Sequence record: NC_073314.1 | Length of the DNA stretch: 45,805 bases | DNA from: Escherichia virus fEg-Eco19 | Reading direction: 5' to 3' (one strand) | Part shown: positions 1 to 45,805 of the stretch, in pieces | Position numbering within the stretch: the stretch's first letter is position 1 | Layout: every line of letters begins with the position of its first letter | Notes under the pieces: generated by a model | The model's database searches: none | What the model was told of the DNA's origin: nothing | What the model saw: only the letters and a program-made list of their open reading frames with translations | Made by a program: the position numbers and the translations under genes

Positions 1-68
1 TCACCAAACGCAACAATCAAAGCGACTATTGCAGGAGACGCAACAATACAAACACCAATAAAATTTAC

Positions 69-97
69 TTGCACACTAAGATATAATAGGCTACTAT
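69..97 (+). promoter_or_regulatory. sigma70-like promoter (TTGCAC-N17-TACTAT) with AATAG-N4-CTATT palindrome over the -10
   Basis: Read directly: TTGCAC, 17-nt spacer actaagatataataggc, TACTAT; ~30 nt upstream of ORF 129..653. Same architecture recurs near 10641-10669(-), 21039-21067(-), 44695-44723(+). Confidence 0.4.
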
Positions 98-128
98 TCA
101 TTTACACAAACGAGAGGAGAGACAGAAG

Positions 129-653
129 ATGAGTAACAAAAACGAAGTATTCGAGTACCTGATTGACCAGCTACGGCAGCAGGTAACTAGCAACCGGTGC
201 GAAGACCTGGCGCACGAGGTGTTGTCACTCAAGAATCAGTTACGTGATGCGTCGGCGCTGGTGGCTGAGTTACAGAAAGAACTTGATATCGCCAATAGCA
301 CCGTCGTTCGTTTGCGTAAAGAGATAGCTAAGTCTACCGGTGACATTGGAGAATACATCGATGCCACGGAGCAATCTGGTTGCCATAAGGAAGATACTCA
401 GTACAACGCCTGGAGGCCGCATTATGGTGCACGACAACCTGTTCCGGATGGGACTATGGTATTTATCCGGTATCGCAACGGGGAGGAGCCAAAACACAGT
501 GTAGCAGCGGAAAAGCGGTCGTGGATTTGGGATGGAACATACGCAGACATAGTGGAATACAAGATTGACACACAGGAATGTGAACATGACTATCGTTTGG
601 TTCTGTGGTGTAGCGACTTACAGCAGTGCTCTAAATGCGGGGAGATCAAATGA
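129..653 (+). CDS. hypothetical protein, N-terminal coiled coil, Cys/His-rich C-terminus
   Basis: 174-aa ORF with ATG start and GAGAGGAGAG RBS-like stretch upstream; no recognisable catalytic motif. Confidence 0.5.
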   Translation: MSNKNEVFEYLIDQLRQQVTSNRCEDLAHEVLSLKNQLRDASALVAELQKELDIANSTVVRLRKEIAKSTGDIGEYIDATEQSGCHKEDTQYNAWRPHYGARQPVPDGTMVFIRYRNGEEPKHSVAAEKRSWIWDGTYADIVEYKIDTQECEHDYRLVLWCSDLQQCSKCGEIK

Positions 654-855
654 CCAGCATATTATTTATCTGGGTATTGTCCGCAGGCCAGATGCAACTA
701 GCGGCATCAGAAACGTTTTATTCGATGGAGGCGTGCCAGTCAGCGGCACGCGCCGCAGAGAACGCGCACTTTCTGTTTCAGGGTGACAAGCCCAACGACT
801 CAGAGGTACGCGCTATCTGCTCACCTAAGCGACTTGGTAAACAGGAGAAGTGATT

Positions 856-1038
856 ATGGTACAGAGATATAGCTACAACCCAATGTTCGGGTTTACTCCT
901 GATGTTGAAGGCGGGTTAGTGCTTTACGAAGACTACGCGAAACTTGAAGCCGAGTTACAGAAATACAAAGACCAGTTCCCGGATTACGTCGAGTGCGCGA
1001 ATTGCGGGTCAATTACACATGTGGAAGGGGTGGAGTGA
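856..1038 (+). CDS. small hypothetical protein (tandem paralog A)
   Basis: Starts MVQRY; shares MVQRY...Y..Y.KLEA.L with the next ORF; C-terminal CxxC. Confidence 0.4.
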   Translation: MVQRYSYNPMFGFTPDVEGGLVLYEDYAKLEAELQKYKDQFPDYVECANCGSITHVEGVE

Positions 1039-1232
1039 TGGTACAGAGGTATGAGGTGGAAAAATGGGGCCTGCCAGAGCCTGAGATGGCTGAGTACGCA
1101 TACGGCGATTATGTAGAATACGACGCTTATCTTAAACTGGAAGCAAAGTTACGTGAATTCGCTGAACAGGTAATGTACGAACCTTGTTCGAAAGTTACAG
1201 AAGAAATGGCCCGCGAGATTCTCGGAATATGA
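1038..1232 (+). CDS. small hypothetical protein (tandem paralog B)
   Basis: Starts MVQRY at a TGATG stop/start overlap with the preceding ORF. Confidence 0.4.
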   Translation: MVQRYEVEKWGLPEPEMAEYAYGDYVEYDAYLKLEAKLREFAEQVMYEPCSKVTEEMAREILGI

Positions 1233-1522
1233 GCCTTGCAACTGACATCCTGAAACGAAGCGGCCTTGCGCCGCTGTCACCGAGAACGAACACCCGAATA
1301 TACAAGCGCCGCCGTAACGCGCTGTACCCTGAGATTCAAGCCAGACGCAAAGCAGTCCGCGCCTGCGGATTCCAGAACGGGAAGGCCGTGAATCTCGGTG
1401 AGTTTAAAACAAAGGAACGTGCAGCAATCGCTAATCGGTTATTTAATTACTGGAAATCGCTGGGGTACGATGATATTCCGACGAAACCGCAGAGACGACA
1501 ATACATCTGGAGACATAAATGA
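1229..1522 (+). CDS. hypothetical basic protein
   Basis: ATGA overlap with upstream stop; internal ATG of track ORF 1184..1522; Arg/Lys-rich. Confidence 0.4.
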   Translation: MSLATDILKRSGLAPLSPRTNTRIYKRRRNALYPEIQARRKAVRACGFQNGKAVNLGEFKTKERAAIANRLFNYWKSLGYDDIPTKPQRRQYIWRHK

Positions 1523-1956
1523 CTACTATCGCGTTTGACGGAAAGACAATGGCTTGTGACACGCGGGTATCGGGAAGCCATACCTACAACACAGACACAA
1601 AGATTTACGAGAATGAGTTTGTTGTTATTGGGGTGGATGGAGATGCGGGGGTTGGTATCCTTTTAGTGAAGGACGACGGTATTTTAGTGCCTAAGCATTA
1701 TGATTTTGATTTCTCTGCTTTGGTGTGGGTTAAAGACATCGAAACGTTGTGCAAGGTAGAGTTCTATAAATCGTGGGATTGTGCCCTTAGTTCGGTTATT
1801 CCAATTGCGGACAGTTTTGCCGCCGTTGGTTCTGGTGCGCCTTATGCATTAGCGGCTATGGAATGTGGCTATTCGGCACATGGTGGCGTGGCGGTGGCGT
1901 CGAAGTTCGACACTAACACCGGCGGCAAGATTATTACCAAACAACTATTAGGATAA
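1519..1956 (+). CDS. HslV/proteasome beta-subunit-like Ntn hydrolase (short form)
   Basis: N-terminus MTTIAFDG (Thr directly after Met) and C-terminal AVGSGAPYALAAMECG resemble HslV TTIVSV and AIGSGGPYAQAAARAL; 145 aa, shorter than bacterial HslV. Confidence 0.5.
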   Translation: MTTIAFDGKTMACDTRVSGSHTYNTDTKIYENEFVVIGVDGDAGVGILLVKDDGILVPKHYDFDFSALVWVKDIETLCKVEFYKSWDCALSSVIPIADSFAAVGSGAPYALAAMECGYSAHGGVAVASKFDTNTGGKIITKQLLG

Positions 1957-2015
1957 TTCCTACCCGTGGTATCCTCCAGTTACTGCATACTTAACACGCA
2001 CCTGGAGGATTCATC

Positions 2016-2324
2016 TTGGATAAATTTACTGAAACAGTGACGGGGTGGCTTCTCGCTGCCGCACTGGTCGGGGGATTGGTCGGACTAAGACAACATAAAA
2101 AGTCTATATCCGGGCCGATTGACGGACTGGTATTTCTCCTCACCGGCTTCGCGTGTGCCATTTTCGGTGCACCTCTTGCTGCTCAATGGTTCGGTATTAC
2201 CGGTGAGCGCGAGATAGCTGGCCTCGGATTCATCATTGCCATTCTCTGGATGCCTATCTATTCCCGCCTTTCTGGCATCGTATCGGGCGGCAATATTGCC
2301 CGCCCAGGAGGACCGCATGACTGA
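2016..2324 (+). CDS. holin-like membrane protein (3 predicted TM helices)
   Basis: Three hydrophobic stretches; immediately upstream of endolysin. Confidence 0.5.
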   Translation: MDKFTETVTGWLLAAALVGGLVGLRQHKKSISGPIDGLVFLLTGFACAIFGAPLAAQWFGITGEREIAGLGFIIAILWMPIYSRLSGIVSGGNIARPGGPHD

Positions 2325-2589
2325 GCTATTCTGGTTTGTCGTAATGCTGGCAATGGGCGCTTCGTCCCTGTTCAACGTGTATAATGAACGCGTGGACGAC
2401 GGGCTGTTCGGGCGTGTTCTCTATATCCTGACTGCTATCGTCTGTGCCGCCGGATGTATCCACCTGTTACAGGGCAGCATGTCACCAACGCTGCCTGAGA
2501 CATTAATCACATTAGTCGCGCTGCGCCAGATTCGCCAGGCGTGGCTGTCATACGGAGGACATAAGCGTGTCTCGAAATATTTCAGATAA
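2317..2589 (+). CDS. small membrane protein (second holin or antiholin candidate)
   Basis: Internal ATG of track ORF 2236..2589 (MTELFWFVVMLAMG...); two hydrophobic helices; overlaps endolysin start. Confidence 0.4.
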   Translation: MTELFWFVVMLAMGASSLFNVYNERVDDGLFGRVLYILTAIVCAAGCIHLLQGSMSPTLPETLITLVALRQIRQAWLSYGGHKRVSKYFR

Positions 2590-3055
2590 TGGATTGCATT
2601 TCTGTGCCGCGTTCGAGGGATTCCGCGGAACTGCGTATCGTGCTACGCCGAATGAGAAGTACCTGACTATTGGTTATGGTCACTACGGGCCAGACGTAAC
2701 ACCAGGTAAGACCATCACACCAGGACAGGGCTTGCTGTTACTGAATCGCGATATGGCTAAGGCTGTAGCTGCTGTTGACGCGGCAGCACACCATTCGCTT
2801 ACACAGGCACAGTTCGACGCCGTGTGTGACCTGGTCTATAACGCCGGTGCAGGTGTGATTGCAGCTACTACTGGCACGGGTAAGGCGCTGCGTTCTGGTG
2901 ATGTTGCGACGCTACGGGCTAAACTGGTGCTGTTTATCAACCAGAACGGCAAACCGCTACTGGGCCTGCGTCGCCGTACTGCAGGTCGTCTGGCGCTGTT
3001 CGACGGTAAACCATGGCAGGAGGCGGAGGCTATTGGACGCGCGGTGAAAGGTTGA
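2567..3055 (+). CDS. endolysin, T4-lysozyme-like (GH24) muramidase
   Basis: FEGFRGTAYRATPNEKYLTIGYGHYG matches the GH24 catalytic Glu / TIGYGH region; GTG start. Confidence 0.8.
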   Translation: MSRNISDNGLHFCAAFEGFRGTAYRATPNEKYLTIGYGHYGPDVTPGKTITPGQGLLLLNRDMAKAVAAVDAAAHHSLTQAQFDAVCDLVYNAGAGVIAATTGTGKALRSGDVATLRAKLVLFINQNGKPLLGLRRRTAGRLALFDGKPWQEAEAIGRAVKG

Positions 3056-3241
3056 TAGACTAACGGCAACAGAAGATTAAACAACATTGAGGGCACCCCG
3101 GGTATCATCACCCTCACGGACCTGTAACAGGGTCGAGCCAAAGTGCGGTAACGCGTGCCGGAGAATCTCTGTTGACACCTAAGACTAATCCGACGATACT
3201 TAAATCACCTCCTGCTCCATCCCTCTGCTCTCCAGTTTTAT

Positions 3242-3272
3242 CCCGGCCCTGACCCAGCCGGGATTTTTTTTA
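3242..3272 (+). terminator. rho-independent terminator
   Basis: CCCGGC...GCCGGG stem followed by a run of 8 T. Confidence 0.6.
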
Positions 3273-3293
3273 TCTATTTTCGGTAATGACTAG

Positions 3294-3322
3294 TTGACTA
3301 TTACCACCGACCCTATTATATT
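3294..3322 (+). promoter_or_regulatory. sigma70-like promoter TTGACT-N17-TATATT
   Basis: Read directly; ~40 nt upstream of ORF 3363. Confidence 0.45.
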
Positions 3323-3362
3323 TACTCCATCGACAACGAGAACGGAGTAGAGAGAGAGAGAA

Positions 3363-3551
3363 ATGACGACTAAGATTAAGCATACCGATAAATGGGGTGA
3401 TTTCCTGGAGATAGAGAAGTGCAGGGATGGTTCATTACTTATAACTTGCACCGACGGTGATAGTGACGAATTAGCTAATGTTAATGTGAGCCTGGATGAT
3501 TTTATGTCTATTGTTGAGCAGGTTATGGCGTTTTATGGAGATGTTAAATGA
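3363..3551 (+). CDS. small hypothetical protein
   Basis: 62-aa ORF, ATG start, purine-rich (AG)n leader. Confidence 0.45.
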   Translation: MTTKIKHTDKWGDFLEIEKCRDGSLLITCTDGDSDELANVNVSLDDFMSIVEQVMAFYGDVK

Positions 3552-3697
3552 AAATCACAGATACCGAAGCATTCAAAGATGCACAACTGATGGCACGCAT
3601 CGCCGTTAGCAACCTGAGCAACAGCATTCCGGCGGATGCGTTCTGGTTCGCTGCTATGCAGACACTGAAAGCAGCTTATGCAGGAGATAAGAAATGA
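3548..3697 (+). CDS. small hypothetical protein (49 aa)
   Basis: ATGA overlap with upstream stop; below the track size cutoff, translated by eye. Confidence 0.3.
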   Translation: MKITDTEAFKDAQLMARIAVSNLSNSIPADAFWFAAMQTLKAAYAGDKK

Positions 3698-3849
3698 GCG
3701 AACAAGGTCAAGTAAGCCAGCCATTACGAGTAGGCCGTAAAGTAAATCACACCCCATTCCCGACACGTGAGGAACTGATGAAACGAAACAGTTTCCCGGG
3801 GCCGGACAAGAACAAGTATCTCAATCGCATGTGGGGAGAGAAGAAATGA
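3694..3849 (+). CDS. small hypothetical protein (51 aa)
   Basis: ATGA overlap chain; translated by eye. Confidence 0.3.
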   Translation: MSEQGQVSQPLRVGRKVNHTPFPTREELMKRNSFPGPDKNKYLNRMWGEKK

Positions 3850-4034
3850 CCGACCGTGAATACGAAAAGATGATGGTAGAGGCCGCAAACGGCAAAACGC
3901 AGAATGCTAAAGCTGAAATAGGGATACTAGATAGGCGGATAGAAGAACAGGCCCGATACCTTGACCGCCTTATGGAGCGCCGCCGTGAACTGATTAACCG
4001 CTTCAACCTGAACAAAGGTGACGCCAATGCCTAA
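3846..4034 (+). CDS. small hypothetical protein, coiled coil
   Basis: Internal ATG of track ORF 3831..4034 (MTDREYEKMM...). Confidence 0.4.
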   Translation: MTDREYEKMMVEAANGKTQNAKAEIGILDRRIEEQARYLDRLMERRRELINRFNLNKGDANA

Positions 4035-4266
4035 AATCACAATCGCATTACTAGAGCGCCGTATTCTGGTGCTTGAGTCAGAGAAACAGACGTTAGGTGG
4101 GCAACTGTCGATTAACGGTGGATTTCAACTGGAGGCGTTTAAGTTGCTACTTGAGCGCATGAAAGCGGACGAAAAGCCTTGCGCGCACGACTACTACATG
4201 CATTTAGTTGATGGGGTACATCGAGTCACATGCTTAAAATGTGGTAAAGCGTATGAAAGCGCCTGA
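4027..4266 (+). CDS. small hypothetical protein with C-terminal zinc-ribbon-like motif
   Basis: Internal ATG of track ORF 4018..4266; CxH...CxxC at C-terminus. Confidence 0.4.
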   Translation: MPKITIALLERRILVLESEKQTLGGQLSINGGFQLEAFKLLLERMKADEKPCAHDYYMHLVDGVHRVTCLKCGKAYESA

Positions 4267-4435
4267 GCCAGTAGTTATTGACGGCGTCCTGTGGAAACCT
4301 TACTCGGTTAACCACATTGACGCCGACGGGAAGAAGTTCAGCTTCTACATTTTTGCAATTAGCCGTGAGCACGCCGCCTGTGTGGTTGATGATATACGAG
4401 AAACGGCGTGGCTCGGTGATGAGATAGTGGGGTGA
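4253..4435 (+). CDS. small hypothetical protein
   Basis: Internal ATG of track ORF 4241..4435 (track start is GTG). Confidence 0.35.
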   Translation: MKAPEPVVIDGVLWKPYSVNHIDADGKKFSFYIFAISREHAACVVDDIRETAWLGDEIVG

Positions 4436-4522
4436 GAGTATGAGTCTTCAGGTTGTTATAAGTCTGGTGGGTCTTAGTTACTTCATCGGGCTGTTGGTTG
4501 GATCTCTGTGGGGTAGATACTA

Positions 4523-4693
4523 ATGTTCAATGATATTAACGCGGCAATCGAAGAAGCAATCTGGCGTCGTTACAACGGTGAGCAACAGCGCCACTTTTGC
4601 CTGGTGCAACGCGGTAACATGGTAGCCGTAGTGCAGGACCGCGATAACAAATATCCTAATGCGATGTGGACAACGAGGAATTTCTTAGGATGA
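4523..4693 (+). CDS. small hypothetical protein (56 aa)
   Basis: Translated by eye; stop overlaps next start. Confidence 0.3.
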   Translation: MFNDINAAIEEAIWRRYNGEQQRHFCLVQRGNMVAVVQDRDNKYPNAMWTTRNFLG

Positions 4694-4926
4694 TTACCAG
4701 CATTCCGAACCTGATTAAAGAATTCGGCACGATGGCTGAGACATGCCGACAAACAGGCCTCAACGAAATGACGATTGCTAAGTACAGCAAAGACGTAAAA
4801 TGCGAGCGACATGTAATTTATAACAACCGTCTGATGACGCACGTTAAGACAAGCCCGGTGTTATTCACGCGCCGCGGTATCACTAAAACAGAGCAACGCA
4901 TCGCTAAAGAGGAGAGTGGGGTATGA
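4690..4926 (+). CDS. small hypothetical protein, possible HTH
   Basis: Internal ATG of track ORF 4666..4926; segment TMAETCRQTGLNEMTIAKY looks HTH-like. Confidence 0.35.
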   Translation: MITSIPNLIKEFGTMAETCRQTGLNEMTIAKYSKDVKCERHVIYNNRLMTHVKTSPVLFTRRGITKTEQRIAKEESGV

Positions 4927-5078
4927 AAAAGTTAACTATCTACTGGAAAACAGGCGCTACGTCAGAACTCGATGTTTTCAGCGTAACGCAGTGCGAGAAG
5001 TTCTGGTATGCCGAAACATTCAACGGTGAAGTTAGAATCCCAATCGCACTGGTAGACGGCGGCGATATAACCGAATAA
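4923..5078 (+). CDS. small hypothetical protein (51 aa)
   Basis: ATGA overlap; translated by eye. Confidence 0.3.
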   Translation: MKKLTIYWKTGATSELDVFSVTQCEKFWYAETFNGEVRIPIALVDGGDITE

Positions 5079-5088
5079 CCCAACCACA

Positions 5089-5113
5089 AGCCCTCTACGG
5101 AGGGCTTTTCTGT
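5089..5113 (+). terminator. rho-independent terminator
   Basis: AGCCCTC-tacg-GAGGGCT followed by TTTTCTGT. Confidence 0.6.
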
Positions 5114-5205
5114 ACATCCCGCCCAATCACCTTATATAATCCCTTTAGACGCGTAGGGCGCGTCTGGTGCGCTCTGATGGTCAGACGCATATGCAAGGGG
5201 ATTCT

Positions 5206-5751
5206 ATGAAGCTGAAACTTAAGCAGCCATCGCCAGAGGTGGTGCAAGCTGCACATGAAGAAGCTGTTAGCGCAAACCGTCGCCGTAAACGACCGCGCGG
5301 TAAACAGAGCCTTTATCAATCATCCCGTAATTCCGCCGCGTTGTGGGACCCGGACTATTGCGACGCGTTAATCGAGTTCTTCGACCGCACGTCATGGGAG
5401 CTTGTGCCTACGTCCAAGGGTGATGAACGCCCGCTGATTCAGGACAAACCGCCGTCACTGGCCCGCTTTGCCTTACGCATCGGCGTCACTATCCCGATTA
5501 TTAAGCTGTGGCTGCGCGAGATTCCCGCATTCGCAGAAGCATGGGAGACAGCGCAGGCATTGGAAGAGGCATACTTCACTGAGACAGGAGCCGCTGGCAT
5601 CTCTGCTACGTTTGCCGCAGCTAAGCTGGGCCTTAGCAAAGAGAAACCAGTTGAATCCACCGAAGAAACAGCACCGACTGAGATTATTTTCAGTGTAGCG
5701 GAGCCTGTAGGTAAAATCGTAACAACGAACATGGGCGAGGTAGAGGAATGA
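5206..5751 (+). CDS. terminase small subunit (by position)
   Basis: Internal ATG (MKLKLKQ...) with AAGGGG RBS; immediately upstream of and overlapping terminase large subunit; basic N-terminal region. Confidence 0.5.
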   Translation: MKLKLKQPSPEVVQAAHEEAVSANRRRKRPRGKQSLYQSSRNSAALWDPDYCDALIEFFDRTSWELVPTSKGDERPLIQDKPPSLARFALRIGVTIPIIKLWLREIPAFAEAWETAQALEEAYFTETGAAGISATFAAAKLGLSKEKPVESTEETAPTEIIFSVAEPVGKIVTTNMGEVEE

Positions 5752-6998
5752 GTATTCAGTTATCTGCCCCGCAGGCGCTGTTCCTGAATTGCGATAACAA
5801 ATACAAAGCCTACGTCGGCGGCTTCGGCAGCGGAAAGACATTTGTCGGCTGTCTCGACCTGCTTACGTTCATGCTCAAGCACCCTGGTACGCGCCTCGGA
5901 TACTTCGGCCCAACATATCCGGCTATCCGTGACATCTTCTACCCAACATTCGAGGAAGCGGCTAATTTACTCGGTCTCGATGTGCTGGTTAAATCCGGCG
6001 ACAAAGAAGTCGTGGTTACCCGCGGTAAGACGGTGCTCGGGACTGTTATCTGCCGCTCGATGGATAACCCCGGTTCTATCGTCGGCTTCAAAATCGCCGC
6101 TGCGGTCGTTGATGAACTGGACGTATTGAGCCGTGAAAAAGCTGAACTGGCGTGGAACAAAATCGTCGCCCGTATGCGTCTTGTTATCCCTGGCGTAATT
6201 AACCACATCTCTGTCACCACGACGCCAGAAGGGTTCAAGTTCGTTTACTCCAAGTTCAAAGAGAATCCGACACCGAGTTACTCAATGGTGCAGGCCTCCA
6301 CACACGAGAACGCGCGATTCCTGCCGCCGGATTACATTAGCTCGCTGACCGAGACTTACCCAGCGCAACTGATTAACGCGTACCTGAATGGGGAGTTCGT
6401 TAACCTGACATCCGGCAGCGTCTACTACGCCTACGACCGACGTAAGCATCGCAGCAAAGAGACAATCCAACCGGGCGACACGCTGTACATCGGGCAGGAC
6501 TTCAACGTTACGAAGAACGCCAGCGCTGTGTATGTGCAACGTAAAGACGGCTGGCACGCGGTAGCAGAACTTAAGGGCCTGTTCGATACGCCAGATACCG
6601 TGCGTGTGATTACCGAGAAGTGGAAGTCGCAAGGCCACCGCATCGTCGTTTACCCGGACGCCAGCGGCAAGAACCGCAAAACCAACTCGGCATCAATCTC
6701 CGATATCGCCTTACTACAGCAGGCCGGTTTTGATGTTCGCGCTAAATCCGCCAACCCACCGGTTAAAGACCGTGTTTTAGCCGTGAATACCGCGCTGGAA
6801 AAAGGTAAGCTGTGGGTTAACGACCGCTTATGCCCTGAGATAGCGAAGACACTGGAGCAGCAGGCATATGATGATAACGGAGAGCCTGCTAAAGACGGTG
6901 TCATTGACCATATGGCGGATGCTCTCGGCTATCCTGTAGTTTATGAGATGCCGGTGGTTAAGCCAGTAATCAACATCCCGGTGACTTTCGCACTTTAA
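5748..6998 (+). CDS. terL: terminase large subunit
   Basis: Walker A GGFGSGKTF near N-terminus; 416 aa; followed by portal. Confidence 0.8.
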   Translation: MSIQLSAPQALFLNCDNKYKAYVGGFGSGKTFVGCLDLLTFMLKHPGTRLGYFGPTYPAIRDIFYPTFEEAANLLGLDVLVKSGDKEVVVTRGKTVLGTVICRSMDNPGSIVGFKIAAAVVDELDVLSREKAELAWNKIVARMRLVIPGVINHISVTTTPEGFKFVYSKFKENPTPSYSMVQASTHENARFLPPDYISSLTETYPAQLINAYLNGEFVNLTSGSVYYAYDRRKHRSKETIQPGDTLYIGQDFNVTKNASAVYVQRKDGWHAVAELKGLFDTPDTVRVITEKWKSQGHRIVVYPDASGKNRKTNSASISDIALLQQAGFDVRAKSANPPVKDRVLAVNTALEKGKLWVNDRLCPEIAKTLEQQAYDDNGEPAKDGVIDHMADALGYPVVYEMPVVKPVINIPVTFAL

Positions 6999-7010
6999 GA
7001 GGATTATTCA

Positions 7011-8492
7011 ATGTTAACTATGAACGGTCAGAATCAGGGTGTTAAGACAAAACACCGGGAATGGCTGCATCACTTCAATAAATGGCAGAAGGTGCGCCAC
7101 GCGCTGGAAGGCGACCTCATCCGTTACCTGCGCAATGTCGGGAAGAACGAGCCTGACCCGACCTATGCGGCACAGCGCCAGGAAGAATACGAGAACGGCG
7201 CTATCTGCTACAACTTCACTAAACGTACCCTGGCGGGGATGGTCGGCAGTGTTATGCGTAAAGACCCTGAGCAGATTATCCCGCCTGAACTTGAGTACCT
7301 GTTACGCAACGCTGACGGTTCAGGTGTCGGACTATGGCAGCACGCGCAGGATACGCTAATGGAGATTGATTCGGTGGGTCGCGGCGGGTTGCTGGTGGAC
7401 GCCCCTGAGACAGCTGCAGCAACGGCAGCCGAGCAGAACGCAGGGCTATTAAACCCGGTCATCGCATTCTATACCGCGGAGAACATCATCAACTGGCGAC
7501 TGGCTCGCGTCGGTTCAGTGAACCGCGTGACGATGGTTGTATTACGTGAGATATGGGAATACTCAGAACCTGGTGCAGAGTTCGAAACAAAGTTCGGCGA
7601 GCAATACCGCGTCCTTGACCTGATTGATGGGCGCTACCGCCAGCGCATTTACCGCTTCGATGCCGAAGGTGGCGCTCAGGATGAAGTAATCGAAATATTC
7701 CCGGAACTTGGCGAACAGTTACGCGGCAAAATCCCGTTCACGTTTATTGGCGCAAGCAATAACGACGCGACCATTGACGATGCGCCTTTGCTGCCGTTGG
7801 CCGAGCTTAATATCGGGCATTTCCGCAACAGCGCAGACAATGAGGAATCCAGCTTCGTTGTAGGTCAGCCAACTCTGTTCATCGCCCCTGGTGAGAACAT
7901 GAGCATGGAGCAATGGAAAGAAGCTAACCCCCACGGCGTGCGCATGGGGTCGCGTTCGGGCCATAACATCGGCTACGGCGGCAATGCGTTTCTGGTCCAG
8001 GCAGGAGAGAACAACCTCGCCAAACAGAACATGCTGGATAAAGAGAACCAGGCAATCCAGATTGGTGCACAGCTTATTACCCCGACGCAGCAAATCACCG
8101 CGGAATCGGCACGCCTGCAACGCGGCGCTGATACGTCTGTTATGGCAACAATCGCACGTAACGTAAGCATGGCGTATACCGATGCGCTGAAATGGGTTGC
8201 GGGGATGCTCGGACTTAGTGACGGTACTGAAATTGAGTTCAAACTGAATATGGAGTTCTTCCTGCAACCTATGACCGCCCAGGACCGCGCTCAGTGGATG
8301 GCGGATATTAACGCGGGCCTGTTACCGGCTACCGCTTACTATGCTGCGTTGCGTAAGGCAGGGGTAACTGACTGGACCGACGAGGATATTCAGAACGCTA
8401 TCGAAGACGCACCTCTGCCGTTAGGTGCTGTTACTCAGGTGGCGGGGGAGATTCCGCGGTCGGCGCAGCAACAGGACACCACTCAGCCGTAA
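7011..8492 (+). CDS. portal protein
   Basis: 493 aa, directly downstream of terL, AAGAGG RBS. Confidence 0.7.
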   Translation: MLTMNGQNQGVKTKHREWLHHFNKWQKVRHALEGDLIRYLRNVGKNEPDPTYAAQRQEEYENGAICYNFTKRTLAGMVGSVMRKDPEQIIPPELEYLLRNADGSGVGLWQHAQDTLMEIDSVGRGGLLVDAPETAAATAAEQNAGLLNPVIAFYTAENIINWRLARVGSVNRVTMVVLREIWEYSEPGAEFETKFGEQYRVLDLIDGRYRQRIYRFDAEGGAQDEVIEIFPELGEQLRGKIPFTFIGASNNDATIDDAPLLPLAELNIGHFRNSADNEESSFVVGQPTLFIAPGENMSMEQWKEANPHGVRMGSRSGHNIGYGGNAFLVQAGENNLAKQNMLDKENQAIQIGAQLITPTQQITAESARLQRGADTSVMATIARNVSMAYTDALKWVAGMLGLSDGTEIEFKLNMEFFLQPMTAQDRAQWMADINAGLLPATAYYAALRKAGVTDWTDEDIQNAIEDAPLPLGAVTQVAGEIPRSAQQQDTTQP

Positions 8493-8528
8493 GTTCACAT
8501 ATAGCCCCGAAAGGGGCTTTCTTATAGT

Positions 8529-9605
8529 ATGCTATTAACTTTAGTACCACAGGGTTTAACTATGAGCTTACTTACATCTCTAATCAGCCACCAGATTTGG
8601 CTGCAACGCACTGCATCCGGTGAGGTGAAAGACCTCGCGCCGTTCATTAAGGAGATGCGGGACGAAATAAAACGGCAGGTGCTGTTATTCGGTGACGACG
8701 GGCGGAGCACTGCGCGACTGAATAAACTGTTACTCGACCTTGAAGAAGCGCTAACCGGACTTACCGGCGATTGGCAAACAAAGCTGACAGAAGACCTTAT
8801 GGAACTGGCGGCGTATGAGGCCGAGTGGAATGTAAAGACACTGACCACCAACGTAGATGCGGAATTTGTTACGCCTACTGCCGAACAGGTGTGGTCCGCT
8901 GCCGAGTTTCAACCCTTATCATTAAGCGACAAGCCTGTTGACTTCACCAAGTTGATGTCTGGCTGGGGTGAAACAGAAGTGTCGCGCCTGGTAACCGGCG
9001 TTAAGATGGGCTTTGTACAAGGCCAGACAACACGGCAGATTGTTAAGAATGTTGTTGGCGCTGGTGGGCTGGCGGACATCTCTGAACGTAATGCTGCTAC
9101 TGTAATCCGCACCGCGCTGTCCCACGTATCCAACGAAGCCCGTAACGAGACGTACCGCCAGAACGACGACATCATCGAGAAGTACGAGTGGGTGTCAACG
9201 CTGGACAGCCGTACCAGTACGATTTGCAGAGCCAGAGATGGAATGACGTGGGAAATTGGTAAGGGGCCGATGCCCCCCGCCCATCCGAACTGTCGAAGTA
9301 CCACTGCGCCTGTAATCAGTTCCGAGTTCGACTTCCTGGATAAAGGAGCGAAGCGAGCGGCTAAAGGTGCGGAAGGCGGTACTCAGGTAAGCGCGGACAC
9401 CACTTACTACGAGTTCCTGAAACAACAACCGGCGTGGTTTCAGGATGAAGCGCTCGGCCCGGTGCGGGGTAAGATTTTCCGTAACAGCGGTATATCGCCG
9501 GAAGAGTTTCGCGTAATATCTGTAGATGGTTTCGGGAATCCGCTCACGCTTAAGCAGATGGCGGAACTCGATAAACGTGTTGCTGATTATCTGAAAGGGG
9601 AATAA
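8529..9605 (+). CDS. head morphogenesis protein (Mu F / SPP1 gp7-like)
   Basis: Position after portal; ICRARDGMTWEIGKGPMPPAHPNCRSTT region matches the conserved Cys/His region of this family. Confidence 0.65.
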   Translation: MLLTLVPQGLTMSLLTSLISHQIWLQRTASGEVKDLAPFIKEMRDEIKRQVLLFGDDGRSTARLNKLLLDLEEALTGLTGDWQTKLTEDLMELAAYEAEWNVKTLTTNVDAEFVTPTAEQVWSAAEFQPLSLSDKPVDFTKLMSGWGETEVSRLVTGVKMGFVQGQTTRQIVKNVVGAGGLADISERNAATVIRTALSHVSNEARNETYRQNDDIIEKYEWVSTLDSRTSTICRARDGMTWEIGKGPMPPAHPNCRSTTAPVISSEFDFLDKGAKRAAKGAEGGTQVSADTTYYEFLKQQPAWFQDEALGPVRGKIFRNSGISPEEFRVISVDGFGNPLTLKQMAELDKRVADYLKGE

Positions 9606-10066
9606 TGATGGGCTTTTTCAAAGTAACCGATGTACCCGCGCGCCGCGTAGTCCAGTACGCCCGCGTGTCCGGCTCCGGCGAGAACGTGGTGTTTATTGAA
9701 GATGAGAGTGTACTTGGTACACCTGTAGACGATATGCCGTTTGCAGACAAGACCGGTATTGCACTACCCGCCGCGGGGATGCTTTACGAGATTCCGTATC
9801 TGGCAGATGCTGGTGATGTGTATTTCTCTGTGCAACCGAAAGACACGGAACTGGTAGACGGCAGCGCAACTATCACTGTCGAAGTTAAGGCAGGCAAAGC
9901 GCCATACGCGCTGACCTGGTACAAAGACGGTAAGGAAGTTGTAAACGCACCAGAAGAGGCTTTGTCGCTGACGGTTAATGCCGTAGGTGAATACTTCGTT
10001 AAAGTTACTGATGCTGATGGGGCAGAGGCGGTAAGCAAGGCGGCGAAGGTTACTAAGCCAGAATGA
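9605..10066 (+). CDS. Ig-like domain structural protein
   Basis: ALTWYKDGKEV...GEYFVKVTDADG resembles bacterial Ig-like fold. Confidence 0.4.
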   Translation: MMGFFKVTDVPARRVVQYARVSGSGENVVFIEDESVLGTPVDDMPFADKTGIALPAAGMLYEIPYLADAGDVYFSVQPKDTELVDGSATITVEVKAGKAPYALTWYKDGKEVVNAPEEALSLTVNAVGEYFVKVTDADGAEAVSKAAKVTKPE

Positions 10067-10069
10067 TAA

Positions 10070-10090
10070 AAGGCCCCGAAAGGGGCCTTA
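10070..10090. terminator. bidirectional hairpin terminator
   Basis: AAGGCCCC-gaaa-GGGGCCTT between convergent ORFs 9605..10066(+) and 10094..10615(-). Confidence 0.5.
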
Positions 10091-10093
10091 GCT

Positions 10094-10615
10094 TTATTTA
10101 AATCGCGCAGGCATTAACACCATAAAGGCCGTGTTTGAAAATAGTATTTTGCATCCTCTGGTTTGGTCCTGGAAATCGAAACGAGCAATTTCATTTTTGT
10201 ATGCCTTAGAAATCTTGTACGCGTCTGCCAAATAGCGCAGAGTGAACCCTATACTATCGACAACACCCGGTGTGATGTGCGCCACGCGTCTCCAGTCAGG
10301 AAAGTTTCCTTCTACAACATCTACCGGAAGTGTACATATAAGCGCACGATTATCGTCATAGAAAGATACACTGCCGTTGTCGTGGTCTACCTCTGCGTAG
10401 TTAAATTTAGAAGGCTCTCTCCCTTTGATGTTTATGAGAGTCCCTTTCTCAACGTTGGTCTTCACATTGTCGCAGAACAATCTATGACCGTCCGTAGACA
10501 CTATCAATCCTTCAGGGTCTATGTAAAAAGCGTTCAAATAGTGGCGAACATCATTTTTAGCCCTGCATATTTTCGCCCCTACATACGCAGGGAAAGTAAT
10601 TACTGTAGTAACCAT
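10094..10615 (-). CDS. hypothetical protein, opposite-strand accessory gene in head module
   Basis: 173-aa ORF with AGGAGA RBS; visibly AT-richer than flanking head genes; own promoter. Confidence 0.55.
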   Translation of the reverse strand: MVTTVITFPAYVGAKICRAKNDVRHYLNAFYIDPEGLIVSTDGHRLFCDNVKTNVEKGTLINIKGREPSKFNYAEVDHDNGSVSFYDDNRALICTLPVDVVEGNFPDWRRVAHITPGVVDSIGFTLRYLADAYKISKAYKNEIARFDFQDQTRGCKILFSNTAFMVLMPARFK

Positions 10616-10640
10616 TTCTCATCTCCTGTTTAAGTTAACT

Positions 10641-10669
10641 GAATAGTACCCTATTATATTGGGGTGTGC
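10641..10669 (-). promoter_or_regulatory. sigma70-like promoter (TTGCAC-N17-TACTAT class) with AATAG-N4-CTATT palindrome
   Basis: Reverse complement reads TTGCACaccccaatataatagggTACTAT; ~30 nt upstream of the ATG at 10615. Confidence 0.45.
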
Positions 10670-10723
10670 AAACTATTTGTTTACGTATTCCAGTTATTCC
10701 ACTCAATTGTAAATGTTGGAATA

Positions 10724-10766
10724 AACTATTCGAATAGTTGACTTTTCACTGAAAATATGATAAGCT
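10724..10766 (+). promoter_or_regulatory. 16-bp perfect palindrome AACTATTCGAATAGTT abutting a TTGACT-N17-TAAGCT promoter
   Basis: Read directly from sequence. Confidence 0.35.
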
Positions 10767-10772
10767 CCACCT

Positions 10773-10973
10773 GAGCTTGTGAAGTATGAACAAGCGACCG
10801 CGGCGCGGGCAGGTAACGGAGCGGGACGTAAGTCCTGAGTGTAGTTACGCTGACGCGTTCGGAAGGGCCATACTCTATTGCTTGTGTAAAAAGTAACTGG
10901 TTTACTGAGATTACGCCGTTTCTATGTTTAAATGATAAGGACTAGCGCCCCGCTTTAAGGCGGGGCTTTACTT
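10773..10973 (+). ncRNA. candidate small non-coding RNA (promoter to terminator, no ORF over 36 codons)
   Basis: GC-rich ~200 nt between promoter at ~10738-10766 and terminator at ~10947-10973. Confidence 0.2.
10947..10973 (+). terminator. rho-independent terminator
   Basis: GCCCCGC-tttaag-GCGGGGC followed by TTTACTT. Confidence 0.5.
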
Positions 10974-10990
10974 ATCGAGAAAGGGGAAAC

Positions 10991-11350
10991 ATGAATCTTA
11001 AAGCAACTGTCGTAGCCGGAGCATGTTTCGTCGTCCTAGCCTACGCACACGGCATCTATCAATACCGCAGCGGCTGGGGTGAAGGCCGTGCTAATCTCGT
11101 TTCGCAGCAGCAGCAGAAAGCACAGGCCGCGCTGGTGAAGAAAACACAACGGCAGCAGCAGGATGAATCAAAGGCCGCCGCCGCTGACAACGAAGGCAAA
11201 ACGAAATCAGAGGTGATAACCCGTGAAGTCGTTAAGTACATAAGTCGACCCAATAAGGTATCTTGCAAGTTTGACGCTGATAGAGTTAGAATCAAATACG
11301 ACGCTGTCAACAACGCAAACGGGATACCAGGGTATGACGATATTAAATGA
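10991..11350 (+). CDS. putative i-spanin (Rz-like)
   Basis: N-terminal TM helix, then Q/K/A-rich helical region, conserved Cys near C-terminus; 119 aa. Confidence 0.4.
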   Translation: MNLKATVVAGACFVVLAYAHGIYQYRSGWGEGRANLVSQQQQKAQAALVKKTQRQQQDESKAAAADNEGKTKSEVITREVVKYISRPNKVSCKFDADRVRIKYDAVNNANGIPGYDDIK

Positions 11351-11840
11351 TACTTTCTACTACGATGATGGGGTTCTTTACTGGCGTAGCAGTAAGCTCG
11401 CCAATAAAACAGGAACCCCAGCAGGGTGCCTAACTACGCCGAAAGGCGCAAAACGGCGACAGACGATAGAGGTTAGATGGATGGGGAAGGCGTTTCAAGC
11501 GCACCGTCTTATATGGGAACTTTTCAATGGGCCAATTCCGACGCCATATGAGATAGACCACATTGACGGGAACCCACTCAACAATCGTATAGAAAATCTA
11601 AGGCTTGCTACTAGCCAAGAGAACAGTCGTAACGTTGGTCTCACGTCCGCTAATAGTACAGGGTTCAAAGGGGTTTCCAGGTTCCCAAACGGCAGATTCC
11701 GTGCGGACATAAGAATCCGCAACAAGACCAAATACCTCGGTCAGTTCGACTCCCCCGTCGACGCACACAAGGCCTACGTGCAAGCTGCCAAGAAGCTACA
11801 TGGAGATTTTTTCAAATGCGACTGCCAATATTGCTCTTAG
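11334..11840 (+). CDS. HNH homing endonuclease with AP2-like domain
   Basis: AHRLIWELFNG...EIDHIDGNPLNNRIENLRLATSQENSRN, then GFKGVSRF...AYVQAAKKLHGDF; paralogous to 31390..31875 and 33289..33786. Confidence 0.75.
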   Translation: MTILNDTFYYDDGVLYWRSSKLANKTGTPAGCLTTPKGAKRRQTIEVRWMGKAFQAHRLIWELFNGPIPTPYEIDHIDGNPLNNRIENLRLATSQENSRNVGLTSANSTGFKGVSRFPNGRFRADIRIRNKTKYLGQFDSPVDAHKAYVQAAKKLHGDFFKCDCQYCS

Positions 11841-12055
11841 TTATATGGTGCTACGGGTGCTCAAGTCCCGCGCCGTCGTCAATGCCAACTCCGTCCCCGG
11901 ATACGACGATGATGCAGCCGCCGTGCAAACTGGCACCGCCAAGTAGCGACGCTGACGAGGATTTAGCTATCGACGTTCAGAACGCCGAATGTGTACGGCA
12001 ACTGAGACTGAAAGTGTTCATGTTGCAGGATTACGTGAGGAATATTCTGGAATAG
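11816..12055 (+). CDS. putative o-spanin (Rz1-like lipoprotein)
   Basis: MRLPILLLVIWCYGC signal with lipobox-like YGC, then Pro-rich PAPSSMPTPSPDTTMMQPP; overlaps HNH 3' end. Confidence 0.4.
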   Translation: MRLPILLLVIWCYGCSSPAPSSMPTPSPDTTMMQPPCKLAPPSSDADEDLAIDVQNAECVRQLRLKVFMLQDYVRNILE

Positions 12056-12137
12056 TTGCCTTGCATGTTGGAATAATTTATTCTTGACATGTAAATCCGG
12101 GTGGCCCGGGTTCCAACGTCCAGGGGACATACTGACT

Positions 12138-12839
12138 ATGAATCGTTTTTTACGTTATCCGTTCCAGGAAGAAGCTGGAGCAGAAGATAAATCTGGTGGC
12201 GGTGACGCTCCGAAAATGTTCACCGCTGAAGAAGTTCAGGCGCTGATTGAGAAAGAAGTTGCCGGGCTTAAGGCCAATCAGGAAGCATTGCTGGCGGAGA
12301 AGAAAGAAGCCGCCCGCAAAGCAAAAGAGGCCGAAGAAGAACGGCAGCGCGCACACCAGGAGGCGTTAAAAGCCGCTGGTAAGATGGATGAGTTCGAAAA
12401 GACGATTCGTAGCCAGTATGACCCGGTGTTAGCCGAGAAAGATGGTCGCATCTCCAAAATGGCGGAGCGCATCCTCGGCAGCGAACGTAAAGCGGTGTTA
12501 GGCTCTTTCGCAGGTGACTTTATTACCCCGGAAGCAGTAGACATTCTTGCTCCGTTCGTTAAGACTGAGTTCGAAGGTGATGATGTGGTTACTAAGTTTG
12601 TTGGGCCAGACGGCGGTGTAATCACGACTGACCCTGAACAGTTCCGCAAATACCTGCGCGAACACAAAGCGTTTTCGCATTTGATTAAAGCAAATGCAGC
12701 TTCCGGCGGCGGGGCTTCCGGTGGCAAAGGCGGCGGGGCCGCACCAGCGTTTAAAGACATGAGTGAAGCAGAGCGTTTAGCTCTGTATAAATCGAACCCT
12801 GCCGAATTTGAACGGCAACTTAAAGCCCTGAGGAAATAA
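12138..12839 (+). CDS. scaffolding protein (by position and composition)
   Basis: Internal ATG of track ORF 12084..12839; acidic coiled-coil protein directly upstream of major capsid gene. Confidence 0.5.
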   Translation: MNRFLRYPFQEEAGAEDKSGGGDAPKMFTAEEVQALIEKEVAGLKANQEALLAEKKEAARKAKEAEEERQRAHQEALKAAGKMDEFEKTIRSQYDPVLAEKDGRISKMAERILGSERKAVLGSFAGDFITPEAVDILAPFVKTEFEGDDVVTKFVGPDGGVITTDPEQFRKYLREHKAFSHLIKANAASGGGASGGKGGGAAPAFKDMSEAERLALYKSNPAEFERQLKALRK

Positions 12840-12841
12840 TA

Positions 12842-13891
12842 ATGGCAATTACCACTATCGGCGATATCGTAACCGGCAACATCCCGGTCCTGGCGTCTTA
12901 TATGACCGAGGACCCGGTAGAAAAAACCGCGTTCTTCCAGTCCGGTATCCTTACCCCTACTCCGTACGCCGCTGAGATTGCCCGCGGCCCGTCCAACGTC
13001 GCTAATATTCCTTTCTGGAAAGCGATTGATACATCTATCGAGCCGAACTACTCGAACGACGTATACCAGGACATCGCAACCCCGCGTAACGTGCAGACCG
13101 GCGAGATGATGGCGCGCGTTGCGTATCTGAACGAAGGTTTCGGTCAGGCGGATCTGACTGTAGAACTTACCAGCCAGAACCCGCTGCAATCCGTAGCGTC
13201 TCGTCTTGATAACTTCTGGCAGCGCCAGGCACAACGCCGTCTGATTGCTACCGCGCTCGGTCTGTACAACGACAACGTAGCTGCTACCGACGCATACCAC
13301 AAGCAGAACGACATGGTCGTAGACGTGTCCGCTACTCCGGGCTTCGACTCCGGCGCGTTCATCGATGCTACCCAGACTATGGGTGACGCTCTGATTGGCA
13401 ACGGCGGTGAAGTGTTGGGTGCTATCGCGATGCACAGCTTCGTTTATGCGCAGGCACGTAAGCAACAGCTTATTGACTTCATCCGCGACGCTGACAACAA
13501 CACCATGTTCGCCACCTACCAGGGCTACCGTGTGATTGTTGATGACAGCATGACCGTAGTCGGTACAGGTAGCGACCGTAAGTTCATCTCCATCATCTTC
13601 GGCAACGGTGCTATCGGCTACGGAGAAGGTAACCCAACCAATCCGCTGGCCTATGAGCGCGAAGAGTCTCGCGGCAACGGCGGCGGTGTAGAAACCCTGT
13701 GGACCCGTAAGACCTGGTTGCTGCATCCGTTTGGTTACAGCTTCACCAGCGCGGTAATCACTGGCAACGGGACCGAGACTATCGCCCGCTCTGCTTCCTG
13801 GCAGGACCTGGCGAACGCCTCCAACTGGAACCGTGTTGTTGACCGTAAGCATGTACCGATTGCCTTCCTGGTAACTGGTGCCGGGGCTTAA
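12842..13891 (+). CDS. major capsid protein
   Basis: 349-aa ORF after scaffold, followed by strong terminator. Confidence 0.7.
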   Translation: MAITTIGDIVTGNIPVLASYMTEDPVEKTAFFQSGILTPTPYAAEIARGPSNVANIPFWKAIDTSIEPNYSNDVYQDIATPRNVQTGEMMARVAYLNEGFGQADLTVELTSQNPLQSVASRLDNFWQRQAQRRLIATALGLYNDNVAATDAYHKQNDMVVDVSATPGFDSGAFIDATQTMGDALIGNGGEVLGAIAMHSFVYAQARKQQLIDFIRDADNNTMFATYQGYRVIVDDSMTVVGTGSDRKFISIIFGNGAIGYGEGNPTNPLAYEREESRGNGGGVETLWTRKTWLLHPFGYSFTSAVITGNGTETIARSASWQDLANASNWNRVVDRKHVPIAFLVTGAGA

Positions 13892-13907
13892 GGTTAAGCT
13901 ATAATCG

Positions 13908-13931
13908 AGAGGGACTTCGGTCCCTCTTTTC
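13908..13931 (+). terminator. rho-independent terminator
   Basis: AGAGGGAC-ttcg-GTCCCTCT followed by TTTT. Confidence 0.6.
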
Positions 13932-13950
13932 ATTTACTAAGAGGTAAATT

Positions 13951-14321
13951 ATGGCTAAGACTGGAAAAGGCTTGCCGCGCAGCCTTCAGAATGTCGACTT
14001 CGGCGACCTGGACATCAGCGTAGGCTGGGGAGAAGTAACAGGTAAACCGGCGGTAATCGCGGCGGGGCGACCCAAGAGGCGGCACGTACCGCTATTGGTG
14101 CAGGTACGTCAAGCCTTGCGATCGGAACAACTTCGACTACCGCGATGGCGGGAAATAAGTTCGTTCAGGGTGCTGCGGTTACAGACGTCGGCACGCAGAC
14201 CGTTACGGGTGAAGAGGCTGCTGCGGTTGCTACGTCCGCACAGACTGCGGTTAACGCGGTAGGCACTCAACTTAACGCCTTACTGGCACAACTTCGTGCC
14301 GCTAAAATCATCGCATCCTGA
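13951..14321 (+). pseudogene. structural gene with apparent -1 frameshift near a G-run at ~14061-14068
   Basis: Track ORF 13951..14262 turns Arg-rich and junk-like after ...AVIAAG; the -1 frame from ~14067 to stop at 14321 reads a natural Ala/Thr/Gly-rich sequence ending LNALLAQLRAAKIIAS. Confidence 0.4.
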
Positions 14322-14332
14322 GGAGCTTAAAA

Positions 14333-14674
14333 ATGGTTGATGTAATTAAACGTCGTATTACTGGTGTGTCCGCCGATACCGTGGGTGCTAAAATCGATAT
14401 GGCAAATATCTCGCCAGCGTCTTTCTCTTCCGCGCCGGCGGCTACTACCTCCGTTACCACAGGTGGAACCATGACACTGACCGTAGTGGTAACTGGCGGT
14501 CTGGAGCCGTATTCCTACCAGTGGTACAAAGATAACAACGCCATCGACGGAGCCACCGCAGCTACCTATGCGAAGGCGTCCACTACTACCGCAGATTCAG
14601 GCACGTATAAAGTGGTTGTTCACGATGTGTATGGTAATATTATCTCCAGCAGCACCGTAGCAACTGTGTCTTAA
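14333..14674 (+). CDS. Ig-like domain protein (possible head decoration)
   Basis: YSYQWYKDNNAIDGATAATYAKASTTTADSGTYKVVVHD resembles an Ig-like domain. Confidence 0.45.
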   Translation: MVDVIKRRITGVSADTVGAKIDMANISPASFSSAPAATTSVTTGGTMTLTVVVTGGLEPYSYQWYKDNNAIDGATAATYAKASTTTADSGTYKVVVHDVYGNIISSSTVATVS

Positions 14675-14710
14675 TACAACGGCCCTTCGGGGCCGTAATA
14701 AGGAAAGGTC

Positions 14711-14890
14711 ATGGCAGATAATTACGTAATCCGCGAAAAGTACACCCACGTTGATATTGTTGACGGTCAGGTAATGCCGGTTCGCGGTGTTGTAGAAGCG
14801 GATGAACTGGTTGCGACTCAACCGGACAACGAAGAAGCGCACAACAACGGCGGTGGTACTAAGCGTCGTCGCCGTAAGTCAGAGGAATAA
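14711..14890 (+). CDS. small hypothetical protein (59 aa)
   Basis: AAGGAAAGG RBS; translated by eye; basic C-terminal tail. Confidence 0.35.
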   Translation: MADNYVIREKYTHVDIVDGQVMPVRGVVEADELVATQPDNEEAHNNGGGTKRRRRKSEE

Positions 14891-14893
14891 TTT

Positions 14894-15406
14894 ATGCCGC
14901 TAATCGTGGAAACTGGGGTGATCGTCCCAAATGCCGACAGTTACATTAGTCTGGCTGACGCCCGCGCGTTAGCGGCTAATTATGGCCTTGAGCTGCCGGA
15001 AGACGATACCGCAGCAGAGGTGGCCTTACGCAACGGTGCTACTTATGTAGGGCTTGCAGAACCGCAGATGTGCGGTCGTCGAGTATCCGCCGAACAGTCT
15101 CTTGCATACCCCCGCACCGGCGTAACGTTAAATGGCTTCCCTGTAGCGAACAGTGTTATCCCGAAACAGATAATTCTTGCGCAGGTAATCGCCGCAGTTA
15201 CGTATGGCGCAGGCACCGAAGTGCGGGCTAACTCAGACGGCCGTTCCGTGCAGACTGAGCGTGTCGAGGGTGCAGTGACAGTGACCTACTTCAACAACGG
15301 CAACAGTGGCGCTACGACCGCGATTACGGCTGCGGACGACGCCTTACGCCCGTTACTGTGCGGCGGTCTTAACAATGGCTTCTCGTTTAACGTGTACCGG
15401 GGTTAA
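14894..15406 (+). CDS. head-tail connector/adaptor candidate
   Basis: Position between capsid and tail genes; ISLADARALAANYGLELPEDD resembles connector N-termini. Confidence 0.35.
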   Translation: MPLIVETGVIVPNADSYISLADARALAANYGLELPEDDTAAEVALRNGATYVGLAEPQMCGRRVSAEQSLAYPRTGVTLNGFPVANSVIPKQIILAQVIAAVTYGAGTEVRANSDGRSVQTERVEGAVTVTYFNNGNSGATTAITAADDALRPLLCGGLNNGFSFNVYRG

Positions 15407-15408
15407 AA

Positions 15409-16023
15409 ATGGCGAATACTAAAACAGAGATATTCACGCTAATCGGTTCCGAGCTACCAGACAACACGACCGGACTTATCACGCCAGCGAAGCTGCGCGG
15501 GGTATTAACCCAGATGGCGGACTCACCTATTTACGCCACTCCCGGTGTTAAAGAGGTTGAAGTTCTCCGCGCAGCGTCAACAGTAGCGCAAGCGCCCGCC
15601 GCAGTAGATACAGCATTGCAGTTAACTTTCGGCTCTGCTCAGGGTAGTGCATCTGACCCGGTAATGATTAATGCTGCGGGGCTGGTTACGTTCAACACCG
15701 CAGGTAATTATGCCGTTCGCATCAAGTTACAGGCAGGCCGCACTGGTGCTAGCGGAACCTCTATCTTGCTATCGCGCATTCTGGTTAATGGCGCACAATA
15801 CGGCTCGCCAGCCGCTACGAAACTGGTAAGCGCGGATACTACAATTCCTATTGAGTCTCGTGTTGCTATTAACCCGACCGCAGGCCAGACGTTTGCCGTT
15901 CAGATTATGCGGGATAGCGCCGGGAGTAACTTCGGCGGCGTATACCCACAAGCCGCTACCGTAACTGCATGGGGTACAGCGCCGTCCGCGCTATTGGTTA
16001 TTTCGAGACTGGAGGCCGCTTGA
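15409..16023 (+). CDS. hypothetical structural protein
   Basis: 204-aa ORF in structural operon, tightly packed. Confidence 0.4.
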   Translation: MANTKTEIFTLIGSELPDNTTGLITPAKLRGVLTQMADSPIYATPGVKEVEVLRAASTVAQAPAAVDTALQLTFGSAQGSASDPVMINAAGLVTFNTAGNYAVRIKLQAGRTGASGTSILLSRILVNGAQYGSPAATKLVSADTTIPIESRVAINPTAGQTFAVQIMRDSAGSNFGGVYPQAATVTAWGTAPSALLVISRLEAA

Positions 16024-16117
16024 TGAATAAGTTCACATGTGGTGTAGTTTTTGGTTTTCTTACCGCGGTAGTCTTGCACAGTTACGGTGTTCTTTTGACG
16101 CTGCAAGAGGTGCTAAA

Positions 16118-16477
16118 ATGAGCACCGCTTTCAGTAAACGTATGCAAGGCGTGGGTACACGCCTGTTAACCAAATTCGGTAGCACGGTATCTCTGGTTCG
16201 CGCTGGCACGAAAGTGTGGGATGAAGTTCTCGGTGAATACGTCTGGTCTGCGGATGAAGTGTTGCCATTGAAAGCTGTTCCGGTTCCGGTAAACGCGGGA
16301 CTGGTGAACGGTACGACGATTCAGGCGGGAGACGTGATTGTTAAAGCCGATTGCAGCGTCGTACCGAATATGGAAGACAAGGTGCAATTCGGCGGCGAGC
16401 AATGGTCCGTCGTAGCCATTGAGAAGAAGATGGTTAACGATGATGTCGTGGCCTACTTTATTCAGGTGAGAAAATGA
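16118..16477 (+). CDS. head-tail joining protein candidate
   Basis: Internal ATG of track ORF 16037..16477; position. Confidence 0.3.
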   Translation: MSTAFSKRMQGVGTRLLTKFGSTVSLVRAGTKVWDEVLGEYVWSADEVLPLKAVPVPVNAGLVNGTTIQAGDVIVKADCSVVPNMEDKVQFGGEQWSVVAIEKKMVNDDVVAYFIQVRK

Positions 16478-16869
16478 GTTTCGCGCTGGACGTCTCTAAG
16501 TTTGTGGAAAAGGCGAAGAAGAATCCTGAGAAGGTGATGCGTCAGGTGTCTATCAAGCTGTTTTCCGCTATCATAAAGGCTAGTCCAGTGGACACCGGCC
16601 GCTTTCGTATGAACTGGATGGCGTCTGGTGGTACTTCTGCTTCCGGGATTACGGACGCCACCGATAAATCAGGAAACACGGCAACCGGAAACGCTACAAG
16701 TTTCGTAATGAAAGCCACCGACTGGCACGAGTTCACGCTAACAAATAATCTGCCGTATGCTCAACGGCTGGAGTATGGTTGGTCGCAGCAAGCGCCGCAG
16801 GGCATGGTCAGGACTAACGTGTCTCGCTTCCAGCAACTCATTAACGAAGAAGCCAACAAGGTGAAATGA
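16474..16869 (+). CDS. HK97 gp10-like tail component
   Basis: VDTGRFRMNW and NNLPYAQRLEYG match the conserved gp10-family motifs. Confidence 0.5.
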   Translation: MSFALDVSKFVEKAKKNPEKVMRQVSIKLFSAIIKASPVDTGRFRMNWMASGGTSASGITDATDKSGNTATGNATSFVMKATDWHEFTLTNNLPYAQRLEYGWSQQAPQGMVRTNVSRFQQLINEEANKVK

Positions 16870-17282
16870 TGGGCTACTTTGAGGACTTAACCAAAGCATT
16901 TGATGTGCCGCTGGTAGCCTTCGGAACAACCAACGGCATCAAGGTCTCGCTTGAAAACATCGACGCGCCGACGTCAACCGATACGCCGTATCTGGCAAGT
17001 TACATGTTACTTGCGGATACAGAACAGGCGGATTTGTTCTTCACAGAACAACGCTCAGGTGTTTATCAGGTCGACATTAACTACGCATCGGTGAAAGGTA
17101 GCGCGCCAATCAATAAAATGGCAGACTTACTTAACACGGCATTTAAAGCAGGTAAGTCATTTTCACGTAACGACATCTGCGCCGAGGTTCAATCGGTAAG
17201 CCTGGGGCCGCTGATTGTAGAAAACGGATGGGCCAAACGACCATTGTCAATTAACTTTATTGCATTCACCAAGAGGCTGTAA
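16866..17282 (+). CDS. tail completion/terminator protein candidate
   Basis: Position immediately upstream of major tail protein. Confidence 0.3.
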   Translation: MMGYFEDLTKAFDVPLVAFGTTNGIKVSLENIDAPTSTDTPYLASYMLLADTEQADLFFTEQRSGVYQVDINYASVKGSAPINKMADLLNTAFKAGKSFSRNDICAEVQSVSLGPLIVENGWAKRPLSINFIAFTKRL

Positions 17283-17284
17283 AT

Positions 17285-18451
17285 ATGGCTACAACTCCTT
17301 TTAAGGGCGCGAATACAGCGCAATTCTATGTGGCGGAAGTGACCCCGGGCGTAACCCCAGACAGCCCTGTCTGGTCGCCGCTGCGCAATACGGGCGGTGT
17401 TCCTGCGGTAACCCGCGATGCGCTGACTTCCAACGAACTCGACGGCAGCAGAGAAACCACATCCATCCGCACCGGTAACAAACAGGTTAGCGGGGAGTAC
17501 GCCATCGAACTTAGCTCACGTAGCCAGGATGATTTCCTTGCGGGTGCTATGACTTCTACGTGGCAGGACGGGGTAGAGATTACGGGTGCTGAAATTACGG
17601 TCGCTCCAGCAGGTAAAACATTCACCCGCGCTGCCGGTAGCTTCATTACTGACGGTGTAGAGGTTGGCGACCTGATTGCATTCACCGACTTAACCGGCGA
17701 CAACGCAAAACCGTTTATCGTGACCGCGGTCGAGGCGCTCGTAGTAACAGGCGCAGGCATTCAGCACACGCTGACAGCAGAGACAAAAACCAGTAAGGCT
17801 AAGACCGGGGATAAACTGGAAACCGGTAACGCATGTAAGACGTTCTCTATCCTGACATGGTTCAAAGGACAGTGCGGGAACCCTGACGCGTGCATGTTGA
17901 CCAAAGGCGTGGAAATCTCCGGTTTTACTATCGAGCAGGCCGTGAACGCGATGGTGACAGGCAGCTTCCCGTTCATCGGTCTGAGTCAGGAAATTCTTAC
18001 CGCGCCGCCAGCAGGTTCCGACTTCTCCCAGGTTACGTTCACCGATGAGCCGTTCTCGTCTGTAGATGTGTCTGTGTTCGACGGCTCTACTCCGTTGCGT
18101 TGCGATACTCTTACCATCACCAACGACAACGGCGCATCCGCTCAGTTTGAACTAGGGAACAGTAGCGTTGCGTTCGTGGAACGCGGCCGCGCAGCTAACA
18201 CATTCTCCATCTCTGGTAAGCTGTACGACATGGCGATGATTCAGAAGTTTATCAACGAACAGCAGGTAGAGATTAACTCTATTCTGGCGGGGGTAAACGG
18301 GGCTATGTCTTTCAGCCTGAAACGTGCCGAGTTGACCGCAGTTACGCCAGAAATATCTGGCCCAGAATCAATCACCCAGAGCATAGAGGGACAGTCCACC
18401 GGCAATCAGTACCAGTCATCTATCGTAATTCAGCGTATTAGTTACACATAA
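17285..18451 (+). CDS. major tail protein (by position and size)
   Basis: 388-aa ORF upstream of G/GT chaperone and tape measure; followed by terminator. Confidence 0.5.
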   Translation: MATTPFKGANTAQFYVAEVTPGVTPDSPVWSPLRNTGGVPAVTRDALTSNELDGSRETTSIRTGNKQVSGEYAIELSSRSQDDFLAGAMTSTWQDGVEITGAEITVAPAGKTFTRAAGSFITDGVEVGDLIAFTDLTGDNAKPFIVTAVEALVVTGAGIQHTLTAETKTSKAKTGDKLETGNACKTFSILTWFKGQCGNPDACMLTKGVEISGFTIEQAVNAMVTGSFPFIGLSQEILTAPPAGSDFSQVTFTDEPFSSVDVSVFDGSTPLRCDTLTITNDNGASAQFELGNSSVAFVERGRAANTFSISGKLYDMAMIQKFINEQQVEINSILAGVNGAMSFSLKRAELTAVTPEISGPESITQSIEGQSTGNQYQSSIVIQRISYT

Positions 18452-18493
18452 CTTGTGGTATAAGAAGAGTAAAGGATAGCTTTAGCGGGCGAA

Positions 18494-18525
18494 AAAGAGA
18501 GGGGTCGTGCCCTCTCTTTCCTTTA
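18494..18525 (+). terminator. rho-independent terminator
   Basis: AAAGAGAGGGG-tcgt-GCCCTCTCTTT followed by T-rich tail. Confidence 0.5.
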
Positions 18526-18558
18526 TACGGTAAATACACGAGCCTGACGAGGTGAATA

Positions 18559-19191
18559 ATGTTCTTGTATGAAGAATTTGAAAAGATACCAGCATCAAAA
18601 CGGGCGGTATCATGCCGTAAAACAATCTGCGGAGTCGGTGTCAACGATGCAGATTTCACCACCAGTATTTTCAACGGCAAAAAGTCTGTTAACCACCCGG
18701 TGTACGATATTTGGTGTGCGATGATATTCAGGTGCTACCATGGGTCCGTTAAGCATCCAACATACTCAGGAGTGGTAGTGTGTGAAGACTGGCTGTATTT
18801 CTCCAACTACTTTAAATGGTACAAAGATAACTACGTAGAGGGTTGGCATGTTGACAAAGATTTGCTTACGGATTCTAAAGAATACTCACCGGATACCTGT
18901 ATATTTGTCCCAAGAGTTTTAAACAACTTTCTAACCGACAGCGCAGCGGCTAGAGGTGACCTACCGATAGGCCTTACTTATAGGAAAACAAACGGCAAGA
19001 TTCGATGCAGGGTTAATAATCCGCTAACCGGGGTGCGCGAAAACTTAGGCGATTTTACCGATTTGGATGAAGCCATCAAGGCCAGAACGCTGCGGAAGTT
19101 AGAGATAGCCGGAGAACTTAAGCCACTTATGGATTCCATAGACGGGAGAATCTATCCGAGGGCCGTTTCTGTAATTAAGGCACAACGATAA
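18559..19191 (+). CDS. HNH endonuclease (YGGRGI/EGW-DKD-YSP family)
   Basis: ICGVGVNDADF...IWCAMIFRCY...YVEGWHVDKD...YSPDTCIFVP; paralog of 24270..24920; AT-rich. Confidence 0.55.
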   Translation: MFLYEEFEKIPASKRAVSCRKTICGVGVNDADFTTSIFNGKKSVNHPVYDIWCAMIFRCYHGSVKHPTYSGVVVCEDWLYFSNYFKWYKDNYVEGWHVDKDLLTDSKEYSPDTCIFVPRVLNNFLTDSAAARGDLPIGLTYRKTNGKIRCRVNNPLTGVRENLGDFTDLDEAIKARTLRKLEIAGELKPLMDSIDGRIYPRAVSVIKAQR

Positions 19192-19196
19192 AACTA

Positions 19197-19220
19197 AGGC
19201 CCCTTTCGGGGCCTTTTTCT
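19197..19220. terminator. bidirectional hairpin terminator
   Basis: AGGCCCC-tttc-GGGGCCT with T-run; sits between convergent genes. Confidence 0.5.
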
Positions 19221-19450
19221 TACTCATCAATGTTACTCCGGTATTCCCGTAACTTCTCCAGGCTTTCAATTGCTTCCGCCAAGTCGGTTCCCGTGTCTTT
19301 GTGCCCGCGAAGGCCCATACACAATAGCTTCTTTAATGCGTGCTGTAGCGCCGGGTCGCGGATGTCGAAGGCGCGTAGCACATCATAAACGTCTACTGTC
19401 ATAGTGCTGCCGTGGGTGTTTGTCATTGTGCGGTTGTATTTATTTGTCAC
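19220..19450 (-). CDS. small hypothetical protein (DUF3310-like pattern)
   Basis: QHALKKLLCMGLRGHKD...DLAEAIESLEKL resembles a common small phage protein family; last gene of a 4-gene minus-strand operon. Confidence 0.4.
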   Translation of the reverse strand: MTNKYNRTMTNTHGSTMTVDVYDVLRAFDIRDPALQHALKKLLCMGLRGHKDTGTDLAEAIESLEKLREYRSNIDE

Positions 19451-19640
19451 TGTTAACTCTCTTAAATCTGGCTATGCCTGACTCGTTAATGTTGCCTATT
19501 TCAAAGAAGCTGCGATATTTAGGCGAATACATTCTTACGTCGCCGTTCTCTAGGGTGACCCCTTCATATACAGCGCCTACTTCGAATCCATTTTTCTCCG
19601 CGTACGGACTCACATCGGTGCATTCATACATATCTTTCAT
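19440..19640 (-). CDS. small hypothetical protein
   Basis: 66-aa ORF overlapping both neighbours. Confidence 0.4.
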   Translation of the reverse strand: MKDMYECTDVSPYAEKNGFEVGAVYEGVTLENGDVRMYSPKYRSFFEIGNINESGIARFKRVNSDK

Positions 19641-20767
19641 CCCAGCATCTCCGGTGAAATAGTTAAACGTGCGACCTCGCCATATTCGGCACTATAGGTA
19701 ATTACATTTGCACTACGGCCTGACATCCATCCACCGCGCGAGGCGTAGGCGTCTTTAGCCGCCAGGGTGCGGTGTTGCTCAACAATCATGTTACGGCTTT
19801 CCACAATCTTCTGATGGTGGAGGTGGCCTATGTGGGCGTAGCTGTAAACGCTTTCGCCAAATGCTTTGCGGAACTTGGCAATCATAACCGGTTCGATAGC
19901 GTCGAATCGTGCCTTATGCCCGTGGTGAAAGAACAGCGTCGTTTTGCCGTGTTGCACCATCTTGTAAACATCTGGCGACGTATCGACGAACACACGAGGC
20001 TCATTGTCGTACAGCGTACTAAACATCTCAGCTAACCAAATCATTCCGCTTTCGTCGTGGTTTCCTTGCACGATAAGCAAGCGAACATTTTTATGCTTAA
20101 CCAGCGCCATACCGACAACACGGCGGACCATACGAATCATGTAGCGGACAAGTTTCTGATAGCGAGTGTCCGCATCAAGAACGTGACCACTTGCGGGGGT
20201 AACCGCATCCAGACTATCGAAGTGCGCAAGGTCGCCCAGCAGGTTAATAACTCCTGTTCCCGCGTCCGGTGCTTTCTGGAATGCCGCGTCGAACCATCGA
20301 GAGAACAGGTCTTCTGCAATCTTCATGTCCCAGTCGTCGCCGCTCTCGTCGGCCCAGGCCAGCATACCGAGATGGAAATCAGATACAGTGTAAAGATTAA
20401 GTAGTTTATCGTCACGTTTGGCGCGAACGGCTTTAACAGGCGCAACCGGCGTAATCTCTGACTTCATGCCCTCGATTACAGCTTTCATCAACTCGACCTG
20501 ACGTTCTGCGTCAGTGTCGGTCTTAACCCATTGCAGCTTAGTGTTGCCGAACTCGTCCACAAGTGACGATGTGCCTTTAATCTTGTAGCCATCCGGCACA
20601 AGATGGCTAACGTCACGACCGTGACCTACGCCTTTCTTCGCCAGCTTCGCTTTACGGATACGAATAACTCGGTCTGAGATGCCGTATTTACGGGATATGT
20701 CGATAATCTTTGTTCCGGCGTTCAATTCTTCCTGTAACTGTTCGTCGGTTATTTTCTTCTGGGCCAT
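19637..20767 (-). CDS. HTH-domain protein fused to calcineurin-like metallophosphoesterase
   Basis: N-terminal IIDISRKYGISDRVIRIRKAKL (HTH-like); then phosphoesterase motifs DFHLG, GDLAHFD, GNHDE, HHGH, GHLHH; GAGGAAG RBS. Confidence 0.6.
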   Translation of the reverse strand: MAQKKITDEQLQEELNAGTKIIDISRKYGISDRVIRIRKAKLAKKGVGHGRDVSHLVPDGYKIKGTSSLVDEFGNTKLQWVKTDTDAERQVELMKAVIEGMKSEITPVAPVKAVRAKRDDKLLNLYTVSDFHLGMLAWADESGDDWDMKIAEDLFSRWFDAAFQKAPDAGTGVINLLGDLAHFDSLDAVTPASGHVLDADTRYQKLVRYMIRMVRRVVGMALVKHKNVRLLIVQGNHDESGMIWLAEMFSTLYDNEPRVFVDTSPDVYKMVQHGKTTLFFHHGHKARFDAIEPVMIAKFRKAFGESVYSYAHIGHLHHQKIVESRNMIVEQHRTLAAKDAYASRGGWMSGRSANVITYSAEYGEVARLTISPEMLG

Positions 20768-20805
20768 GCTTACTTCCTCGTGTTTAGGATTTGTCCTATA
20801 CTAGC

Positions 20806-20997
20806 TCACTTCTCGTTAACATTCGAGTTGCACGCCCAGATTAAAATAAATACCCACGGCAGCAGAACCCAACCGAGAAACAGGTTAGCCATGAATATCG
20901 CTAATTTAGCTTTATGGCTGCGCATATGCGCCACGAGAAATGGGATAAAATAAACTAAAACGATAATGATTAAGAAGAACATAGTAATACCTGTCAT
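20806..20997 (-). CDS. small membrane protein (2 TM)
   Basis: 63 aa, two hydrophobic helices; first gene downstream of promoter at ~21039-21067. Confidence 0.5.
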   Translation of the reverse strand: MTGITMFFLIIIVLVYFIPFLVAHMRSHKAKLAIFMANLFLGWVLLPWVFILIWACNSNVNEK

Positions 20998-21038
20998 GGG
21001 GTAGCTCCTGTTTGAGTTAACATTGTTGGTGTAAGTGA

Positions 21039-21067
21039 ATAGTACCCTATTATATTGGGGTGTGCAA
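21039..21067 (-). promoter_or_regulatory. sigma70-like promoter (TTGCAC-N17-TACTAT class) with AATAG-N4-CTATT palindrome
   Basis: Near-identical to the 10641-10669 element (shared run GAATAGTACCCTATTATATTGGGGTGTGCAA). Confidence 0.45.
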
Positions 21068-21175
21068 GTAATGTGTTAGAATTATTTTGCGCCTAGTGTC
21101 GCACACGAAAAGCGGGTGGTTCCCGTCTGGCGCATTTACCGTTAACCTGAAACCTCTTAACCAAAGGATTAAAGA

Positions 21176-21595
21176 ATGAAACTTTCTGATTTTTATTTCG
21201 AAGAGAAAGCACTGGTAGGCAAGAAGATGCCGATTCTGCTACCAAACGGCGAAGACTCTGGCGAGTGGCTTAATGTTGTAAGCCCGGATGCAGATGCTGC
21301 CGTTAAAGCGGGGCGTGCTTTCATTATCGCGTACCGTCGCGGGTTGGCGCGCTTTGAAGAACTGGAAAAAGCCGCCAAAGAATCCGGCGACTATACTGAG
21401 TACAACCTGTCGGTTAACGAACTAGCGGAAGACCTCAACCGTCAACTCGCGGCAGAAGTCGTAAACGGCTGGAGTTTTGACGATGAGCCTTTCTCTAAGG
21501 AAGCATTTAACAAATTGCTCGACCAGTTCAAAGGGCTTGGAACACAAGTAGCGGCGTTTCATAACGCTGAACGTAAAGCATTACAGGAAAAGTAG
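21176..21595 (+). CDS. tail assembly chaperone (G-like)
   Basis: 139-aa acidic protein immediately upstream of tape measure. Confidence 0.5.
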   Translation: MKLSDFYFEEKALVGKKMPILLPNGEDSGEWLNVVSPDADAAVKAGRAFIIAYRRGLARFEELEKAAKESGDYTEYNLSVNELAEDLNRQLAAEVVNGWSFDDEPFSKEAFNKLLDQFKGLGTQVAAFHNAERKALQEK

Positions 21596-21960
21596 ACGCG
21601 CTGTACAGGTTCGCCACCTATGAGTTCGTTGATAAGCATAAAATCAGAGAGTTTGATTCTATAGCTGACGGGCACGAACAGGCGCTTATCGCGATGGGTG
21701 TAATCGATAAGAAAAAACGTGCAGCGCGACGGGGCGGGCCAGAATGCCCGCCCCTTTTTATATCCACCTTTGAGACGTATTGCGACATTAAGTTTACGCG
21801 ACACGTGCGCGAGGACGCTGTAGTATTGTTTGCAAGAGAATCCGTTACGTGGCAAGACCTGAAAGCCTATCTCGATGTTACGCAAAAACAGCTTAGCCTG
21901 TTCGAGATAGACATTATCATGGGCTTAGAAGCAATCTTTGAAGGTAGAAATCATGGCTGA
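21577..21960 (+). CDS. -1 frame extension (T segment) of tail assembly chaperone
   Basis: The -1 frame is open from ~21577, overlapping the last 6 codons of G, and runs to 21960; candidate slip at G-GAA-AAG (~21586-21592). Confidence 0.4.
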   Translation, partial: SITGKVDALYRFATYEFVDKHKIREFDSIADGHEQALIAMGVIDKKKRAARRGGPECPPLFISTFETYCDIKFTRHVREDAVVLFARESVTWQDLKAYLDVTQKQLSLFEIDIIMGLEAIFEGRNHG

Positions 21961-24226
21961 TACCGCTAGCTTGATAGTACGAGTATCATCGACCGGCGTC
22001 GATAAAACCACATCACAATTGAACGGGCTTACCAAAGCCGCAGGTGCTGCCGCGGCTGCCGTTGTCAGTCTGGAAACCGCAAAACAGGTGTTCAGTGCGC
22101 TGGTGGACTCTCAGCGCAACTTCGATAAGCTGAACTCCGGCCTCATCACAATGACCGGGAGCGCCGAGAACGCGGCTAAGGCTTTCAGCGTCCTGCAACA
22201 GTTCGCAAAAGAGACTCCATACGGGCTTAACCAGGCGGTTGAGGGCTTCACTAAACTTGTAGCCCTCGGCCTGAACCCCAGCAAAGAGGCGTTAATCTCC
22301 TACGGCAATACCGCCGCTGCGATGGGTAAAGACCTTAATCAGATGATTGAGGCCGTAGCCGACGCCAGTACCTTTGAGTTTGAGCGACTGAAAGAGTTTG
22401 GCATCAAGTCGTCGCAACAGGCGGATACGGTTTCTTTCACGTTCCGTGGCGTAACGACTACTGTTAAGAAGAACTCCGAAGAGATTCAGAAATACCTGCT
22501 AAACATCGGTAACACTGATTTCGCCGGGGCGATGGAGACGCGCTCGAAGACCTTAGACGGTCAGTTATCCAGCTTGGCGGACTCTTTCGATGGTCTTGTA
22601 CTCGCAGTTGCGCAATCAGGTTTCGGCGACGCCGTAGGTGAGCAAGCTGCGAAGGCAGAAGATGCGATCACGGCACTTACCGACGCCATCGCGTCTAATG
22701 AGATAGCCGCCACGCTCCAGGATTGGGTGACACTGTTCAATGAATCGTTCAAGTTTATTTCTGATGCCTTAAACGACCTGGCATACGATACAGAGGACAA
22801 ATCCGTGGATATGTCCGACTCTCTGGGGACTATCCCGGACGCTATTCGTGAATGGTTGCCTGACATCCAGCAGACGTTTCACGAGGTTATTGCGTGGTTC
22901 CAGCGCATTGACGATTACGCCGTAGCGTTAGGTCAGACCCTTGCCGACGTGTTTGACCCGAGCAAAACGGCGGCACTCACATTTAAAAACCTGACCGCAG
23001 AAGCTGACGCCGCATACGTCGCCAGCATAAAACGCGCCGAGGCCGAATCACAGGCCATCACCAACAGGTCTAAGCAGCGTAAGAAAGAAATTGAGGAACA
23101 GCGCAAGCAGTACGACGAGCGCAAGAAGCAAGAAATTGACTTAGCCAGCCTTGTTAATAAAAAAGGTGGAACTGGCGGCACCGGAAACACCGACGATAAA
23201 GACGCGAAAGCCGCCGCTAAGAAAGCGGAGCAATTGCGTAAACAGGCTCAGGATTATCTGGACACTTTGGCCCGTCAGAACAACGACGAGTTAAAGGCTA
23301 TTGACGCCCAGGAACAGCAGAAACTGGCTAAAGCAAAAGAGTTCTACAGCCAGGGCGCGTTGTCTCTGAAAGAATACGAGCAAGCAAAAACAGCTATCGT
23401 CCTCGAAGCCGGACAAAAACGGCAAGATGAACTGGATAAACGCCAGAAAGAAGCCCTGGAAAAGCAGCAGAAAGGCGACGACTTCATGGCCCAGATTATG
23501 GGTCAGAACGCTACTGAGCTTGAGCTTCTCGACATCCAGGAACAGCAGAAGTTGGCGGTAGCCGATAAGTACCGTGAACAGGGTCTGATTAGCGAGAAGC
23601 AGTATCAGGCCGCGCTCAACGCCATCAACGAGCAATACGCCACCAAGCGTGCTGAGGCAACGGCAACGGCCTTTGGTAACATGGCCTCAAATATCGGGTC
23701 CGCGTTGGGCGAGGCTTCTGGCGCATATAAGGCATTCGCTATCGTACAGGCCACTATCGCCACGTACACCGCAGCTATTGAAGCGTATAAGTCAACGGCC
23801 GCTATCCCTGTTGTTGGTCCGTTCCTGGCACCTGTAGCCGCTGCTGCTGCCGTTGGGGCGGGTATGGCGCAGATTTCCGCTATCAGGTCCGCCCGTGAAC
23901 AAGGCGGTCAGTTATCTGCGGGGCAGGCTTCTACTATCGCCGAACGTGGTAAACCAGAAGTTATCATGCCCGCGGGCGCATCGCGGGTTCGCACTGCACA
24001 GCAGATGAAAGAAATTATGGGGCAAAACGGCGGCGGTACCGGGCCGGCCAATATCAGCATTATAAATAACACCAGCGCACAAATTGGTAATACCAGTGTT
24101 GAACAGGACGAAGAAGGCCGCTTGCGTATCATCATAGAGGAGCAAGTTGCTGCTTCACTGCAGAATAGTAACAGCAAAATATCGAAAGCTAGGAAGGCTA
24201 CAAGAAACGCACCCGGCTTTAAGTAG
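21953..24226 (+). CDS. tape measure protein
   Basis: Long Ala/Gln/Lys-rich coiled-coil protein with internal EQQKLA repeats; follows G/GT. Confidence 0.8.
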   Translation: MADTASLIVRVSSTGVDKTTSQLNGLTKAAGAAAAAVVSLETAKQVFSALVDSQRNFDKLNSGLITMTGSAENAAKAFSVLQQFAKETPYGLNQAVEGFTKLVALGLNPSKEALISYGNTAAAMGKDLNQMIEAVADASTFEFERLKEFGIKSSQQADTVSFTFRGVTTTVKKNSEEIQKYLLNIGNTDFAGAMETRSKTLDGQLSSLADSFDGLVLAVAQSGFGDAVGEQAAKAEDAITALTDAIASNEIAATLQDWVTLFNESFKFISDALNDLAYDTEDKSVDMSDSLGTIPDAIREWLPDIQQTFHEVIAWFQRIDDYAVALGQTLADVFDPSKTAALTFKNLTAEADAAYVASIKRAEAESQAITNRSKQRKKEIEEQRKQYDERKKQEIDLASLVNKKGGTGGTGNTDDKDAKAAAKKAEQLRKQAQDYLDTLARQNNDELKAIDAQEQQKLAKAKEFYSQGALSLKEYEQAKTAIVLEAGQKRQDELDKRQKEALEKQQKGDDFMAQIMGQNATELELLDIQEQQKLAVADKYREQGLISEKQYQAALNAINEQYATKRAEATATAFGNMASNIGSALGEASGAYKAFAIVQATIATYTAAIEAYKSTAAIPVVGPFLAPVAAAAAVGAGMAQISAIRSAREQGGQLSAGQASTIAERGKPEVIMPAGASRVRTAQQMKEIMGQNGGGTGPANISIINNTSAQIGNTSVEQDEEGRLRIIIEEQVAASLQNSNSKISKARKATRNAPGFK

Positions 24227-24233
24227 TAACAGA

Positions 24234-24258
24234 AAGGCCCGAAAGGGCCTTATTTCTC
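24234..24258. terminator. hairpin terminator (bidirectional context)
   Basis: AAGGCCC-gaaa-GGGCCTT followed by ATTTCTCC. Confidence 0.5.
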
Positions 24259-24269
24259 CAGCCTCTGGG

Positions 24270-24920
24270 CTAACGACCCTCTTTTATCAAGGCGATAACG
24301 CGGTCGAACATACCTTCCCTTATCGCCTCTATCTCACATCTTCTTGATTCCGCCGCCCTTATCTTTTCAACAATGTAAGCATCTAGCGCTTCTTCCTGAG
24401 TTTCAAAACGTCCTAGATTAATAGTTTTTTTATCACAGCTCACTGAGGCTTTAAATTTACCTCTAGATTCTTCATAAAAAACACCTGTAGGTGTTCCACT
24501 ATTTTTCTTCTCCTTTAGGAAAACATTCAACCATTTCGGGATGAAAATGCAAGTGGTAGGGCTGTATACCTTATTAATACCAGAGAATATGTCCTTATCT
24601 AGCTCCCATCCCTCCACATAATTACAAAGCCACCATCTACGGAAGGACATAAACCTTTGCCACCCATGCCACACAGTTACATCCCTGTACGCAGGCCTTT
24701 TGTTTTTATACTCGGCGTCCACGCAACGTTGGATCATCCCTCGCCATGTAGCGTACGCCAGACACGTCTCACGGCTGCCGTTTATCTTGGGGCTAACCAC
24801 ATAATCGGCGTCATTTATGCCAAAACCACATATAGTTGCGCGCTTAGTTTTGCTGCTTTTGTTCGCAGGATAATTCGCACGCAGCCACATGCTCTTGGCT
24901 ACTTTTTCGGTTGGCATCAT
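24270..24920 (-). CDS. HNH endonuclease (YGGRGI/EGW-DKD-YSP family)
   Basis: Internal ATG with AGGAGA RBS; ICGFGINDADY...YVEGWELDKD...YSPTTCIFIP; paralog of 18559..19191; AT-rich. Confidence 0.55.
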   Translation of the reverse strand: MMPTEKVAKSMWLRANYPANKSSKTKRATICGFGINDADYVVSPKINGSRETCLAYATWRGMIQRCVDAEYKNKRPAYRDVTVWHGWQRFMSFRRWWLCNYVEGWELDKDIFSGINKVYSPTTCIFIPKWLNVFLKEKKNSGTPTGVFYEESRGKFKASVSCDKKTINLGRFETQEEALDAYIVEKIRAAESRRCEIEAIREGMFDRVIALIKEGR

Positions 24921-24955
24921 GTTAGTATCTCCTAAACTAATAGGAGTATCTTGCC

Positions 24956-25456
24956 ATGTCTTCTTTGAAATTTCCAGCAAGTTTAAAGCCGGTGGTGTCG
25001 AAAGGCTACTCAATGACCAGACGTAACAACGTCTGGAGCGTCGATTTAGCTGGCGGAGGTGTACGTCAGGGACGCGACACGTATTACGACGTGTTCCCGA
25101 TAAGCGTAACCCTGATTACATCGGCGCTAGGGCGGCAGGCGTTTCTGTCGTTCCTTGAGAAAGTCGATGGCGGTGCGTCAAGTTTCTGGATGGCACATGA
25201 CTTCGGCATGGGTATCGAGGATTACCAGGTAACAATCACGTCAACCATCGCTGAGTCCACCGAAGACGGGATTAACTGGACAATTACTTTCACGGCAACC
25301 GCTGAGAAATCGCCGTTCCAGGATCTTGAGAACCAGTGCCTGATTAACAATCTGCCGGATTTGTACGGTTGCTATGGTGACGGGCTGGGGTGTTTCCTTA
25401 AAGCCTACGGAACTGCACAATCAACGTTTCCACGAATTTGGGACCCGATGCAATGA
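24956..25456 (+). CDS. minor tail protein (distal tail, M-like by position)
   Basis: First tail gene after tape measure; AGGAG RBS. Confidence 0.45.
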   Translation: MSSLKFPASLKPVVSKGYSMTRRNNVWSVDLAGGGVRQGRDTYYDVFPISVTLITSALGRQAFLSFLEKVDGGASSFWMAHDFGMGIEDYQVTITSTIAESTEDGINWTITFTATAEKSPFQDLENQCLINNLPDLYGCYGDGLGCFLKAYGTAQSTFPRIWDPMQ

Positions 25457-25968
25457 GCCAGGAATCAGTAGAAGCATCCTATCGCCGTAAGCTGGCGTCT
25501 AACCCGGACGGCGAGATGGACTACATCACGTTGCAAATCAGCCACCCGTTGCTATCAAAGACGTACTATCTTGTGCGCGGGCTACAGGAACTTACGGCAA
25601 CACTGGAGACAGGCGAAACTATCACGTTTGAGCCAACCCCGATGGAGGCGTCGGGGGCCGCTAACAATAGTGATATGGACCAGACGACGACGTTTACTCT
25701 ACCGGATATCCTCAATCAACTGGACGATGAGATGGATAAAATCCCGATGAGCAATACTGAGTTGCCGAAGTTCGTATTCCGCCGTTACGTCAGCACCGAC
25801 CTGTCTTACCCGGCTGACGGCCCCGTCGTGTACGAGTTACAGGCCATCAACCAGGAGAAAGGCGAGTTTTCTGCGGATGTTGGTACGCCTATGCTGAACC
25901 AACGAAGCACTGGTATACTGATGACACCTAAAGAGATACCGTTATTACGCGGCCTGTTGACCACATGA
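25438..25968 (+). CDS. minor tail protein (L-like by position)
   Basis: Overlapping gene order typical of siphovirus tail-tip operons. Confidence 0.45.
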   Translation: MGPDAMSQESVEASYRRKLASNPDGEMDYITLQISHPLLSKTYYLVRGLQELTATLETGETITFEPTPMEASGAANNSDMDQTTTFTLPDILNQLDDEMDKIPMSNTELPKFVFRRYVSTDLSYPADGPVVYELQAINQEKGEFSADVGTPMLNQRSTGILMTPKEIPLLRGLLTT

Positions 25969-26330
25969 ATATTAACGACTACACGGGCATACCTTACGAC
26001 TTTCGCAAGCGCAATTGCTGGCATCACGTGTGCATTGTCCGCGCGGATGCCGGGCTAGATACTCCGGCGTTCGACGTTACAAGCCCGACGGCAATTAACG
26101 AAGCGTTTGACGAAGGCCACCGCAACACAAAAGGGCTTACGAAAATTGATAAGCCTGAAAACTTCTGTGCGGTGCTTATGGGGTATCGCCGTGGGGGTCG
26201 TATCGTGTGGCACGCAGGAGTTTACTTCGACGGGATGGTCAGCCATTGCGAGCTTGCCTCACGTCAGGTACGGCTTGACAGGCTGGCGGACCTCAGAGAC
26301 ACGTACACGGAGATTGAATTTTGGCGATAA
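25965..26330 (+). CDS. tail assembly protein candidate (K-like, Cys/His motif)
   Basis: NCWHHV and later His residues suggest an NlpC/P60-like Cys-His core; position. Confidence 0.35.
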   Translation: MNINDYTGIPYDFRKRNCWHHVCIVRADAGLDTPAFDVTSPTAINEAFDEGHRNTKGLTKIDKPENFCAVLMGYRRGGRIVWHAGVYFDGMVSHCELASRQVRLDRLADLRDTYTEIEFWR

Positions 26331-28876
26331 TCCTGCACTACACGCGAAACGCTGATGGAGCTTTCGACCGTACAAAACACGTCGGGATGCCGATGGAGTT
26401 TGTCGTTAACCGTATCCCGGACGGCGTGCCGGTGCGCGTCTACCTGGGCGAGATTGGCGATGATACTGATGTCACCGACGACTTCGACGCGCTTAAAGAT
26501 GAAGACGCTGTGTACCACATTATTGAGGGTGCGGGTAGCGGGGCGCTCGGTGCGGTTAGTAAGGTGTTTGGTTTTATCCTTAAGCCAATCGCTAAGTTGT
26601 TTGGGTTGAACATGTCCGCAAACGCCAACTACACGGCGACTAACAACCAGACAACATCGCCTAATAACAGTCTCACAGACCGCTCCAACAAGCCGCGCCC
26701 CTATGAGCGCTCTTATGACATCTGCGGGACTGTGCAGACAATCCCTAACGACCTGATGCAGACGTATAAGGCGTTCAACTCCACGGGTGCTTTGCTGGAG
26801 TATTCGTACTATGATGCCGGGCGCGGGCATCTGCATATCGAGTCTGATGGCGTCACGGAAGGCGATACCCTGATAAGCGACATCACCGGTTCCTCTGTTG
26901 CTGTATATGCACCGTACACGTCACCGAACAACACCGCATCGCCGCAACTACAAATCGGCGACGTCATTGACCAGAAACTCTATGTGACATACTCCAACGA
27001 CGACGTTGACGGTATTGTACTGAAAGCGCCAAACGACATCGGGGCTAACCCAAGCGCCGACGGCACAGCCAAACGTATTTCAAACACCGGCTACATTTAT
27101 GACCCGTCCGGCGACTCTGCTTTTTCTGAGTTTCTTAGCGTCGGTGATGTCGCGGTGTTGAGCAACTTTGACGTTGCTGATGTCACTAACCTGAACGGCT
27201 CGTTTGAGGTTTTATACGTTGACGACTTCGAAGTAAGATTAGCCGTAAACGGGGCGTCTAACTGGGCCGCGTTGACTAGCGGGCAGACGTACACGCTAAC
27301 AGAGCGTTCAGATACGTTTATCGGCCCCAGCAACACCTATGACGTATCCCTGACCGACTGGTATTACATGGTGCGCGGGGAAGTTGACCGTGTGCTTGCT
27401 AACGTTGCAGGGCAAAACGGCCTCTACAAATATGACGGCGGCTATAATCGCACCAGCGTAACGGTAGAACTCCAGTACCAGATGATTGACTCTCAGCGTA
27501 ACCCGTTGAGCGACATTTACACGGTACGGGCTACGATTACTGGTAATAGCACGGATTACGTCGGTACGTCTATCTACGGGCAGTTGCCTACTGCATCGCG
27601 TTTCCGCGCCCGTATGCGCCGTGTAACGAATTTCGACAAGGACTACGACGGAACGGTAAGCGACGAGATAACCTTCATTAACCTGTACGGGCAGTCTCTG
27701 GACACAACCCCGCACTACGGCAACCGAACTACCGTACATTGTGCCCGTAAACAGACACCGCGTGCAGCCAGTATCGACAACCCGGAACTGCGCATGATCG
27801 CGACAGAGATGTGCTACAAATACTTAGGCAATGGGGTATTCGATACAGTAATGACCCCAAATACTCAAGCGGTGCAGTCGCTAATCAGACTGGCTCGCGA
27901 CCCGGTGGTGGGTAATCTGGAACTGACGACGGCAAACATGGATAAGTTGCTTGCCGTGCAAGAAGAAATTGAGTCCTATTTTGGCAGCGAATTAGCGGGA
28001 CAATTCTGCTACACGTTCGACGACTACGACACCACGATGCAGGACATCGTTCAGACTATAGCCGAAGCCGTGTTTTGTACTGCGTACCGTAAAGGTGCAG
28101 ACATTATGCTGCGTTTCGACCGCCCGGTTGCAGGGCCCGAGATGGTGTTCACTCACCGCAGCAAAACTACTGGTACAGAGAAATGGACCCGCACGTTTAA
28201 TGATTCTACGACCTACGATAGCCTGTCGTTCTCGTACATTGACCCGGATACTAACGTACAGGAATCTATTTATATCCCGGAAGAACTCGGCGCAAACACG
28301 GAGGAGTACGAATCGAAAGGCGTGCGTAACTATCAGCAGGCGTACTGGCTGGCGCGGCGTCGCTATCAGCGCAATGCGTTAAGTAAAGTTGTCGTAGAGT
28401 TCGAAGCTACCGAAGAGGGGGCACTCGCTACACCGGGCGGCGTAATCAGTGTCGTTAAAGGCTCGCGTATCGCGCCGCAGGATGGCTATGTTGTTGCCGT
28501 TAATGGGCTTACGCTGACACTGTCACAGCCGGTTACGTTTACCCCCGGCGATGACCACTCCATCATCCTCAAGAAGCGCGATGGCTCCGTGCAGAGTATT
28601 TCTGTTATCAAAGGAAACCACGACCGCGAAGTGATTATGCTCTCCGCGCCGGAGGAAGCAATATACACGGGGAATAGCGCACTAAAAACTGAGTTTTCAT
28701 TCGGCAACGAAGCAAGGCATAATGCACAGAAGATAGTTGTTTCTTCAATCGACCCGGGCGACGACCGCACGGTCAAGATTACAGGCTACAACTATGACGA
28801 CGGATTCTATAAATACGACGGCGTCGCTCCATACGGTAGCGGTTTCTCCGACGGATTCAGCAATGGTTTTAATTAA
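26321..28876 (+). CDS. tail tip / central tail fiber protein (J-like by position)
   Basis: 851-aa ORF following the minor tail genes. Confidence 0.45.
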   Translation: MAIILHYTRNADGAFDRTKHVGMPMEFVVNRIPDGVPVRVYLGEIGDDTDVTDDFDALKDEDAVYHIIEGAGSGALGAVSKVFGFILKPIAKLFGLNMSANANYTATNNQTTSPNNSLTDRSNKPRPYERSYDICGTVQTIPNDLMQTYKAFNSTGALLEYSYYDAGRGHLHIESDGVTEGDTLISDITGSSVAVYAPYTSPNNTASPQLQIGDVIDQKLYVTYSNDDVDGIVLKAPNDIGANPSADGTAKRISNTGYIYDPSGDSAFSEFLSVGDVAVLSNFDVADVTNLNGSFEVLYVDDFEVRLAVNGASNWAALTSGQTYTLTERSDTFIGPSNTYDVSLTDWYYMVRGEVDRVLANVAGQNGLYKYDGGYNRTSVTVELQYQMIDSQRNPLSDIYTVRATITGNSTDYVGTSIYGQLPTASRFRARMRRVTNFDKDYDGTVSDEITFINLYGQSLDTTPHYGNRTTVHCARKQTPRAASIDNPELRMIATEMCYKYLGNGVFDTVMTPNTQAVQSLIRLARDPVVGNLELTTANMDKLLAVQEEIESYFGSELAGQFCYTFDDYDTTMQDIVQTIAEAVFCTAYRKGADIMLRFDRPVAGPEMVFTHRSKTTGTEKWTRTFNDSTTYDSLSFSYIDPDTNVQESIYIPEELGANTEEYESKGVRNYQQAYWLARRRYQRNALSKVVVEFEATEEGALATPGGVISVVKGSRIAPQDGYVVAVNGLTLTLSQPVTFTPGDDHSIILKKRDGSVQSISVIKGNHDREVIMLSAPEEAIYTGNSALKTEFSFGNEARHNAQKIVVSSIDPGDDRTVKITGYNYDDGFYKYDGVAPYGSGFSDGFSNGFN

Positions 28877-28888
28877 AGAGGACTCTAT

Positions 28889-31225
28889 ATGTCAAGCGGA
28901 TGCGGTGACGTTTTAAGCCTGGCGGATTTACAGACCGCCAAGAAACACCAGATTTTCGAAGCCGAGGTTATCACCGGCAAATCCGGCGGTGTTGCAGGTG
29001 GCGCCGATATTGATTACGCGACAAATGCCGTTACAGGGCAGACCCAAAAGACGTTACCAGCCGTGTTGCGTGACGCTGGTTTTTCTCCGGTGTCATGGGA
29101 CTTTTCCACTGGTGGTACGTTAACCGCTAATGACCGCGACAAAGTGGTGTATGACCCTGTAAGCAAGACGTGGTACTCGTATACCGGGACTCTGCCGGTT
29201 GTTGTCCCCGCATCGTTTAACCCGGTTGGTAACGCTAACTGGAAGCCGCAGACTGACCCGGATTTGCGCAATGATTTATCCAGCACAGACAATGCGACAT
29301 TAGGTGATGCCATGGTCGGCGTCCGACAACCATTTACCGACGCTGTCGGCAGGACGCAACACGATAAAAATAGAGAAGTAGTTTCCGTTCTGGACTTCTA
29401 TTTAGGTACTGACCCTGATTACACAAACGCCCTTAACCGAGCGCTTACAGCTAGTAACGGGGTGCTTGTACCGCAAGGGGAGTATAGTACGTCGCTACTC
29501 TCCCACCCGACATGCTCTCTATTCGGAACAGGGGGTGGGGTTTTAAAACAATCAAACGATTCTGGAAACCACTTAATCTTTGATAAACCTGCAGGAGGGC
29601 TACTTAGCACCCTGAGTATTGTAGGAAATAAGGCAACGGACTTCACACAAGGTCAGCAGGTTTCCTTCGCCGGTGGGCAGGACGTTACTATTAAAGGTAT
29701 TGATTTTAAAAATGCAAAGGGAACTGGATTTAGTTTAATAGCATACCCTAGTGATGAGGGTCCGTCTGGATACATTGTAAGCGGCATACGGGGCGACTAC
29801 TCCGGGTATGCTACAAATAAAACAGCGGGGTGCGTGCTGTTTGAGTCCGCAAGTAATACTATAATCAACGATGTTATCGCCCGAAACTACCCCAAATTCG
29901 GGGCGGTTGAGTTGAAAACAGATGCTAAATGTAATGTTGTTAGTGGCGTCATTGGGCAAAGCTGTCAGCACGTTGTTTATAATGGCACCGGGACGACCAA
30001 TGCCCCTAGCAGTAATATTATCAGTAATGTTGTTGCTAATAACGCTAAGTATGCCGCTGTGGTCGCCGGCAAGGGTTCAGGTAATCTGGTGACAAATGTT
30101 GTAGCTGATTACTCCTCCTCCGAGGCCACGCAAGCACACGGCGTTACATTACAAGGCAACTATAATGCCGCTGATAATATTCTAATGGTTGGGTGCAGCG
30201 GAACTAATAGTTTAGGGCAAACGCAAACCGCGACTTCTATTAGGTTTTTAGACAGAGCTAGTAATAACTACGCATCGGTTTTCCCTATGTATAGTGCTTC
30301 CGGGGTTGTTACACTAGAGACAGGGACTACCCGTAACTTTGTGGAAGTAAAGCACCCTGGACCCAAGAACAGTCTTCTTAGTTCACTATCTACTATAACC
30401 GGGGTCTCTAGCATTGATGGTACTACCACCAGTAACGTGGTACACGCCCCCGCTATAGGACAATACATAGGGTCCATGTCCGGTAGGTTTGAGTGGTTCA
30501 CTAAGTATATAGATACTTCTGCATTGCCTTTTGTGACAGCTGATAAATTCAGACTAATTTCCGATGGGGCTACATCTTTGGCTATTGGCGGAGGTACGAC
30601 CTCTCAGATAAAATTACTCACATCTGATGGTACTTCTCGAACTATTTCTCTGGTTAATGGTAATTTACGCTTAGCCTCTGACGCATCGGCGTATATTCAA
30701 ATAGCCCCGACGGCTATTACACCATCCAGTGCAAACACCGTCGCTATCGGGTCGGCAAGTCGCGCTTTGTCCGGCGGATTCACTCAAACAGCGTTTACGG
30801 TTACGTCTGACGAGAGAGCCAAGACACTACCCCTGGAATTAACTGACGCTATGTTAGACGCTTGGGCTGAAGTTAATTTAGTTCAATATAAGTACCTGGA
30901 TAGGGTTGCAGAGAAGGGGGAGGATGCAGCTAGGTGGCACTTTGGAGTAGTAGCCCAACGAGCAATTGAGGCGTTTACCCGGCACGGGTTGGACGCGACT
31001 AAGTACGGTTTCCTGTGCTACGATAAGTGGGAAGCGTCTCCGGAAATTATTGATGAGGAATCTGGGGAAGTATTAACAAAAGCTACGGCGGCAGGGGAGC
31101 GGTATGGTATTCGTTATGATGAGGTATTGATATTAGAGGCTGCGTTACAGCGACGTAAAGCAGCTCAGTTAGAGAAAAGGATTATAGCGCTTGAGACATT
31201 AGTGGCTACCCTGACAAACAGTTAA
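28889..31225 (+). CDS. tailspike/tail fibre with beta-helix core and C-terminal intramolecular chaperone (S74-like) domain
   Basis: Central repeats (NIISNVVANNAKYAAVVAGKGSGNLVTNVVAD) typical of right-handed beta-helix; C-terminus ERAKTLP...WHFGVVAQ...ILEAALQRRKAAQLEKRIIALE resembles the autocleaving chaperone domain of endosialidase-type spikes. Confidence 0.65.
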   Translation: MSSGCGDVLSLADLQTAKKHQIFEAEVITGKSGGVAGGADIDYATNAVTGQTQKTLPAVLRDAGFSPVSWDFSTGGTLTANDRDKVVYDPVSKTWYSYTGTLPVVVPASFNPVGNANWKPQTDPDLRNDLSSTDNATLGDAMVGVRQPFTDAVGRTQHDKNREVVSVLDFYLGTDPDYTNALNRALTASNGVLVPQGEYSTSLLSHPTCSLFGTGGGVLKQSNDSGNHLIFDKPAGGLLSTLSIVGNKATDFTQGQQVSFAGGQDVTIKGIDFKNAKGTGFSLIAYPSDEGPSGYIVSGIRGDYSGYATNKTAGCVLFESASNTIINDVIARNYPKFGAVELKTDAKCNVVSGVIGQSCQHVVYNGTGTTNAPSSNIISNVVANNAKYAAVVAGKGSGNLVTNVVADYSSSEATQAHGVTLQGNYNAADNILMVGCSGTNSLGQTQTATSIRFLDRASNNYASVFPMYSASGVVTLETGTTRNFVEVKHPGPKNSLLSSLSTITGVSSIDGTTTSNVVHAPAIGQYIGSMSGRFEWFTKYIDTSALPFVTADKFRLISDGATSLAIGGGTTSQIKLLTSDGTSRTISLVNGNLRLASDASAYIQIAPTAITPSSANTVAIGSASRALSGGFTQTAFTVTSDERAKTLPLELTDAMLDAWAEVNLVQYKYLDRVAEKGEDAARWHFGVVAQRAIEAFTRHGLDATKYGFLCYDKWEASPEIIDEESGEVLTKATAAGERYGIRYDEVLILEAALQRRKAAQLEKRIIALETLVATLTNS

Positions 31226-31231
31226 ATAAAC

Positions 31232-31258
31232 AAGGCCCCAAACGGGGCCTTTTCTCTA
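31232..31258 (+). terminator. rho-independent terminator
   Basis: AAGGCCCC-aaac-GGGGCCTT followed by TTCTC. Confidence 0.55.
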
Positions 31259-31389
31259 CTCTTCTGATAGCTTCTCCAGAACAAACGCCAGTTGCGCATT
31301 AGCTGCGTCTCTTTGCTGCCGTAGTCGTAGAACCTCTTCTTCAAGTTCCTTGATACGTTTTTGCAATGCTGGAATCGGGGCTATGATGT

Positions 31390-31875
31390 TCACGTCGTTT
31401 CTCCGTGGTTTTCATGAAATCCGTAAGCAGCCTCCGCGGCTTTACGCGCGGCAACAGCTTCGTCAAAATTATCAAACTGTCCTAGATGTATTTTTCTTCT
31501 GTCGACTTTTATCTCTGCCACCCATTTGTTTCTTCTCTTTTCCCGCCATACACCAAGAGCGCCGCTAGTATTGTTTACCCCTATTGATGCGTTGCGGCTA
31601 TTTTCGGTGTTGGTAACTTTCCGTAGGTTGCGTATTCGGTTATCAGTTCGTATATGATTAATGTGGTCTATCTGTTCCTGTGGCGTAAGTTGGTTATCTG
31701 GATTGCAGATATTCCATGCTAACCGGTGTGCTAGTTCTAGTTTTCCGTTTACTCGGATACGAATGTACCCATCCCGTGGACAAAAGCATCCCGCTTTCTT
31801 TCCAATAAAACCCCTACGTTTTGTTTCAGCCCATGTGAAAATACCGGTTTCAGGGTCGTATGATACCTTGCTCAT
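31390..31875 (-). CDS. HNH homing endonuclease with AP2-like domain
   Basis: AHRLAWNICNPDN...IDHINHIRTDNRIRNLRKVTNTENSRN, then GALGVWRE...AAYGFHENHG. Confidence 0.75.
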   Translation of the reverse strand: MSKVSYDPETGIFTWAETKRRGFIGKKAGCFCPRDGYIRIRVNGKLELAHRLAWNICNPDNQLTPQEQIDHINHIRTDNRIRNLRKVTNTENSRNASIGVNNTSGALGVWREKRRNKWVAEIKVDRRKIHLGQFDNFDEAVAARKAAEAAYGFHENHGETT

Positions 31876-33296
31876 TTCTTACTCCTACGTTTCATATACT
31901 CAAGGAGGATATCCTGCACCTGTTTTTTCTCGTCTGTGCGTGAAGTGACAACAGAATCCAACGTATCTTTAGCAATAATCTTGTAGATAAAAACAGGGCG
32001 ATTATACCCCGATTGCTTTTGCCGTACTGGCCCTATGCGCTCTACAACCTGTAAATAGTGTTCGAGGTTCCACCCCTGACTGAAAAATGCCATATGATGG
32101 CCGCCGTCTTGTAGCGATATGCCGTGCCCGGCTGACGCGGGGTGCACGCATAAGATTTCGATTTCACCGCGGTTCCACGCTTCCATCTGCTTATTGCCCT
32201 TCGCACCTTTGGCGAACGCCTGTGCCTGAGGGAATCGCTTAAGGATACGCTCAAGTTCGTGCTTAAACTGATAAGCTACCAGTAACGGTGCACCCTGTAG
32301 CTCCTCCACAATCGACTCTAGCGCATCCAGTTTCGTGTCGTGCACTTTCTCCCATTCTTTGGTTGCTTCACCGTCCGGCCCTGATACATACACAGCACCA
32401 GATGCAATCTGTAAACACTTCGACGTCTTTGCTGCCGCGTTAGCCGCTTCAACTTCTCCGCTCTCAAGTTCCGCGAATAACTTTTCCTCCATATCGATGT
32501 ACGCCTGGCGCGCCTTCTTCGGCAGGTCGATTTCAACAGGGACGATAACGGGCGCTTCGCAGCCAAACCACTCGGCAGCGTCAATCGTGAGACTGATGTC
32601 CTTCATCTTCTGGTGAATTTCATTATCCGCGCCAGGGCGCGCATGATACTCACGTGCCATAGCCGATTTGCCTTTCTGGACAGAGTTAAACCATCGGTCG
32701 GTGAATGCCGTGTATGAAGAACCGAGGCGCTCGCCAGCGTCGATAAACCAGTTCTGACCCCACAAGTCTTTGAGGCCGTTCGGTGACGGCGTTCCCGTCA
32801 GGTTGATGAAACGCTTAACCTTACCGAATGCCACTTTACTAAGCGCCTTTGCCCGCTTGCTGCCACCTGAACGGCTACGGAAAGATTTCAGTTTCGTGCT
32901 TTCATCGGCAACAATAACCGTAAAAGGCCAGTCGTCTTTGCCGTAATAGTCAATAAGCCACTCGATAACTTCGTAGTTTGTACAGACCACATTAGCGTCT
33001 GACTCCAGCGCCGCGATGCGGCGCTTCTCCGAACCAGTTGCATCTACGACGCGCAGACAAGGGAAGTTCCAACGTGCCTGTTCCGCGGGCCACGTACCGG
33101 ATGCAACACGTAAAGGAGCCAGAATTAATACCCGGTCGTAGTCCGTAAGTTGGCCGTTGCGGAACAGTCGGTTGAGAACCCACAACGTTGACCCCGACTT
33201 GCCGCTGCCCATCGAAGCCCAAATATTACAGCGAGGGTGCTGCAACATGAACGAAGTCATGAGCTTTTGGTACTCCCTGCGGGTAAATTTAGCCAT
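31872..33296 (-). CDS. SNF2-family (superfamily 2) helicase
   Basis: Walker A MGSGKSGS, motif II VIVADESTKLK, C-terminal QVVERIGPVRQ. Confidence 0.65.
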   Translation of the reverse strand: MAKFTRREYQKLMTSFMLQHPRCNIWASMGSGKSGSTLWVLNRLFRNGQLTDYDRVLILAPLRVASGTWPAEQARWNFPCLRVVDATGSEKRRIAALESDANVVCTNYEVIEWLIDYYGKDDWPFTVIVADESTKLKSFRSRSGGSKRAKALSKVAFGKVKRFINLTGTPSPNGLKDLWGQNWFIDAGERLGSSYTAFTDRWFNSVQKGKSAMAREYHARPGADNEIHQKMKDISLTIDAAEWFGCEAPVIVPVEIDLPKKARQAYIDMEEKLFAELESGEVEAANAAAKTSKCLQIASGAVYVSGPDGEATKEWEKVHDTKLDALESIVEELQGAPLLVAYQFKHELERILKRFPQAQAFAKGAKGNKQMEAWNRGEIEILCVHPASAGHGISLQDGGHHMAFFSQGWNLEHYLQVVERIGPVRQKQSGYNRPVFIYKIIAKDTLDSVVTSRTDEKKQVQDILLEYMKRRSKK

Positions 33297-33786
33297 TATT
33301 AACCCCGTGGTTGGTATGGAAACCGTATTCTATTTCTGCGGCTTTACGTACCGACAATGCCTCTTCGAACGTCTTAAATCTGCCTAGTTCCATAAGTATT
33401 GTTTTTACACGTATGCGCGCTCGCCAAATACCTTCTTTTATCAAAAATTCCACACCAGTTGCGCCGGTCTTATTACATGTGTACAAGCTCTTGTTCTGCA
33501 TGTTTTGTTGCGTTGTAACCTTACGTATGTTGTCCCCTCTGTTGTTAGTTTTGTCATGATCTATGTGGTCTATTTCATCGTCCGGCCCTAATAAATCATC
33601 AGGGTGTAACGTATCCCACGCTAAACGATGCGCCTGATACATCTTTCCGTCTATTTTTATCCTGACGTAGCCGTTACTTTTACTGCCGCCCGCTATGGAG
33701 CCAGCGGAACGACCTCGCGGGGCAACCACCCATGTGAAAATCCCGGTGTCTGGGTTATAGTCCAGTCTGCCGTCGAAGCATTTCAT
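33289..33786 (-). CDS. HNH homing endonuclease with AP2-like domain
   Basis: AHRLAWDTLHPDD...IDHIDHDKTNNRGDNIRKVTTQQN, then GATGVEF...AEIEYGFHTNHG. Confidence 0.75.
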   Translation of the reverse strand: MKCFDGRLDYNPDTGIFTWVVAPRGRSAGSIAGGSKSNGYVRIKIDGKMYQAHRLAWDTLHPDDLLGPDDEIDHIDHDKTNNRGDNIRKVTTQQNMQNKSLYTCNKTGATGVEFLIKEGIWRARIRVKTILMELGRFKTFEEALSVRKAAEIEYGFHTNHGVNNG

Positions 33787-33974
33787 TTTGCCACCAGAAC
33801 CAGCTCTTTACGCCCGAACGCCGTAACGTTACCCGTTACATCTTCAATAACCAGTTTACCGTTCGACTCGACGAACACCGTGTCAACGGCAACAGGACGA
33901 CGTGTTTTAACGTTGAAAATCATGTCGCCCGGTACGATGTCACGTGCTGGTTTGCGGTCATATTCGTGTTTCAT
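33783..33974 (-). CDS. small hypothetical protein
   Basis: 63-aa ORF ~25 nt downstream of promoter at ~34008-34036. Confidence 0.4.
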   Translation of the reverse strand: MKHEYDRKPARDIVPGDMIFNVKTRRPVAVDTVFVESNGKLVIEDVTGNVTAFGRKELVLVAK

Positions 33975-34004
33975 TTCTCAATTCCTTATATTGTTGGTGT
34001 GTGA

Positions 34005-34292
34005 TTAACTATAATAGTTCGCTATTAGGTCGTCAACCTGTTTAAACGAACCGACGACAAAAACATTAGCACCACGCTTACGCATCCGCTCGTGTTCCCG
34101 TAACTGGTGTGGGTCTGGCTTCGTGTTTTCGTCTTTCTTAACCTCGACAAACCAGACGATGCCGCCAGGGAGAATTACCAGCAGGTCGGGGGCGCCTACT
34201 CTATTTTCGTACGACAATTTGCGTACGAGGCCCCCCAGGGCCTCGAATCGCTCTTTTGCGTATTTCTGGATGCGCCCCTCAGGCGTACTCAT
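34005..34292 (-). CDS. VRR-NUC domain nuclease
   Basis: GAPDLLVILPGGIVWFVEVKK...HQLREHERMRKRGANVFVV matches the PD-(D/E)XK core of VRR-NUC proteins. Confidence 0.6.
   Translation of the reverse strand: MSTPEGRIQKYAKERFEALGGLVRKLSYENRVGAPDLLVILPGGIVWFVEVKKDENTKPDPHQLREHERMRKRGANVFVVGSFKQVDDLIANYYS
34008..34036 (-). promoter_or_regulatory. sigma70 promoter TTGACG-N17-TATAGT with AATAG-N4-CTATT palindrome in spacer
   Basis: Reverse complement reads TTGACGacctaatagcgaactatTATAGT. Confidence 0.45.
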
Positions 34293-34494
34293 CTATGCAC
34301 CCCTCCCGTTTGGTATGCTCAATCCCACAGCGCGGACAGATTCGGCAGTCTTCTTCATAAAACCAGTAAATTTTCATTCCAGCACCCACAGATAAATTGC
34401 GATGAACATGCCTAATACGGCGACAATCATGCCATATTGGCCCTCGTAACAGTAGACACCGGCGGCAAACCCAGCCAGTACCGCGATAATCAGT

Positions 34495-37400
34495 TTACTT
34501 AGCATAGCGTTTCAACTCCGCACCTTCCGCTACAAGAGGGAAGCCTTCTGCCCACTCCGGCAACGCGCACATTAATTTCTCCAGTTCAGCCACCGTGTAC
34601 TCTGGGGTGTCCGGAGTTTCACACACCAGTTCATCGTGTACCGAAAGCACGATAGGATACCCACCACCCTCAACGTTAATCATCGCATATGCCAGTAAAT
34701 CACGGCACAGCGCCTGAACAATGTTTTCACAGGCTTTGCCGCCGTGTGTGTATAGAGTTGTCCATTGGCGGGTTAACTGGTTTTCACCCTGATACTTGAT
34801 TCGCACATTCGTGTTCATCCGTCCGTCTTCGTCTGTTTCCTTTGTCACGCTAACGCCGATTCCCGGATACGAGAGGATACGGCCCGACGGCAACTCCATA
34901 CACAACCACCAACCAGGAACCTTCCTGCCGGATGAATCAAATTCTACAGTACGCCATATGCGGATAGCCCTTTCCCCATTCCTGCGCAAGTGTGCCCCCG
35001 CCCAAAATTCACGACCGGGATTACGAACAGCAGCTAAAATTCCGTCTTTAAGGTCGCGCCAGAACGCTACTGTTTCCGGGTGTGACTCGCGCCACATACG
35101 CTTGATTGCGTCACATGTGCGCCACACTTTCTTATCAAGAATATACGATGGTCGGTCATCCTTTTCACCCGGATGCGGTGGTCGCTTGGCTTCCTGAATA
35201 CGCGCCCACTCATACCCACGCGCGGTAGCAGCCCAGATGTGGTCGGGGAAAGTCCCGTCCATTGTTTTTGCCATCTCAATAAGGTCAAGACCTAAGTTTT
35301 TAGCGAACGTAACGAATGCTCCGACGCCGCCTTCGTATCCGAGTCCAAGCTCGCAGTTATGCGCCACAAGAAAGCCAGAGTCGGAAGCGATAAGAAAACG
35401 GTTGCCGTCTTCCACATCAATCAGGTCGTACACTGGCTCGCAGTAGGTTAATTTCCCGTTCAAGCTCAGCAATGCGGGCAACGGCTGCATCATACTTTCG
35501 TTGAAGCTCAGGTATTCGCCGTCTGTTACGGCAGTTTTCAGAACGGCTGACAAACCGAATGTTTCCAGGTTCGTAGTTACCGTCTGTGTCGATTCTATCC
35601 ATTTCGAGGTTCGGGTCATCCCAGCCTTCCAGAGTTTGAACATATCTAAGAAAAGACCTTTTATCAGTCCTCCACTGGTCAAATACCGTGATGCCTCTTG
35701 CCCCATAGTTTTTATAACCCTTATCCCTGGGGCTTGTTGTCCGCGTGATTGCCGCGGACAGCCGGTTGAGTAATCGCGTTCTGTGCACATCATCCGGCAT
35801 TGCGTCTTCGTAGCAGAAATATTGTTTACGATATTTTTTTGTTGCTTCAAGGGCGCAACGGTTGCATTGAGTGGTTTTACCTGCTCTGACATTGTCATAA
35901 TAGACCCGCCCCGGCATCTCTCCGCAATCACATTGGACGAGTAGTTGTCTTTGGCCTTGTCGTTTTGGTAACTCGCGCAGGATAACCAGGCGTCCATACC
36001 TATCTCCAGGGCGCGGTCCATCATATATTTGTTTGAAACGAGTTGCTTTGCCTGCTTCCAGGAATGCGTCAAGATTTTGTGGTCTTCGGTCATTAGCACC
36101 CCGTCCACATTTATCACCGGTTTCCACCCCATAAGGTGCGCGCCTTTTGTATTCACCCATTTTTCGCCACTCCATACTTTATCTGTCGATGTGACCGCCA
36201 TAATATCCTTAAATCCGCCATAGGTCAAAACTTGGGTATGGCGGTGAAGGCAGGCTTTACCAATCTGGCGTAAGTCTTTGCGTTCTTTCTTAATGTAATC
36301 CGGCTCCATACCAAACATCTTACCCGCGGTTACGCAGTAAATATCCAACCCGGCGCGGAACGTATCGAGCGCGGTTTCTTCACCAGCCAGCCACGCAAGC
36401 CCTCGGCCTTCAACGTTAGAGTAATCGGCAACAACAAACTTATGTCCGGCTTCCGGTATGATGCAGCTACGAACGGTCGATGCCGTTAGCTTGGCCACAT
36501 CGAAACGGCGATGGGCGCGACCCTTAAGTAACGCCGAAATGCCTTTATCCAGCTCATCATCGTGATAGTAACCGCGTGCCAGGTTCTGCGGCTGGAAGCC
36601 TTTACCAGCCCATCGCAGAGTACGTTTTGCCCCACCGTACTGCAAGCAACCACGACGGCGGTCGTCGGACGAGCGGCCTAACAGCAATGGGTTATATTTC
36701 GTTGACGCGGTAGACGCGGCCCCGAGGCGCATTTCGATAATCGCGCGAGCGTCGTCTGGTAAATCATCATCCGAAAGCAGGTCATTAAGCGTCGACTTCT
36801 GCGCATTGTGGATGCGGTGCGCTGGGGCAAGCTCACGCAGAATCGGCAGAAAGTCCTTACCAGTAAGCGAGCCGCCGTATTTGCGTTGGGCTTCTTCCTG
36901 CAACCGTGCCTTGTGCTTCTCCACAGCTTCAATCGCGGCTTCTGCCAGGGCAACGTCAACCTTAAACCCGCGGTCGTTGATTAACTGGTCCAGTTCCAGT
37001 ACACGGTCTTCGAACTCGGAGTTACCCCACCGCGGCAGCTTATGGAAGACTTCACGCATTGCGGTGATGTCACTCACGGCGTATTTGATGAACAGTACCC
37101 ACTCGTCCGGGTGTGTTTCAGCGGTGTAGCGACGGATTTTGTAGTTCTTCGGCGTCGGTTTAGAGAAACGCTGAATCAGCGCCTTGCCTCGTTTGTCTTT
37201 CGCGTTGTCTGCTGACACGCCCAGCACTTCGCACAACGCATCGAGGGAACCCGGCAGCGCGTGACGAAACGCCCAAATCATCGTATCAATGGTGTTGCCT
37301 ACAGGAATATCAAAGTCCCAGCAGTGTTTCATGATGAGCCTATCGAACATTGAGCCGTTGTGCCATACCATCTTGATGCGACTGTTCGGCTTAACCAGAC

Positions 37401-37593
37401 GGCGTAGAGCGCGGTGTAAATCACCCGGCATGTCGCTGCCGTCGGTGCAATCCCATACCTGCACAGGCTCGTCGTCAAAGGCATAGGTACAGATGAGCAC
37501 TTCGGTTGACGGGTGTTCGGCGTAAGCGTAGGAGCCGACTTTCTTCAAATCGGCTTCGGAGAATGTTTCAAAGTCCAGGTATAAGTAGCTCAT
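34495..37593 (-). CDS. family A DNA polymerase with 3'-5' exonuclease domain, interrupted by an intein in motif B
   Basis: Exo motif LYLDFETFS, motif A VVADYSNVEGRGLAWLAGEE, motif B split as RQIGKA | intein | CELGLGYEGG; likely start is the internal ATG (MSYLYLDFET) with AAGGA RBS, track ORF starts at an upstream TTG. Confidence 0.85.
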   Translation of the reverse strand: MSYLYLDFETFSEADLKKVGSYAYAEHPSTEVLICTYAFDDEPVQVWDCTDGSDMPGDLHRALRRLVKPNSRIKMVWHNGSMFDRLIMKHCWDFDIPVGNTIDTMIWAFRHALPGSLDALCEVLGVSADNAKDKRGKALIQRFSKPTPKNYKIRRYTAETHPDEWVLFIKYAVSDITAMREVFHKLPRWGNSEFEDRVLELDQLINDRGFKVDVALAEAAIEAVEKHKARLQEEAQRKYGGSLTGKDFLPILRELAPAHRIHNAQKSTLNDLLSDDDLPDDARAIIEMRLGAASTASTKYNPLLLGRSSDDRRRGCLQYGGAKRTLRWAGKGFQPQNLARGYYHDDELDKGISALLKGRAHRRFDVAKLTASTVRSCIIPEAGHKFVVADYSNVEGRGLAWLAGEETALDTFRAGLDIYCVTAGKMFGMEPDYIKKERKDLRQIGKACLHRHTQVLTYGGFKDIMAVTSTDKVWSGEKWVNTKGAHLMGWKPVINVDGVLMTEDHKILTHSWKQAKQLVSNKYMMDRALEIGMDAWLSCASYQNDKAKDNYSSNVIAERCRGGSIMTMSEQVKPLNATVAPLKQQKNIVNNISATKTQCRMMCTERDYSTGCPRQSRGQQAPGIRVIKTMGQEASRYLTSGGLIKGLFLDMFKLWKAGMTRTSKWIESTQTVTTNLETFGLSAVLKTAVTDGEYLSFNESMMQPLPALLSLNGKLTYCEPVYDLIDVEDGNRFLIASDSGFLVAHNCELGLGYEGGVGAFVTFAKNLGLDLIEMAKTMDGTFPDHIWAATARGYEWARIQEAKRPPHPGEKDDRPSYILDKKVWRTCDAIKRMWRESHPETVAFWRDLKDGILAAVRNPGREFWAGAHLRRNGERAIRIWRTVEFDSSGRKVPGWWLCMELPSGRILSYPGIGVSVTKETDEDGRMNTNVRIKYQGENQLTRQWTTLYTHGGKACENIVQALCRDLLAYAMINVEGGGYPIVLSVHDELVCETPDTPEYTVAELEKLMCALPEWAEGFPLVAEGAELKRYAK
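35356..36252 (-). mobile_element. intein (299 codons) in DNA polymerase motif B
   Basis: Hint blocks in polymerase frame: N-terminal CLHRHT, block B LMTEDHKILT, blocks F/G VYDLIDVEDGNRFLIASDSGFLVAHN followed by Cys. Confidence 0.7.
35417..36175 (-). CDS. HNH endonuclease ORF inside the intein, in a different frame from the polymerase
   Basis: 252-codon ORF offset from polymerase frame (37647-36175=1472, not a multiple of 3); GYKNYGARGITVFDQW...EGW...DRIDTDGNYEPGNIRFVSRSENCRNRRR; shares EGW...DKD...YSP motif with 18559..19191 and 24270..24920. Confidence 0.55.
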   Translation of the reverse strand: MEWRKMGEYKRRAPYGVETGDKCGRGANDRRPQNLDAFLEAGKATRFKQIYDGPRPGDRYGRLVILRELPKRQGQRQLLVQCDCGEMPGRVYYDNVRAGKTTQCNRCALEATKKYRKQYFCYEDAMPDDVHRTRLLNRLSAAITRTTSPRDKGYKNYGARGITVFDQWRTDKRSFLRYVQTLEGWDDPNLEMDRIDTDGNYEPGNIRFVSRSENCRNRRRIPELQRKYDAAVARIAELEREINLLRASVRPD

Positions 37594-37745
37594 TTCTTTT
37601 TCCTTAAATCCAGTGCCTTCGTTTCGCTTAATCTTATTTTCATACAATCACGACAAATCCACACATGTCTGTACCCGGCGCGGTACTCATCCGCGTACCA
37701 CGGAAGTGGCTTCATGTATCGGTATACGTGCTTGCAGAAAAACAT
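37590..37745 (-). CDS. small Cys-rich protein (51 aa), coupled to polymerase start
   Basis: Translated by eye (MFFCKHVYRYMKPLPWYADEYRAGYRHVWICRDCMKIRL...); stop overlaps polymerase ATG as ATGA. Confidence 0.25.
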   Translation of the reverse strand: MFFCKHVYRYMKPLPWYADEYRAGYRHVWICRDCMKIRLSETKALDLRKKK

Positions 37746-37758
37746 TATTTTCGACCCT

Positions 37759-37785
37759 TAGTAAAAAGGCCCAATGAAGGGCCTC
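37759..37785 (-). terminator. rho-independent terminator (minus strand)
   Basis: Reverse complement: AGGCCC-ttcatt-GGGCCT followed by TTTTACT; just downstream of the SSB-like gene stop. Confidence 0.45.
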
Positions 37786-37804
37786 AGTTAAATTGGTTCA
37801 GATA

Positions 37805-38437
37805 TTAACGGCGACGACGTTCGCGGCGAGGTGCTTCATCTTTTTCATCGTCATCGTCTTCCAGGTCATTGACGCTTGCGGCGACTTTAGAACCACCAAA
37901 CGCTTTACCTTCGCCAACATATTTAATTGCCAGCAGGTTAACGCCTAGAACTTTATATTTCTGGCTGAACCAGATTTCAACGCTTACATTAGCTACGCAG
38001 CCACTGTAAACCTGTTCACCTTCAATCTGTTCGCCGTCTACGTTGAAGTCCTGCTCTACCTGAGTCTCTCCTTTTTTAGATGTTACAATCAGTGGCTGTT
38101 TCTGTGCCTTAGCTTTGAAGTAGAAGCCTTCCGGGAAGTCTTCAAACGGATTGTCGCGTTCAGCAATATCTTTAATTGCACATTTATCCATGTGCTTACC
38201 TTCGCCGTAGTTGGACTTCATCCACTTCTCGGCAGCGGCTGCACCTAACGCTTCTTCAACTACAGCGTAGACAGTGTCGTAGAGCGCGTCGATTTGCGCG
38301 TGGTCAGACGGCAGGATTATAGTCGCGCTGTACTGGCCTTTAGTGATGGAGCCATCATCGTTTTCACGGTCTTTTTCGCGTTCGAATACGTTAACCCAGG
38401 CAGTGTTTACTTTACGCAGATTCAGCTTAATACCCAT
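37805..38437 (-). CDS. putative single-stranded DNA-binding protein
   Basis: 210 aa with acidic DLEDDDDEKDE stretch near C-terminus, in replication module; assignment by analogy only. Confidence 0.35.
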   Translation of the reverse strand: MGIKLNLRKVNTAWVNVFEREKDRENDDGSITKGQYSATIILPSDHAQIDALYDTVYAVVEEALGAAAAEKWMKSNYGEGKHMDKCAIKDIAERDNPFEDFPEGFYFKAKAQKQPLIVTSKKGETQVEQDFNVDGEQIEGEQVYSGCVANVSVEIWFSQKYKVLGVNLLAIKYVGEGKAFGGSKVAASVNDLEDDDDEKDEAPRRERRRR

Positions 38438-38493
38438 ATCTCGATTCCTCAGTTTTTAGTTTACTCCGGGAAGCTGCCCGGCCAGTGATTAGA

Positions 38494-38522
38494 ACTATAA
38501 TAGCCAACTATTCAGGTGTCAA
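38494..38522 (-). promoter_or_regulatory. sigma70 promoter TTGACA-N17-TATAGT with AATAG-N4-CTATT palindrome in spacer
   Basis: Reverse complement reads TTGACAcctgaatagttggctatTATAGT. Confidence 0.5.
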
Positions 38523-38526
38523 CACT

Positions 38527-39768
38527 TTATTCCAAATCTTCTTCACTAACCTGATTCCACTCAGGCCGTTTGTCGTCTGCCGTTGTGATGCATGGGGCAC
38601 CTGGTTTACGTGTGATGAAGTCTTTCAGTTCTTCTTCCGGCACAACTTTAACCGCTTCGGTCGGCGTCATGAGCACTTCTTTAGTCAGCTTGTCGCCGTA
38701 GAGTTCTGTTACTTTCTCCGCGTCTTTCCACGCACGATTGCCCATCTTACCTTCAACCAGCTTGTACCCAGGAACTTTCTTACCGGAATGCAACGCGGCA
38801 GCCATAGCTTTCTCAACCTTGTCGATGTGCTGGCGCAACAACGGCAACTTCTCGTACTCAGCTACGAGTTCCTCCGGCGTAAGTTCCAGCGCAAAGTCGT
38901 CCTCCAGTTCTTCCGCCAGCACCGCGTTGACGGTTTTTGTACGCGCGGCGCACTGCTCTGAGAAACGGCACCATTGGCAACCGTCGACAGACGGCCTGAA
39001 GTCCGACGCTTTCAGGTTCTTTTTACCACGGAAATACGCATCAAGAGCTAACAGCGCCCGTTTCTGCGCAAACTTAGCGAACAGTTCCAGACCTTCAACC
39101 GAGATGTCCCACTCCGACGCGCCGCCAGCGTATGGCTGAAAGATGACCAGACGAACGGTTGTTATGTTATAACGTCTCTTGAGTCGGCGATAAACACCTA
39201 GAGCGTAGAGCATAAGCTGCTTGTTTTCTTTCGCTTCGACACGATGCCGTCCTGTTTTCAGGTCGCCGATGATAAGCATGTGCCCGTCAGTGTTAGCCAG
39301 TTCCTGAACGGCAACAAGGTCAGCGGTTCCGAACGTCTCAACGCCTTCATACCCAGGATGCAATACCTCAGTAAGATTGACGCGCATTTCCAGCTTGGCG
39401 TAAGTTGCTACATCGATAATCGGTTTGCAGTAGTCGGTGTACTTTCGCACCTGCTCAATCATGTCCGCCGTAATCAGTACCGCGCCTTTCATCGGGCTGA
39501 TTAGCGCCTTAATCTGGCCTTTACCCTCATCCAGCACGTAAGCGCCAACTTCACGCTCTAACGGCAACGCAGTGCCGCGGATATAAGCGTTGAGATGGAC
39601 TTCAGCTATGGTGTGGCACGCTGTCCCCGTAACGGCGGATTTACCCGACGTGTTAGGAATATCTTTTTCACAGGCCAGTGATGCGGCGCATGACAGCCAT
39701 TTTTTAGCACCTGACGGCGAAAGTAAGGCGTGAACATCGTTATTGCCGCCGCGTTCTTTTAGAATCAT
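38527..39768 (-). CDS. PD-(D/E)XK exonuclease, Cas4/RecB-like, with Cys cluster
   Basis: N-terminal SPSGAKKWLSC, GTADLV...IGDLKTG, QLMLYALG, and Cys cluster C-x...GCQWCRFSEQC. Confidence 0.65.
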   Translation of the reverse strand: MILKERGGNNDVHALLSPSGAKKWLSCAASLACEKDIPNTSGKSAVTGTACHTIAEVHLNAYIRGTALPLEREVGAYVLDEGKGQIKALISPMKGAVLITADMIEQVRKYTDYCKPIIDVATYAKLEMRVNLTEVLHPGYEGVETFGTADLVAVQELANTDGHMLIIGDLKTGRHRVEAKENKQLMLYALGVYRRLKRRYNITTVRLVIFQPYAGGASEWDISVEGLELFAKFAQKRALLALDAYFRGKKNLKASDFRPSVDGCQWCRFSEQCAARTKTVNAVLAEELEDDFALELTPEELVAEYEKLPLLRQHIDKVEKAMAAALHSGKKVPGYKLVEGKMGNRAWKDAEKVTELYGDKLTKEVLMTPTEAVKVVPEEELKDFITRKPGAPCITTADDKRPEWNQVSEEDLE

Positions 39769-40127
39769 CGTAAACTCTCCAAATACAAGTTTAATACCTG
39801 TAGCTGTTCTTCTGAGGGGGTGAAAGAATCATCGCGATGTAAGTCGCTTAACTGTTGCAACATTCCTGCGAACTGACGTCTTGCGTCAACAGCGGCCATG
39901 TGATGCTTTTCACTTTTGTATATTAATGTTTTCGGGTAATCCTCAAGCCTACCAGAAGATTTATTCACGCGGAGCGCCCGGGCTTCATGCGCAATGTGGA
40001 TGTACTTTTTGCCGTTTTGTAACACAGTAGCTACGCCGCTGTTCTTTCTGCGGTCACCGACGGTGTAAACCTTGTCACCGCTGCGCAAATTAAGCCACCA
40101 TTTATCCGTCATACCCTGCTCCCCCAC
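39765..40127 (-). CDS. hypothetical protein
   Basis: 120-aa ORF, GTG start, overlapping neighbours in operon. Confidence 0.4.
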   Translation of the reverse strand: MGEQGMTDKWWLNLRSGDKVYTVGDRRKNSGVATVLQNGKKYIHIAHEARALRVNKSSGRLEDYPKTLIYKSEKHHMAAVDARRQFAGMLQQLSDLHRDDSFTPSEEQLQVLNLYLESLR

Positions 40128-40381
40128 TGGTCAATTAAATGTCTGGTCTGGTGCTGGCAATGCATGGCCCATCCATACATCGACTCGAAGACATAAAAGT
40201 CAGGCTTGGCAAAAGTCGTGCGCTTAATCTGCGACACATGACGGCCTATATCTTTAGCCCGCGGTACTTTGCCTAAGTACGCCATCTCTTCCATCTGGTG
40301 CGCACCTGACGGCGCACGCAACAGCCACAACGCCTCTGTGTTATCCCGCCTGTCAACGGCGCGGTAGAGTTGGTAAATCAT
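40109..40381 (-). CDS. hypothetical protein
   Basis: 90-aa ORF in operon. Confidence 0.4.
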   Translation of the reverse strand: MIYQLYRAVDRRDNTEALWLLRAPSGAHQMEEMAYLGKVPRAKDIGRHVSQIKRTTFAKPDFYVFESMYGWAMHCQHQTRHLIDQWGSRV

Positions 40382-40391
40382 AATTACGACC

Positions 40392-40420
40392 CTCAGTTAA
40401 AGCGGCCCGAAGGCCGCGAG
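40392..40420 (-). terminator. hairpin terminator candidate (minus strand)
   Basis: Reverse complement: GCGGCC-ttcg-GGCCGC followed by TTTAACT; just downstream of the 40425..40925 stop. Confidence 0.4.
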
Positions 40421-40424
40421 ATAA

Positions 40425-40925
40425 TTATTCTTCTTCGAAATACTTGTTCTTGATTGCTGTCAGGCGTTCCAGGTACTCGGCCAGGTCTTCGTCTTTAATC
40501 GCGGCAATCTTCATCTTCTTACCGGTGAACTCTTCCAGCAGTTCATCAGAATCGTCGCACGCGGCATCGCTCGGACCTTCGTTAATTGCATCGTCGATAG
40601 CCTGAATCTGGTCACGAAGAGACTGGTAATCGACTTCTTCTTTCTCTTCTTCTGGTTCTGGCGTCGGCTCCTCTACTTTAGCTTTACGCGGCTTACGTTT
40701 TGGCTTCTCTTCTTCTGCCGGTTTAGTGTCGACGATGTCTTCACCTTCAACCGGGATTTCTTTTGTTTCTTCTTTAATACTTTCAGAGAACTGCTCAATT
40801 TTATGAGCGGCTACCGCGGCAGCCTCTTTGGCAGTAGTTGGCGCGAACTGTTTCGCACTATTCGCAGCAATCAGTTCATGTGCAACTACGAAACGTTCCA
40901 GTAATACTAAGAATTTCTCTAACAT
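40425..40925 (-). CDS. acidic coiled-coil protein, early gene
   Basis: 166 aa, Glu/Asp-rich with a central KPKRKPRKAK patch; driven by the strong promoter at ~40957-40985. Confidence 0.5.
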   Translation of the reverse strand: MLEKFLVLLERFVVAHELIAANSAKQFAPTTAKEAAAVAAHKIEQFSESIKEETKEIPVEGEDIVDTKPAEEEKPKRKPRKAKVEEPTPEPEEEKEEVDYQSLRDQIQAIDDAINEGPSDAACDDSDELLEEFTGKKMKIAAIKDEDLAEYLERLTAIKNKYFEEE

Positions 40926-41030
40926 TTGTTTCTCTCCTCTCGTTTGGTATGGGCTAACTATAATAGTGAACTATTCACATGTCAATGGGCTTTTCTAAAA
41001 TAATTAATATGGTACTATTCACATATCAAC
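40889..41030. repeat. direct repeat copy 1 (142 bp), divergent promoter/operator region
   Basis: Identical by eye to 41310..41451; contains the first 12 codons of ORF 40425..40925, TTGACA-N17-TATAGT (minus), an AATAG-N4-CTATT palindrome and a plus-strand TGgTACTAT extended -10. Confidence 0.7.
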
Positions 41031-41049
41031 TGACTAAGGAGTAATTAAA

Positions 41050-41265
41050 ATGCAACCATCTGAACTAGGCATTCGTGTAGAACAACGCCGTAAAGAACTC
41101 GGCATCTCCCAGCGCCGTCTGGCGGTGCTGACCGGGGTTTCCCAGGGCGCAATTAACCAGCTGGCACTTGGGGTAACCCAGGACGTCCGCCCGGCAACGC
41201 TGTTTAAACTGGCGGAAGTGCTGGAGGTAGACGCCAAGTGGCTGGCGCTAGGTGAAGGGGCTTAA
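41050..41265 (+). CDS. Cro/CI-type (XRE family) HTH transcriptional regulator
   Basis: 71 aa; ISQRRLAVLTGVSQGAINQLALG is a canonical XRE HTH; only plus-strand gene in a minus-strand module; GGAG RBS. Confidence 0.7.
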   Translation: MQPSELGIRVEQRRKELGISQRRLAVLTGVSQGAINQLALGVTQDVRPATLFKLAEVLEVDAKWLALGEGA

Positions 41266-41280
41266 TGCCCCTTTCTTTTT
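41256..41280 (+). terminator. rho-independent terminator
   Basis: AGGGGC-ttaat-GCCCCT followed by TTCTTTTT, overlapping the cro-like stop codon. Confidence 0.6.
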
Positions 41281-41309
41281 ACCTATTCCAAATCCTCCTC
41301 TTCCGATCT

Positions 41310-41451
41310 CGAAACGTTCCAGTAATACTAAGAATTTCTCTAACATTTGTTTCTCTCCTCTCGTTTGGTATGGGCTAACTATAATAGTGAACTATTCACA
41401 TGTCAATGGGCTTTTCTAAAATAATTAATATGGTACTATTCACATATCAAC
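41310..41451. repeat. direct repeat copy 2 (142 bp)
   Basis: Second copy of promoter/operator region plus a 12-codon 5' fragment of ORF 40425..40925; also contains the last three codons and stop of the primase gene. Confidence 0.7.
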
Positions 41452-43611
41452 AAATCCATCCCCTATTCTTTCGGGTATACGATATGTTCTCGGTACTACT
41501 TCGCCGTTAGCATCGCAACCAAGCATTAGTTCTCCATCTTTCAACATTTTATCAAGATGGGTGTTAGTCCCAGAGAAGTCACCGGAACGAGCCACTATCT
41601 GCTGCTGAGTAAAACCACGACCTGTATCATCTGACTGTTGCAGGTCTTCCAGTGCCGAAAGTATTGACTCCTTCCTTACCTCATCCCTGCCGCGTTTAAC
41701 TTCTTCCTTTACTTTTTGTTTACCTTCGTTAGTTAGCCCTTCTTCCCGCTCTTTCTCCTCGTCAGTTTTGAACGGCTCGAAGCCCCACGGCATCAGCACA
41801 AGAGCCTTGTGCGGTTCCGGCAGGTCGAGGTTTACGATTGTACCGTATTCCTCCGTGCTGCCCAGGAACTCAACCGCGCGGTATTCTTTCGGCGGCGGGG
41901 CTTCACGGAACTGTACAGACTCCAGCACCATGCCGACAGTTTTCTGTTGAGGTCCGTGTTTGAATTTCGAGTGGTATACATTTATCTGACGGTCGGTCGC
42001 GCGTTCGATTGTCAGTTCCACATCGACGCCCGCATACAGAGCGCCACTACCACGGGCTTTCTTTCCGCCCTTCGGCGTATGGTGAACAACCCCTACCGCG
42101 GCTTTAGTCGCGTCGCGTACTTCTTTCAGGATAGCGATAACTTTGCCCATACCGATTGCCGTTGATGAACTGTTCTCGTCGAACTTATCAATCGTCAGGG
42201 CCAGGGTCTGGTTAAGTGTGTCAAACGCAACCATGCCAATTGGTTCATCGCCCGCAGTTTCACGCATTATCTTAATCAGGCTTTTCAGTTTTCCGACTTC
42301 ACCCATATCGATGACGTGTACATAATCTTTACCCTCAACGCCGTATTTAGCCGCGAGTGCATCAATACGTGTACGTGTGGCTGCGCCACCTTCACCGTCG
42401 ATATAGAAATGGTGGCAACGCTGGGTATCCGCCCCCGCAAACCGGTATCCCGCCGCGCTAAGGTACATCATCCCCAGCGTATAGAACGATTTGTACGTGC
42501 CCGATTCCCCGACAATATCCCATATGCAATCCGACGGCATGTACCCTTCAACGACGAAATCAGCCTTTACCGGTTCCGGTAGCTCGTCCTCCTCTGAGTC
42601 ATCCTCGTCTTCCAGGTCGTCCAGGCTGCAAGTTACAGGATCCTCGTTCTCTGTGCGGTGTAGTTCTTCAATCTCTTCATCCGGTAAATCAGGCAAAGCA
42701 GCACGAATGCTGTTAATGCTAATAGGTTGCTTGTCTACGTTAAGCTCGTCCGGAAGGCCGCACATACGCAGGGCCAAATGTTGTCGGCGGTTAAGCTCGG
42801 TGCAGGCACCGTTGTTCGTATGCTGGCACACGAAGCGTACTTCTTTACCGTCAAGCATGATGCTGGTGGAGCCTTTGCCAGTGTGTAGATGTTCGTTAGG
42901 ACATGGCACTTCATACCCGCGCCCGGAAGATAGAGCGTCAAGACCAAGTTCCGCTTCGCAGAAATGCGCTATATCGGCGTTAAGCCCATGCTCATCTGCA
43001 GCAAGTGTCTTAGCTTCACGTTTACGCAACCCCATCTCTTCGGCTTTCTTGATGTACCGCTCTGCACTGATAACACGCCCTTCTGTGACCGTTATCTTCG
43101 ACTCTTTGTGCGGCAGGTAGATAAGGCGGTTACCGTCTTCTGTGCAGTGGTCGCGCAGCGCTTCGTCTATTCCTAACTCTGCGCAAATAGCCCGTTGCAC
43201 CATCCACGCGTCGTTAGATTTGAACGGAGTGCGAGCCGGAACCAGAACGCGGAAGGCGTAATCCCCGTTTTTACACGTGTGCTGGTGCGACGCCGTTGTA
43301 TGCAGAATATTGAAGAACGGTGCGTTCTTGAATTTGCGGGTAAGGTCGCGGTACTGAGTACGGTTTAGATGGTCGAAGTCGAACTTAACCACACTATCTT
43401 CCAGAATCGCGTTCTTACGGCGACCACCAACAGGCGCAATTGCTTTCTGCTTAATCTTGGCCGCGTCGTACTCTTCCTTAGTCCACGACGGGTCTACAGA
43501 CAAACGCTTCGATGTATCGCAGACATACTCTACGAACTGCTCCAGCGGCATTTCACGAGCTACAGGGTTTTTATCGAACGTGTTGCGCAGCGTTGCAAAA
43601 ACAATATTCAT
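41440..43611 (-). CDS. primase-helicase (zinc-binding N-terminal region, P-loop C-terminal domain)
   Basis: Cys/His cluster CPNEHLHTGKGS...FVCQHTNNGAC; P-loop VGESGTYKSF; 723 aa in replication module. Confidence 0.55.
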   Translation of the reverse strand: MNIVFATLRNTFDKNPVAREMPLEQFVEYVCDTSKRLSVDPSWTKEEYDAAKIKQKAIAPVGGRRKNAILEDSVVKFDFDHLNRTQYRDLTRKFKNAPFFNILHTTASHQHTCKNGDYAFRVLVPARTPFKSNDAWMVQRAICAELGIDEALRDHCTEDGNRLIYLPHKESKITVTEGRVISAERYIKKAEEMGLRKREAKTLAADEHGLNADIAHFCEAELGLDALSSGRGYEVPCPNEHLHTGKGSTSIMLDGKEVRFVCQHTNNGACTELNRRQHLALRMCGLPDELNVDKQPISINSIRAALPDLPDEEIEELHRTENEDPVTCSLDDLEDEDDSEEDELPEPVKADFVVEGYMPSDCIWDIVGESGTYKSFYTLGMMYLSAAGYRFAGADTQRCHHFYIDGEGGAATRTRIDALAAKYGVEGKDYVHVIDMGEVGKLKSLIKIMRETAGDEPIGMVAFDTLNQTLALTIDKFDENSSSTAIGMGKVIAILKEVRDATKAAVGVVHHTPKGGKKARGSGALYAGVDVELTIERATDRQINVYHSKFKHGPQQKTVGMVLESVQFREAPPPKEYRAVEFLGSTEEYGTIVNLDLPEPHKALVLMPWGFEPFKTDEEKEREEGLTNEGKQKVKEEVKRGRDEVRKESILSALEDLQQSDDTGRGFTQQQIVARSGDFSGTNTHLDKMLKDGELMLGCDANGEVVPRTYRIPERIGDGFVDM

Positions 43612-43734
43612 TTCTTTTTCTCCGCACGTTCTAAGGCTTCCTGCATACGGCGCATTGCGCGGTTCATCTTTACCGGTGCGAAGAAGTCAGCGCCGTGTTT
43701 CTGACGGCGTAGCTGTGGAACTATTAACTTCGTC
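43609..43734 (-). CDS. small basic protein (41 aa), coupled to primase start
   Basis: Translated by eye; stop overlaps primase ATG as ATGA. Confidence 0.25.
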
Positions 43735-43774
43735 ATTGTATAATCCTTGTGCTTACTTTGATGATTTGTGCTTT

Positions 43775-43806
43775 GCCCCGACGTTCTTGCGTTGGGGTTT
43801 CTTTTT
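43775..43806 (+). terminator. plus-strand intrinsic terminator inside a minus-strand operon
   Basis: GCCCCGACG-ttcttg-CGTTGGGG followed by TTTCTTTTT on the plus strand. Confidence 0.35.
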
Positions 43807-44095
43807 ACCGTTTAGCCAACTCTTCCAGCAAATTTTTATACTCTTCAAAATATTCCTCGACCAAATCATCGCCGAAATAGAAGTCGATATACTCGAGATT
43901 ATCTCTTACGTTAAGCGACGCCGACATGGTGCTTAGTTGACGTAAGCTAATTAGCTTCATTTCTGTTTCTACACAGAAAGGCCGGTAGGTATCGAGGTGG
44001 CAAGAGATGTTGAAGCATAAAGCGAACTCTCCCGCCACGGAGTGAACCATATACACTTCGTTTTCTGCTTTATTGTGGAAAATTACACCTTTCAT
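43805..44095 (-). CDS. hypothetical protein
   Basis: 96-aa ORF overlapping upstream gene stop. Confidence 0.4.
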   Translation of the reverse strand: MKGVIFHNKAENEVYMVHSVAGEFALCFNISCHLDTYRPFCVETEMKLISLRQLSTMSASLNVRDNLEYIDFYFGDDLVEEYFEEYKNLLEELAKR

Positions 44096-44274
44096 TTCAC
44101 ATTCTCCTTAATCCATTCTTCAACTTTATTACGGTCAAATGTACCTGGTAAACGGCGACCCATAACCTTAATACAACAATCAGGGAATTTACCACTGCGC
44201 AACCAGTTATTAATTGTCTGACGTGTTACCCCAATACGCTCGGCTACTTCATTCTGTGTCATGTAATGCTGCAT
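44092..44274 (-). CDS. AlpA/excisionase-type HTH regulator
   Basis: Internal ATG with AGGAGA RBS; MTQNEVAERIGVTRQTINNWLRSGKFP matches AlpA-family HTH. Confidence 0.55.
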   Translation of the reverse strand: MQHYMTQNEVAERIGVTRQTINNWLRSGKFPDCCIKVMGRRLPGTFDRNKVEEWIKENVK

Positions 44275-44305
44275 TTTTATATCTCCTGTTTGTTTGGTGA
44301 AACCG

Positions 44306-44334
44306 AGTATAGGATAGCGGGAATGTAAAAGCAA
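44306..44334 (-). promoter_or_regulatory. sigma70-like promoter TTGCTT-N17-TATACT (leftward)
   Basis: Read from reverse complement; ~30 nt upstream of the AlpA-like ATG. Confidence 0.4.
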
Positions 44335-44371
44335 CCAATCCATGCTATATTTAATCTTTACAAAAAAGTTA

Positions 44372-44401
44372 TTGAAAGTTCTTGACACATGTTTGTATAA
44401 T
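44372..44401 (+). promoter_or_regulatory. sigma70-like promoter TTGAAA-N18-TATAAT (rightward)
   Basis: Read directly; divergent from the leftward promoter. Confidence 0.4.
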
Positions 44402-44407
44402 GGTTTT

Positions 44408-44629
44408 GGGACTTGTATATATTACGGAGTTGACGAACCCTCCCCGAGGGATTCGTCAACCCCTCCCAGACAGCTGAGATGCTTGTTTTAGGGTTTAAGG
44501 ATAAGTGTATCTAAATCTCATTTAAAGAAGTAACCCACTGAAATATCTACTGTTTCTTAATGTGCCGTAGATTCGCAACCGTAAAAATGTAACGATTATT
44601 GGGCAGGCCTTAAGGCCTGCCCTTTAGTT
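44408..44629 (+). ncRNA. candidate small non-coding RNA / structured leader
   Basis: Promoter at ~44372-44401, 14-bp imperfect hairpin at ~44429-44460, then strong terminator at ~44601-44629; no ORF over 10 codons. Confidence 0.25.
44601..44629 (+). terminator. rho-independent terminator
   Basis: GGGCAGGCC-ttaa-GGCCTGCCC perfect 9-bp stem followed by TTTAGTT. Confidence 0.6.
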
Positions 44630-44694
44630 ACCAAGTAATAAGAATAAAGGCACAACCCTACCTGAAGAATCACAACGGCAACGTAACTATTTTC

Positions 44695-44723
44695 TTGCAC
44701 ACCCCAACATAATAGGATACTAT
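44695..44723 (+). promoter_or_regulatory. sigma70-like promoter (TTGCAC-N17-TACTAT class) with AATAG-N4-CTATT palindrome
   Basis: TTGCACaccccaacataataggaTACTAT, ~35 nt upstream of ORF start. Confidence 0.45.
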
Positions 44724-44757
44724 TCACTTATCGAAACGAGACAGATGAGTGAGGGTT

Positions 44758-45039
44758 ATGTTTAGGAAGGGTCAGTTGGTTAAAGTAAAAGGGGGCGAAG
44801 TGATGGAAGAATTAATTTGTGTGAAAAGTAAATTAGTTGAGTTCAAACCGGGGATTTCATATTCCGGATATTCAACCTCTGATTACGATTATGTTATCGA
44901 TGAAACCGGAAGCGAATGGGTAGTTGACCAGTTCGGCGACGACGAATTCGGGGTATTCGATGGTGGGCTGAAAGCCTCATTCACAACGGCATCGAATCAT
45001 GATGCTCGTGCCGACGACTCTGAGGGAGGTTGCCGTTAA
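44758..45039 (+). CDS. hypothetical protein
   Basis: Internal ATG of track ORF 44749..45039. Confidence 0.4.
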   Translation: MFRKGQLVKVKGGEVMEELICVKSKLVEFKPGISYSGYSTSDYDYVIDETGSEWVVDQFGDDEFGVFDGGLKASFTTASNHDARADDSEGGCR

Positions 45040-45236
45040 TGAGAATTCGAATAATTGATGTCGATTATGTGCTGCCGCCGGGGTATGGTGACCATTCTTT
45101 GCGCCACTTTGGTGTTTCGGTGGGCGATGAGTTCGAGGTTACGTCCAGTAATGATTACGGATGTACAGTCAAACATTGCGGAGAGGAACTGTACGTGCGT
45201 AGACGTGAATATGTAGTTCTGGGGACTAAGTTATGA
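45039..45236 (+). CDS. small hypothetical protein (tandem paralog A)
   Basis: MRIRIIDVDY...; shares MRIRI.D....FG.SVGD.F with next ORF. Confidence 0.4.
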   Translation: MRIRIIDVDYVLPPGYGDHSLRHFGVSVGDEFEVTSSNDYGCTVKHCGEELYVRRREYVVLGTKL

Positions 45237-45388
45237 GAATCCGTATAACTGACCGCAGGCTTATAGATTTCGGTATCTCGGTAGGTGATGTTTTTCTGGC
45301 GTTCAGCAGCAACCATTATGGTTTTATGATTGAGTACAAAGGGTCGTTATTGTTCGTGTATCGGGATGAATGCGAGGTTATGGTATGA
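45233..45388 (+). CDS. small hypothetical protein (tandem paralog B)
   Basis: MRIRITDRRLIDFGISVGDVF...; ATGA overlap. Confidence 0.35.
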   Translation: MRIRITDRRLIDFGISVGDVFLAFSSNHYGFMIEYKGSLLFVYRDECEVMV

Positions 45389-45528
45389 GAGAAGCATTTG
45401 AACGTTGGGCCGTCGTCGAGGGTCTGCCGGTTTACAAGGGTTCGAAGAAAGAGTACCTGAACGTTAAGACGCGTCTCGCGTGGCGGGCGTGGAAAGCTGG
45501 TGTGCAGTATGCGATGAATACGAGGTGA
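45385..45528 (+). CDS. small hypothetical protein (47 aa)
   Basis: Translated by eye; ATGA overlap. Confidence 0.3.
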   Translation: MREAFERWAVVEGLPVYKGSKKEYLNVKTRLAWRAWKAGVQYAMNTR

Positions 45529-45531
45529 GAT

Positions 45532-45717
45532 ATGGGTAAGTGGATTAAGTGTAGTGAGTGTATGCCTAAGCCTTATGAATACGTTCTTGTAACTGATGGT
45601 TTTGTCGGCTGTGAGGTTATGCGTGTTAATTCAGATGGCTACTGGGGGCCCGCAAAGAGTTTATATCATGGTGATATCACACACTGGATGCCGTTACCAG
45701 AGCCACCAGAAGTGTGA
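45532..45717 (+). CDS. DUF551-like small phage protein
   Basis: WIKCSECMPKPYEYVLV...ITHWMPLPEPPE matches the conserved pattern of this family. Confidence 0.45.
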   Translation: MGKWIKCSECMPKPYEYVLVTDGFVGCEVMRVNSDGYWGPAKSLYHGDITHWMPLPEPPEV

Positions 45718-45760
45718 TGTTATATTGTAACAATAGTTTGGGATTTTACTGAGTGACTTA

Positions 45761-45790
45761 CGCTGCTACCCAGCAGCGTATCATTTTTCT
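45761..45790 (+). terminator. rho-independent terminator
   Basis: CGCTGCT-accc-AGCAGCG followed by T-rich tract. Confidence 0.5.
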
Positions 45791-45805
45791 CATTTTTGTT
45801 CTATT

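Follow-up and report, generated by a model that had tools for sequence, protein, structure and literature searches.

Six HNH-type genes at separate sites in a Kagunavirus-like coliphage genome, one of them nested out of frame in a DNA polymerase intein

A first-pass annotation of the genome of Escherichia virus fEg-Eco19 (NC_073314.1; 45,805 nucleotides, the whole of which is called the window here) listed six HNH endonuclease genes and saw in their density a sign of active homing and a possible cause of local mosaicism. Are these genes mobile, and have they moved recently? The window is a Kagunavirus-like (Guernseyvirinae) coliphage genome with about 92% identity to its closest relative, fPoEco01, and the six elements make up about 8% of it (3.7 kb), each at its own fixed site (Table 1). 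We consider it probable that all six are selfish, site-specific elements of the His-Me-finger (HNH) type, the sixth combining an intein with a separate endonuclease gene, g6, in the -1 frame.

Table 1. Putative homing elements, their cassettes and neighbouring features in the window
Feature	Coordinates	Strand	Description
Empty site	9593..9607	+	710-bp HNH cassette there in fPoEco01
Rz	10991..11350		Spanin PHROG match
g1 cassette	11243..11857	+	Inside Rz/Rz1 overlap; aligned with K1ind1 and fPoEco01 (empty) and VIPECOMC04 (filled)
g1	11334..11840	+	Free-standing HNH_3 + AP2-like homing endonuclease gene, 168 aa; motif EIDHIDGN...NL...QEN
Rz1	11816..12055		Spanin PHROG match
g4 cassette	18452..19193	+	Between tail-tube stop codon and shared bidirectional terminator
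Cassette hairpin	18501..18513		Within g4 cassette, upstream of g4
g4	18559..19191	+	'DKD'-type HNH-like protein, 210 aa; AP2 DNA-binding domain C-terminal
Terminator hairpin	19196..19215		Shared, bidirectional; beyond g4 cassette
g5 cassette	24227..24990	.	Between tape-measure stop codon and next tail gene
g5	24270..24920	-	Second 'DKD'-type HNH-like/AP2 gene, 216 aa; antisense to tail genes
g2	31390..31875	-	HNH_3 + AP2-like homing endonuclease gene, 161 aa
SNF2-type helicase gene	31872..33296	-	Pfam SNF2-rel_dom 44.6 bits (threshold 24.9)
Divergent tract, g2 side	about 31872-32171		~300 bp of helicase gene
Divergent tract, g3 side	about 32972-33296		~300 bp of helicase gene
g3	33289..33786	-	HNH_3-type homing endonuclease gene, 165 aa
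Family A DNA polymerase precursor	34495..37593	-	1032 aa from conserved ATG; Pfam DNA_pol_A 57.5 bits
Class-1 intein	35356..36252	-	299 aa; C1, TEDH block B, ...VAHN/C+1; PolA motif B
g6	35417..36160	-	'DRID'-type HNH homing endonuclease gene, 247 aa; nested in intein, -1 frame

Families, placement and fit of the six genes

All six ORFs were confirmed at the positions listed by the first-pass annotation, and each matches an HNH family of PHROG (E 1e-47 to 1e-68). The division into two families proposed there has to be revised, since BLASTP gives three groups: g1/g2/g3 (32-46% identity, 45.5% between g2 and g3), g4/g5 (35%) and g6 alone. The first group stands as proposed, with g1, g2 and g3 all matching phrog_99 (E 2.6e-59, 9e-64 and about 1e-56) and all exceeding the Pfam HNH_3 gathering score of 24.8 bits (80.6, 38.8 and 34.9 bits, respectively); the AP2 match is sub-threshold in g1 (28.9 bits) and in g2. 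Genes g4 and g5 match phrog_953, 'HNH endonuclease' (E 1e-68 and 1.6e-64), and g6 matches phrog_374 (E 1.2e-47), but the Pfam search found no HNH domain in these three; Pfam gives AP2 for g5 at 21.8 bits, and the best structural match of g4 is an AP2 DNA-binding domain. The placing of g6 with g4/g5 is not borne out by BLASTP (E 0.5) and holds at the profile level only (hhalign E 1.7e-4, probability 49%). The canonical D-H...N...N motif is present only in g1-g3: the general-base His is absent from g4/g5, which have K in an invariant 'DKD', and from g6, which has R in an invariant 'DR'. Orthologues are annotated 'HNH endonuclease' in VIPECOMC04 (g1) and VIPECOTH07 (g5). The AT-richness ascribed to several of the genes applies to g2-g5 (44-46% GC versus 50.2% for the whole window) and not to g1 and g6 (48.5-48.8%).

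Only g4 and g2 lie at module boundaries, where all six had been placed; g5, g1 and g3 each have genes of a single module on both sides, and g6 is inside a gene. The individual neighbours had been named correctly: the tape measure gene and the tail gene after it enclose g5, g4 comes after the tail tube gene, g1 separates the Rz-like and Rz1-like spanin genes, and g2 and g3 flank the SNF2 helicase gene.

As the junctions show, the insertions spare their neighbours. The g1 cassette carries, 5′ of g1, a recoded Rz C-terminus and, overlapping the 3′ end of g1, a new signal peptide for Rz1 with its lipobox (MRLPILLLVIWCYGC), and supplies substitutes for both gene ends in this way; the old Rz1 start now leads to a stop codon. 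The g4 cassette, delimited by alignment with fBC-Eco01 (empty) and fFiEco03 (filled), brings its own hairpin (found, like the shared one, by a terminator scan), which serves the tail tube gene. That of g5, whose limits follow from comparison with VIPECOTH07 and with the empty site of UTI89UKE1 (98% identity in the flanks), contains a hairpin after the tape measure gene and provides the next tail gene with a recoded RBS and first ~12 codons. Finally, g2 and g3 show start/stop coupling to the helicase gene, through an overlap of 4 nt between its stop codon and the start of g2 and one of 8 nt between its start and the g3 stop codon.

Distribution among relatives and age of the cassettes

The alignment with relatives suggested by the first-pass annotation revealed clean empty sites or other cargo, and each element, far from being fixed in every relative, was found in a minority of them. 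With both flanks, g1 is present in 1 of 268 matching phage records; the corresponding counts are 10/295 for g4, 4/131 for g5 and 4/447 for g3, and the g6-bearing intein was found in about 147-161 of about 440 records. Orthologues of g2 (at least 80% amino-acid identity) were found in 67 records, phage Jersey included, adjoining the helicase gene in each, and are missing from fPoEco01, VIPECOMC04 and K1G. The g3 site is empty in NRG857CP3 and fPoEco01 and occupied by a Dcm methylase in K1G, JSSK01 and phage 26. According to whole-genome BLAST and annotation, fPoEco01 is without g1, g2, g3 and g5; it has an extra HNH cassette between MuF-like and Hoc-like genes, where the window has an empty site.

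These data bear on the idea that the six genes are fixed, domesticated phage components, e.g. packaging-associated HNH proteins or regulators. The translational coupling of g2 and g3 to the helicase gene would fit such a role, and AP2-type DNA-binding domains could serve in regulation. However, each of the six is missing from most close relatives, all of them viable isolates, four are absent from the closest one, and none adjoins the terminase genes; the presence/absence data contradict this explanation and we hold it to be very improbable.

Comparison of cassettes with their flanks gives an indication of their age. The g4 cassette is identical to that of fFiEco03 over 742/742 positions (0/742 differences), versus 66/1209 differences in the flanks (5.5%, p 1e-14). 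For g5, 17/764 positions differ (2.2%) versus 142/1237 in the flanks (11.5%, p 1e-15), i.e. 97.8% identity compared with 85.3% and 91.8% in the two flanks, and for g3 the figures are 17/507 (3.4%) versus 161/1244 (12.9%, p 8e-11). The intein is 96-97.5% identical between phages while the exteins are at 72-92%, identity dropping with distance from the intein, and near-identical copies are present in different genera. No excess conservation over flanks was found for g1 (p 0.71) or g2 (p 0.45), and therefore recent movement is supported for the other four elements only; g1 and g2 could, on this sequence comparison, have long been present and been lost from other lineages, instead of having arrived recently.

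Could the same be said of all six, that is, ancient presence followed by repeated loss, the genes now being inert relics or DNA-binding proteins without nuclease function, especially g4, g5 and g6? The replacement of DH by DKD or DR, the AP2 match of g4 and the divergence of g1 and g2 at the rate of their own flanks would all agree with this. However, loss alone cannot account for the identity contrast between cassette and flanks for g4, g5, g3 and the intein, to which the intein copies shared between genera add. Moreover, the substitutions are invariant within each family and the endonuclease frames are under purifying selection, which favours function over decay. We thus regard the relic explanation as unlikely, if worth keeping in mind.

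The traces left in neighbouring genes point the same way as the young cassettes. In 100-bp bins compared with relatives bearing or lacking the endonuclease genes, the ~300 bp of the helicase gene beside g2 are 66-77% identical to g2-less phages and 88-98% identical to one g2-bearing phage, with the same pattern at the g3 side. Divergent tracts thus lie beside elements in both the helicase and the polymerase genes, as anticipated by the suggestion of local mosaicism. Minority presence, empty sites, young cassettes and divergent tracts therefore support mobility and local mosaicism; of the suggested active homing, recent spread is supported for g4, g5, g3 and the intein only. As to mechanism, upon co-infection with an element-free relative the encoded nuclease would cut or nick the empty allele near the insertion site, and recombinational repair from the element-bearing genome would copy in the cassette along with some of the DNA that flanks it. 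Such cutting and copying would produce the patchy distribution, cassettes younger than their flanks and divergent neighbouring tracts.

An endonuclease gene nested in the polymerase intein

The sixth element interrupts a family A DNA polymerase gene, whose ORF is open to 37647; the eight intein-bearing relatives examined at this locus have an annotated CDS of 3099 nt for it. Alignment with the intein-less K1G polymerase places the insertion point exactly between RQIGKA and CELGLGY. The putative splicing part gives profile matches to solved mini-inteins (Spl DnaX 7cfv, E 3e-5; Neq Pol; RecA PI-MtuI; DnaE); its Hint domain was not detected by the Pfam search, and an Rfam search found no group I intron. 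The first-pass annotation described g6 as intein-embedded, but it is not an in-frame domain of the intein: its reading frame differs from that of the polymerase/intein ORF. Its conserved start codon is the ATG at 36160; the earlier one, at 36175, runs into a stop in 8/8 relatives examined. The AF2 pLDDT of g6 is 80. The element would thus be composite, with a splicing domain in the polymerase frame and an endonuclease made as a separate -1-frame protein.

Nine inteins align without gaps, with no stops in frame 0, the endonuclease frame open in 9/9 and about 30 stops in the third frame. Between nt 240 and 830, 49 of the 76 variable sites fall at intein codon position 2, which is position 3 of the endonuclease (chi-square p 2e-8). 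In the middle of the intein, codon differences give a nonsynonymous/synonymous ratio of 4.99 for the intein frame and 0.44 for the endonuclease frame, a relation that is reversed at the N-terminal end (0.30 and 43.7, respectively). The frame under selection therefore switches along the intein, and the in-frame stretch over g6 is no more than an unconstrained stop-free linker. The same nesting, frame and PolA site recur in 79 of 80 IMG/VR relatives, with 43-98% endonuclease identity and exteins mostly only 25-50% identical to K1G; two more database homologues are nested likewise.

One may object that g6 is a chance ORF in the intein, or that it results from frameshift errors in an in-frame HNH intein, all the more so as it lacks a Pfam match and is unannotated in the GenBank records of the relatives examined, one of which is labelled 'intein-containing DNA polymerase precursor'. 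But an error would require two compensating frameshifts in every record, while the arrangement is identical and indel-free in nine sequenced phages and recurs in those independent metagenomic loci; the PHROG match and 316 protein-database homologues also speak for a gene. Frame-specific selection and conserved nesting contradict the objection, which we find scarcely credible.

How would g6 be translated? Most likely, initiation would be internal, at the conserved ATG after GGAG, this ATG being built from a Trp codon within the conserved WDGxxWV codons of the intein. Another possibility is a programmed -1 ribosomal frameshift, giving an N-extein/N-intein/HNH fusion: the endonuclease frame is exactly -1 to the intein in 79/79 nested loci, and SD-like motifs precede the internal start in only 34 of 58 distinct contexts. 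However, the ATG followed by GG ('MG') is kept in 56/58 contexts, in 22 of which an endonuclease-frame stop codon lies 0-3 nt upstream of it, inspection by eye of the sequence around the g6 start in the window revealed no canonical X XXY YYZ slippery heptamer, and the more distant nested relatives Javan255, RW and APSE-7 use the +1 frame. A frameshift is thus quite unlikely, and internal initiation remains our preferred route.

Relation to known elements

Genes g1-g3 are direct orthologues of the 'HNH (homing) endonuclease' genes beside the helicase gene in phage Jersey and others. Compared with the I-HmuI-like enzymes (PF13392 + PF00847; phrog_99) of Jersey, f18SE and many Guernseyvirinae they have the same domain order, motif and intergenic placement, and they do not differ in essence from known free-standing HNH_3/AP2 endonucleases; only the placement of g1 in the Rz/Rz1 overlap is unusual. 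It has a counterpart: in Shivani and phiR201, compared with T5, a GIY-YIG homing endonuclease gene stands between the two spanin genes (Kongari et al. 2018, PMC6139136). In both cases an insertion of about 0.6-0.7 kb turns an overlapped Rz/Rz1 into a separated pair, and the i-spanin C-terminus and o-spanin lipoylation signal differ between architectures; the 155-bp overlap of Jersey-type spanins also agrees with that study. Here, however, the inserted gene is HNH_3/AP2, in a Kagunavirus, and its cassette visibly carries both replacement gene ends.

The intein resembles canonical large inteins with an in-frame LAGLIDADG or HNH domain in its conserved catalytic site of an essential gene, its class-1 splicing residues, its sporadic distribution and its conservation exceeding that of the exteins, but differs in that its polypeptide does not include the endonuclease. 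Closer are the non-canonical actinophage inteins with an out-of-frame homing endonuclease described by Gosselin, Arsenault and Gogarten, who judged them rare and possibly transitional (bioRxiv 10.1101/2025.01.02.630785). In both, the splicing blocks enclose an endonuclease ORF that has the same strand but a different frame, the sequence read in frame there is a stop-free filler without structure, and there are signs that horizontal transfer continues. Their endonuclease, in 'frame 3', is endonuclease VII-like (IPR004211, matching 1E7D), whereas g6 is a DRID-type HNH (phrog_374) for which no Endonuclease_7 Pfam match was found; here, the extein site is motif B of PolA, in enterobacterial as well as many uncultured phages, and the nesting is conserved down to 43% endonuclease identity. 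The ShiLan element, an insertion in the DNA methylase of an actinophage, likewise is open in the host-gene frame and has an HNH in another one, and it seems to be homing actively (Arsenault et al. 2025, PMC11855218), but it is without a detectable splicing domain, while the intein here has a full HINT (C1, TxxH, HN/C+1) with mini-intein matches.

Six homing endonuclease genes that come and go are ordinary for the Kagunavirus-like group, in which the mobility and local mosaicism of such genes are known already. Out-of-frame nesting of an endonuclease in a PolA intein, on the other hand, turns out to be widespread and old.

Six candidate endonuclease genes and their families

All six ORFs that the first-pass annotation had listed as HNH endonuclease genes, numbered here g1 to g6, were found at the coordinates given. 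That annotation had divided them into two families; BLASTP gives three groups: g1, g2 and g3 (32-46% identity), g4 and g5 (35%), and g6, whose similarity to g4/g5 was not significant (E 0.5). Members of the first group match Pfam HNH_3 (80.6, 38.8 and 34.9 bits for g1, g2 and g3, with a cut-off of 24.8) and phrog_99 (E 1e-57 to 1e-64); Pfam AP2 matches in g1 and g2 are sub-threshold, and an AP2/ERF fold or profile match is present for the attached DNA-binding domain. For g4, g5 and g6, no Pfam HNH match was obtained and only HNH-labelled PHROG families match: phrog_953 ‘HNH endonuclease’ for g4 (E 1e-68) and g5 (E 1e-64), phrog_374 for g6 (E 1e-47). Single-sequence searches of the PDB with g4, g6 or the whole intein containing g6 returned nothing useful. 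Profile comparison revealed a weak link between the g6 and g4/g5 families (E 1.7e-4, probability 49%, 70 columns); the g4/g5 profiles are joined to those of g1-g3 only through the common AP2 domain (probability 95%), and the HNH motif of g6 aligns to that of g1-g3 (E 0.009). The canonical D-H...N...N motif is confined to g1-g3, with D75, H76, N88 and N100 invariant in the family alignment. Its place is taken by D99-K100-D101 in g4/g5 (invariant in 23 homologues) and by D188-R189 in g6 (invariant in 38 homologues), distal asparagines being retained (N122 in g4; N200, N209 and N212 in g6). With invariant DR or DKD replacing DH, the g4-g6 types offer candidate nucleases of a new family whose natural target sites are known.

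Coordinates of the endonuclease genes and associated features in the window
Feature	Position (strand)	Setting	Basis
145-aa ORF	1519-1956		phrog_1040 ‘peptidase HslV family’ match, E 6e-33
Segment holding the 145-aa ORF	1521-1945		missing from fPoEco01
15-bp site	9593-9607	between MuF-like and Hoc-like genes	comparison with fPoEco01
Spanin pair	10991-12055	split by g1 cassette	
g1 cassette	~11243-11857	inside 155-bp Rz/Rz1 overlap	comparison with K1ind1, fPoEco01 and VIPECOMC04
g1 (HNH_3/AP2-like)	11334-11840 (+)		
g4 site	~18452-19193		
g4 (DKD type)	18559-19191 (+)		
34-bp conserved stretch	19189-19222	3′ of g4	67 Salmonella Jerseyvirus records
Divergent tail region	21343-23372	upstream of g5 insertion	comparison with fPoEco01
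g5 (DKD type)	24270-24920 (-)		
g2 (HNH_3/AP2-like)	31390-31875 (-)		
g3 (HNH_3 type)	33289-33786 (-)		
g3 site	~33297-33795	beside helicase	
PolA intein	35356-36252 (-)	PolA motif B	comparison with K1G
g6 (DRID type)	35417-36160 (-)	inside intein, -1 frame	
Open polymerase frame before conserved ATG	37594-37647		
Window-specific segment, function unknown	39765-40127		

The part of the window from 10500 to 33500 matched 506 phage records in megablast. Top-ranking were two Escherichia phages of Kagunavirus (Guernseyvirinae), fPoEco01 and fFiEco02, with ~92% identity across 80% of the query sequence; Salmonella Jerseyvirus phages were more distant. Whole-genome comparison with fPoEco01, the closest relative, showed collinearity interrupted by a limited set of window-specific segments. 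Two of these were considered as sites of a seventh endonuclease gene and rejected: one holds the member of the HslV-like peptidase family, and the other is that of unknown function. The 3′ region of the tail assembly chaperone gene and the central part of the tape measure gene are either unaligned with fPoEco01 or 73-83% identical to it, a divergence exceeding the genome average (~92% identity). At 45.8 kb, the window is larger than its relatives (41-45.7 kb); the six homing endonuclease genes (HEGs) represent ~3.7 kb of the size gap with relatives of 41-42 kb, a textbook HEG load.

The neighbourhoods ascribed to the genes were borne out: g1 lies between Rz-like and Rz1-like spanin genes, g4 comes after the tail tube gene, g5 separates the tape measure gene from the tail gene that follows it, and g2 and g3 stand on the two sides of the helicase gene, which has a Pfam SNF2-related domain. 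Two broader statements held in part. Location at module boundaries applies to g4 (at the end of the rightward head-tail block, ahead of a shared bidirectional terminator) and to g2 (where the leftward replication block meets the tailspike gene), while the other four are found between or inside genes of one module; AT-richness applies to g2-g5 (44-46% GC versus 50.2% for the window), g1 and g6 being not clearly AT-rich.

Distribution, recent spread and local mosaicism

Presence of the six genes at identical positions in every relative, which would speak against mobility, is clearly not what is seen. Using as query each cassette (a HEG with its inserted flanking DNA) plus ~650-bp flanks, g1 was found in one of 268 matching records, the two flanks being contiguous in ~100 Kagunavirus records; g5 was found in 4 of 131 records and g3 in 4 of 447, with a cytosine methylase gene at the g3 site in some relatives. 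The count was 10 out of 295 for g4, the remaining sites being empty or occupied by a dNMP kinase, polynucleotide kinase or acid phosphatase gene, and 147 out of 442 for the intein-bearing polymerase. Orthologues of g2 (at least 80% identity) occur in 67 records from Jerseyvirus (including phage Jersey) and Kagunavirus, always adjoining the helicase gene. From the set, fPoEco01 possesses only g4 and the intein with g6, and is devoid of g1, g2, g3 and g5. It holds a different HNH cassette, with a 208-aa putative HNH gene (3846-4555 of the compared fPoEco01 locus) between its MuF-like head-morphogenesis gene and its Hoc-like decoration gene, where the window has 15 bp; presence and absence are therefore reciprocal between the two closest genomes. 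Occupancy is sporadic at fixed sites, with empty sites in close relatives, and the proposal that these genes would be mobile elements causing local mosaicism passes the presence/absence test.

The g3 and g4 sites are general hot spots for accessory genes in Kagunavirus genomes; the cytosine methylase at the former, downstream of the helicase gene, is found in K1G, JSSK01 and phage 26. In Escherichia phage EM1 (940-2430 of the compared locus), 1.5 kb contain two phrog_99 HNH genes, the g3 orthologue and another one beyond a VRR-NUC gene, so that a high local HEG density is not unique to the window. At the junction occupied by g5, a difference of ~900 bp in K1ind2 was considered as an alternative HEG and rejected because it corresponds to a longer downstream tail gene. 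The post-tape-measure gene is ~466 aa long instead of 166 aa in K1ind2 (466 aa; 927-2327 of the compared locus), NTEC3 and some BASEL phages, and this longer form has an added domain which is not an endonuclease.

Each cassette was then compared with its best ‘filled’ relative, cassette against flanks, by a Fisher test. The g4 cassette is identical to that of fFiEco03 at 742 of 742 positions for flanks at 94.5% (p 1e-14); g5 is 97.8% identical for flanks at 85.3% and 91.8% (p 1e-15), and g3 96.6% for flanks at 90.5% and 83.5% (p 8e-11). Conservation of g1 and g2 was no different from that of their flanks (p 0.71 and 0.45, respectively). The intein is 92.5-97.5% identical to those of eight other phages, mostly Salmonella phages, of which the distal N-exteins are only 72-73% identical, identity decaying away from the intein. 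An illustration of mosaicism, as proposed in the first-pass annotation, is provided by the helicase gene: the 300 bp beside g2 are 66-77% identical to g2-less phages and 88-98% to g2-bearing ORH_001, and the 300 bp beside g3 are 75-85% identical to g3-less phages and 89-92% to g3-bearing EM1, while the middle of the gene is ~90% identical to all phages compared. This is the pattern expected if flanks were co-converted or if cleavage-resistant target variants hitch-hiked.

In the empty-site form of the spanin pair, the Rz gene (128 aa) shares 155 nt with the Rz1 gene (87 aa), as seen in K1ind1 and fPoEco01. In the window and in VIPECOMC04, the g1 cassette brings replacement ends for both genes: ahead of g1, a recoded C-terminus for Rz (...RIKYDAVNNANGIPGYDDIK*), and, overlapping the last 25 nt of g1, a new signal peptide with lipobox for Rz1 (MRLPILLLVIWCYGC); the old Rz1 start now reads into a stop codon. 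An analogous spanin conversion, by a GIY-YIG gene, is known from the comparison of T5 and Shivani (PMC6139136). The g4 cassette has entered after the tail-tube stop codon and ahead of the shared terminator, bringing a hairpin of its own upstream. The g5 cassette supplies a hairpin after the tape measure gene, together with an RBS and about the first 12 codons, recoded, of the downstream gene, and g2 and g3 form start/stop overlaps with the helicase gene. The 34-bp stretch with the bidirectional terminator hairpin after g4 recurs without a mismatch (100% identity) in 67 otherwise diverged Salmonella Jerseyvirus records, at the junction of the major tail protein and DNA-binding/Ant genes; such perfect conservation could reflect terminator function or a recombination/target site.

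Taken as a whole, the six-gene set is nothing out of the ordinary for Guernseyvirinae genomes, and is of a kind already known from them. HEGs, inteins and mosaicism have been recognised in general terms for Jerseyvirus (PMC8425127). The HEG cluster explains where the helicase and polymerase genes got their mosaic patches, which is useful for annotation and phage taxonomy, if unsurprising.

The polymerase intein and the gene nested in it

Comparison with the intein-less K1G polymerase revealed an insertion of 299 aa between RQIGKA and CELGLGY. It displays Cys1, T55 and H58 (TEDH, block B), the terminal H298-N299 and the +1 Cys; the C1, the T and H of TEDH, the HN and the +1 Cys are all invariant in 22 diverse members, and H298-N299 corresponds to H125-N126 of the mini-intein alignment. 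Pfam searches with the intein, a hand-made mini-intein or g6 gave nothing, and solved inteins were reached only by a family profile. This profile, built from the N- and C-terminal splicing parts of the 22 members, matches the Spl DnaX mini-intein 7cfv over its full length (E 3e-5), and also the Neq Pol, RecA PI-MtuI, DnaE and NrdJ-1 inteins. A group I intron was considered in place of an intein and rejected: Rfam gave no match at the gathering score, nor with the threshold relaxed to E 1, the ends show protein-type evolution in the polymerase frame, and there is HINT profile similarity. We infer that the polymerase precursor would undergo protein splicing, because the polymerase is essential and the splicing blocks are under purifying selection. 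As to the polymerase itself, eight intein-bearing relatives inspected annotate a start corresponding to 37593, and in the window the ORF is open for 18 codons upstream of the conserved ATG (TTG at 37647).

A canonical bifunctional intein has an in-frame endonuclease domain. Here, the in-frame middle part has no family match in PDB or Pfam, and the endonuclease is encoded in the -1 frame: g6 lies wholly within the intein, on the same strand, between the splicing blocks. Nine inteins can be aligned without gaps; the polymerase frame has no stop codon, the third frame about 30, and the g6 frame is open in all nine. There are 103 variable sites in total. From nt 240 to 830 they fall mostly on intein codon position 2, i.e. 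g6 position 3 (8/49/19; chi-square p 2e-8), and at both intein ends on intein codon position 3. For the intein frame, the nonsynonymous/synonymous ratio of codon differences is 4.99 in the middle and 0.30 over the first 150 nt; for the g6 frame the two values are 0.44 and 43.7. This switch in position and ratio indicates that what selection preserves is the splicing domain towards the ends and, between them, the g6 protein, the middle of the intein frame having only stayed stop-free (~20 stops expected by chance, P ~2e-9). Conserved segments of each frame overlie unconstrained segments of the other: the disordered N-terminal ~60 residues of g6 fall on the conserved splicing region at the intein N-terminus, and the conserved core of g6 falls on the unconstrained linker.

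The predicted g6 start codon is a conserved ATG at 36160 with GGAG ahead of it; the ATG further upstream, at 36175, runs into a stop codon in eight out of eight relatives. This start is formed by the last base of one codon and the TG of a Trp codon in the conserved WDGxxWV motif of the intein, and the TGG-GAY-GG codons before it give a Shine-Dalgarno-like sequence in 34 of 58 distinct contexts. Annotation of g6 was sought in the polymerase records of the eight intein-bearing relatives and found in none; the gene is missed by standard gene callers and by most GenBank records inspected.

Spread of the nested arrangement and comparison with published inteins

The g6 family has 316 database homologues at E <1e-5, among them gp39 of Sodalis phage SO-1 and a protein of Salmonella phage SS3e, both of which NCBI already calls ‘HNH endonuclease’. 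Two homologues on long contigs (50% and 54% identity) are again nested in the -1 frame of a PolA motif B intein. A scan of IMG/VR, using peptide patterns taken from the endonuclease only, returned 288 relatives, of which the best 80 (43-98% identity) were analysed. All but one of these 80 are nested in an ORF of 1.8-3.8 kb one frame ahead, and the sole exception is the frameshifted SS3e record. The 79 nested loci represent 64 distinct inteins of 277-299 aa; ...HN/C followed by motif-B residues is present in 78 of them, and the insertion point at which their N-exteins cease to align with K1G is the same, even though most exteins are only 25-50% identical to K1G. Among cultured phages, g6 is found at 80% identity or more in 161 records, and lies under an annotated DNA polymerase in every one sampled. 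The endonuclease of this clade appears to be obligately nested out of frame (79 of the 80 best IMG/VR loci, down to 43% HEG identity).

The next relatives of g6 (25-42% identity) are mostly free-standing HNH genes, e.g. in Staphylococcus Kayvirus. Three others, at 31-33% identity, are nested in the +1 frame: that of Streptococcus phage Javan255, also at the motif-B site, and those of Caulobacter phage RW and APSE-7, in an intein at another PolA site (...GGK/CEN..QA.ARD). These nestings suggest that overlaps between inteins and HNH genes may have arisen repeatedly or are very old. The SETP3, SO-1 and APSE ‘dpol’ inteins are listed in InBase.

Out-of-frame homing endonucleases (HENs) in inteins were first described for actinophages in a 2025 preprint by Gosselin et al., where the HEN is endonuclease VII-like and in ‘frame 3’, and the architecture was deemed rare and possibly transitional (10.1101/2025.01.02.630785). 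In common with those inteins, the one in the window has a HEN ORF within it, on the same strand and in another frame, between the splicing blocks. The g6 protein is not of their endonuclease VII-like type (IPR004211): there is no Pfam Endonuclease_7 match, and that to phrog_1035 ‘endonuclease VII’ is weak (E 1.5e-5) compared with phrog_374. The same group has reported an out-of-frame HNH in a non-splicing insertion of a methylase gene (PMC11855218), and according to a 2024 paper inteins had not previously been reported in coliphages (PMC11162368). We found no description in the literature of a PolA motif-B intein with a DRID-type HNH in the -1 frame, including the out-of-frame gene of the Guernseyvirinae polymerase intein.

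The composite of intein and g6, which adds a further form to an architecture described only very recently, is the part worth following up. Here it seems to be conserved and widespread, with finely co-adapted parts, and no accident, and we hold with moderate confidence that the PolA motif-B intein with its -1-frame HNH gene is a composite mobile element of long standing, stable and widespread, as opposed to a rare accident in transition. If true, inteins and endonucleases can co-evolve for long as two overlapping genes, and an active endonuclease in another frame may lie hidden in many of the inteins that databases list as ‘mini’ or ‘degenerate’. The nested g6 suggests that surveys scoring inteins as endonuclease-free from in-frame translation alone undercount active elements. 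The case illustrates, compactly and in nature, how constraint can be partitioned between overlapping genes. It also bears on the long-standing model of intein origin in which splicing came first and the endonuclease invaded later: a self-splicing intein and an endonuclease can persist as two overlapping frames across deep divergence.

Follow-up and report, generated by a model that had tools for sequence, protein, structure and literature searches.

The DNA analysed here, referred to below as the window, is the 45,805-nucleotide genome sequence of Escherichia virus fEg-Eco19 (NC_073314.1). Its source is a Kagunavirus (Guernseyvirinae), a siphophage of E. coli with about 95% identity to published genomes; with one of them, fFiEco03, it shares 95.6% DNA identity and an equal gene order. 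The tail tube gene and the tail assembly chaperone were both identified, and the stretch between them has four open reading frames on the opposite strand (Table 1). A previous sequence-only reading had proposed these four frames at this place, and all of them are present with exactly the coordinates it gave. They encode Imm, a small membrane protein; an HTH-metallophosphoesterase (MPE); and two small proteins, p66 and p76, which overlap as had been described. The p66 start overlaps the stop codon of MPE by 4 nt (ATGA), and the p76 frame overlaps that of p66 by 11 nt. An HNH gene, left out of the earlier reading, separates the tube gene from the terminator of the cassette. Its region is covered by only about 10 of 323 relatives at the DNA level and it has a paralogue at 24270-25013 on the minus strand; this gene is an adjacent mobile insertion, outside the operon.

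Table 1. Features of the reverse-strand cassette and of its flanks in the window.
Feature	Coordinates	Strand	Remarks
Tail tube gene	17285-18451		PF18906, E=4e-37; one flank of the cassette
HNH homing-endonuclease gene	18559-19191	+	phrog_953, E=1e-68; GC 0.444
Bidirectional intrinsic terminator	19196-19215	both	AAGGCCCC-TTTC-GGGGCCTT
p76, 76 aa, GTG start	19220-19450	-	phrog_2452, conserved small protein
p66, 66-aa ORFan	19440-19640	-	
HTH-metallophosphoesterase (MPE), 376 aa	19637-20767	-	phrog_704
Imm, 63-aa two-transmembrane protein	20806-20997	-	Imm_superinfect family; candidate superinfection-exclusion protein
Cassette promoter/operator (predicted)	21036-21067	-	TTGCAC-17-TACTAT + palindrome
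Tail assembly chaperone	21176-21595; frameshift extension 21694-21960		other flank of the cassette

Regarding transcription, the predicted promoter consists of a -35 hexamer TTGCAC (21062-21067), a spacer of 17 nt and a -10 hexamer TACTAT (21039-21044), and a palindrome AATAG-N4-CTATT (21038-21051) overlaps the -10 region. A generic promoter scan missed this element, which agrees with the sigma-70 consensus at only 7 of 12 positions. We judge this promoter, suggested earlier at about 21039-21067, to be real and non-random, since the 32-bp element has four copies in the whole genome sequence and since in Jerseyvirus the promoter hexamers, together with the palindrome arms, are kept although the spacer has diverged. 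An identical 32-mer occurs at 10640-10671 on the minus strand, where it serves as the predicted promoter of a second reverse-strand island (10094-10615, clamp/RusA-like by PHROG), and close copies are found on the plus strand at 69-100 and 44695-44726. The last two might be taken for one wrap-around locus, which is ruled out by their differing sequences and the lack of terminal redundancy. The palindrome occurs 8 times against 0.01 expected, every time at an intergenic promoter, and half of these sites are at near-consensus promoters within the minus-strand replication module, namely at SSB, at the genes after the polymerase and in the helicase-primase region. In addition, the record of fBC-Eco01 has a promoter annotated at the equivalent place, with an independent PHIRE motif and promoter annotation, and the paper on this phage treats the Imm/MPE genes including the predicted promoter (PMC9825357). 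The single time course in a Kagunavirus is coarse and does no more than class the Imm gene with methylase and polymerase genes (PMC12645636). Thus a separate opposite-strand transcription unit with its own terminator and predicted promoter is supported, while a foreign cassette that brought a promoter of its own is not, the promoter/operator being one of eight copies of a phage-wide element.

The terminator scan detected the hairpin at the 3' end of the cassette on both strands, with dG of -19.8 and -15.7 kcal/mol and z of -5.1 and -4.6, and it is predicted to stop two transcripts, the minus-strand one of the cassette and the plus-strand one of the HNH and tail tube genes; the fBC-Eco01 record likewise places a bidirectional terminator in the gap from tail tube gene to cassette. 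Near the promoter, the region 21085-21150 shows no folding advantage over shuffled sequence (z = -0.6) and offers only a 4-bp stem before a T-run, and hence the claimed bracketing by bidirectional terminators stands for one side of the cassette and falls for the other. The description of the block as AT-rich also has to be given up. The cassette has a GC content of 0.484 versus 0.502 for the genome sequence, which is the 21st percentile of stretches of the same size, and MPE (0.509) and p76 (0.502) lie at the genome average; AT-richness is limited to Imm (0.396), p66 (0.423) and the intergenic region (0.433). An Rfam search of the whole genome sequence gave no match.

Imm is a member of the Imm_superinfect family, with a match to PF14373 (E=3.1e-13) of 49.8 bits against a gathering cut-off of 27.9 and a match to phrog_1039, 'immunity to superinfection' (E=1.4e-22). 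Its hydropathy profile bears out the two-helix membrane protein read earlier, with hydrophobic helices at about residues 4-24 and 32-56 and a basic loop between them, and a ribosome-binding site AGGAG is located 8 nt upstream of the gene. The 109-aa Imm annotated in fFiEco03 looks like an over-extension when the sequences are aligned, since its additional N-terminal part covers a promoter sequence that aligns to the cassette promoter of the window. T4 Imm is also a small two-transmembrane protein and shares PF14373 above the gathering cut-off; T4 is unrelated to this siphophage, and exclusion by Imm is here a candidate activity.

The 376-aa protein comprises an HTH (residues 8-44), a beta-hairpin with a helix (61-102) and a binuclear-metal phosphoesterase core (119-376), in line with the HTH-phosphoesterase fusion proposed before. 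The motifs DFHLG, GDLAHFD, GNHDE, HHGH and GHLHH are all there. In 117 diverse homologues (31-49% identity), D130, H132, G178, D179, N236, H237, H282, G314 and H317 are invariant, and 90% or more of the homologues keep H315. At the N-terminus, the AlphaFold model shows the three-helix HTH, which matches a GerE/LuxR-type profile weakly (E=0.019). With five metal-binding motifs of the calcineurin-like superfamily (DxH, GD, GNH(D/E), H, GHxH) and the beta-sandwich MPE fold, but with scores below both Pfam curated cut-offs (21 bits vs 27 for PF12850; 18.9 vs 21.5 for PF00149), the protein is a divergent calcineurin-like member recognised by motifs and fold only. It belongs to phrog_704, 'DNA repair exonuclease' (E=2.2e-164, residues 3-375 against profile positions 1-389 of 390), a family with 2,049 phage records and 4,567 clusters at 50% identity. 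Remote-homology and structure prediction, which had been advised as a check on this protein, place its modelled fold closest to three nucleases, PolD-DP1, Mre11 and SbcD. In PDB searches with the single sequence and with the 117-sequence profile, SbcD/Mre11 appeared only below threshold (E=0.2-0.7), and Pfam and NCBIfam returned nothing Mre11/SbcD-specific for MPE; NCBIfam matched none of the cassette proteins, and no defence-system model of PADLOC matched the five proteins searched at E up to 0.01. We found no functional, biochemical or genetic study of phrog_704 members, and the papers retrieved on Guernseyvirinae or Drexlerviridae and phosphoesterases are, by their titles and abstracts, of the genome-announcement type.

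Concerning the two small proteins, p66 is a clade-restricted ORFan and p76 a widespread small protein. Homologues of p66 are confined to 24 Kagunavirus records (all at least 92% identical) and 5 near-identical metagenomic clusters, and Pfam, PHROG, PADLOC and NCBIfam gave no match to it; in Bas74, SGPC and Golestan it is missing and the next gene abuts MPE. The p76 protein, with the motif KY.R..G..VDVYDVL.AF..PA.QHALKKLLC.GLRGHKD, has homologues in 772 phage records and also occurs as a C- or N-terminal domain within longer proteins. Its AlphaFold2 model (pLDDT 87) shows a beta-hairpin and three helices and matched no PDB fold (best E=1.3). Nothing credible was found in Pfam at E up to 10, three multi-domain relatives included, and a PDB profile search gave only a chance-level match to CENP-H. 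A relation to DUF3310 was also rejected: hhalign against the DUF3310 protein of L016 aligned the motif, but with a probability of 0.3% and E=0.23. The labels 'ATPase' and 'terminase' attached to some p76 homologues (phrog_17613, BEK1-1, PHS3) look spurious, because these have neither a Walker motif nor a family match.

Contrary to the earlier impression of an undescribed combination, the Imm-MPE unit is already known as an annotated entity. Many Guernseyvirinae records in GenBank annotate these genes in this order, as 'superinfection immunity protein' and 'metallophosphoesterase / DNA repair exonuclease / DNA polymerase II small subunit', and the 2023 paper on fBC-Eco01 discusses them (PMC9825357). 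The units of fFiEco03 (FE3_020-023), fBC-Eco01 (gp24c-28c), Golestan (gp19-22), Bas74 (Bas74_0021-0023) and F118P13 (gp11-14) agree with the present one in genes, order, strand and position; published Kagunavirus/Jerseyvirus units share the promoter and the terminator, and the closest records have 91-96% DNA identity. What differs here is the extra HNH gene before the terminator, as in about 10 relatives, and p66, present in 24 records only, while the HAD phosphatase and dNMP kinase of Golestan and XY1 and the Rha/ANT gene of F118P13 are absent. In each of the six Kagunavirus/Jerseyvirus genomes inspected, the tube and chaperone genes flank an Imm-MPE-p76 unit, and the Imm/MPE unit was located there in Golestan, XY1, Bas74, fBC-Eco01, F118P13 and SGPC. 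It is missing from about 30 Cornellvirus-type genomes, a count of records with the marker gene of the MPE-free slot, in which there is only a 120-aa secreted protein; FSL SP-031 has no MPE anywhere in its genome. Since these genomes lack it, the unit is lineage-conserved rather than universal. Of the about 493 records whose tail tube protein is at least 60% identical to the present one, no more than some 30 have the Cornellvirus-type slot.

The content of the slot varies at both ends. The first gene is either Imm or a secreted protein, the latter, in SGPC and Cornellvirus, being unrelated to Imm, and the last genes are p66 and p76, a HAD phosphatase with a dNMP kinase, a Rha/ANT protein, or HNH. 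In Golestan and XY1, the genes after MPE encode a HAD phosphatase of PNKP type (PF25109, E=9e-21) and a dNMP kinase (phrog_139); as these phages carry the two genes instead of p66 and p76, the latter appear dispensable for the unit. In other lineages, the homologues of MPE have different neighbours. In T1-like phages they come after the genes for helicase, Holliday-junction resolvase and Dam, and in Campylobacter phages they follow those for DNA ligase and a junction resolvase; another lineage has the homologue beside PIF1 helicase, a 5'-3' exonuclease and a MazG-like gene, and on a lambdoid contig it comes after primase and a RecA-dependent nuclease and before Q. A Rad50/SbcC-type ATPase was found neither among the large ORFs and PHROG assignments of the whole genome sequence nor next to the MPE homologues of Tls, BrunoManser, F357, L016 and L018. 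The proposal that MPE acts on nucleic acid is plausible in view of its nuclease-like predicted fold and of these DNA-metabolism neighbours.

GenBank names for MPE are inconsistent: 'DNA polymerase II small subunit', 'DNA repair exonuclease', 'proof-reading exonuclease' and 'recombination endonuclease subunit'. The polymerase-subunit and Mre11-type labels denote structural analogy. Mre11, SbcD and T4 gp47 have 12-18% identity to MPE and none matched it in PDB sequence searches below E=0.2; MPE differs by its N-terminal HTH and beta-hairpin and has no sign of a C-terminal capping domain, and a Rad50/SbcC/gp46 partner gene is lacking here. Archaeal PolD DP1, a 3'-5' proofreading exonuclease, has 12% identity to MPE and its DP2 partner subunit is absent from the phage, whose polymerase is of family A (PF00476) with its own 3'-5' exonuclease domain; the PolD-DP1 label is thus one of analogy in structure, not orthology. 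That stand-alone DNA nucleases of the MPE fold exist is shown by the Pseudomonas putida enzyme (PDB 6NVO), which works with no Rad50-type partner. The best functional precedent is Gp48 of a cluster A mycobacteriophage (A10ZJ24), likewise a phage-encoded MPE with the five motifs, an early phosphodiesterase which impairs the integrity of the host's genomic DNA and also silences defence genes (PMC12287305). Gp48 and the present MPE are related at the superfamily level only; the first catalytic residue of Gp48 is D10, so it would have no room for an N-terminal HTH before the core, and Mycobacterium is absent among the organism names listed in the MPE homology search.

We favour, with moderate confidence, the view that the locus is a conserved reverse-oriented Imm-MPE transcription unit of Jerseyvirus and Kagunavirus, rather than a newly acquired foreign cassette, with functions as follows. 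The unit would be expressed with the DNA-metabolism regulon of the phage under a common regulator, and not with the surrounding tail genes. Imm, as a two-helix inner-membrane protein of the T4-Imm family, would most likely stop the entry of secondary-phage DNA. MPE would be a binuclear-metal phosphoesterase tethered by its HTH, in structure one of the Mre11/SbcD/PolD-DP1 class, and probably a DNA phosphodiesterase (nuclease) that depends on metal, needs no Rad50/SbcC partner and holds DNA by its HTH. Its most likely job would be to degrade host or other non-self DNA and to process DNA ends, which may provide the replicating phage with nucleotides and dampen the responses of the host; a close second would be a role in processing recombination or replication intermediates of the phage itself. 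Weighing against this view are the absent Mre11-style partner ATPase and the Pfam scores of MPE below the cut-offs. The MPE function can also be dispensed with or replaced, since Cornellvirus lacks the gene and yet has a similar replication module.

Several other explanations were weighed. A nucleotide-level substrate fits the HAD phosphatase and dNMP kinase neighbours as well as DNA does. MPE may be a small-molecule phosphodiesterase acting on nucleotides, on the cyclic or oligonucleotide immune signals of CBASS, Pycsar, Thoeris or type III CRISPR, or on dNTP/dNMP pools, and thus an anti-defence or nucleotide-metabolism enzyme. We consider this unlikely, because the conserved N-terminal HTH is then hard to account for, the three top matches of the modelled structure are DNA nucleases, helicase, ligase, resolvase and exonuclease genes adjoin MPE in four other lineages, and PADLOC gave no match.

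Less likely again is the explanation of the sequence-only reading itself, an acquired accessory, moron-like cassette in which Imm blocks entry and MPE destroys competitor DNA for superinfection exclusion or defence. The slot does behave as a cargo site with variable content, being MPE-free in the Cornellvirus-type genomes, and its first gene always encodes an envelope protein (Imm or a signal-peptide protein). The MPE alleles are also mosaic, with an MPE of 56% identity beside a p76 of 92% identity in F118P13 and a remnant of a second MPE allele in XY1, and the Dhillonvirus MPE, 76% identical, suggests exchange between groups. The argument for recent acquisition from base composition fails, however, since MPE and p76 have the genome-average GC and the deviation expected of a moron is limited to Imm and p66; a terminator is there, but the promoter/operator is the phage's own. 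Moreover, the unit is fixed in two genera, homologues elsewhere occupy replication operons and not moron positions, and how such a nuclease would tell self from non-self is left unexplained. A repair- or replication-type factor syntenic in all relatives, which the earlier reading had set against its own proposal, is largely what we observe in the six inspected genomes, although not fully given the Cornellvirus-type ones.

Enzymes of the MPE fold include 2',3'-cyclic phosphodiesterases, such as C. thermocellum Pnkp and lambda phosphatase. MPE could be an end-healing enzyme comparable to the MPE domain of bacterial Pnkp, with 2',3'-cyclic phosphodiesterase or 3'-phosphatase activity; together with the kinase/phosphatase genes of some relatives it would mend RNA or DNA ends that host nucleases have damaged. 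The PNKP-type HAD domain and the P-loop kinase after MPE in Golestan and XY1 agree with it, but this kinase belongs to the dNMP-kinase family and not to polynucleotide kinases, the cassette has no ligase, and in the present genome p66 and p76 stand in place of the two genes, which makes the proposal quite improbable. A protein phosphatase analogous to lambda NinI (lambda-PP), acting on host or phage phosphoproteins, is suggested by the lambdoid-contig homologue directly upstream of the antiterminator Q, the position of NinI in lambda, and it is the most improbable reading.

Returning to the conserved Imm-MPE unit, it is in itself routine, a conserved and annotated operon in a well-sampled group of therapeutic-candidate phages, whereas MPE represents one of the larger phage protein families without an experimentally assigned function. 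It is conceivable, though on balance doubtful, that the phrog_704 HTH-MPE family forms a distinct class of partner-independent phage DNA nuclease for host-chromosome breakdown or counter-defence in T1-like phages, Dhillonvirus, Guernseyvirinae and many marine siphophages, which in Guernseyvirinae would be switched on with the replication genes via the AATAG-N4-CTATT operator. In that case, the HTH-MPE might even match the unmapped host-DNA-degradation function of classical T1 genetics. Phage-therapy work may take note of the Imm-type exclusion gene and of the possible host-DNA nuclease, although neither is a safety flag. What is more, the promoter/operator palindrome common to the cassette, the second reverse-strand island and the replication genes gives a simple and testable picture of co-regulation, which covers the DNA-metabolism genes scattered in the structural region of these phages.

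The four minus-strand ORFs lying between the genes for the tail tube (PF18906, E=4e-37) and the tail assembly chaperone were recovered exactly as in the sequence-only reading, namely a 63-aa membrane protein (Imm), a 376-aa HTH-metallophosphoesterase (MPE) and two small proteins (p66 and p76), and their short overlaps resemble, in our reading, those of translationally coupled genes. A DNA-level search with 18400-21200 gave 323 matching phage records, the top one being Escherichia phage vB_EcoS_fFiEco03 (Guernseyvirinae, Kagunavirus) with 95.6% identity over the full length. The combination, earlier not recognized as a described system, is in fact a known and annotated feature of this phage group. 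As for the terminators supposed to bracket it, the hairpin just beyond p76 is a strong one on both strands, whereas the promoter side has no real terminator (z = -0.6). Nor does the description as an AT-rich block hold: the cassette has a GC content of 0.484, at the 21st percentile, and the window one of 0.502. AT-richness is confined to Imm, p66 and the intergenic region, with MPE at 0.509 and p76 at 0.502. Back-to-back with the cassette promoter, an extended -10-like sequence on the plus strand (TGTTAGAAT) was read by eye and is absent from the output of a generic promoter scan; past the terminator, transcription of the chaperone and tape-measure genes could resume from it.

Coordinates of the features discussed (window positions unless another entry is named)
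Feature	Positions	Strand
Imm ORF, 63 aa	20806-20997	minus
MPE ORF, 376 aa	19637-20767	minus
p66 ORF, 66 aa	19440-19640	minus
p76 ORF, 76 aa	19220-19450	minus
Terminator hairpin	19196-19215	both
Cassette promoter	21067-21039	minus
Extended -10-like sequence	21068-21100	plus
Identical copy of promoter 32-mer (predicted promoter of 173-aa gene)	10640-10671	minus
Close copies of promoter 32-mer	69-100, 44695-44726	plus
AATAG-N4-CTATT palindromes	85-98, 10642-10655, 21038-21051, 34013-34026, 38499-38512, 40962-40975, 41383-41396, 44711-44724	
173-aa gene	10094-10615	minus
Family A DNA polymerase ORF, 1,050 aa	34495-37647	minus
142-bp direct repeat	40889-41030, 41310-41451	
HNH homing-endonuclease genes	11271-11840, 18559-19191	plus
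HNH homing-endonuclease genes	24270-25013, 31390-31875, 33289-33786	minus
109-aa version of Imm, fFiEco03 (L001)	5407-5736	
187-aa ORF, XY1 (L010)	3671-4234	
109-aa signal-peptide protein, SGPC (L011)	2109-2438	
120-aa signal-peptide protein, FSL SP-031 (L013)	32897-33259	

The two hydrophobic helices of Imm were borne out, and the protein passes the Pfam Imm_superinfect cut-off (49.8 bits vs 27.9). The annotated 109-aa "superinfection immunity protein" of fFiEco03 reaches upstream across the sequence aligned to the promoter of the window; more likely to be correct is the 63-aa form, which has an AGGAG ribosome-binding site. In SGPC Imm is replaced by a signal-peptide (secreted) protein, and in Cornellvirus FSL SP-031 the first and only gene of the slot encodes a signal-peptide protein, not Imm; an envelope-targeted protein takes the lead position in every version seen.

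Regarding distribution, the opposite-strand Imm-MPE-p76 unit lies between tube and chaperone in Kagunavirus (fFiEco03, Golestan, XY1, Bas74 and fBC-Eco01) and in Jerseyvirus (F118P13 and SGPC), while the tail tube protein itself is found at 60% identity or more in about 493 phage records. Golestan and XY1 carry a PNKP-type HAD phosphatase and a dNMP kinase in place of p66 and p76, and the F118P13 slot holds an additional Rha/ANT protein. No homologue of Imm, MPE, p66 or p76 occurs anywhere in the FSL SP-031 genome, and the 120-aa marker of its slot is found in about 30 Salmonella phage records. The MPE alleles are mosaic across relatives: in F118P13 an MPE 56% identical to that of the window stands beside a p76 92% identical, and the full-length MPE of XY1 is only 60% identical. 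Right after the latter, a 187-aa ORF annotated as "calcineurin-like phosphoesterase" is really an HNH fragment joined to the C-terminal third of another phrog_704 allele, and looks like the scar of an allele replacement. Since the cargo varies around a constant MPE and the Cornellvirus slot is free of it, the picture of an accessory slot is partly right; at the same time the MPE unit appears fixed in two genera and is compositionally native. The synteny in all relatives that, together with a core replication or repair role, would have counted against the sequence-only reading extends over the inspected Kagunavirus and Jerseyvirus genomes and fails in FSL SP-031.

The two small proteins differ in range. 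p76 is a member of phrog_2452, widespread in 772 phage records, either alone in early regions of T1-like phages or as the terminal domain of longer proteins; its structure model is confident (pLDDT 87) and has no fold match in PDB, nor does the protein have a Pfam family. A suspected link with DUF3310 gave no significant comparison. p66, found in 24 Kagunavirus records, is a clade-restricted ORFan.

The gene layout of the window is the usual one for the Guernseyvirinae/Kagunavirus group, with head and tail genes on the plus strand and a replication module on the minus strand (helicase-primase, PD-(D/E)XK exonuclease, gp2.5-like SSB, family A polymerase and helicase). Within the polymerase ORF, residues ~483-855 match the "endonuclease" phrog_93 and the Pfam polymerase domain ends at residue 465; an intein, or a homing endonuclease inserted in frame, could account for the segment. 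Free-standing HNH homing-endonuclease genes number at least five in the 45.8 kb (two of phrog_953, three of phrog_99), and the one that separates tail tube gene and terminator, not mentioned earlier, is found in only about 10 relatives, most being without it. In addition, a perfect 142-bp direct repeat, its copies 421 bp apart, duplicates a TTGACA-type promoter, palindrome, ribosome-binding site and ORF start.

The cassette promoter, TTGCAC-17-TACTAT, fits the sigma-70 consensus at 7/12 positions and was not reported by the generic promoter scan. Its 32-mer has one identical and two close copies in the window, and its -35 and -10 hexamers are kept in Jerseyvirus despite a diverged spacer; on such conservation it is clearly a genuine element. 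It contains the palindrome AATAG-N4-CTATT, present in eight copies in the window where 0.01 are expected, all intergenic and all at (predicted) promoters. Half of these promoters are of the TTGCAC-17-TACTAT type with the palindrome over the -10. The remaining four belong to the replication module, come close to consensus (TTGACA-17-TATAGT) and hold the palindrome in their spacer; one lies upstream of SSB, one downstream of the polymerase and two near the helicase-primase gene. The same motif was predicted by PHIRE as a "phage promoter" with seven copies in fBC-Eco01 (PMC9825357), whose GenBank record annotates one just upstream of the Imm gene. The palindrome looks like a candidate phage-wide operator. 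The identical copy precedes a second reverse-strand island in the head/lysis region, a single gene whose 173-aa product falls in PHROG families of RusA-like resolvases or polymerase-processivity factors (clamp-like) and has no match in Pfam. The promoter of the sequence-only reading is therefore present, but being shared in multiple copies it does not make the cassette a foreign unit with a private promoter; the cassette belongs to predicted transcription units sharing one promoter/operator, several with DNA-metabolism genes. We infer the timing of its expression and the regulator of the shared element; the sole Kagunavirus time course, a coarse one, groups Imm with the methylase and polymerase genes in one class (PMC12645636).

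All five metallophosphoesterase motifs listed for MPE were found, and 117 aligned homologues (31-49% identity) all share D130, H132, G178, D179, N236, H237, H282, G314 and H317. MPE belongs to phrog_704, which it matches at full length (E=2e-164), with homologues in 2,049 phage records from T1-like Drexlerviridae, Klebsiella, Dhillonvirus (76% identical), Vibrio, Rhodobacter and Campylobacter phages, and in 4,567 clusters at 50% identity (1,129 with E <= 1e-30). Pfam MPE models score under their cut-offs, and NCBIfam and PADLOC searches gave nothing. The AlphaFold2 model is confident (pLDDT 92.9, pTM 0.84) and bears out the N-terminal HTH as three helices (8-44), followed by a beta-hairpin and helix (61-102) and the MPE core (119-376). 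In the fold ranking, with which Foldseek is consistent, PolD-DP1, Mre11 and SbcD stand above LpxH (13.7), MJ0936 (13.4) and Rv0805 (12.1), with the P. putida nuclease MPE (9.2) and PP5 (8.9) lower. Identity to these matches is only 12-18%, and thus MPE forms a distinct clade without a solved member. The MPE fold is upheld. Membership in either top family was rejected: unlike Mre11/SbcD, MPE has no Rad50/SbcC partner in the window or beside homologues, and unlike PolD DP1 it has no DP2, the phage polymerase belonging to family A and carrying an exonuclease domain itself. In GenBank the labels "DNA polymerase II small subunit" and "recombination endonuclease subunit" reflect structural analogy, not orthology.

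Gene contexts in other lineages point to DNA metabolism in each case. In Tls and BrunoManser the MPE homologue closes a helicase/junction-resolvase/Dam operon, with the lysis genes coming next. It lies between lysin and terminase in Dhillonvirus, and in Campylobacter Fletchervirus, whose version lacks the HTH, it directly follows DNA ligase and a junction resolvase; in one metagenomic contig its neighbors are a PIF1 helicase, a 5'-3' exonuclease and a MazG-like gene, and in a lambdoid contig it follows a primase and a RecA-dependent nuclease and immediately precedes antiterminator Q. The sole experimental precedent found is Gp48 of a cluster A mycobacteriophage, an early-expressed phosphodiesterase whose damage to host genomic DNA silences host defense genes (PMC12287305); Gp48 is a distant MPE without the HTH, which the window's MPE carries.

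The description of the cassette, its place, conservation and bounds is well supported; the earlier observation was largely correct and its interpretation partly right. From fold rank, domain make-up and gene neighborhood we infer the substrate and role of MPE. The cassette would be an accessory operon co-regulated with DNA-metabolism genes, in which Imm may block entry at the inner membrane and MPE may serve as an HTH-tethered DNA phosphodiesterase acting without a partner ATPase, most likely degrading host or other non-self DNA or processing DNA ends; a close second is that it acts on recombination intermediates of the phage itself. The main rival, a nucleotide or signal phosphodiesterase, is kept alive by the HAD phosphatase and dNMP kinase neighbors and the modest margin of the fold ranking, but the conserved HTH argues against it. 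A role in defense against competitors, proposed earlier, is less likely, the native composition and shared regulation of the cassette weighing against it, and an end-healing enzyme or a protein phosphatase would be weaker readings of MPE. MPE represents a very large uncharacterized phage family, whose function is mildly interesting; of similar interest, the shared promoter/operator would tie scattered reverse-strand islands to the replication genes.

What the first reader, a model, noticed from the sequence alone, without database searches (positions are those of the whole stretch)
21577..21960. Tail chaperone G/GT arrangement with a non-canonical candidate slip site
The -1 frame is open across the last six codons of the chaperone gene and continues to overlap the tape measure start, as in the conserved G/GT programmed frameshift. 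The only candidate slip sequence in the overlap is G-GAA-AAG (~21586-21592), which has a good A-site (AAG to AAA) but an imperfect P-site triplet.
Basis: partly seen in the sequence, partly recalled or inferred. Interest (0 to 1): 0.3.

Follow-up and report, generated by a model that had tools for sequence, protein, structure and literature searches.

The report
Tail chaperone frameshift at A-AAG-stop
This is the ordinary tail-assembly-chaperone (G/GT) -1 frameshift of a K1G-like coliphage, already annotated in close relatives, and its slip site is a minimal A-AAG set directly against the stop codon, a layout kept across the whole phage group.

Summary
The chaperone gene G (21176-21595) ends CAG GAA AAG TAG. 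The -1 frame opens at 21577 and runs 127 codons to a TGA at 21958-21960, overlapping the tape-measure ATG (21953). The window is a Kagunavirus (K1G-like).

The -1 frame encodes a real T domain (Pfam PF23812, E=1e-18). It is conserved in about 490 phage genomes. The fusion I predict for K1G (...ALQEK|VDALY...) is identical to GenBank YP_009168804.1, so the frameshift is already annotated.

New detail comes from 88 related loci (77 distinct sequences):
- The conserved signal is not a heptamer. It is A_AAG (A_AAA in a few) followed directly by TAG or TAA.
- The preceding codon varies (GAA, GCA, TCA, GGA, AAA) but always ends in A.
- A few lineages carry canonical heptamers at the same spot: G_GGA_AAG, A_AAA_AAG, A_AAA_AAA.
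- The codon phase of sequence variation switches from the G frame to the T frame exactly at the slip site.
- No conserved RNA structure or Shine-Dalgarno-like stimulator was found.

Most likely mechanism: tRNA-Lys slips from AAG to AAA, probably while the stop codon waits in the A site. This timing is inferred, not shown.

Side finding: a strong terminator-like hairpin (21731-21754) lies inside T and shows covariation in about half of the lineages.

Ordinary finding, low interest.

The parts
20998..21175 (+). Divergent intergenic region upstream of G. It contains the G ribosome-binding site AAGGA (21164-21168) and presumably the promoter of the G-T-TMP transcription unit.
   Evidence: Genes to the left are on the minus strand. 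The Serratia phage Eta record annotates putative promoters in the homologous region. The consensus scan found no strong sigma-70 match here, so the promoter is inferred.
21176..21595 (+). Tail assembly chaperone gene G (139 aa), 0 frame.
   Evidence: PF08748 Phage_TAC_4 at 22.1 bits (cut-off 21.1). phrog_15027 at 4e-69, positions 1-138 of 259. Annotated as tail assembly chaperone in K1G and others.
21586..21592 (+). Slip site. The quasi-heptamer is G_GAA_AAG; the conserved core is the tetramer A_AAG at 21589-21592.
   Evidence: A-A-A is invariant in 77 of 77 distinct relatives, followed by G in 73 and A in 4. The base at 21589 stays A although the codon it ends varies (GAA, GCA, TCA, GGA, AAA).
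21593..21595 (+). G stop codon TAG, directly 3' of the slip codon. It is probably part of the signal.
   Evidence: TAG or TAA is immediately adjacent in 57 of 58 distinct junctions. In the remaining one it lies one codon later. TGA never occurs. The overlapping T-frame codon is GTA (ATA in 4 distinct sequences, GTT in 1), although GTA is only 25% of Val codons in this phage.
21598..21603 (+). GCGCTG: T-frame codons 4-5 (Ala-Leu) with suppressed synonymous variation. Role unexplained.
   Evidence: Of 43 T-frame third positions, the only ones with entropy below 0.35 bits are in codons 1, 2, 4 and 5. Other invariant Ala and Leu codons vary by about 1.5 bits.
21592..21960 (+). T segment read in the -1 frame after the slip (122 codons plus TGA). 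The fusion GT is 21176-21592 joined to 21592-21957, 261 aa.
   Evidence: PF23812 Phage_TAC_18 at 1.1e-18. Alignment A1. The phase of sequence variation follows the T frame from the slip site onward. The same construct for K1G equals YP_009168804.1.
21731..21763 (+). Terminator-like hairpin GGGGCGGGC-cagaat-GCCCGCCCC followed by TTTTTATAT, inside the T frame on the G-P-E-C-P-P-L-F motif.
   Evidence: -22.5 kcal/mol, z = -2.05. It is the strongest of 17 such hairpins in the window, against 0-4 in shuffles. Covariation in relatives. In 79 distinct loci such hits number 40 in T, 1 in G and 2 in the TMP 5' part.
21953..24226 (+). Tape measure protein gene (757 aa). Its start overlaps the T stop (ATGGCTGA).
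   Evidence: phrog_1538 at 2.6e-193. PF20155 TMP_3 at 38.8 bits, just under the 41-bit cut-off. Annotated as TMP in relatives.

Best explanation
This is a programmed -1 ribosomal frameshift of the lambda G/GT type.

Most ribosomes translate G (21176-21592) and terminate at TAG (21593-21595), giving the 139-aa chaperone. A minority slip back one base on A_AAG: tRNA-Lys leaves AAG (21590-21592) and re-pairs with AAA (21589-21591). Those ribosomes then read GTA GAC GCG CTG ... to the TGA at 21958-21960. The product is a 261-aa G-T fusion (...ALQEK-VDALYRF...).

By analogy with lambda, the G part binds the tape-measure protein and the T part recruits the major tail protein.

I infer that the slip mostly happens with peptidyl-tRNA-Lys in the P site while the slowly decoded stop codon occupies the A site. 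On that view the adjacent stop acts as the pause element in place of an RNA structure.

Shown here: the frames, the homology, the conserved signal and the identity to annotated fusion proteins.
Inferred: that the shift occurs at all in vivo, its efficiency, and the P-site timing.
For: 1. Both halves are chaperone domains, and one PHROG profile spans them as a single protein.

2. The -1 frame is homologous from residue 1-5 onward in 490 phage records at 41-100% identity.

3. Across 77 distinct relatives, variability peaks at G-frame third positions upstream (1.52-1.59 bits, against 0.77-1.13 at the other positions). Downstream it peaks at T-frame third positions (1.36 against 0.61-0.69 over the 33 codons before the first ATG). 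The switch falls at the slip site.

4. AAA-G-T-A is essentially invariant. The A at 21589 is kept through five different penultimate codons, which is a nucleotide-level constraint and not a protein-level one.

5. Independent lineages carry canonical heptamers at exactly this position: G_GGA_AAG (L024), A_AAA_AAG (L054, L062) and A_AAA_AAA (L084-L089).

6. The stop is adjacent in 57 of 58 distinct junctions. It is retained even where Val becomes Ile (ATA).

7. T has no ATG, GTG or TTG before 21694 and no Shine-Dalgarno sequence there.

8. My predicted K1G and fPoEco01 fusions match the deposited proteins YP_009168804.1 and YP_010749081.1 exactly.

9. Literature: A_AAG is by far the best -1 tetramer in E. 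coli (PMC4066793). NNA_AAG sites are used by IS1222 and B. subtilis cdd (PMC5009743). Ribosomes stalled at stop codons can reposition their P-site tRNA (PMC6815119).
Against: - No experimental detection of the fusion is known to me for this phage group.
- In reporter assays Z_ZZN tetramers without a stimulator were barely above background (0.147% against 0.112%). They needed a pseudoknot to reach 5.6% (PMC4066793).
- I found no stimulator here. The 115 nt after the site fold no better than shuffles (z = +0.66). RNAalifold gives no consensus structure from -40 to +129. No conserved Shine-Dalgarno-like element lies upstream. There is no Rfam hit.
- The review PMC5009743 notes that a slow A-site codon matters more for +1 than for -1 shifts.
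- The P-site re-pairing GAA to GGA is imperfect.
- A YTG codon (CTG at 21601) is invariant four codons after the slip (T-frame codon 5) and could in principle be a start.
Confidence: 0.88

Rival explanations
1. Same -1 frameshift and same product, but with different timing. The slip occurs while AAG is still in the A site, either as a single A-site tRNA-Lys slip or as a tandem near-cognate slip on G_GAA_AAG with a G:U pair at the middle P-site position. On this view the adjacent stop is conserved only to keep the C-terminus of G short. This is nested within the best explanation and is not exclusive at the level of the product.
For: Classical NNA_AAG and heptamer models place AAG in the A site (PMC5009743, PMC4066793). 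G_GAA_AAG is the majority form: G at -3 in 61 of 77 distinct sequences, G at -2 in 70, and A at -1 in 63. Several lineages have true heptamers. In L051 the stop lies one codon later. Lambda has five sense codons between G_GGA_AAG and its stop.
Against: Lineages with GCA_AAG or TCA_AAG cannot re-pair their P-site tRNA, yet they keep the same layout. The stop is adjacent in 57 of 58 distinct junctions, is never TGA, and is retained where the overlapping amino acid changes. No other stimulator was found.
Confidence: 0.4
2. T is made as a separate protein and not as a fusion. Initiation or termination-reinitiation would occur at the conserved CTG/TTG (21601) or at ATG 21694, as many GenBank records annotate.
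For: Separate CDSs are annotated in LDW16, Ent3, Bas75, Eta, Jersey, SLMP1, phiWAO78-1 and JSSK01. Codon 5 of T is always YTG, with no synonymous variation. AGGA lies 13 nt upstream of it in the window.
Against: CTG, present in 61 of 77 distinct sequences, is a very poor start codon. The GGA is absent in the GCA and TCA lineages. An ATG-21694 product would lack 35 conserved codons that are under T-frame purifying selection. Nothing in this model explains the invariant A_AAG, the invariant third-position A of a variable codon, or the canonical heptamers that appear at this exact spot. In the lambda model a free T cannot link TMP to the tail tube protein (PMC5009743).
Confidence: 0.06
3. The frame change is made by RNA polymerase slippage on the A run (GGAAAAG) and not by the ribosome.
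For: The most distant lineages have runs of 7 A (GCAAAAAAATAR), where transcriptional slippage is conceivable.
Against: The window and most relatives have only four A. From established knowledge, this is far below the roughly 7-9 identical bases needed for productive transcriptional slippage. The conserved G after the run and the adjacent stop point to decoding and not to transcription.
Confidence: 0.02

Closest known systems
Escherichia phage K1G ORF22A/ORF22B (YP_009168805.1 / YP_009168804.1) and fPoEco01 gp25/gp26
   Same: Same genes in the same genus. The T segment is 100% identical to K1G. The slip site and stop are the same. The deposited joined CDS equals the fusion predicted here.
   Different: The window's G has one extra residue (139 aa against 138 aa). 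The window's exact 261-aa fusion is not itself in the protein collection.
Phage lambda gpG/gpGT (Levin, Hendrix and Casjens 1993; Xu, Hendrix and Duda 2004, 2013, 2014)
   Same: Two overlapping ORFs lie just upstream of the tape-measure gene. The shift is -1 near the end of G. The A-site codon is AAG. The T stop and TMP start overlap with the identical sequence ATGGCTGA. No RNA stimulator was found here.
   Different: Lambda uses the canonical heptamer G_GGA_AAG, with five sense codons before the G stop. Here the P-site codon is GAA and the stop is adjacent. Lambda G follows the major tail gene V directly. Here a block of opposite-strand genes intervenes. No sequence family links the two G proteins in my searches.
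NNA_AAG / Z_ZZN minimal -1 sites: IS1222 (G_CGA_AAG) and Bacillus subtilis cdd (A_CGA_AAG)
   Same: A single tRNA-Lys slips from AAG to AAA with a non-slippery preceding codon (PMC5009743, PMC4066793).
   Different: As recalled from the primary papers, those sites rely on a downstream pseudoknot (IS1222) or an upstream Shine-Dalgarno-like element (cdd). Neither is detectable here. Here the stop codon abuts the site.
'Shifty stop' recoding (Weiss et al. 1987; prfB +1 at CUU_UGA)
   Same: A slip-prone codon lies directly 5' of a stop codon, so that slow termination could give the P-site tRNA time to re-pair.
   Different: prfB shifts +1 and needs an upstream Shine-Dalgarno sequence. The direction here is -1 and no Shine-Dalgarno sequence is conserved. 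Dependence on release factor is untested.

Membership tests
Tail assembly chaperone G/GT programmed frameshift (lambda paradigm) | Two overlapping ORFs immediately upstream of the tape-measure gene, the second in the -1 frame. | tested here: met
   G is 21176-21595. The -1 frame is open from 21577 to 21960. The TMP ATG is at 21953.
Tail assembly chaperone G/GT programmed frameshift (lambda paradigm) | Position between the major tail protein gene and the tape-measure gene. | tested here: inconclusive
   The order is kept but not the adjacency. In K1G the putative tail protein gene is followed by four opposite-strand genes (ATP-binding protein, polynucleotide kinase, exonuclease, superinfection immunity) before G. 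The window shows an exonuclease and an immunity gene just upstream of G on the minus strand.
Tail assembly chaperone G/GT programmed frameshift (lambda paradigm) | First ORF belongs to a tail assembly chaperone family. | tested here: met
   PF08748 at 22.1 bits (cut-off 21.1). phrog_15027 at 4e-69. phrog_313 at 6e-28.
Tail assembly chaperone G/GT programmed frameshift (lambda paradigm) | Second ORF lacks its own start signals, and its conservation extends up to the overlap. | tested here: met
   There is no ATG, GTG or TTG before 21694. T-frame purifying selection begins right after the slip site. tblastn matches start at residues 1-5. Caveat: a conserved CTG/TTG lies at codon 5.
Tail assembly chaperone G/GT programmed frameshift (lambda paradigm) | Canonical slippery heptamer X_XXY_YYZ in the overlap. 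| tested here: not met
   The window has G_GAA_AAG. Only the tetramer A_AAG is canonical (Z_ZZN). Canonical heptamers occur at the same site in some relatives (L024, L054, L062, L084-L089).
Tail assembly chaperone G/GT programmed frameshift (lambda paradigm) | Slip signal conserved among relatives. | tested here: met
   A_AAR is present in 77 of 77 distinct sequences. The stop is adjacent in 57 of 58 distinct junctions.
Tail assembly chaperone G/GT programmed frameshift (lambda paradigm) | Fusion protein made at a few per cent of G and required for tail assembly. | not testable with these tools
   This needs proteomics, a reporter or genetics. Only annotation exists.
Minimal Z_ZZN / NNA_AAG -1 frameshift sites | A_AAG allowing cognate re-pairing of tRNA-Lys in the -1 frame. 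| tested here: met
   A_AAG lies at 21589-21592 and is conserved.
Minimal Z_ZZN / NNA_AAG -1 frameshift sites | Flanking stimulator: a downstream hairpin or pseudoknot 5-9 nt away, or an upstream Shine-Dalgarno-like element. | tested here: not met
   The fold z-score is +0.66. The RNAalifold consensus is empty. Entropy is high at -10 to -17. There is no Rfam match. Pseudoknots were not searched explicitly.
Shifty-stop recoding | Slip-prone codon immediately 5' of a stop codon. | tested here: met
   The sequence is AAG TAG in the window. TAG or TAA is adjacent in 57 of 58 distinct junctions.
Shifty-stop recoding | Efficiency depends on stop codon identity and on release-factor level. | not testable with these tools
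   The only indirect hints are that TGA never occurs and that the base after the stop is A or C in 74 of 77 distinct sequences.
Rho-independent (intrinsic) terminator (for the hairpin at 21731-21763) | G+C-rich stem-loop followed directly by a U-run on the transcribed strand. | tested here: met
   The stem has 9 G-C pairs, the loop is 6 nt, and the tail is TTTTTATAT. G:U wobble variants show that the plus-strand RNA is the folded species.
Rho-independent (intrinsic) terminator (for the hairpin at 21731-21763) | Transcripts end there in vivo or in vitro. | not testable with these tools
   Needs Term-seq, 3' RACE or in vitro transcription.

The most novel reading that the evidence does not exclude
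The terminator-like hairpin inside T (21731-21763) may be a working attenuator between G and the tape-measure gene. More than 95% of ribosomes would stop at the G stop, so the T segment is largely ribosome-free. The hairpin can then fold and end most transcripts, giving much more G than TMP. A ribosome that has frameshifted into T would follow the polymerase and could prevent the hairpin from forming. That would tie transcription of TMP and the distal tail genes to the frameshift event. On this reading recoding sets the G:GT protein ratio and also gates downstream transcription.
Probability: 0.12. Interest if true: 0.6.

Novelty: already known. Interest (0 to 1): 0.22.

Why it matters
For this window the result mainly fixes annotation. 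Genes 21176-21595 and 21592-21960 should be recorded as G and a joined GT product. They should not be recorded as a chaperone plus an 88-aa or 119-aa "hypothetical protein", as many Kagunavirus and Jerseyvirus records do.

The comparative result has modest general value. A whole phage group keeps a minimal A_AAG-plus-stop signal with no detectable RNA stimulator. That explains why a published genome announcement reported "no canonical slippery sequence" for a related phage (PMC6776780). It also explains why a heptamer-only prediction rule would miss the site.

The group would be a convenient natural system for testing whether an adjacent stop codon can stimulate -1 as well as +1 shifts. If the terminator inside T proves functional, it would add a transcriptional layer to chaperone and tape-measure stoichiometry.

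Tried and rejected
- **Downstream stimulatory RNA structure.** MFE folding of 21586-21700 gave z = +0.66. RNAalifold on 48-67 distinct relatives over five windows from -40 to +129 gave empty consensus structures. Rfam gave no hit. Rejected for simple hairpins. Pseudoknots were not searched explicitly.
- **Upstream Shine-Dalgarno-like stimulator.** No conserved purine block lies at -10 to -17. The AGGA within the site is absent in the GCA and TCA lineages. Rejected.
- **The strong hairpin at 21731 as a frameshift stimulator.** It lies 139 nt 3' of the slip site, which is too far. Rejected and reinterpreted as terminator-like.
- **Independent T protein from ATG 21694.** Rejected, because 33 conserved upstream codons are under T-frame selection.
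- **Solved structures and NCBIfam.** No meaningful match for G, T or GT.
- **Thermodynamic dnaX dataset (PMC6787027).** I looked for a G_GAA_AAG measurement and found none.
- **Chance open frame.** Rejected.

Full report
**What the window is.** Megablast of 21000-22200 finds 115 phage records, nearly all Escherichia phages and Kagunavirus (K1G-like, Guernseyvirinae). The best is JSSK01 at 98.1%. The finding lies in the tail module of a known virulent siphovirus group.

**Checking the observation.**
- The ORF at 21176-21595 (139 aa) ends ...GCA TTA CAG GAA AAG TAG.
- The -1 frame has stops at 21562, 21568 and 21574. It is then open from 21577 to the TGA at 21958-21960, which is 127 codons.
- The tape-measure gene starts at ATG 21953, giving the overlap ATGGCTGA.
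- The stop density in -1 frames of this window's long ORFs is 7.35%. A 122-codon open run has a chance probability of about 9e-5.
- The frame is real coding sequence. Its translation matches Pfam PF23812 (Phage_TAC_18, E = 1.1e-18). G matches PF08748 (Phage_TAC_4, 22.1 bits against a 21.1-bit cut-off).
- One PHROG profile of 259 positions (phrog_15027) matches G at positions 1-138 and the -1 frame at positions 137-259. The family was therefore built on fused GT proteins.

**It is already annotated.**
- The K1G RefSeq record carries ORF22A (G) and a two-piece joined CDS, ORF22B. fPoEco01 labels its joined CDS a "frameshift product".
- I built the fusion by reading G through AAG and continuing from GTA in the -1 frame.
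- The K1G and fPoEco01 constructs are letter-for-letter identical to YP_009168804.1/ADA82267.1 and YP_010749081.1.
- Many other records annotate the second ORF as a separate protein or not at all.
- One genome announcement for a Guernseyvirinae-like phage states that there is "no canonical slippery sequence" (PMC6776780). The call is therefore applied inconsistently in the field, but it is not new.

**Conservation of the -1 frame.**
- tblastn of the 127-aa translation finds 492 phage records. In 490 of them at least 80% of the query is covered, down to 41% identity. These include Jerseyvirus, Serratia phage Eta and Klebsiella 37P2. Matches begin at query residues 1-5.
- I fetched nine annotated relatives and 80 IMG/VR loci using the T-domain alignment A1.

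**What is actually conserved at the junction.**
- Among 58 distinct 54-nt junctions, 53 read A_AAG followed at once by TAG or TAA.
- Four distinct junctions (36-39% identity, L084-L089) read GCA_AAA_AAA_TAR. One (L051) has the stop one codon later.
- The codon before AAG is GAA in most sequences. It is GCA, TCA, GGA or AAA in others, yet its third base is A in 77 of 77 distinct sequences. That constraint acts on the nucleotide and not on the protein. It is what the Z_ZZN tetramer A_AAG requires.
- Three lineages have canonical heptamers at exactly this position. L024, a relative with an identical T segment, has the lambda heptamer G_GGA_AAG. L054 and L062 have the dnaX heptamer A_AAA_AAG. L084-L089 have A_AAA_AAA.
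- The stop is never TGA.
- The overlapping T-frame codon is GTA, or ATA where Val becomes Ile, so the stop is kept while the amino acid changes. GTA is only 25% of Val codons in this phage.

**Frame of selection.**
- In an ungapped alignment anchored on the slip site, per-position entropy upstream is highest at G-frame third positions (1.52-1.59 bits, against 0.77-1.13 at the other positions).
- Over the 33 codons between the slip site and the first ATG (21694), it is highest at T-frame third positions (1.36 bits against 0.61-0.69).
- Translation in the T frame must therefore begin at or within a few codons of the slip site.
- This excludes the 88-aa ORF from ATG 21694 that JSSK01 and phiWAO78-1 annotate.

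**Stimulators.**
- The 115 nt from the site fold no better than shuffles (z = +0.66).
- RNAalifold on 48-67 distinct relatives gives no consensus pairs from -40 to +129.
- Rfam has no match.
- There is no conserved Shine-Dalgarno-like block upstream.
- There is, however, unexplained synonymous-site suppression. Of 43 T-frame third positions, only those of codons 1, 2, 4 and 5 have entropy below 0.35 bits. These are AAA GTA nnn GCG YTG, window 21589-21603. Other invariant Ala and Leu codons vary by about 1.5 bits. GCG is 30% of Ala codons, and CTG plus TTG are 49% of Leu codons, in this phage.

**Mechanism.**
- From the literature, A_AAG is by far the most shift-prone tetramer in E. coli. It is close to background without a stimulator and reaches 5.6% with a pseudoknot (PMC4066793).
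- NNA_AAG sites are used by IS1222 and occur in B. subtilis cdd (PMC5009743).
- Ribosomes stalled at stop codons can reposition their P-site tRNA (PMC6815119).
- The same review cautions that a slow A-site codon matters more for +1 than for -1 shifts.
- The adjacent stop is the only conserved flanking feature besides GCG-YTG. I therefore favour a slip of peptidyl-tRNA-Lys from AAG to AAA while TAG waits in the A site, followed by decoding of GTA.
- The alternative timing has AAG in the A site with near-cognate GAA to GGA re-pairing. It gives the same protein and cannot be excluded.
- I put 0.88 on a -1 ribosomal frameshift at this site. I split the timing roughly 55:45.
- Independent initiation at the invariant CTG/TTG (21601) is the only real rival for the product. 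It explains none of the A_AAG features (about 0.06).

**Comparison with lambda.**
- In lambda the heptamer G_GGA_AAG is followed by five sense codons before the G stop. The T stop and H start overlap as ATGGCTGA, the same eight bases as here.
- In lambda G directly follows the major tail gene. In this clade a block of opposite-strand genes sits between them. In the window these include an exonuclease and a superinfection immunity gene.

**Side finding: a terminator-like hairpin inside T.**
- The sequence at 21731-21754 is GGGGCGGGC-cagaat-GCCCGCCCC, followed by TTTTTATAT. It folds at -22.5 kcal/mol, z = -2.05.
- It is the strongest of 17 terminator-like hairpins in the window. Shuffled sequence gives 0-4.
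- It lies on the conserved motif G-P-E-C-P-x-[LIF]-F.
- In relatives the four-pair core is extended to 6-10 pairs by different flanking codons, so the amino acids on the two arms co-vary. The tail is T-rich.
- Within the K1G clade all three stem substitutions preserve pairing: C:G to U:G to U:A, and G:C to G:U. Loop positions change freely.
- On 23 representative sequences, 5 of 9 pairs show changes on both sides. The covariation score is 0.251 against 0.127 +/- 0.021 in shuffles (0 of 500 reach it), and 0.196 or less in the slid controls.
- In 79 distinct loci the hairpin-plus-T-run hits number 40 in T, 39 of them at the same place. There is 1 in G and 2 in the first 395 nt of TMP.
- Ent1-type Jerseyvirus, fPoEco01-type phages and Klebsiella 37P2 lack it.
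- It is 139 nt from the slip site, so it is not a frameshift stimulator.
- A plausible role is partial transcription termination in a stretch that most ribosomes never enter, which would favour G over TMP. Whether frameshifted ribosomes relieve it is speculation.

**Verdict.** The feature is an ordinary, already annotated member of the G/GT frameshift class. The useful additions are the definition of the conserved signal (A_AAG plus adjacent stop, no detectable RNA stimulator) and the terminator-like hairpin embedded in T.

Noticed in passing
window 21731-21763 (+): A strong terminator-like hairpin (9 G-C pairs, loop 6, then TTTTTATAT) lies inside the T reading frame. It recurs at the same site, with covarying stems, in about half of the related lineages. 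It is almost absent from the G and TMP coding sequence of the same loci.
   Followed up: yes
window 21598-21603 (+): GCG CTG, the fourth and fifth T-frame codons after the slip, show almost no synonymous variation across 77 distinct relatives. Other invariant Ala and Leu codons vary freely. This may be a 3' context element of the frameshift signal or a conserved YTG start. It remains unexplained.
   Followed up: partly
window 16118-16869 (+), junction near 16466-16480: This is the homologue of K1G ORF14A/ORF14B ('tail completion or Neck1 protein'), which K1G annotates as a second joined -1 product. The junction is AGA_AAA_TGA, again A_AAR plus an adjacent stop. Here, however, the downstream ORF has its own ATG overlapping the stop (AAAATGA), so ordinary translational coupling is an equally good reading.
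   Followed up: partly
window 18559-19191 (+) and 24270-25013 (-): Two paralogous ORFs share the motif ICG(V/F)G(V/I)NDAD. One has a weak AP2-domain hit (E = 3e-4, below the cut-off). They look like homing-endonuclease-type insertions. The second sits between the tape-measure gene and the next tail gene and is absent at that position in K1G.
   Followed up: partly
window 10070-10089, 19196-19215, 31232-31251 (both strands): The same bidirectional hairpin, AAGGCCCC-nnnn-GGGGCCTT, recurs three times with T-rich flanks on both strands. It appears to be a repeated two-way terminator motif between gene blocks.
   Followed up: no
window 19637-20997 (-): A block of opposite-strand genes (DNA repair exonuclease/phosphoesterase and a superinfection immunity protein, PF14373) lies immediately upstream of G. 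In K1G the corresponding block separates G from the upstream tail genes, so G heads its own transcription unit.
   Followed up: partly
window 21953-21960 and lambda NC_001416 10542-10549: The T-stop/TMP-start overlap is the identical octamer ATGGCTGA in this phage and in lambda. The chaperone proteins themselves showed no detectable family link in my searches.
   Followed up: no

Follow-up and report, generated by a model that had tools for sequence, protein, structure and literature searches.

The tailspike encoded in the window, by which we mean the whole 45,805-nucleotide stretch of Escherichia virus fEg-Eco19 (NC_073314.1) that was analysed, consists of two evolutionary parts and not of three: an anchor of 130 residues and a cassette that runs from about aa 131 to the stop codon (aa ~131-778). 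Very probably, this protein forms a trimeric two-module spike in which a Kagunavirus anchor carries a K5-lyase cassette acting on the K5 capsule. Judged by its sequence, it would add a new and divergent siphovirus member to the family of K5-lyase tailspikes, modular but otherwise ordinary.

Gene, module layout and exchange boundaries

The following features are referred to throughout:

26321..28876, + strand: J-like tail-tip or central fibre gene, directly upstream of the tailspike gene, with weak Phage-tail_3 and GpJ FNIII matches
28889..31225, + strand: tailspike gene, ATG start, 778 aa, precursor of 81.9 kDa (ORF list)
28889..29278, + strand: genus-conserved N-terminal anchor, aa 1-130, whose last residues form the neck helix DPDLRNDL (aa 123-130)
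29277..29322, no strand: left exchange zone, in which DNA alignments to Kagunaviruses bearing other spikes break off (pairwise blastn)
29279..29416, + strand: opening segment of the cassette (aa 131-176), made up of a linker and a cap ahead of the beta-helix, of low model confidence
29417..30805, + strand: K5-lyase-type catalytic body, aa 177-639, a right-handed beta-helix (~aa 190-490) followed by a trimer-interlocking C-terminal stalk
30806..31222, + strand: intramolecular chaperone domain, aa 640-778, 15.7 kDa, Pfam Peptidase_S74
31228..31251, no strand: right exchange boundary, which holds the hairpin AAGGCCCCAAACGGGGCCTT (31232-31251)

The open reading frame at 28889-31225 is real; its product is the tailspike of a siphophage of the genus Kagunavirus (Guernseyvirinae). 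The 778-aa frame given in the original prediction is found exactly in the ORF list, on the plus strand, and its reading as a tailspike is supported by nucleotide matches to annotated tailspike genes and by a shared locus. Nine phage records, including those of fFiEco02, fPoEco01, KMB36 and PDP21P8, hold annotated tailspike genes with 97-99% nucleotide identity, and that of fFiEco02 lies at the equivalent locus, where the homologue of the J-like gene is annotated as 'putative tail protein'. The order of J-like tail-tip gene and tailspike is common to the Kagunaviruses compared, and the BASEL paper places the tailspike genes of Kagunavirus directly downstream of the J-like gene (PMC11990801). 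The minor-head-protein intein of the vKMB36 type is absent here, the ORF at 8529..9605 encoding 358 aa as in K1G. A polymerase insertion, which is a separate find, was met while checking for this intein.

With regard to the anchor, the match of about 200 records of Kagunavirus and related phages to the tailspike gene is limited to nt 1 to ~390. Protein identity to the spikes of Golestan, 22664BS2 and Ivi amounts to 90-100% in blocks of 20 aa as far as aa 120, and no more than 20% is left by aa 141. The AlphaFold2 model of the anchor exhibits a small beta domain (aa 66-120) and a helix (aa 124-130), and Pfam Tail_spike_N gives a weak, sub-threshold match at aa 77-112. Residues 1-130 are presumed to be the virion-attachment domain. 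The linker and cap that follow (aa 131-176) are without counterpart in KflA, the K5 lyase of coliphage K5A, in the alignment; pLDDT is below 50 over aa 127-162, and aa 132-187 yield short matches to the P22-family spikes 4urr, 2vbk and 7sg7 (E ~5e-9).

The blastn alignments end at 29277 for Golestan and 22664BS2, at 29285 for Ivi and at 29322 for Klebsiella phage D1, while homology to K1G breaks earlier, at 29083. Homology of 90-96% identity restarts at 31232 for phage D1, at 31220 for K1G and, for Golestan, 22664BS2 and Ivi, only past the stop codon, at 31228. The hairpin AAGGCCCCAAACGGGGCCTT at this boundary, picked up in a terminator scan and on direct reading, is a candidate terminator that would serve the convergent genes on both sides; when the DNA was scanned for promoters and terminators, the counts were no higher than in shuffled sequence. 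The 3' end of the gene showed no DNA-level match to any other Kagunavirus spike and matches only K5-lyase spikes.

The chaperone domain is not a conserved end but moves with the enzyme, given that core and chaperone domain are alike in their divergence from KflA (60.0% and 57.8% identity, respectively), that their GC3 is equal and that genus homology is regained only after the stop codon. The idea that the C-terminus is an independent and conserved module was rejected, since the 3' DNA, the boundaries, the KflA divergence and GC3 are all against it. The original prediction had described a swapped domain between conserved ends. Its 5' side stands, with ~390 nt conserved across the genus, but the 3' end is not conserved; similarly, the receptor-degrading part has indeed been swapped in behind a conserved anchor, but as a single cassette that includes the chaperone and not as a flanked core. 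Uniform composition together with full-length collinear homology to one known tailspike was not what was found: composition is uneven, the sole homologue with an established function, KflA, spans just aa 177-768, and matches over the full length were limited to uncharacterised spikes from within this phage's own lineage.

GC drops from ~0.52-0.53 to ~0.45-0.47 between roughly 29500 and 30900. The anchor has a GC of 0.531 and a backbone-like GC3 of 0.562, the core (aa 177-639) values of 0.466 and 0.415, and the C-terminal domain (aa 640-778) values of 0.480 and 0.446. The predicted AT-richer centre is thus confirmed by GC and GC3 per segment. The compositional signal of the core is real but modest, as its plain GC lies at the 9th percentile among same-size windows. 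GC3 differs between the anchor and the remainder of the gene (chi-square p = 0.0055), and it is indistinguishable between core and C-terminal domain (p = 0.58). The cassette (aa ~131-778), which is AT-richer than the anchor, has a GC3 of 0.42, lower than in any other large ORF of the window apart from a single HNH endonuclease gene (reference: 35 large ORFs in the window, mean 0.540, sd 0.062). Kagunavirus spikes generally show an anchor GC of 0.51-0.55 and a GC of 0.46-0.48 in the remainder, irrespective of the enzyme. Recent transfer from a K1-5-like podovirus, whose kflA genes have a GC of 0.45-0.46, similar to that of the cassette, was considered as an explanation for the low GC. It was rejected because DNA identity to kflA is only ~65%, because intermediate homologues are lacking and because GC is low in all Kagunavirus spike bodies; a search of 5.8 billion proteins returned no homologue between 60% and 96% identity.

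Catalytic body, chaperone domain and proposed mechanism

Two further features lie within the cassette:

29909..29980, + strand: putative active-site stretch with FGAVELK (E341, K343) and QHVxYNGT (H361, Y364)
30806-30808 and 30821-30823: S640 and K645, the dyad at the predicted scissile bond T639-S640

By homology, aa 177-639 are a member of the K5 (heparosan) lyase tailspike family of KflA and ElmA. The KflA structure 2x3h was matched over aa 176-640 (E 9e-178), the 843-aa spike 9vvr gave a PDB profile match with E 1e-230, and PHROG 14895 was matched with E 4e-233. In blastp, aa 177-768 are collinear with KflA 42-630 at 59.5% identity; the 60.0% given above for the core covers beta-helix and stalk. 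The beta-helical centre that had been predicted was recovered by AlphaFold2, which models ~25 short strands over aa 192-487 (pLDDT 80-96), and by Foldseek, whose top match is 2x3h (E 2.9e-42, TM 0.73; second-best match 7e-8). The monomer model is poor over aa 530-650, as expected of an interlocked trimer.

The motifs FGAVELK and QHVxYNGT are kept in the present protein and in the five aligned with it, namely those of fFiEco02, KflA, K1-5 gp46, Kayfunavirus R1 and Gamaleyavirus UE-S5a. The catalytic residues of KflA are reportedly E206, K208 and Y229 (Thompson et al. 2010); KflA does have E, K and Y at these positions in the alignment, and the equivalents here would be E341, K343 and Y364. In the core, 156 of the 418 positions that are invariant in the four other K5 lyases compared differ.

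The C-terminal domain was identified as Peptidase_S74 (PF13884) over aa 640-701, with E 1e-13 and 51.8 bits against a cut-off of 22, and aa 608-769 match 3gud (E 4e-25) and 3gw6 (E 4e-22). The cleavage motif TVT-SDERAK places S-x4-K at the first residue of the chaperone domain. The dyad of endoNF, S911/K916, has identical spacing (PMC8326128), as has T5 pb1, with its Thr1263-Ser1264 bond and Lys1269 (PMC4690869). Furthermore, the KflA crystal chain stops at the equivalent of S640. From these likenesses we infer autocleavage at T639-S640. A chaperone C-terminus of the endosialidase type, as originally proposed, is hence present with its Ser-Lys dyad intact. A wider relationship to endosialidases was rejected: no match to the endosialidase catalytic domain, a sialidase beta-propeller, was obtained in Pfam or PDB, the catalytic body is unrelated, and the likeness to the K1G endoN is confined to anchor and chaperone domain.

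In the mechanism that we propose, the anchor (aa 1-130) would fix the spike to the tail tip beside the J-like protein, and the cassette would have been acquired as one unit comprising the lyase beta-helix, the interlocking stalk and its own chaperone. The chaperone domain would bring three chains together; as soon as the stalk has folded correctly, T639-S640 would be cut by the S640/K645 dyad, which would free the 15.7-kDa chaperone and leave a mature subunit of 66 kDa. The mature spike would then bind the E. coli K5 capsule (heparosan, -4GlcA-beta1,4-GlcNAc-alpha1-) and, by presumed lyase chemistry, cut it by beta-elimination at the conserved E341/K343/Y364 site, which would let the phage tunnel to the outer membrane.

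Substrate, host range and alternative readings

It had been stated that the substrate cannot be inferred from the sequence. This does not hold, given the collinearity with KflA at 59.5% and the host range, confined to K5-typed strains, of a phage whose spike is 98.3% identical. This phage is the sister Kagunavirus PDP21_P8, whose spike differs at 13 of 778 residues; the host-range evidence is that of PDP21_P8 and not of the window's own phage. Its isolation host, PDP21, is typed K5 in the supplementary data. In the published matrix of ~402 strains, PDP21_P8 infects nine, all of which are typed K5 (hypergeometric P ~1e-13), and none of another K type. The nine strains comprise five to six O-types (O10, O2, O25, O75, O18 and the O17-group) and three phylogroups, and each is infected by at least one K5-lyase podovirus, with T205_P4 infecting all nine. 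PDP21_P8 infects nine of at least 15 K5 strains identified, mostly with the lowest scores (1-2), which could in part reflect lysis from without. The matrix hence documents K5 restriction, not efficient infection of every K5 strain.

Depolymerase specificity can shift at 40% divergence. The same fold and ancestry could serve another substrate, either another group 2 capsule or an O-antigen, the homology to K5 lyases being merely historical. The 40% divergence from KflA, the 156 changes among the 418 K5-lyase-invariant core positions and the use of O-antigen by other Kagunaviruses (PMC11990801) would fit this reading. Nevertheless, we consider it improbable, as the hosts of PDP21_P8 are uniformly K5 across varied O-types and three phylogroups, no other K type is infected in the matrix and the proposed active-site motifs are intact. 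The low scores on most K5 strains could also point to a spike that binds K5 but is catalytically dead or weak, with heparosan as a receptor that is not depolymerised. However, E341, K343, H361, Y364 and the surrounding motifs are conserved, and the close relative vKMB36 forms plaques with halos, which its authors regarded as indicating a depolymerase (PMC11162368). Since Kagunaviruses are reported to be highly sensitive to restriction-modification (PMC11990801), the low plating can be explained in this way, and a dead or weak enzyme is even a little less probable than another substrate.

Least probable of all is an arrangement of three independent modules, in which conserved N- and C-ends surround a swapped core of unknowable substrate. 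Peptidase_S74 domains do sit on many unrelated spikes, including the K1G endosialidase spike, whose C-terminal domain is 38% identical, and there is a local GC peak of 0.527 at 30700-30999. Against this, the DNA of the 3' end is common to no Kagunavirus with a different core, core and chaperone are equal in KflA divergence and GC3, genus homology is resumed only after the stop codon and the substrate is identifiable. A further reading, which we hold to be unlikely though not to the degree of these three, is that the Kagunavirus branch has shifted its specificity or mode on heparosan-type chains, for example in processivity, product size or action on host heparan sulfate. For the K5-lyase-like fibre of ES17, binding or tolerance of heparan sulfate, in its unsulfated N-acetylated domains, has been proposed (PMC7885116). 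If this were true, the protein would constitute an enzymological tool of its own, or a factor for adherence to mucosa, and not a plain KflA equivalent. The two-module spike acting on the K5 capsule remains the reading that we prefer.

Significance and comparison with known systems

On this preferred reading, a receptor can be named for a group of siphophages comprising fFiEco02, fPoEco01, vKMB36, PDP21_P8, the VIPECO phages, EF2-1 and the present genome. The spikes of the fFiEco02-like group have so far been annotated merely as 'tailspike', and the depolymerase of vKMB36 was said to resemble no other depolymerase (PMC11162368). Since K5 capsules are common in extraintestinal pathogenic E. coli and in strain lineages of the matrix such as ST69, ST73 and ST131, the capsule assignment may aid the choice of therapeutic phages. 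The heparosan-lyase family, of which ElmA is used for heparosan trimming in bioengineered-heparin work (PMC12834895), gains a third, roughly equidistant branch. With regard to spike evolution, chaperone and enzyme body move together, with one boundary at the neck helix and the other at the stop codon and candidate terminator.

Among Kagunaviruses, the O-antigen tailspikes (Golestan, 22664BS2, Ivi and BASEL Bas70-76) share the position and, at 90-100% identity over aa 1-120, the anchor. They show the same composition pattern but have other receptor-degrading bodies, and those of Golestan and Ivi, unlike the present spike, are without a Peptidase_S74 ending. The K1G tailspike (63D-type endosialidase, ORF27) occupies the same locus, is 95-100% identical over its first ~60 aa and shares the Peptidase_S74 end; in contrast, its enzymatic part is a sialidase directed at the K1 capsule, with no homology between aa ~140 and 610.

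A prophage of E. coli encodes an 820-aa 'tail fiber domain-containing protein' that is ~57% identical to both KflA and the present protein. It aligns with aa 152-768, having the same cassette and chaperone domain, but exhibits another N-terminal anchor, and its gene adjoins the lysis genes of the prophage. Judged by its length, this protein is probably ElmA, the chromosomal heparosan lyase. ElmA has been described as a prophage K5 lyase (PMC3594737; PMC12834895). If the 820-aa protein is ElmA, two proven K5 lyases are as mutually distant as the present protein is from either, so that its divergence would be tolerable for a K5 lyase.

Parallels in organisation are offered by the 843-aa Kayfunavirus spike (vB_EcoP-R1; PDB 9vvr) and the 784-aa Gamaleyavirus 'K5 lyase' (UE-S5a), which likewise join a chassis-specific N-terminus to a cassette of K5 lyase and chaperone. 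Their cassettes are ~92-93% identical to KflA, whereas the Kagunavirus cassette forms a separate branch at 54-60%. KflA itself and its near-twin K1-5 gp46 have the same beta-helix, FGAVELK and QHVxYNGT, the TVTSD-R-K motif and the chaperone. KflA occurs in podoviruses and begins with a 41-aa N-terminal peptide; the present spike occurs in a siphovirus and bears instead the 130-aa Kagunavirus anchor and a ~46-aa linker, and it differs from KflA further by 40% divergence, a 3-aa insertion and eight extra residues at the C-terminus of the chaperone.

Spike gene and its boundaries

The window is the near-complete genome of a Kagunavirus (Guernseyvirinae) siphophage. The tailspike ORF was found in the ORF list with exactly the coordinates and length of the original prediction; it and the surrounding features are as follows:

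26321..28876: J-like tail-tip gene, directly upstream of the spike gene
28889..31225, + strand: tailspike gene, ATG start, 778 aa
31232..31251: hairpin AAGGCCCC-AAAC-GGGGCCTT, perfect 8-bp GC-rich stem, 6 bases past the spike stop codon

A spike following the J-like gene is common to the window, fFiEco02, Golestan, Ivi and K1G, and this locus is the usual Kagunavirus tailspike position (PMC11990801). The gene recurs, with the annotation 'tailspike', in nine phage records, with 97-99% of nucleotides identical; its carriers include fFiEco02, fPoEco01, vB-Eco-KMB36, Kagunavirus PDP21P8, two VIPECO phages and EF2-1.

For some 200 records of Kagunavirus and related phages, the match is confined to the first ~390 nucleotides of the gene. 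When the surrounding 9 kb was aligned pairwise with phages bearing other spikes, the left end of homology fell at 29277 (Golestan, 22664BS2), 29285 (Ivi), 29322 (Klebsiella phage D1) or 29083 (K1G), and homology was found to resume at 31228, 3 bases past the stop codon (31220 for K1G). Compared with other spikes in blocks of 20 residues, the protein is 90-100% identical as far as aa 120 and at most 20% by aa 141, the predicted neck helix DPDLRNDL (aa 123-130) lying just before the left boundary. The right boundary coincides with the hairpin, which has T-rich sequence on either side and could serve two converging transcription units as a bidirectional terminator. At the 3' end, the 420 nt encoding the chaperone domain have no match in Kagunaviruses beyond this spike lineage; the matches, at ~66%, are with K5-lyase spikes of Vectrevirus, Kayfunavirus and Gamaleyavirus. 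Given these boundaries and a 3' end unlike that of other Kagunaviruses, the spike gene is a two-part mosaic of an anchor (aa 1-130) and a single cassette. The modular spike with a swapped receptor-binding or depolymerase part that had been predicted is thus supported, whereas the proposed core between two conserved ends is not, as genus homology returns only beyond the stop codon.

Base composition of the spike gene regions
Anchor, aa 1-130: GC 0.531, GC3 0.562
Core, aa 177-639: GC 0.466, GC3 0.415
Chaperone domain, aa 640-778: GC 0.480, GC3 0.446

Within the gene, GC drops from ~0.52-0.53 to ~0.45-0.47 (overall genome, 0.502). The plain GC of the core is merely at the 9th percentile among equal-sized windows, but in GC3 the spike from aa 131 onwards lies below all 35 large ORFs of the window (mean 0.540, sd 0.062) bar one HNH endonuclease gene. 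Since GC3 differs between the anchor and the remainder (chi-square p = 0.0055) and not between the core and the C-terminal domain (p = 0.58), the shift is real but one-sided: the 5' end is backbone-like and everything downstream is AT-richer. The compositionally distinct core of the original prediction therefore holds against the anchor and not against the C-terminal end. Kagunavirus spikes carrying quite different enzymes exhibit the same pattern (0.51-0.55, then 0.46-0.48), so low GC is a general property of such distal modules and no mark of this particular swap.

Between ~28400 and 31225, an interval comprising the last ~500 nt of the J-like gene and the whole spike, identity to fFiEco02 is 98-100%, with flanks at only 74-95%; in the right third of the genome, no relative above ~92% was found in the phage collection. 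This suggests, as a second level of modularity, that the complete spike gene has recently passed from one diverged Kagunavirus backbone to another. Amino-acid changes within the lineage are concentrated in the catalytic body (11/13 relative to PDP21P8, 17/18 relative to fFiEco02); the anchor, with 0-2 differences, and the chaperone domain, with 0-1, are nearly invariant.

Intein-like insertion and HNH_3/AP2-domain ORFs

ORFs with HNH_3 or AP2 domains, and an intein-like insertion, were identified in the window:

24270..25013, - strand: AP2-domain ORF between the tape-measure gene and the distal tail genes
31390..31875, - strand: HNH_3 + AP2-domain ORF of homing-endonuclease type, 161 aa, immediately downstream of the spike
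33289..33786, - strand: second HNH_3 ORF
34495..37647, - strand: family A DNA polymerase ORF, 1050 aa
35356..36252, - strand: intein-like insertion inside the polymerase ORF, 299 aa

The ORF next to the spike has the lowest GC3 of the 35 large ORFs (0.389), and none of fFiEco02, K1G, Golestan, 22664BS2, Ivi and Klebsiella phage D1 has an equivalent of 31420-31871. The intein-like insertion begins with a cysteine (CLHRHTQ...), ends in ...VAHN and is followed by a cysteine; its removal regenerates exactly the fFiEco02 junction, IRQIGKA/CELGLGY. The fFiEco02 and K1G polymerases, without the insertion, have 733 and 726 aa. Its DNA is 97-98% identical to a polymerase-gene segment of many Salmonella Jerseyvirus phages (SETP3, LPSE1), with matches in 147 Salmonella and only 9 Escherichia records, and is far closer to these phages than the surrounding backbone is. 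The 900-bp intein reported for the gene of vKMB36's minor head protein (PMC11162368) is absent from the window, where ORF 8529..9605 encodes 358 aa, as in K1G.

Identity of the cassette

Residues 177-767 match the 632-position PHROG 14895, 'tail spike protein' (E 4e-233). Pfam recognized Peptidase_S74 at aa 640-701 (1e-13) and, below threshold, Tail_spike_N at aa 77-112. The best solved-structure match is 9vvr, an 843-aa tail spike (E 1e-230); 2x3h, the K5 (heparosan) lyase KflA of coliphage K5A, covers aa 176-640 (E 9e-178), and the chaperone domains of GA-1 (3gud) and endoNF (3gw6) come next. By blastp, aa 177-768 are collinear with KflA 42-630, KflA chaperone domain included, at 59.5% identity. 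In the family alignment, core and chaperone domain have diverged equally from KflA (60.0% and 57.8% identity), which argues that the two were inherited as one unit. The motifs FGAVELK and QHVxYNGT, which contain E341, K343, H361 and Y364, are kept in the query and in 5/5 aligned family members. In the alignment, E341, K343 and Y364 correspond to KflA E206, K208 and Y229, which Thompson et al. reportedly proposed in 2010 as the beta-elimination residues.

An AlphaFold2 monomer model built from a 19-sequence alignment contains a confident beta-helix over aa ~190-490 (pLDDT 80-96), in agreement with the predicted central beta-helix; confidence is poor at aa 530-650, as expected of a stalk that folds only as a trimer. 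The first Foldseek match is 2x3h (E 2.9e-42, TM 0.73), far above generic beta-helix spikes and lyases. Among the checks originally proposed, domain-wise homology searches thus led to a KflA-type K5-lyase cassette and structure prediction to a beta-helix like that of 2x3h.

The core alone, searched against 5.8 billion proteins, returned the Kagunavirus type at 96-98%, all KflA-type lyases at 57-60%, and Leclercia and other enterobacterial relatives at 43-51%, and no protein fell in the gap from 60% to 96%. On their three chassis (Vectrevirus/Zindervirus, Kayfunavirus, Gamaleyavirus), the KflA-type cassettes share 92-99% identity. A prophage-borne 820-aa homologue, full-length in 68/5426 complete E. 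coli genomes, is ~57% identical to KflA and likewise to the query; it has the length of ElmA and is possibly this protein. ElmA is a chromosomal, prophage-derived heparosan lyase (PMC3594737; PMC12834895). If the two are the same, two proven K5 lyases are as distant from each other as the query is from either, which would make retained specificity at 60% identity plausible. In the E. coli Ecol_AZ162 prophage segment, the 820-aa homologue gene (5137..7599) is a mosaic of like design. In hundreds of other E. coli genomes, prophage spikes that bear the annotation endosialidase or glycosyl hydrolase family 28 share its first ~600 nt at 91-95%.

The predicted endosialidase-type C-terminal chaperone is supported by the Peptidase_S74, 3gud and 3gw6 matches and by Ser640 and Lys645, which FTVT-SDERAK places at S-x4-K spacing. 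The catalytic dyads of endoNF (S911/K916) and MyRF (S587/K592) have the identical spacing (PMC8326128), as does S1264/K1269 of T5 pb1, in which the Thr1263-Ser1264 bond is cut and the serine departs with the chaperone (PMC4690869). K5 lyases are listed among the families with this domain (PMC4690869 and PMC8326128). Analogous cleavage of the query would leave aa 1-639 (66.2 kDa) as the mature subunit and release aa 640-778 (15.7 kDa).

Substrate, proposed working and relation to known systems

The spike of PDP21_P8 (OZ035783) differs from the query at 13/778 residues, of which the core holds 11 and the chaperone domain none. Its isolation host, PDP21, was typed as capsule K5 (Gaborieau et al. 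supplements, bioRxiv 10.1101/2023.11.22.567924). Across all rows of the infection matrix of these authors (~402 strains), PDP21_P8 scored above 0 on nine strains only (ECOR-11, -49, -50, -51, -64, IAI81, NILS18, NILS27 and PDP21), all nine of type K5, with a chance probability of 1e-13 to 3e-12 given 19-25 K5 strains. These hosts are spread over phylogroups A, D and B2, with antigens O10, O2, O25, O75, O18 and O17-group, so the O-antigen cannot be the common receptor. At least one K5-lyase podovirus infects each of them as well, T205_P4 infecting 9/9 (compared were PDP21_P1/P3/P5/P6, T205_P4/P5 and DIJ06_P1, all but P5 being K5-lyase matches among the matches listed). Six K5 strains (ECOR-55, IAI68, IAI79, IAI80, NILS12, NILS25) are infected by podoviruses but not by PDP21_P8, whose scores are mostly low (1-2). 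This host range, which is that of a sister phage and not of the window's own phage, shows K5 restriction rather than universal K5 infectivity; the incomplete infectivity is in keeping with the report that Kagunaviruses are highly sensitive to restriction-modification (PMC11990801). The substrate had been considered impossible to infer from sequence; collinearity with KflA and the K5-only host range of this sister phage now indicate otherwise.

On the basis of homology, fold, motifs, boundaries and K5-restricted infection by a phage with a near-identical spike, the following working can be proposed. The anchor would fix the spike trimer to the tail tip, and the chaperone domain would nucleate trimerisation and folding of the interlocked stalk before being cut off at T639/S640. 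The mature spike could then bind heparosan along the beta-helix and cleave the GlcNAc-alpha1,4-GlcA linkage by beta-elimination, thinning the capsule so that the tail tip may gain the outer membrane.

The depolymerases of vKMB35 and vKMB36 were described as having no amino-acid similarity to any other depolymerase (PMC11162368), so the K5-lyase assignment appears not to have been made there; the vKMB36 spike is 98.2% identical in nucleotides to 28889..31225, and spikes of this type are ~59% identical to KflA. The exchange of tailspike modules is well known, as are K5 lyases and Peptidase_S74 chaperones, and K1G already presents a Kagunavirus chassis with a capsule depolymerase. Modestly new are the placing of this lineage of Kagunavirus spikes in the K5-lyase family, where it forms a third, divergent branch, its link to a published K5-restricted host range, and the demonstration that the chaperone domain is part of the swapped cassette, which shares with KflA both the catalytic body and KflA's own chaperone domain.

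Follow-up and report, generated by a model that had tools for sequence, protein, structure and literature searches.

The family-A DNA polymerase gene of Escherichia virus fEg-Eco19 is split by an in-frame class-1 intein, and the DNA that encodes this intein holds a second conserved gene in another frame of the same strand. The window analyzed here is the whole 45,805-nt stretch of sequence record NC_073314.1, and all coordinates refer to it. The usual picture of an intein combines a splicing domain with an in-frame endonuclease domain. The earlier note on this DNA had instead described an intein with a nuclease gene encoded out of frame inside it; that observation is confirmed, and the interpretation placed on it is supported. 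The element is probably a mobile class-1 intein that divides splicing and homing between two polypeptides, whose reading frames overlap on the same DNA.

To define the insertion, the polymerase gene was compared with intein-less orthologs. The polymerase ORF is unbroken over 34495..37647 (minus strand) in the ORF list for this record, and its true start is likely the ATG at 37593, based on the CDS annotation of phage fPoEco01. The precursor consists of a 3'-5' exonuclease domain, a polymerase domain and the intein (Pfam), and is divided as follows.

34495..37593, minus strand: family-A DNA polymerase precursor gene; ORF with Pfam DNA_pol_A and exonuclease domains
36253..37593, minus strand: N-extein coding region, ending in ...RQIGKA, the first half of motif B/O-helix, at the junction with intein-less alleles
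35356..36252, minus strand: class-1 intein of 299 codons, from Cys1 (TGC, 36252..36250) to Asn299 (AAC, 35358..35356)
34495..35355, minus strand: C-extein coding region, starting with Cys+1 (TGC, 35355..35353) and CELGLGYEGG, the second half of motif B

The 897-nt insert (CLHRHT...VAHN|C) splits motif B of the polymerase exactly and in frame. In silico, the ortholog alignment establishes this to the nucleotide: the same 897 nt are absent from the polymerase genes of fFiEco03 and Jersey, where the junction reads RQIGKA|CELGLGY. Across this junction the intein-less alleles read GGTAAAGCC|TGCGAACTGGG, and the motif-B region of fFiEco03 or Jersey reads ...CAGATTGGTAAAGCC|TGCGAACTGGGACTC... The coordinates and frames that the earlier note gave for a polymerase ORF continuous across a 299-codon motif-B insertion are correct, and the alignment to intein-less polymerases that it proposed as a check returns an insertion of exactly 897 nt, missing from both fFiEco03 and Jersey. 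In the record of phage Ent1, the identical 897 nt are annotated as an intein.

Read in the polymerase frame, the insert begins with Cys1, contains a TxxH block B and ends in HN, followed by Cys+1. Among 54 relatives, C1, T55, H58 and N299 are invariant and H298 is nearly so (at least 90%). The embedded members (54–63 relatives) all show the pattern C1...[H/S]N|C/S, in which the +1 residue is Cys or Ser. These residues lie in two lobes that are separated by a long linker.

35953..36252, minus strand: Hint N-lobe (intein aa 1–100), with block A, a WxGxxWV motif and block B, GVLMTEDHKILT, at 36067..36102
35515..35943, minus strand: intein-frame linker (aa 104–246), with AF2 pLDDT <50 and no secondary structure
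35356..35445, minus strand: Hint C-lobe (intein aa 270–299), with blocks F and G, VYDLIDVEDGNRFLIASDSGFLVAHN

An AF2 model of the intein predicts a Hint fold for the two lobes, with pLDDT values of 95–98 at aa 1–95 and 93–97 at aa 270–299, and <50 at aa 104–246. The top 33 Foldseek PDB matches of this predicted structure are all inteins or Hint domains, including the gp41-1, DnaB and RecA inteins. Their probabilities are mostly 0.84–1.00, with the lowest (0.08) at the end of the list, and their E-values are modest (0.009–0.1) because the local alignment covers the N-lobe only. A profile built from 54 family members likewise matches inteins only among PDB sequences (best E 4e-4, to block B of Mtu RecA). 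Searches of Pfam and NCBIfam (TIGR01445/TIGR01443) gave no Hint or intein match for the polymerase-frame insert or its isolated N and C pieces at E≤10, and single-sequence phmmer searches of both frames against PDB gave no matches. The failure of the curated Hint profiles is uninformative, not negative, since Hint is detected by the profiles built from the family and by structure prediction. Thus, of the Hint and HNH_3 profile scoring suggested in the earlier note, the formal outcome is a failure in both frames, and the Hint assignment is backed by the family profiles together with the predicted structure. The splicing blocks that the note had read in the polymerase frame hold up, as their residues are conserved family-wide and fall in a confidently predicted Hint fold.

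Because essential motif B is split, protein splicing of the insert is implied. In agreement with the earlier claim that the center of the polymerase frame has no endonuclease motif, this stretch has no protein family match in Pfam or NCBIfam, and ~143 aa of it are predicted to be disordered (AF2). The linker is filler that gets translated: the nested gene read through in the +1 frame. A precedent for an insertion that hides an HNH endonuclease in another frame without splicing is the ShiLan domain, which is inserted in frame in a DNA methylase of a mycobacteriophage (PMC11855218). Like the fEg-Eco19 insert, it has an open host frame over an other-frame HNH-type endonuclease and evolves in a homing-like manner. 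It differs in that a splicing domain is undetected and the domain is thought to be retained in the protein, whereas the nested gene of fEg-Eco19 lies within a complete intein. A ShiLan-like insertion, kept as a polymerase loop, would fit the absence of a Pfam or NCBIfam Hint match, but it is highly improbable here: the class-1 splicing residues are all conserved, the Hint lobes have pLDDT >93 and match solved inteins, and 299 retained aa are unlikely to be tolerated in the O-helix/motif B of an essential polymerase.

The second gene of the element is located as follows.

35417..36175, minus strand: nested ORF of 252 codons, encoding a putative homing endonuclease (DRxD-type, HNH superfamily); stop TGA at 35419..35417

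The codons of this ORF start 1 nt upstream of the polymerase codons, which places it in the −1 frame. The overlap with intein blocks B and F that the earlier note reported is present, with the nested ORF covering block B (TEDH, at about 36079..36090), reaching into the start of block F (VYDLID) and sharing ~55–60 codons of the Hint N-lobe.

To assess whether both frames are maintained, the nested protein was held fixed, its synonymous codons were permuted, and the stops in the polymerase frame were counted. Over the nested ORF, the host frame is stop-free in 62 of 62 distinct relatives, the most divergent of which are about 34% identical, versus an expected 4.6 stops per relative (mean P(0)=0.014 each). 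Free-standing relatives of the nested gene carry 10.9 (about 11) stops in the corresponding frame. For the fEg-Eco19 sequence, shuffling yields a mean of 5.6 polymerase-frame stops, and 0 of 300 shuffles is stop-free. The open polymerase frame over the nested ORF is more than chance, and the nested ORF belongs to a genuine protein family that is conserved and subject to purifying selection.

Selection on both frames is also evident in silico from the distribution of conservation and substitutions. Conservation is higher in the intein frame at aa 1–70 and 271–299 and higher in the nested frame at aa 71–270; within the linker, pairwise identity is 0.00–0.33 in the intein frame versus 0.26–0.68 in the nested frame. 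In nine near-identical alleles, the central substitutions at nested codon positions 2/3/1 number 6/41/20, a wobble-type pattern, and most central-region substitutions fall at intein codon position 2. In the Hint C-lobe, the substitutions at intein codon positions 1/2/3 number 0/1/5.

In GenBank, the nested gp39 and the polymerase of Sodalis phage SO-1 are labeled as containing a 'type I self-splicing intron', and HNH-bearing group I introns are known from phage DNA polymerase genes (for example I-PfoP3I, PMC3428280). With these introns and with the SO-1 annotation, the fEg-Eco19 element shares a mobile insertion in a conserved polymerase motif and an independently translated HNH-type ORF. It differs from them in lacking a group I ribozyme signature and in its predicted removal from the protein instead of the RNA, so that the host frame must remain open through the nested gene. 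Were the insert a group I intron with an HNH homing endonuclease gene, the open polymerase frame would be incidental; instead, it is stop-free in 62/62 diverse members against the 4.6 stops expected, intein catalytic residues sit at both termini of a confidently predicted Hint fold, and substitutions in the terminal regions follow polymerase-frame wobble. An Rfam search of 35000..36600 on both strands found no intron family at E≤10. A group I intron was rejected on the Rfam result and the frame conservation, and is barely conceivable.

A sequencing or assembly artefact, in which the endonuclease would truly be in frame and compensating indels mis-called, has next to no probability. In Salmonella phage SS3e, a 1-nt length difference does fuse the N-terminal part of the intein to the nested frame. 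However, the window shares its frame relation with 10 isolates or loci that were sequenced independently and with about 50 divergent relatives from metagenomes, and a chance-open alternative frame of 250 codons is excluded by the shuffling. The artefact was rejected because many independent genomes agree.

Candidate expression signals for the nested gene occur at two places inside the Hint N-lobe coding sequence.

36158..36175, minus strand: candidate nested starts, ATG at 36175..36173 and ATG at 36160..36158, on the codons of the invariant intein residues Trp27 and Trp32
36200..36228, minus strand: sigma-70 promoter-like element (TTGACC-17-TATTAT) within the codons of block A, ~25 nt upstream of the nested ORF

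A GGAG at 36173..36170 sits 9 nt before the second candidate ATG. An NTG start is found at the Trp27- or Trp32-derived sites in 52 of 54 relatives, and an SD-like tract in 28 of 54. The promoter-like element has 10/12 consensus matches, and TTGACN-17-TATNNT recurs at the same position in 29/61 relatives versus 8.3 expected from synonymous resampling; for the amino-acid sequence of fEg-Eco19 itself, such a match is expected by chance ~53% of the time. Judged by its sequence, this element may function as a promoter.

As a route to the nested protein, −1 ribosomal frameshifting, which would yield a fusion of N-extein, Hint-N and HNH parts in place of a product of internal initiation, is very doubtful. 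The nested frame is indeed −1 relative to the polymerase in the main family, and an A-rich run (GAAAAAT) lies at the frame junction in the window. By inspection, however, a canonical X XXY YYZ heptamer is absent from the window, relatives such as L005 do not conserve the A-run, conserved NTG starts exist, and sister inteins have a +1 nested gene. Programmed −1 frameshifting was rejected on the absence of a canonical slippery heptamer and of conservation, both by inspection.

The nested protein has 318 homologs of about 240–250 aa. It matches PHROG 374, 'HNH endonuclease', with an E of 1e-47; matches to PHROG families so annotated range from 1e-47 to 1e-19, and there is a weak match to PHROG 'endonuclease VII' (E 1.5e-5). 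The AF2 model has a pLDDT of 79 overall and >85 for aa 55–250, and three parts of the protein are assigned as follows.

35855..36004, minus strand: Zn-ribbon/small beta domain (nested aa 58–107, CxC...CxxC), CapR-type DNA-binding by homology
35519..35617, minus strand: putative beta-beta-alpha (His-Me finger-like) core (nested aa 187–219), DPNLEMDRIDTDGNYEPGNIRFVSRSENCRNRR
35429..35515, minus strand: C-terminal long helix (nested aa 221–249), an AF2 helix that overlaps the segment leading into block F

Residues C82, C84, C104 and C107 are invariant in the nested-protein alignment, and five family members reach the gathering score of Pfam CapR (PF21817) at the Zn-ribbon region. CapR is an HEG-associated Zn-finger DNA-binding domain (PMC10448857). 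The order of parts in the nested protein, a CapR-type Zn finger (at aa ~50–107 in relatives) with the DRxD core C-terminal of it, is a homing-type modularity. The predicted C-terminal helix is probably a coiled coil; weak coiled-coil Pfam matches (ZapB, DivIC, bZIP_2) are found in several members of the family.

Within the core, a DRxD...N...N motif is invariant, and N205, N214 and N217, likewise invariant, align with Asn residues of the HNH_3 ORF. The residue that aligns with the general-base His of HNH enzymes is Arg194, which is invariant in the alignment, and 'DR' is present in 67/68 clade members. Nuclease activity is not to be assumed because this His position is occupied by an invariant Arg. 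Pfam and NCBIfam HNH models do not match the nested ORF at E≤10, and none of 34 nested-family members matches Pfam HNH at E≤1. An hhalign comparison of the nested core with the window's canonical HNH_3 ORF yields an E of 9.5e-5 over 33 columns only, and BLASTP of the 252-aa ORF against the free-standing HNH_3 genes of the window shows no significant similarity. The 'clear HNH endonuclease' of the earlier description is hence better called an HNH-superfamily variant, in which the canonical catalytic His and a Pfam HNH match are absent. Its claimed paralogy to two free-standing HNH genes is retained at the motif level only, over the 33-residue core; BLASTP does not bear it out, and these genes number three.

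Given these features, the intein could be real and the nested protein not, or no longer, a homing nuclease. It would then bind DNA, for example as a regulator or targeting factor, while its His-Me core would be inactivated, and mobility would come from other nucleases in trans or from ordinary recombination. The Arg in place of the catalytic His in 67/68 clade members, the lack of a Pfam HNH match across the family and the weak structural likeness of the nested protein to HNH enzymes are consistent with this explanation, as are the three canonical HNH_3 ORFs within the window and the known domestication of CapR-type HEG DNA-binding domains as repressors (PMC10448857). In contrast, the DRxD...N...N core is among the best-conserved parts of both embedded and free-standing members, which is unexpected for a dead site, and the ORF moves with the intein between sites and genes as part of an element that has spread horizontally in recent times. 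Loss of the nuclease function is, on balance, unlikely, and a homing role for the nested protein is retained in the preferred reading.

A word-indexed protein search with the intein frame returned four near-identical matches only, and it took an exhaustive search to reveal the family. At E≤1e-3 the family comprises 1007 protein clusters, and its exteins are motif B of PolA and SNF2 helicases, in Gram-negative and environmental phages. The distribution is sporadic, with the intein carried by 167/439 related phage records; by megablast, 161 records cover the region. Between Kagunavirus and Jerseyvirus phages, the intein is 94–97% identical and the exteins are 77–92% identical, with raised identity immediately outside the intein. 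These in silico comparisons point to recent horizontal spread of the element. The nested ORF stays with the intein at different insertion sites and in different genes. Among relatives with a differing central region, Pfam finds no in-frame endonuclease, and three of their four inteins also hold a nested out-of-frame DRxD-type ORF, the one without it being the first intein of L089. In sister inteins, the nested gene is in the +1 frame. The overprinted arrangement is no single-genome oddity, since it holds across hundreds of sequence clusters, and its recurrence in hundreds of other phage polymerases makes it look like a stable design and not an error.

In the model that we propose, ribosomes in the polymerase frame would read straight on through the insert. 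Intein aa 1 to ~100 and ~270–299 would fold as a Hint domain joined by a ~170-aa unstructured tether. Splicing by Cys1, TxxH, His-Asn and Cys+1 would excise the 299 aa and ligate RQIGKA to CELGLGY, restoring the O-helix/motif B of the polymerase, with an expected junction peptide of ...RQIGKACELGLGYEGG... / ...QIGKACELGLGYEGG... In the −1 frame, internal initiation would occur at an ATG on an invariant intein Trp codon, at 36160 or 36175, perhaps on an internal transcript that starts from the promoter-like element inside block A. The product, of 247–252 aa, would comprise the CapR-type Zn finger, a helical region, the DRxD nuclease-like core and the C-terminal coiled coil. This protein would cut intein-less polymerase alleles of co-infecting phages, and repair off the intein-bearing allele would copy the element and flanking sequence into the cut allele (homing).

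A broader reading, which we hold to be an even call, is that the fEg-Eco19 intein belongs to an old class of overprinted inteins, very widespread among phage replication genes, in which the Hint N-lobe coding sequence doubles as an expression cassette for the nuclease gene. Its sites would be PolA motif B (two, four codons apart), further positions in PolA and motif III of SNF2 helicases. In this cassette, block A would supply a sigma-70-like promoter, Gly-Glu codons the SD and an invariant Trp codon the start, and the center of the intein would be merely a stop-free, disordered read-through that is thrown away on splicing. The presence of related DRxD genes in the other alternative frame of sister inteins suggests repeated capture of free-standing HEGs by mini-inteins, or frame-hopping of the nested gene. 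Repeated capture corresponds to an order of splicing first, endonuclease later.

Several known systems resemble parts of this arrangement. With canonical class-1 inteins (PI-SceI, Mtu RecA PI-MtuI and phage inteins with an in-frame HNH), the element shares exact in-frame insertion at an active-site motif of a replication enzyme, the Cys1, TxxH and His-Asn|Cys+1 residues, Hint lobes parted by a central region, a sporadic distribution, and better conservation than that of the host gene. It differs in that the center of the intein frame is disordered and without a domain, and the endonuclease-like protein is separate, in the −1 frame. In fractured genes, where a free-standing HEG lies between the two halves of a split intein (Dassa et al. 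2009, PMC2677866), and in collaborative homing by free-standing HEGs, separate splicing and endonuclease products likewise cooperate for mobility, a likeness that fits an origin in which splicing came first and an HEG invaded later. The host gene and intein of fEg-Eco19 are, however, contiguous, and the HEG is overprinted rather than splitting them.

The closest descriptions concern some actinobacteriophage inteins, which carry out-of-frame (frame 3) endonuclease VII-like genes or antisense LAGLIDADG/VSR-like genes and are proposed to have arisen when a free-standing HEG invaded an intein (Gosselin, Arsenault and Gogarten, bioRxiv 10.1101/2025.01.02.630785). As in those elements, the fEg-Eco19 element combines an intact splicing domain with an ORF in another frame within the intein, the feature by which the preprint recognizes them, and shows evidence of continued horizontal transfer. 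By their description, the actinophage proteins are EndoVII-like with an N-terminal nuclease core, whereas the protein here is of the DRxD HNH type with a CapR-like Zn finger; the weak PHROG 'endonuclease VII' match is the one hint of a homology between the two. The hosts and exteins also differ, and the scale of the PolA family is far larger. Finally, the second ORF of the actinophage inteins typically lies outside the splicing domain, whereas the nested ORF of fEg-Eco19 overlaps it and its start uses Trp codons. In the literature searched, only two 2025 papers from the Gogarten laboratory, on other elements, were found, and no prior description of a large PolA family of out-of-frame inteins. 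Out-of-frame endonuclease inteins are thus already known from a few actinophages, and the PolA DRxD family is a new variant.

If the model is correct, the family would provide an abundant natural test case for HEG acquisition by inteins via invasion by free-standing HEGs. Because Jersey-like Salmonella and E. coli phages serve in phage typing and biocontrol, experiments on it are feasible. The element would also offer a clean, long (~250-codon) case of same-strand dual coding in which selective constraints are separable by frame, and would show that a Hint domain tolerates an unstructured insert of ~170 aa, which would be useful for intein engineering. The conflicting annotations of these polymerases ('intein', 'group I intron', 'HNH endonuclease', 'hypothetical protein' and split genes) would be explained, and attention would be drawn to a large DRxD branch of HNH-like proteins.

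The window derives from a Jersey-like/K1G-like siphophage (Guernseyvirinae), and its polymerase gene shares 92.9% identity with that of Escherichia phage vB_EcoS_fPoEco01 and 80-90% identity with those of many Salmonella Jerseyviruses. Based on comparison with fPoEco01, the polymerase probably starts at the ATG at 37593. The features of this locus are as follows.

34495..37647, minus strand: ORF of a family-A DNA polymerase (PolA) with a 3'-5' exonuclease domain
35356..36252, minus strand: 299-codon interruption of the polymerase (...RQIGKA / CLHRHTQVLT ... FLVAHN / CELGLGYEGG, slashes marking the junctions)
35417..36175, minus strand, the same as the polymerase: nested ORF of 252 codons

The nested codons begin 1 nt upstream of the polymerase codons, and the nested ORF therefore lies in the -1 frame. 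These positions and frames bear out the coordinates and description in the earlier note, which had proposed an intein in motif B with an endonuclease ORF out of frame inside it. Alignment to intein-less orthologues defines the insertion exactly: precisely these 897 nt are missing from the close relatives fFiEco03 (Kagunavirus) and Jersey (Jerseyvirus), in which the junction reads GGTAAAGCC/TGCGAACTGGG. Cys+1 therefore belongs to the native polymerase, whose O-helix/motif B is split by the insertion. In one related 43,221-bp contig (L010, IMGVR_UViG_2597490042_000001), the intein is intact and the host ORF (1583..3964) stops prematurely downstream of it, at 794 aa versus about 1032 aa, which points to a frameshift or nonsense mutation in that record's C-extein.

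Curated Hint profiles, by which the intein assignment was to be checked, gave no support: neither the whole insert nor its ends matched a Hint/intein profile of Pfam or NCBIfam even at E<=10, and a single-sequence phmmer search of the PDB returned no match. An Rfam scan of the region gave no match to an intron family at E<=10. With the intein frame as query, an exhaustive HMMER search covering 1.8 billion representatives returned 1007 proteins at E<=1e-3, of which 318 reached E<=1e-10; the majority are 900-1300 aa long and align over all 299 aa at about 30-37% identity. In an alignment of 54 diverse members (A2), C1, T6, G13, W27, G29, G37, T55, H58, W65, D276 and N299 are invariant and H298 is nearly so. 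The profile built from A2 matches only inteins among PDB sequences, including Mtu RecA (E 4e-4 over block B), the NEQ068 split intein and the DnaX and DnaB mini-inteins. AlphaFold2 run on A2 predicts beta strands with pLDDT 95-98 at aa 1-95 and 93-97 at aa 270-299, and aa 104-246 fall below 50 and lack secondary structure. The best 33 Foldseek matches of this model in the PDB are all inteins or Hint domains, including gp41-1, Ssp DnaB, MchDnaB, DnaE, Mtu RecA, Vint, BIL and Hedgehog, with probabilities mostly of 0.84-1.00 (the last matches down to 0.08) and rmsd values mostly of 2-5 Å (maximum 7.5) over 69-94 columns. From the family profile and the predicted fold, we conclude that the insert is a class-1 intein, the central half of which is predicted to have no fold of its own. 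Together with the evolutionary pattern, these data also suggest that the insert would undergo protein splicing.

At E<=1e-3, the nested protein has 318 homologs, most of which are 236-250 aa long and 40-58% identical. Among 34 members aligned (A1), the invariant motifs are a CxC...CxxC zinc motif, HRxRLLNR, YxxYGxRGI and DRxD(x4)YEPGNxRF(x5)NxxNxR. Its AlphaFold2 model (mean pLDDT 79; aa 1-32 below 50, aa 55-250 mostly above 85) consists of a small beta domain (63-92), helices, a strand-strand-helix unit (190-216) and a long C-terminal helix (221-249). At aa ~50-103, five family members pass the Pfam gathering threshold for the CapR homology domain; this DNA-binding Zn finger is typical of phage homing endonucleases (PMC10448857). 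The earlier note had called the product a clear HNH endonuclease, and this description holds in part. In its favor, the ORF matches several PHROG families labelled 'HNH endonuclease', including phrog_374 at E 1e-47, and its core, DPNLEMDRIDTDGNYEPG-NIRFVSRSENCRNRR, aligns with GPDDEIDHIDHDKTNNRGDNIRKVTTQQNMQNKS of the window's canonical HNH_3 ORF (hhalign, E 9.5e-5, 33 columns); against it, the canonical catalytic His is replaced by Arg in the DRxD motif. This substitution is the main question mark over the homing model. Sequence, predicted structure and evolutionary pattern suggest that the nested ORF is translated and that its product would be a nuclease with a target site.

A further PHROG family, phrog_93, labelled 'endonuclease', matches polymerase aa 483-855, i.e., the intein frame and part of the C-extein, at E 3e-209. 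It seems to derive from gene predictions with starts within the intein, and its label probably does not refer to a nuclease domain in the intein frame. The window also holds three canonical, free-standing ORFs of the HNH_3 type, which share the motif DH[I][DN]...N...N, at 11244..11840 (plus strand), 31390..31878 (minus strand) and 33289..33786 (minus strand; Pfam HNH_3 E 1e-8). Two of these lie on either side of the SNF2 helicase gene, immediately downstream of the polymerase, and the replication module is rich in homing-endonuclease genes.

Selection on the two frames was compared in 80 viral contigs encoding nested-protein relatives and three metagenomic contigs. In all 62 distinct relatives of at least about 34-38% identity, the frame 1 nt downstream of the nested one has no stop along the entire nested ORF and belongs to an 850-1250-aa ORF or to one truncated by the contig end, and each host ORF reads C1...[H/S]N/C or S. 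Relatives at <=34% identity are mostly free-standing and carry 1-23 stops in the corresponding frame (mean 10.9). When the nested protein was held fixed and its synonymous codons were shuffled, 4.6 host-frame stops were expected (mean P of zero 0.014 per sequence) versus 0 observed in 62/62; the count in the third frame, about 19 stops, agrees with expectation. Among 55 divergent members, pairwise identity at intein aa 1-70 and 271-299 is higher in the intein frame (0.31-0.62) than in the nested frame (0.18-0.30), and at aa 71-270 it is higher in the nested frame (0.26-0.68 versus 0.00-0.33). Nine near-identical Jersey-like alleles have 67 central variable sites, distributed 6/41/20 over nested codon positions 2/3/1. 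This is a classic wobble pattern for the nested frame, with most substitutions falling on intein-frame position 2. The pattern is reversed in the C-terminal Hint lobe of the same alleles (intein positions 1/2/3, 0/1/5). The nested gene is therefore under current purifying selection, and the sole constraint on the center of the intein frame is staying open. One relative, L078 (match 553..1272), has one would-be host-frame stop versus 4.8 expected, and its open stretch extends over 234 aa. The copy may represent an intein that has decayed or acquired a frameshift.

Candidate expression signals of the nested ORF lie within intein coding sequence. An NTG codon occupies one of three fixed sites in 52/54 members (ATG in 50). 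These sites are created by the invariant intein motif W27-D-G-x-x-W32-V, with the base preceding a Trp codon and its TG forming the start. In about half of the members, the Gly-Glu codons between the two Trp codons form an SD-like purine tract. The candidates in the window are as follows.

36175 and 36160, minus strand: candidate ATG starts at the Trp-derived sites
36173..36170, minus strand: SD-like GGAG, 9 nt upstream of the second ATG
36228..36200, minus strand: sigma-70-like TTGACC-17-TATTAT, within block A coding sequence

TTGACN-17-TATNNT occurs at the same position in 29/61 members versus 8.3 expected by synonymous resampling; the chance expectation for the window's own amino-acid sequence is about 0.5. 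Inspection of the frame junction revealed no canonical -1 slippery heptamer, and the A-run there is not conserved, which favors internal initiation. The nested ORF would then be expressed in this way, possibly from an internal transcript.

A 1-kb query spanning the intein matches 88 phage records at 95-99% identity and 70 more at 90-95%, with hosts that include Salmonella, Escherichia, Shigella and Sodalis. Over the whole polymerase, identity is mostly 80-90%, and only 167/439 related records have the insert. The intein is 94% identical between the window and Ent1, compared with 77% for the N-extein and 89% for the C-extein; identity rises to 92-94% in the few hundred nt adjoining the intein, as would be expected from co-conversion. 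Most metagenomic homologs of the nested protein (P0007-P0123, e.g., on L004) lie on contigs of ~0.9-1.1 kb, roughly intein-sized, many of which hold the element alone. This suggests assembly breaks at the boundaries of an element common to divergent co-occurring phage genomes, and would fit a polymorphic insertion.

Database annotation of the element is inconsistent. The same 897 nt are an intein mat_peptide in the Ent1 GenBank record, and the Sodalis phage SO-1 record (L002, NC_013600.1) assigns the nested ORF to the HNH endonuclease of a 'type I self-splicing intron'. Two features of that record are as follows.

1334..4522: continuous polymerase CDS
2818..3576: nested HNH gene

In other records, the region is given as 'intein', 'hypothetical protein', 'endonuclease' or simply 'DNA polymerase'. 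In Salmonella phage SS3e (L015, IMGVR_UViG_638275545_000001; locus 2951..3757, protein P0004), the intein differs internally in length by 1 nt. The difference splits the polymerase ORF into two and places the N-part of the intein (aa 12-104) in frame with the nested ORF; the resulting 268-aa protein is annotated 'HNH endonuclease'. The difference reflects either a sequencing error or a natural allele that is frame-fused or defective. A published phylogeny included the SETP3 intein as a 'full intein' (PMC3749507). For inteins of actinobacteriophages, a 2025 preprint describes homing endonucleases in another frame of the intein, namely out-of-frame EndoVII-like, antisense LAGLIDADG and antisense VSR-like cases, the same-strand case being previously unreported according to its authors (bioRxiv 10.1101/2025.01.02.630785). 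The ShiLan domain, an insertion that does not splice and conceals an HNH, is the subject of a related paper (PMC11855218); in contrast, the element here is a class-1 intein with a nested ORF. Neither the PolA/SNF2 family nor its -1-frame DRxD gene, nor the start and promoter features embedded in it, was found described in the literature searched. The element is real, widespread and mis-annotated, and the concept was already anticipated by earlier work.

Within PolA motif B, the clade occupies two insertion sites four codons apart, GK[ATV]/C[EI]LGLGY and GKxxxL[AGS]/CG[FY]xxG; a further PolA site is seen in L083, and SNF2-helicase motif III is interrupted in L069 and in P0238/L090. The latter two loci (L069, intein 2753..3622; L090, gene 301..2691) encode SNF2-family helicases cut at LTGT...N...E/C, with nested nuclease-like ORFs. 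The window's own SNF2 helicase (31872..33296, minus strand) has no intein. In L089, L090 and L091, Hint relatives with a different center, Pfam detects no in-frame endonuclease domain, and related DRxD/ERVD-type ORFs are nested in the +1 frame, the opposite alternative to that of the window. The metagenomic PolA genes L089 (301..4221) and L091 (301..4107) have two clade inteins each, three of the four with such an ORF; the first intein of L089, ~206 aa long without a nested ORF, may be a mini-intein. A distant nested-protein relative of about 32% identity (L073, match 3001..3552) has a 980-aa host-length ORF open in the +2 rather than the +1 frame, with 0 stops versus 7.4 expected. Its nested ORF is +1 relative to the host frame, the second frame relationship, as in L089-L091. 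The overprinted arrangement is a recurrent property of this intein clade.
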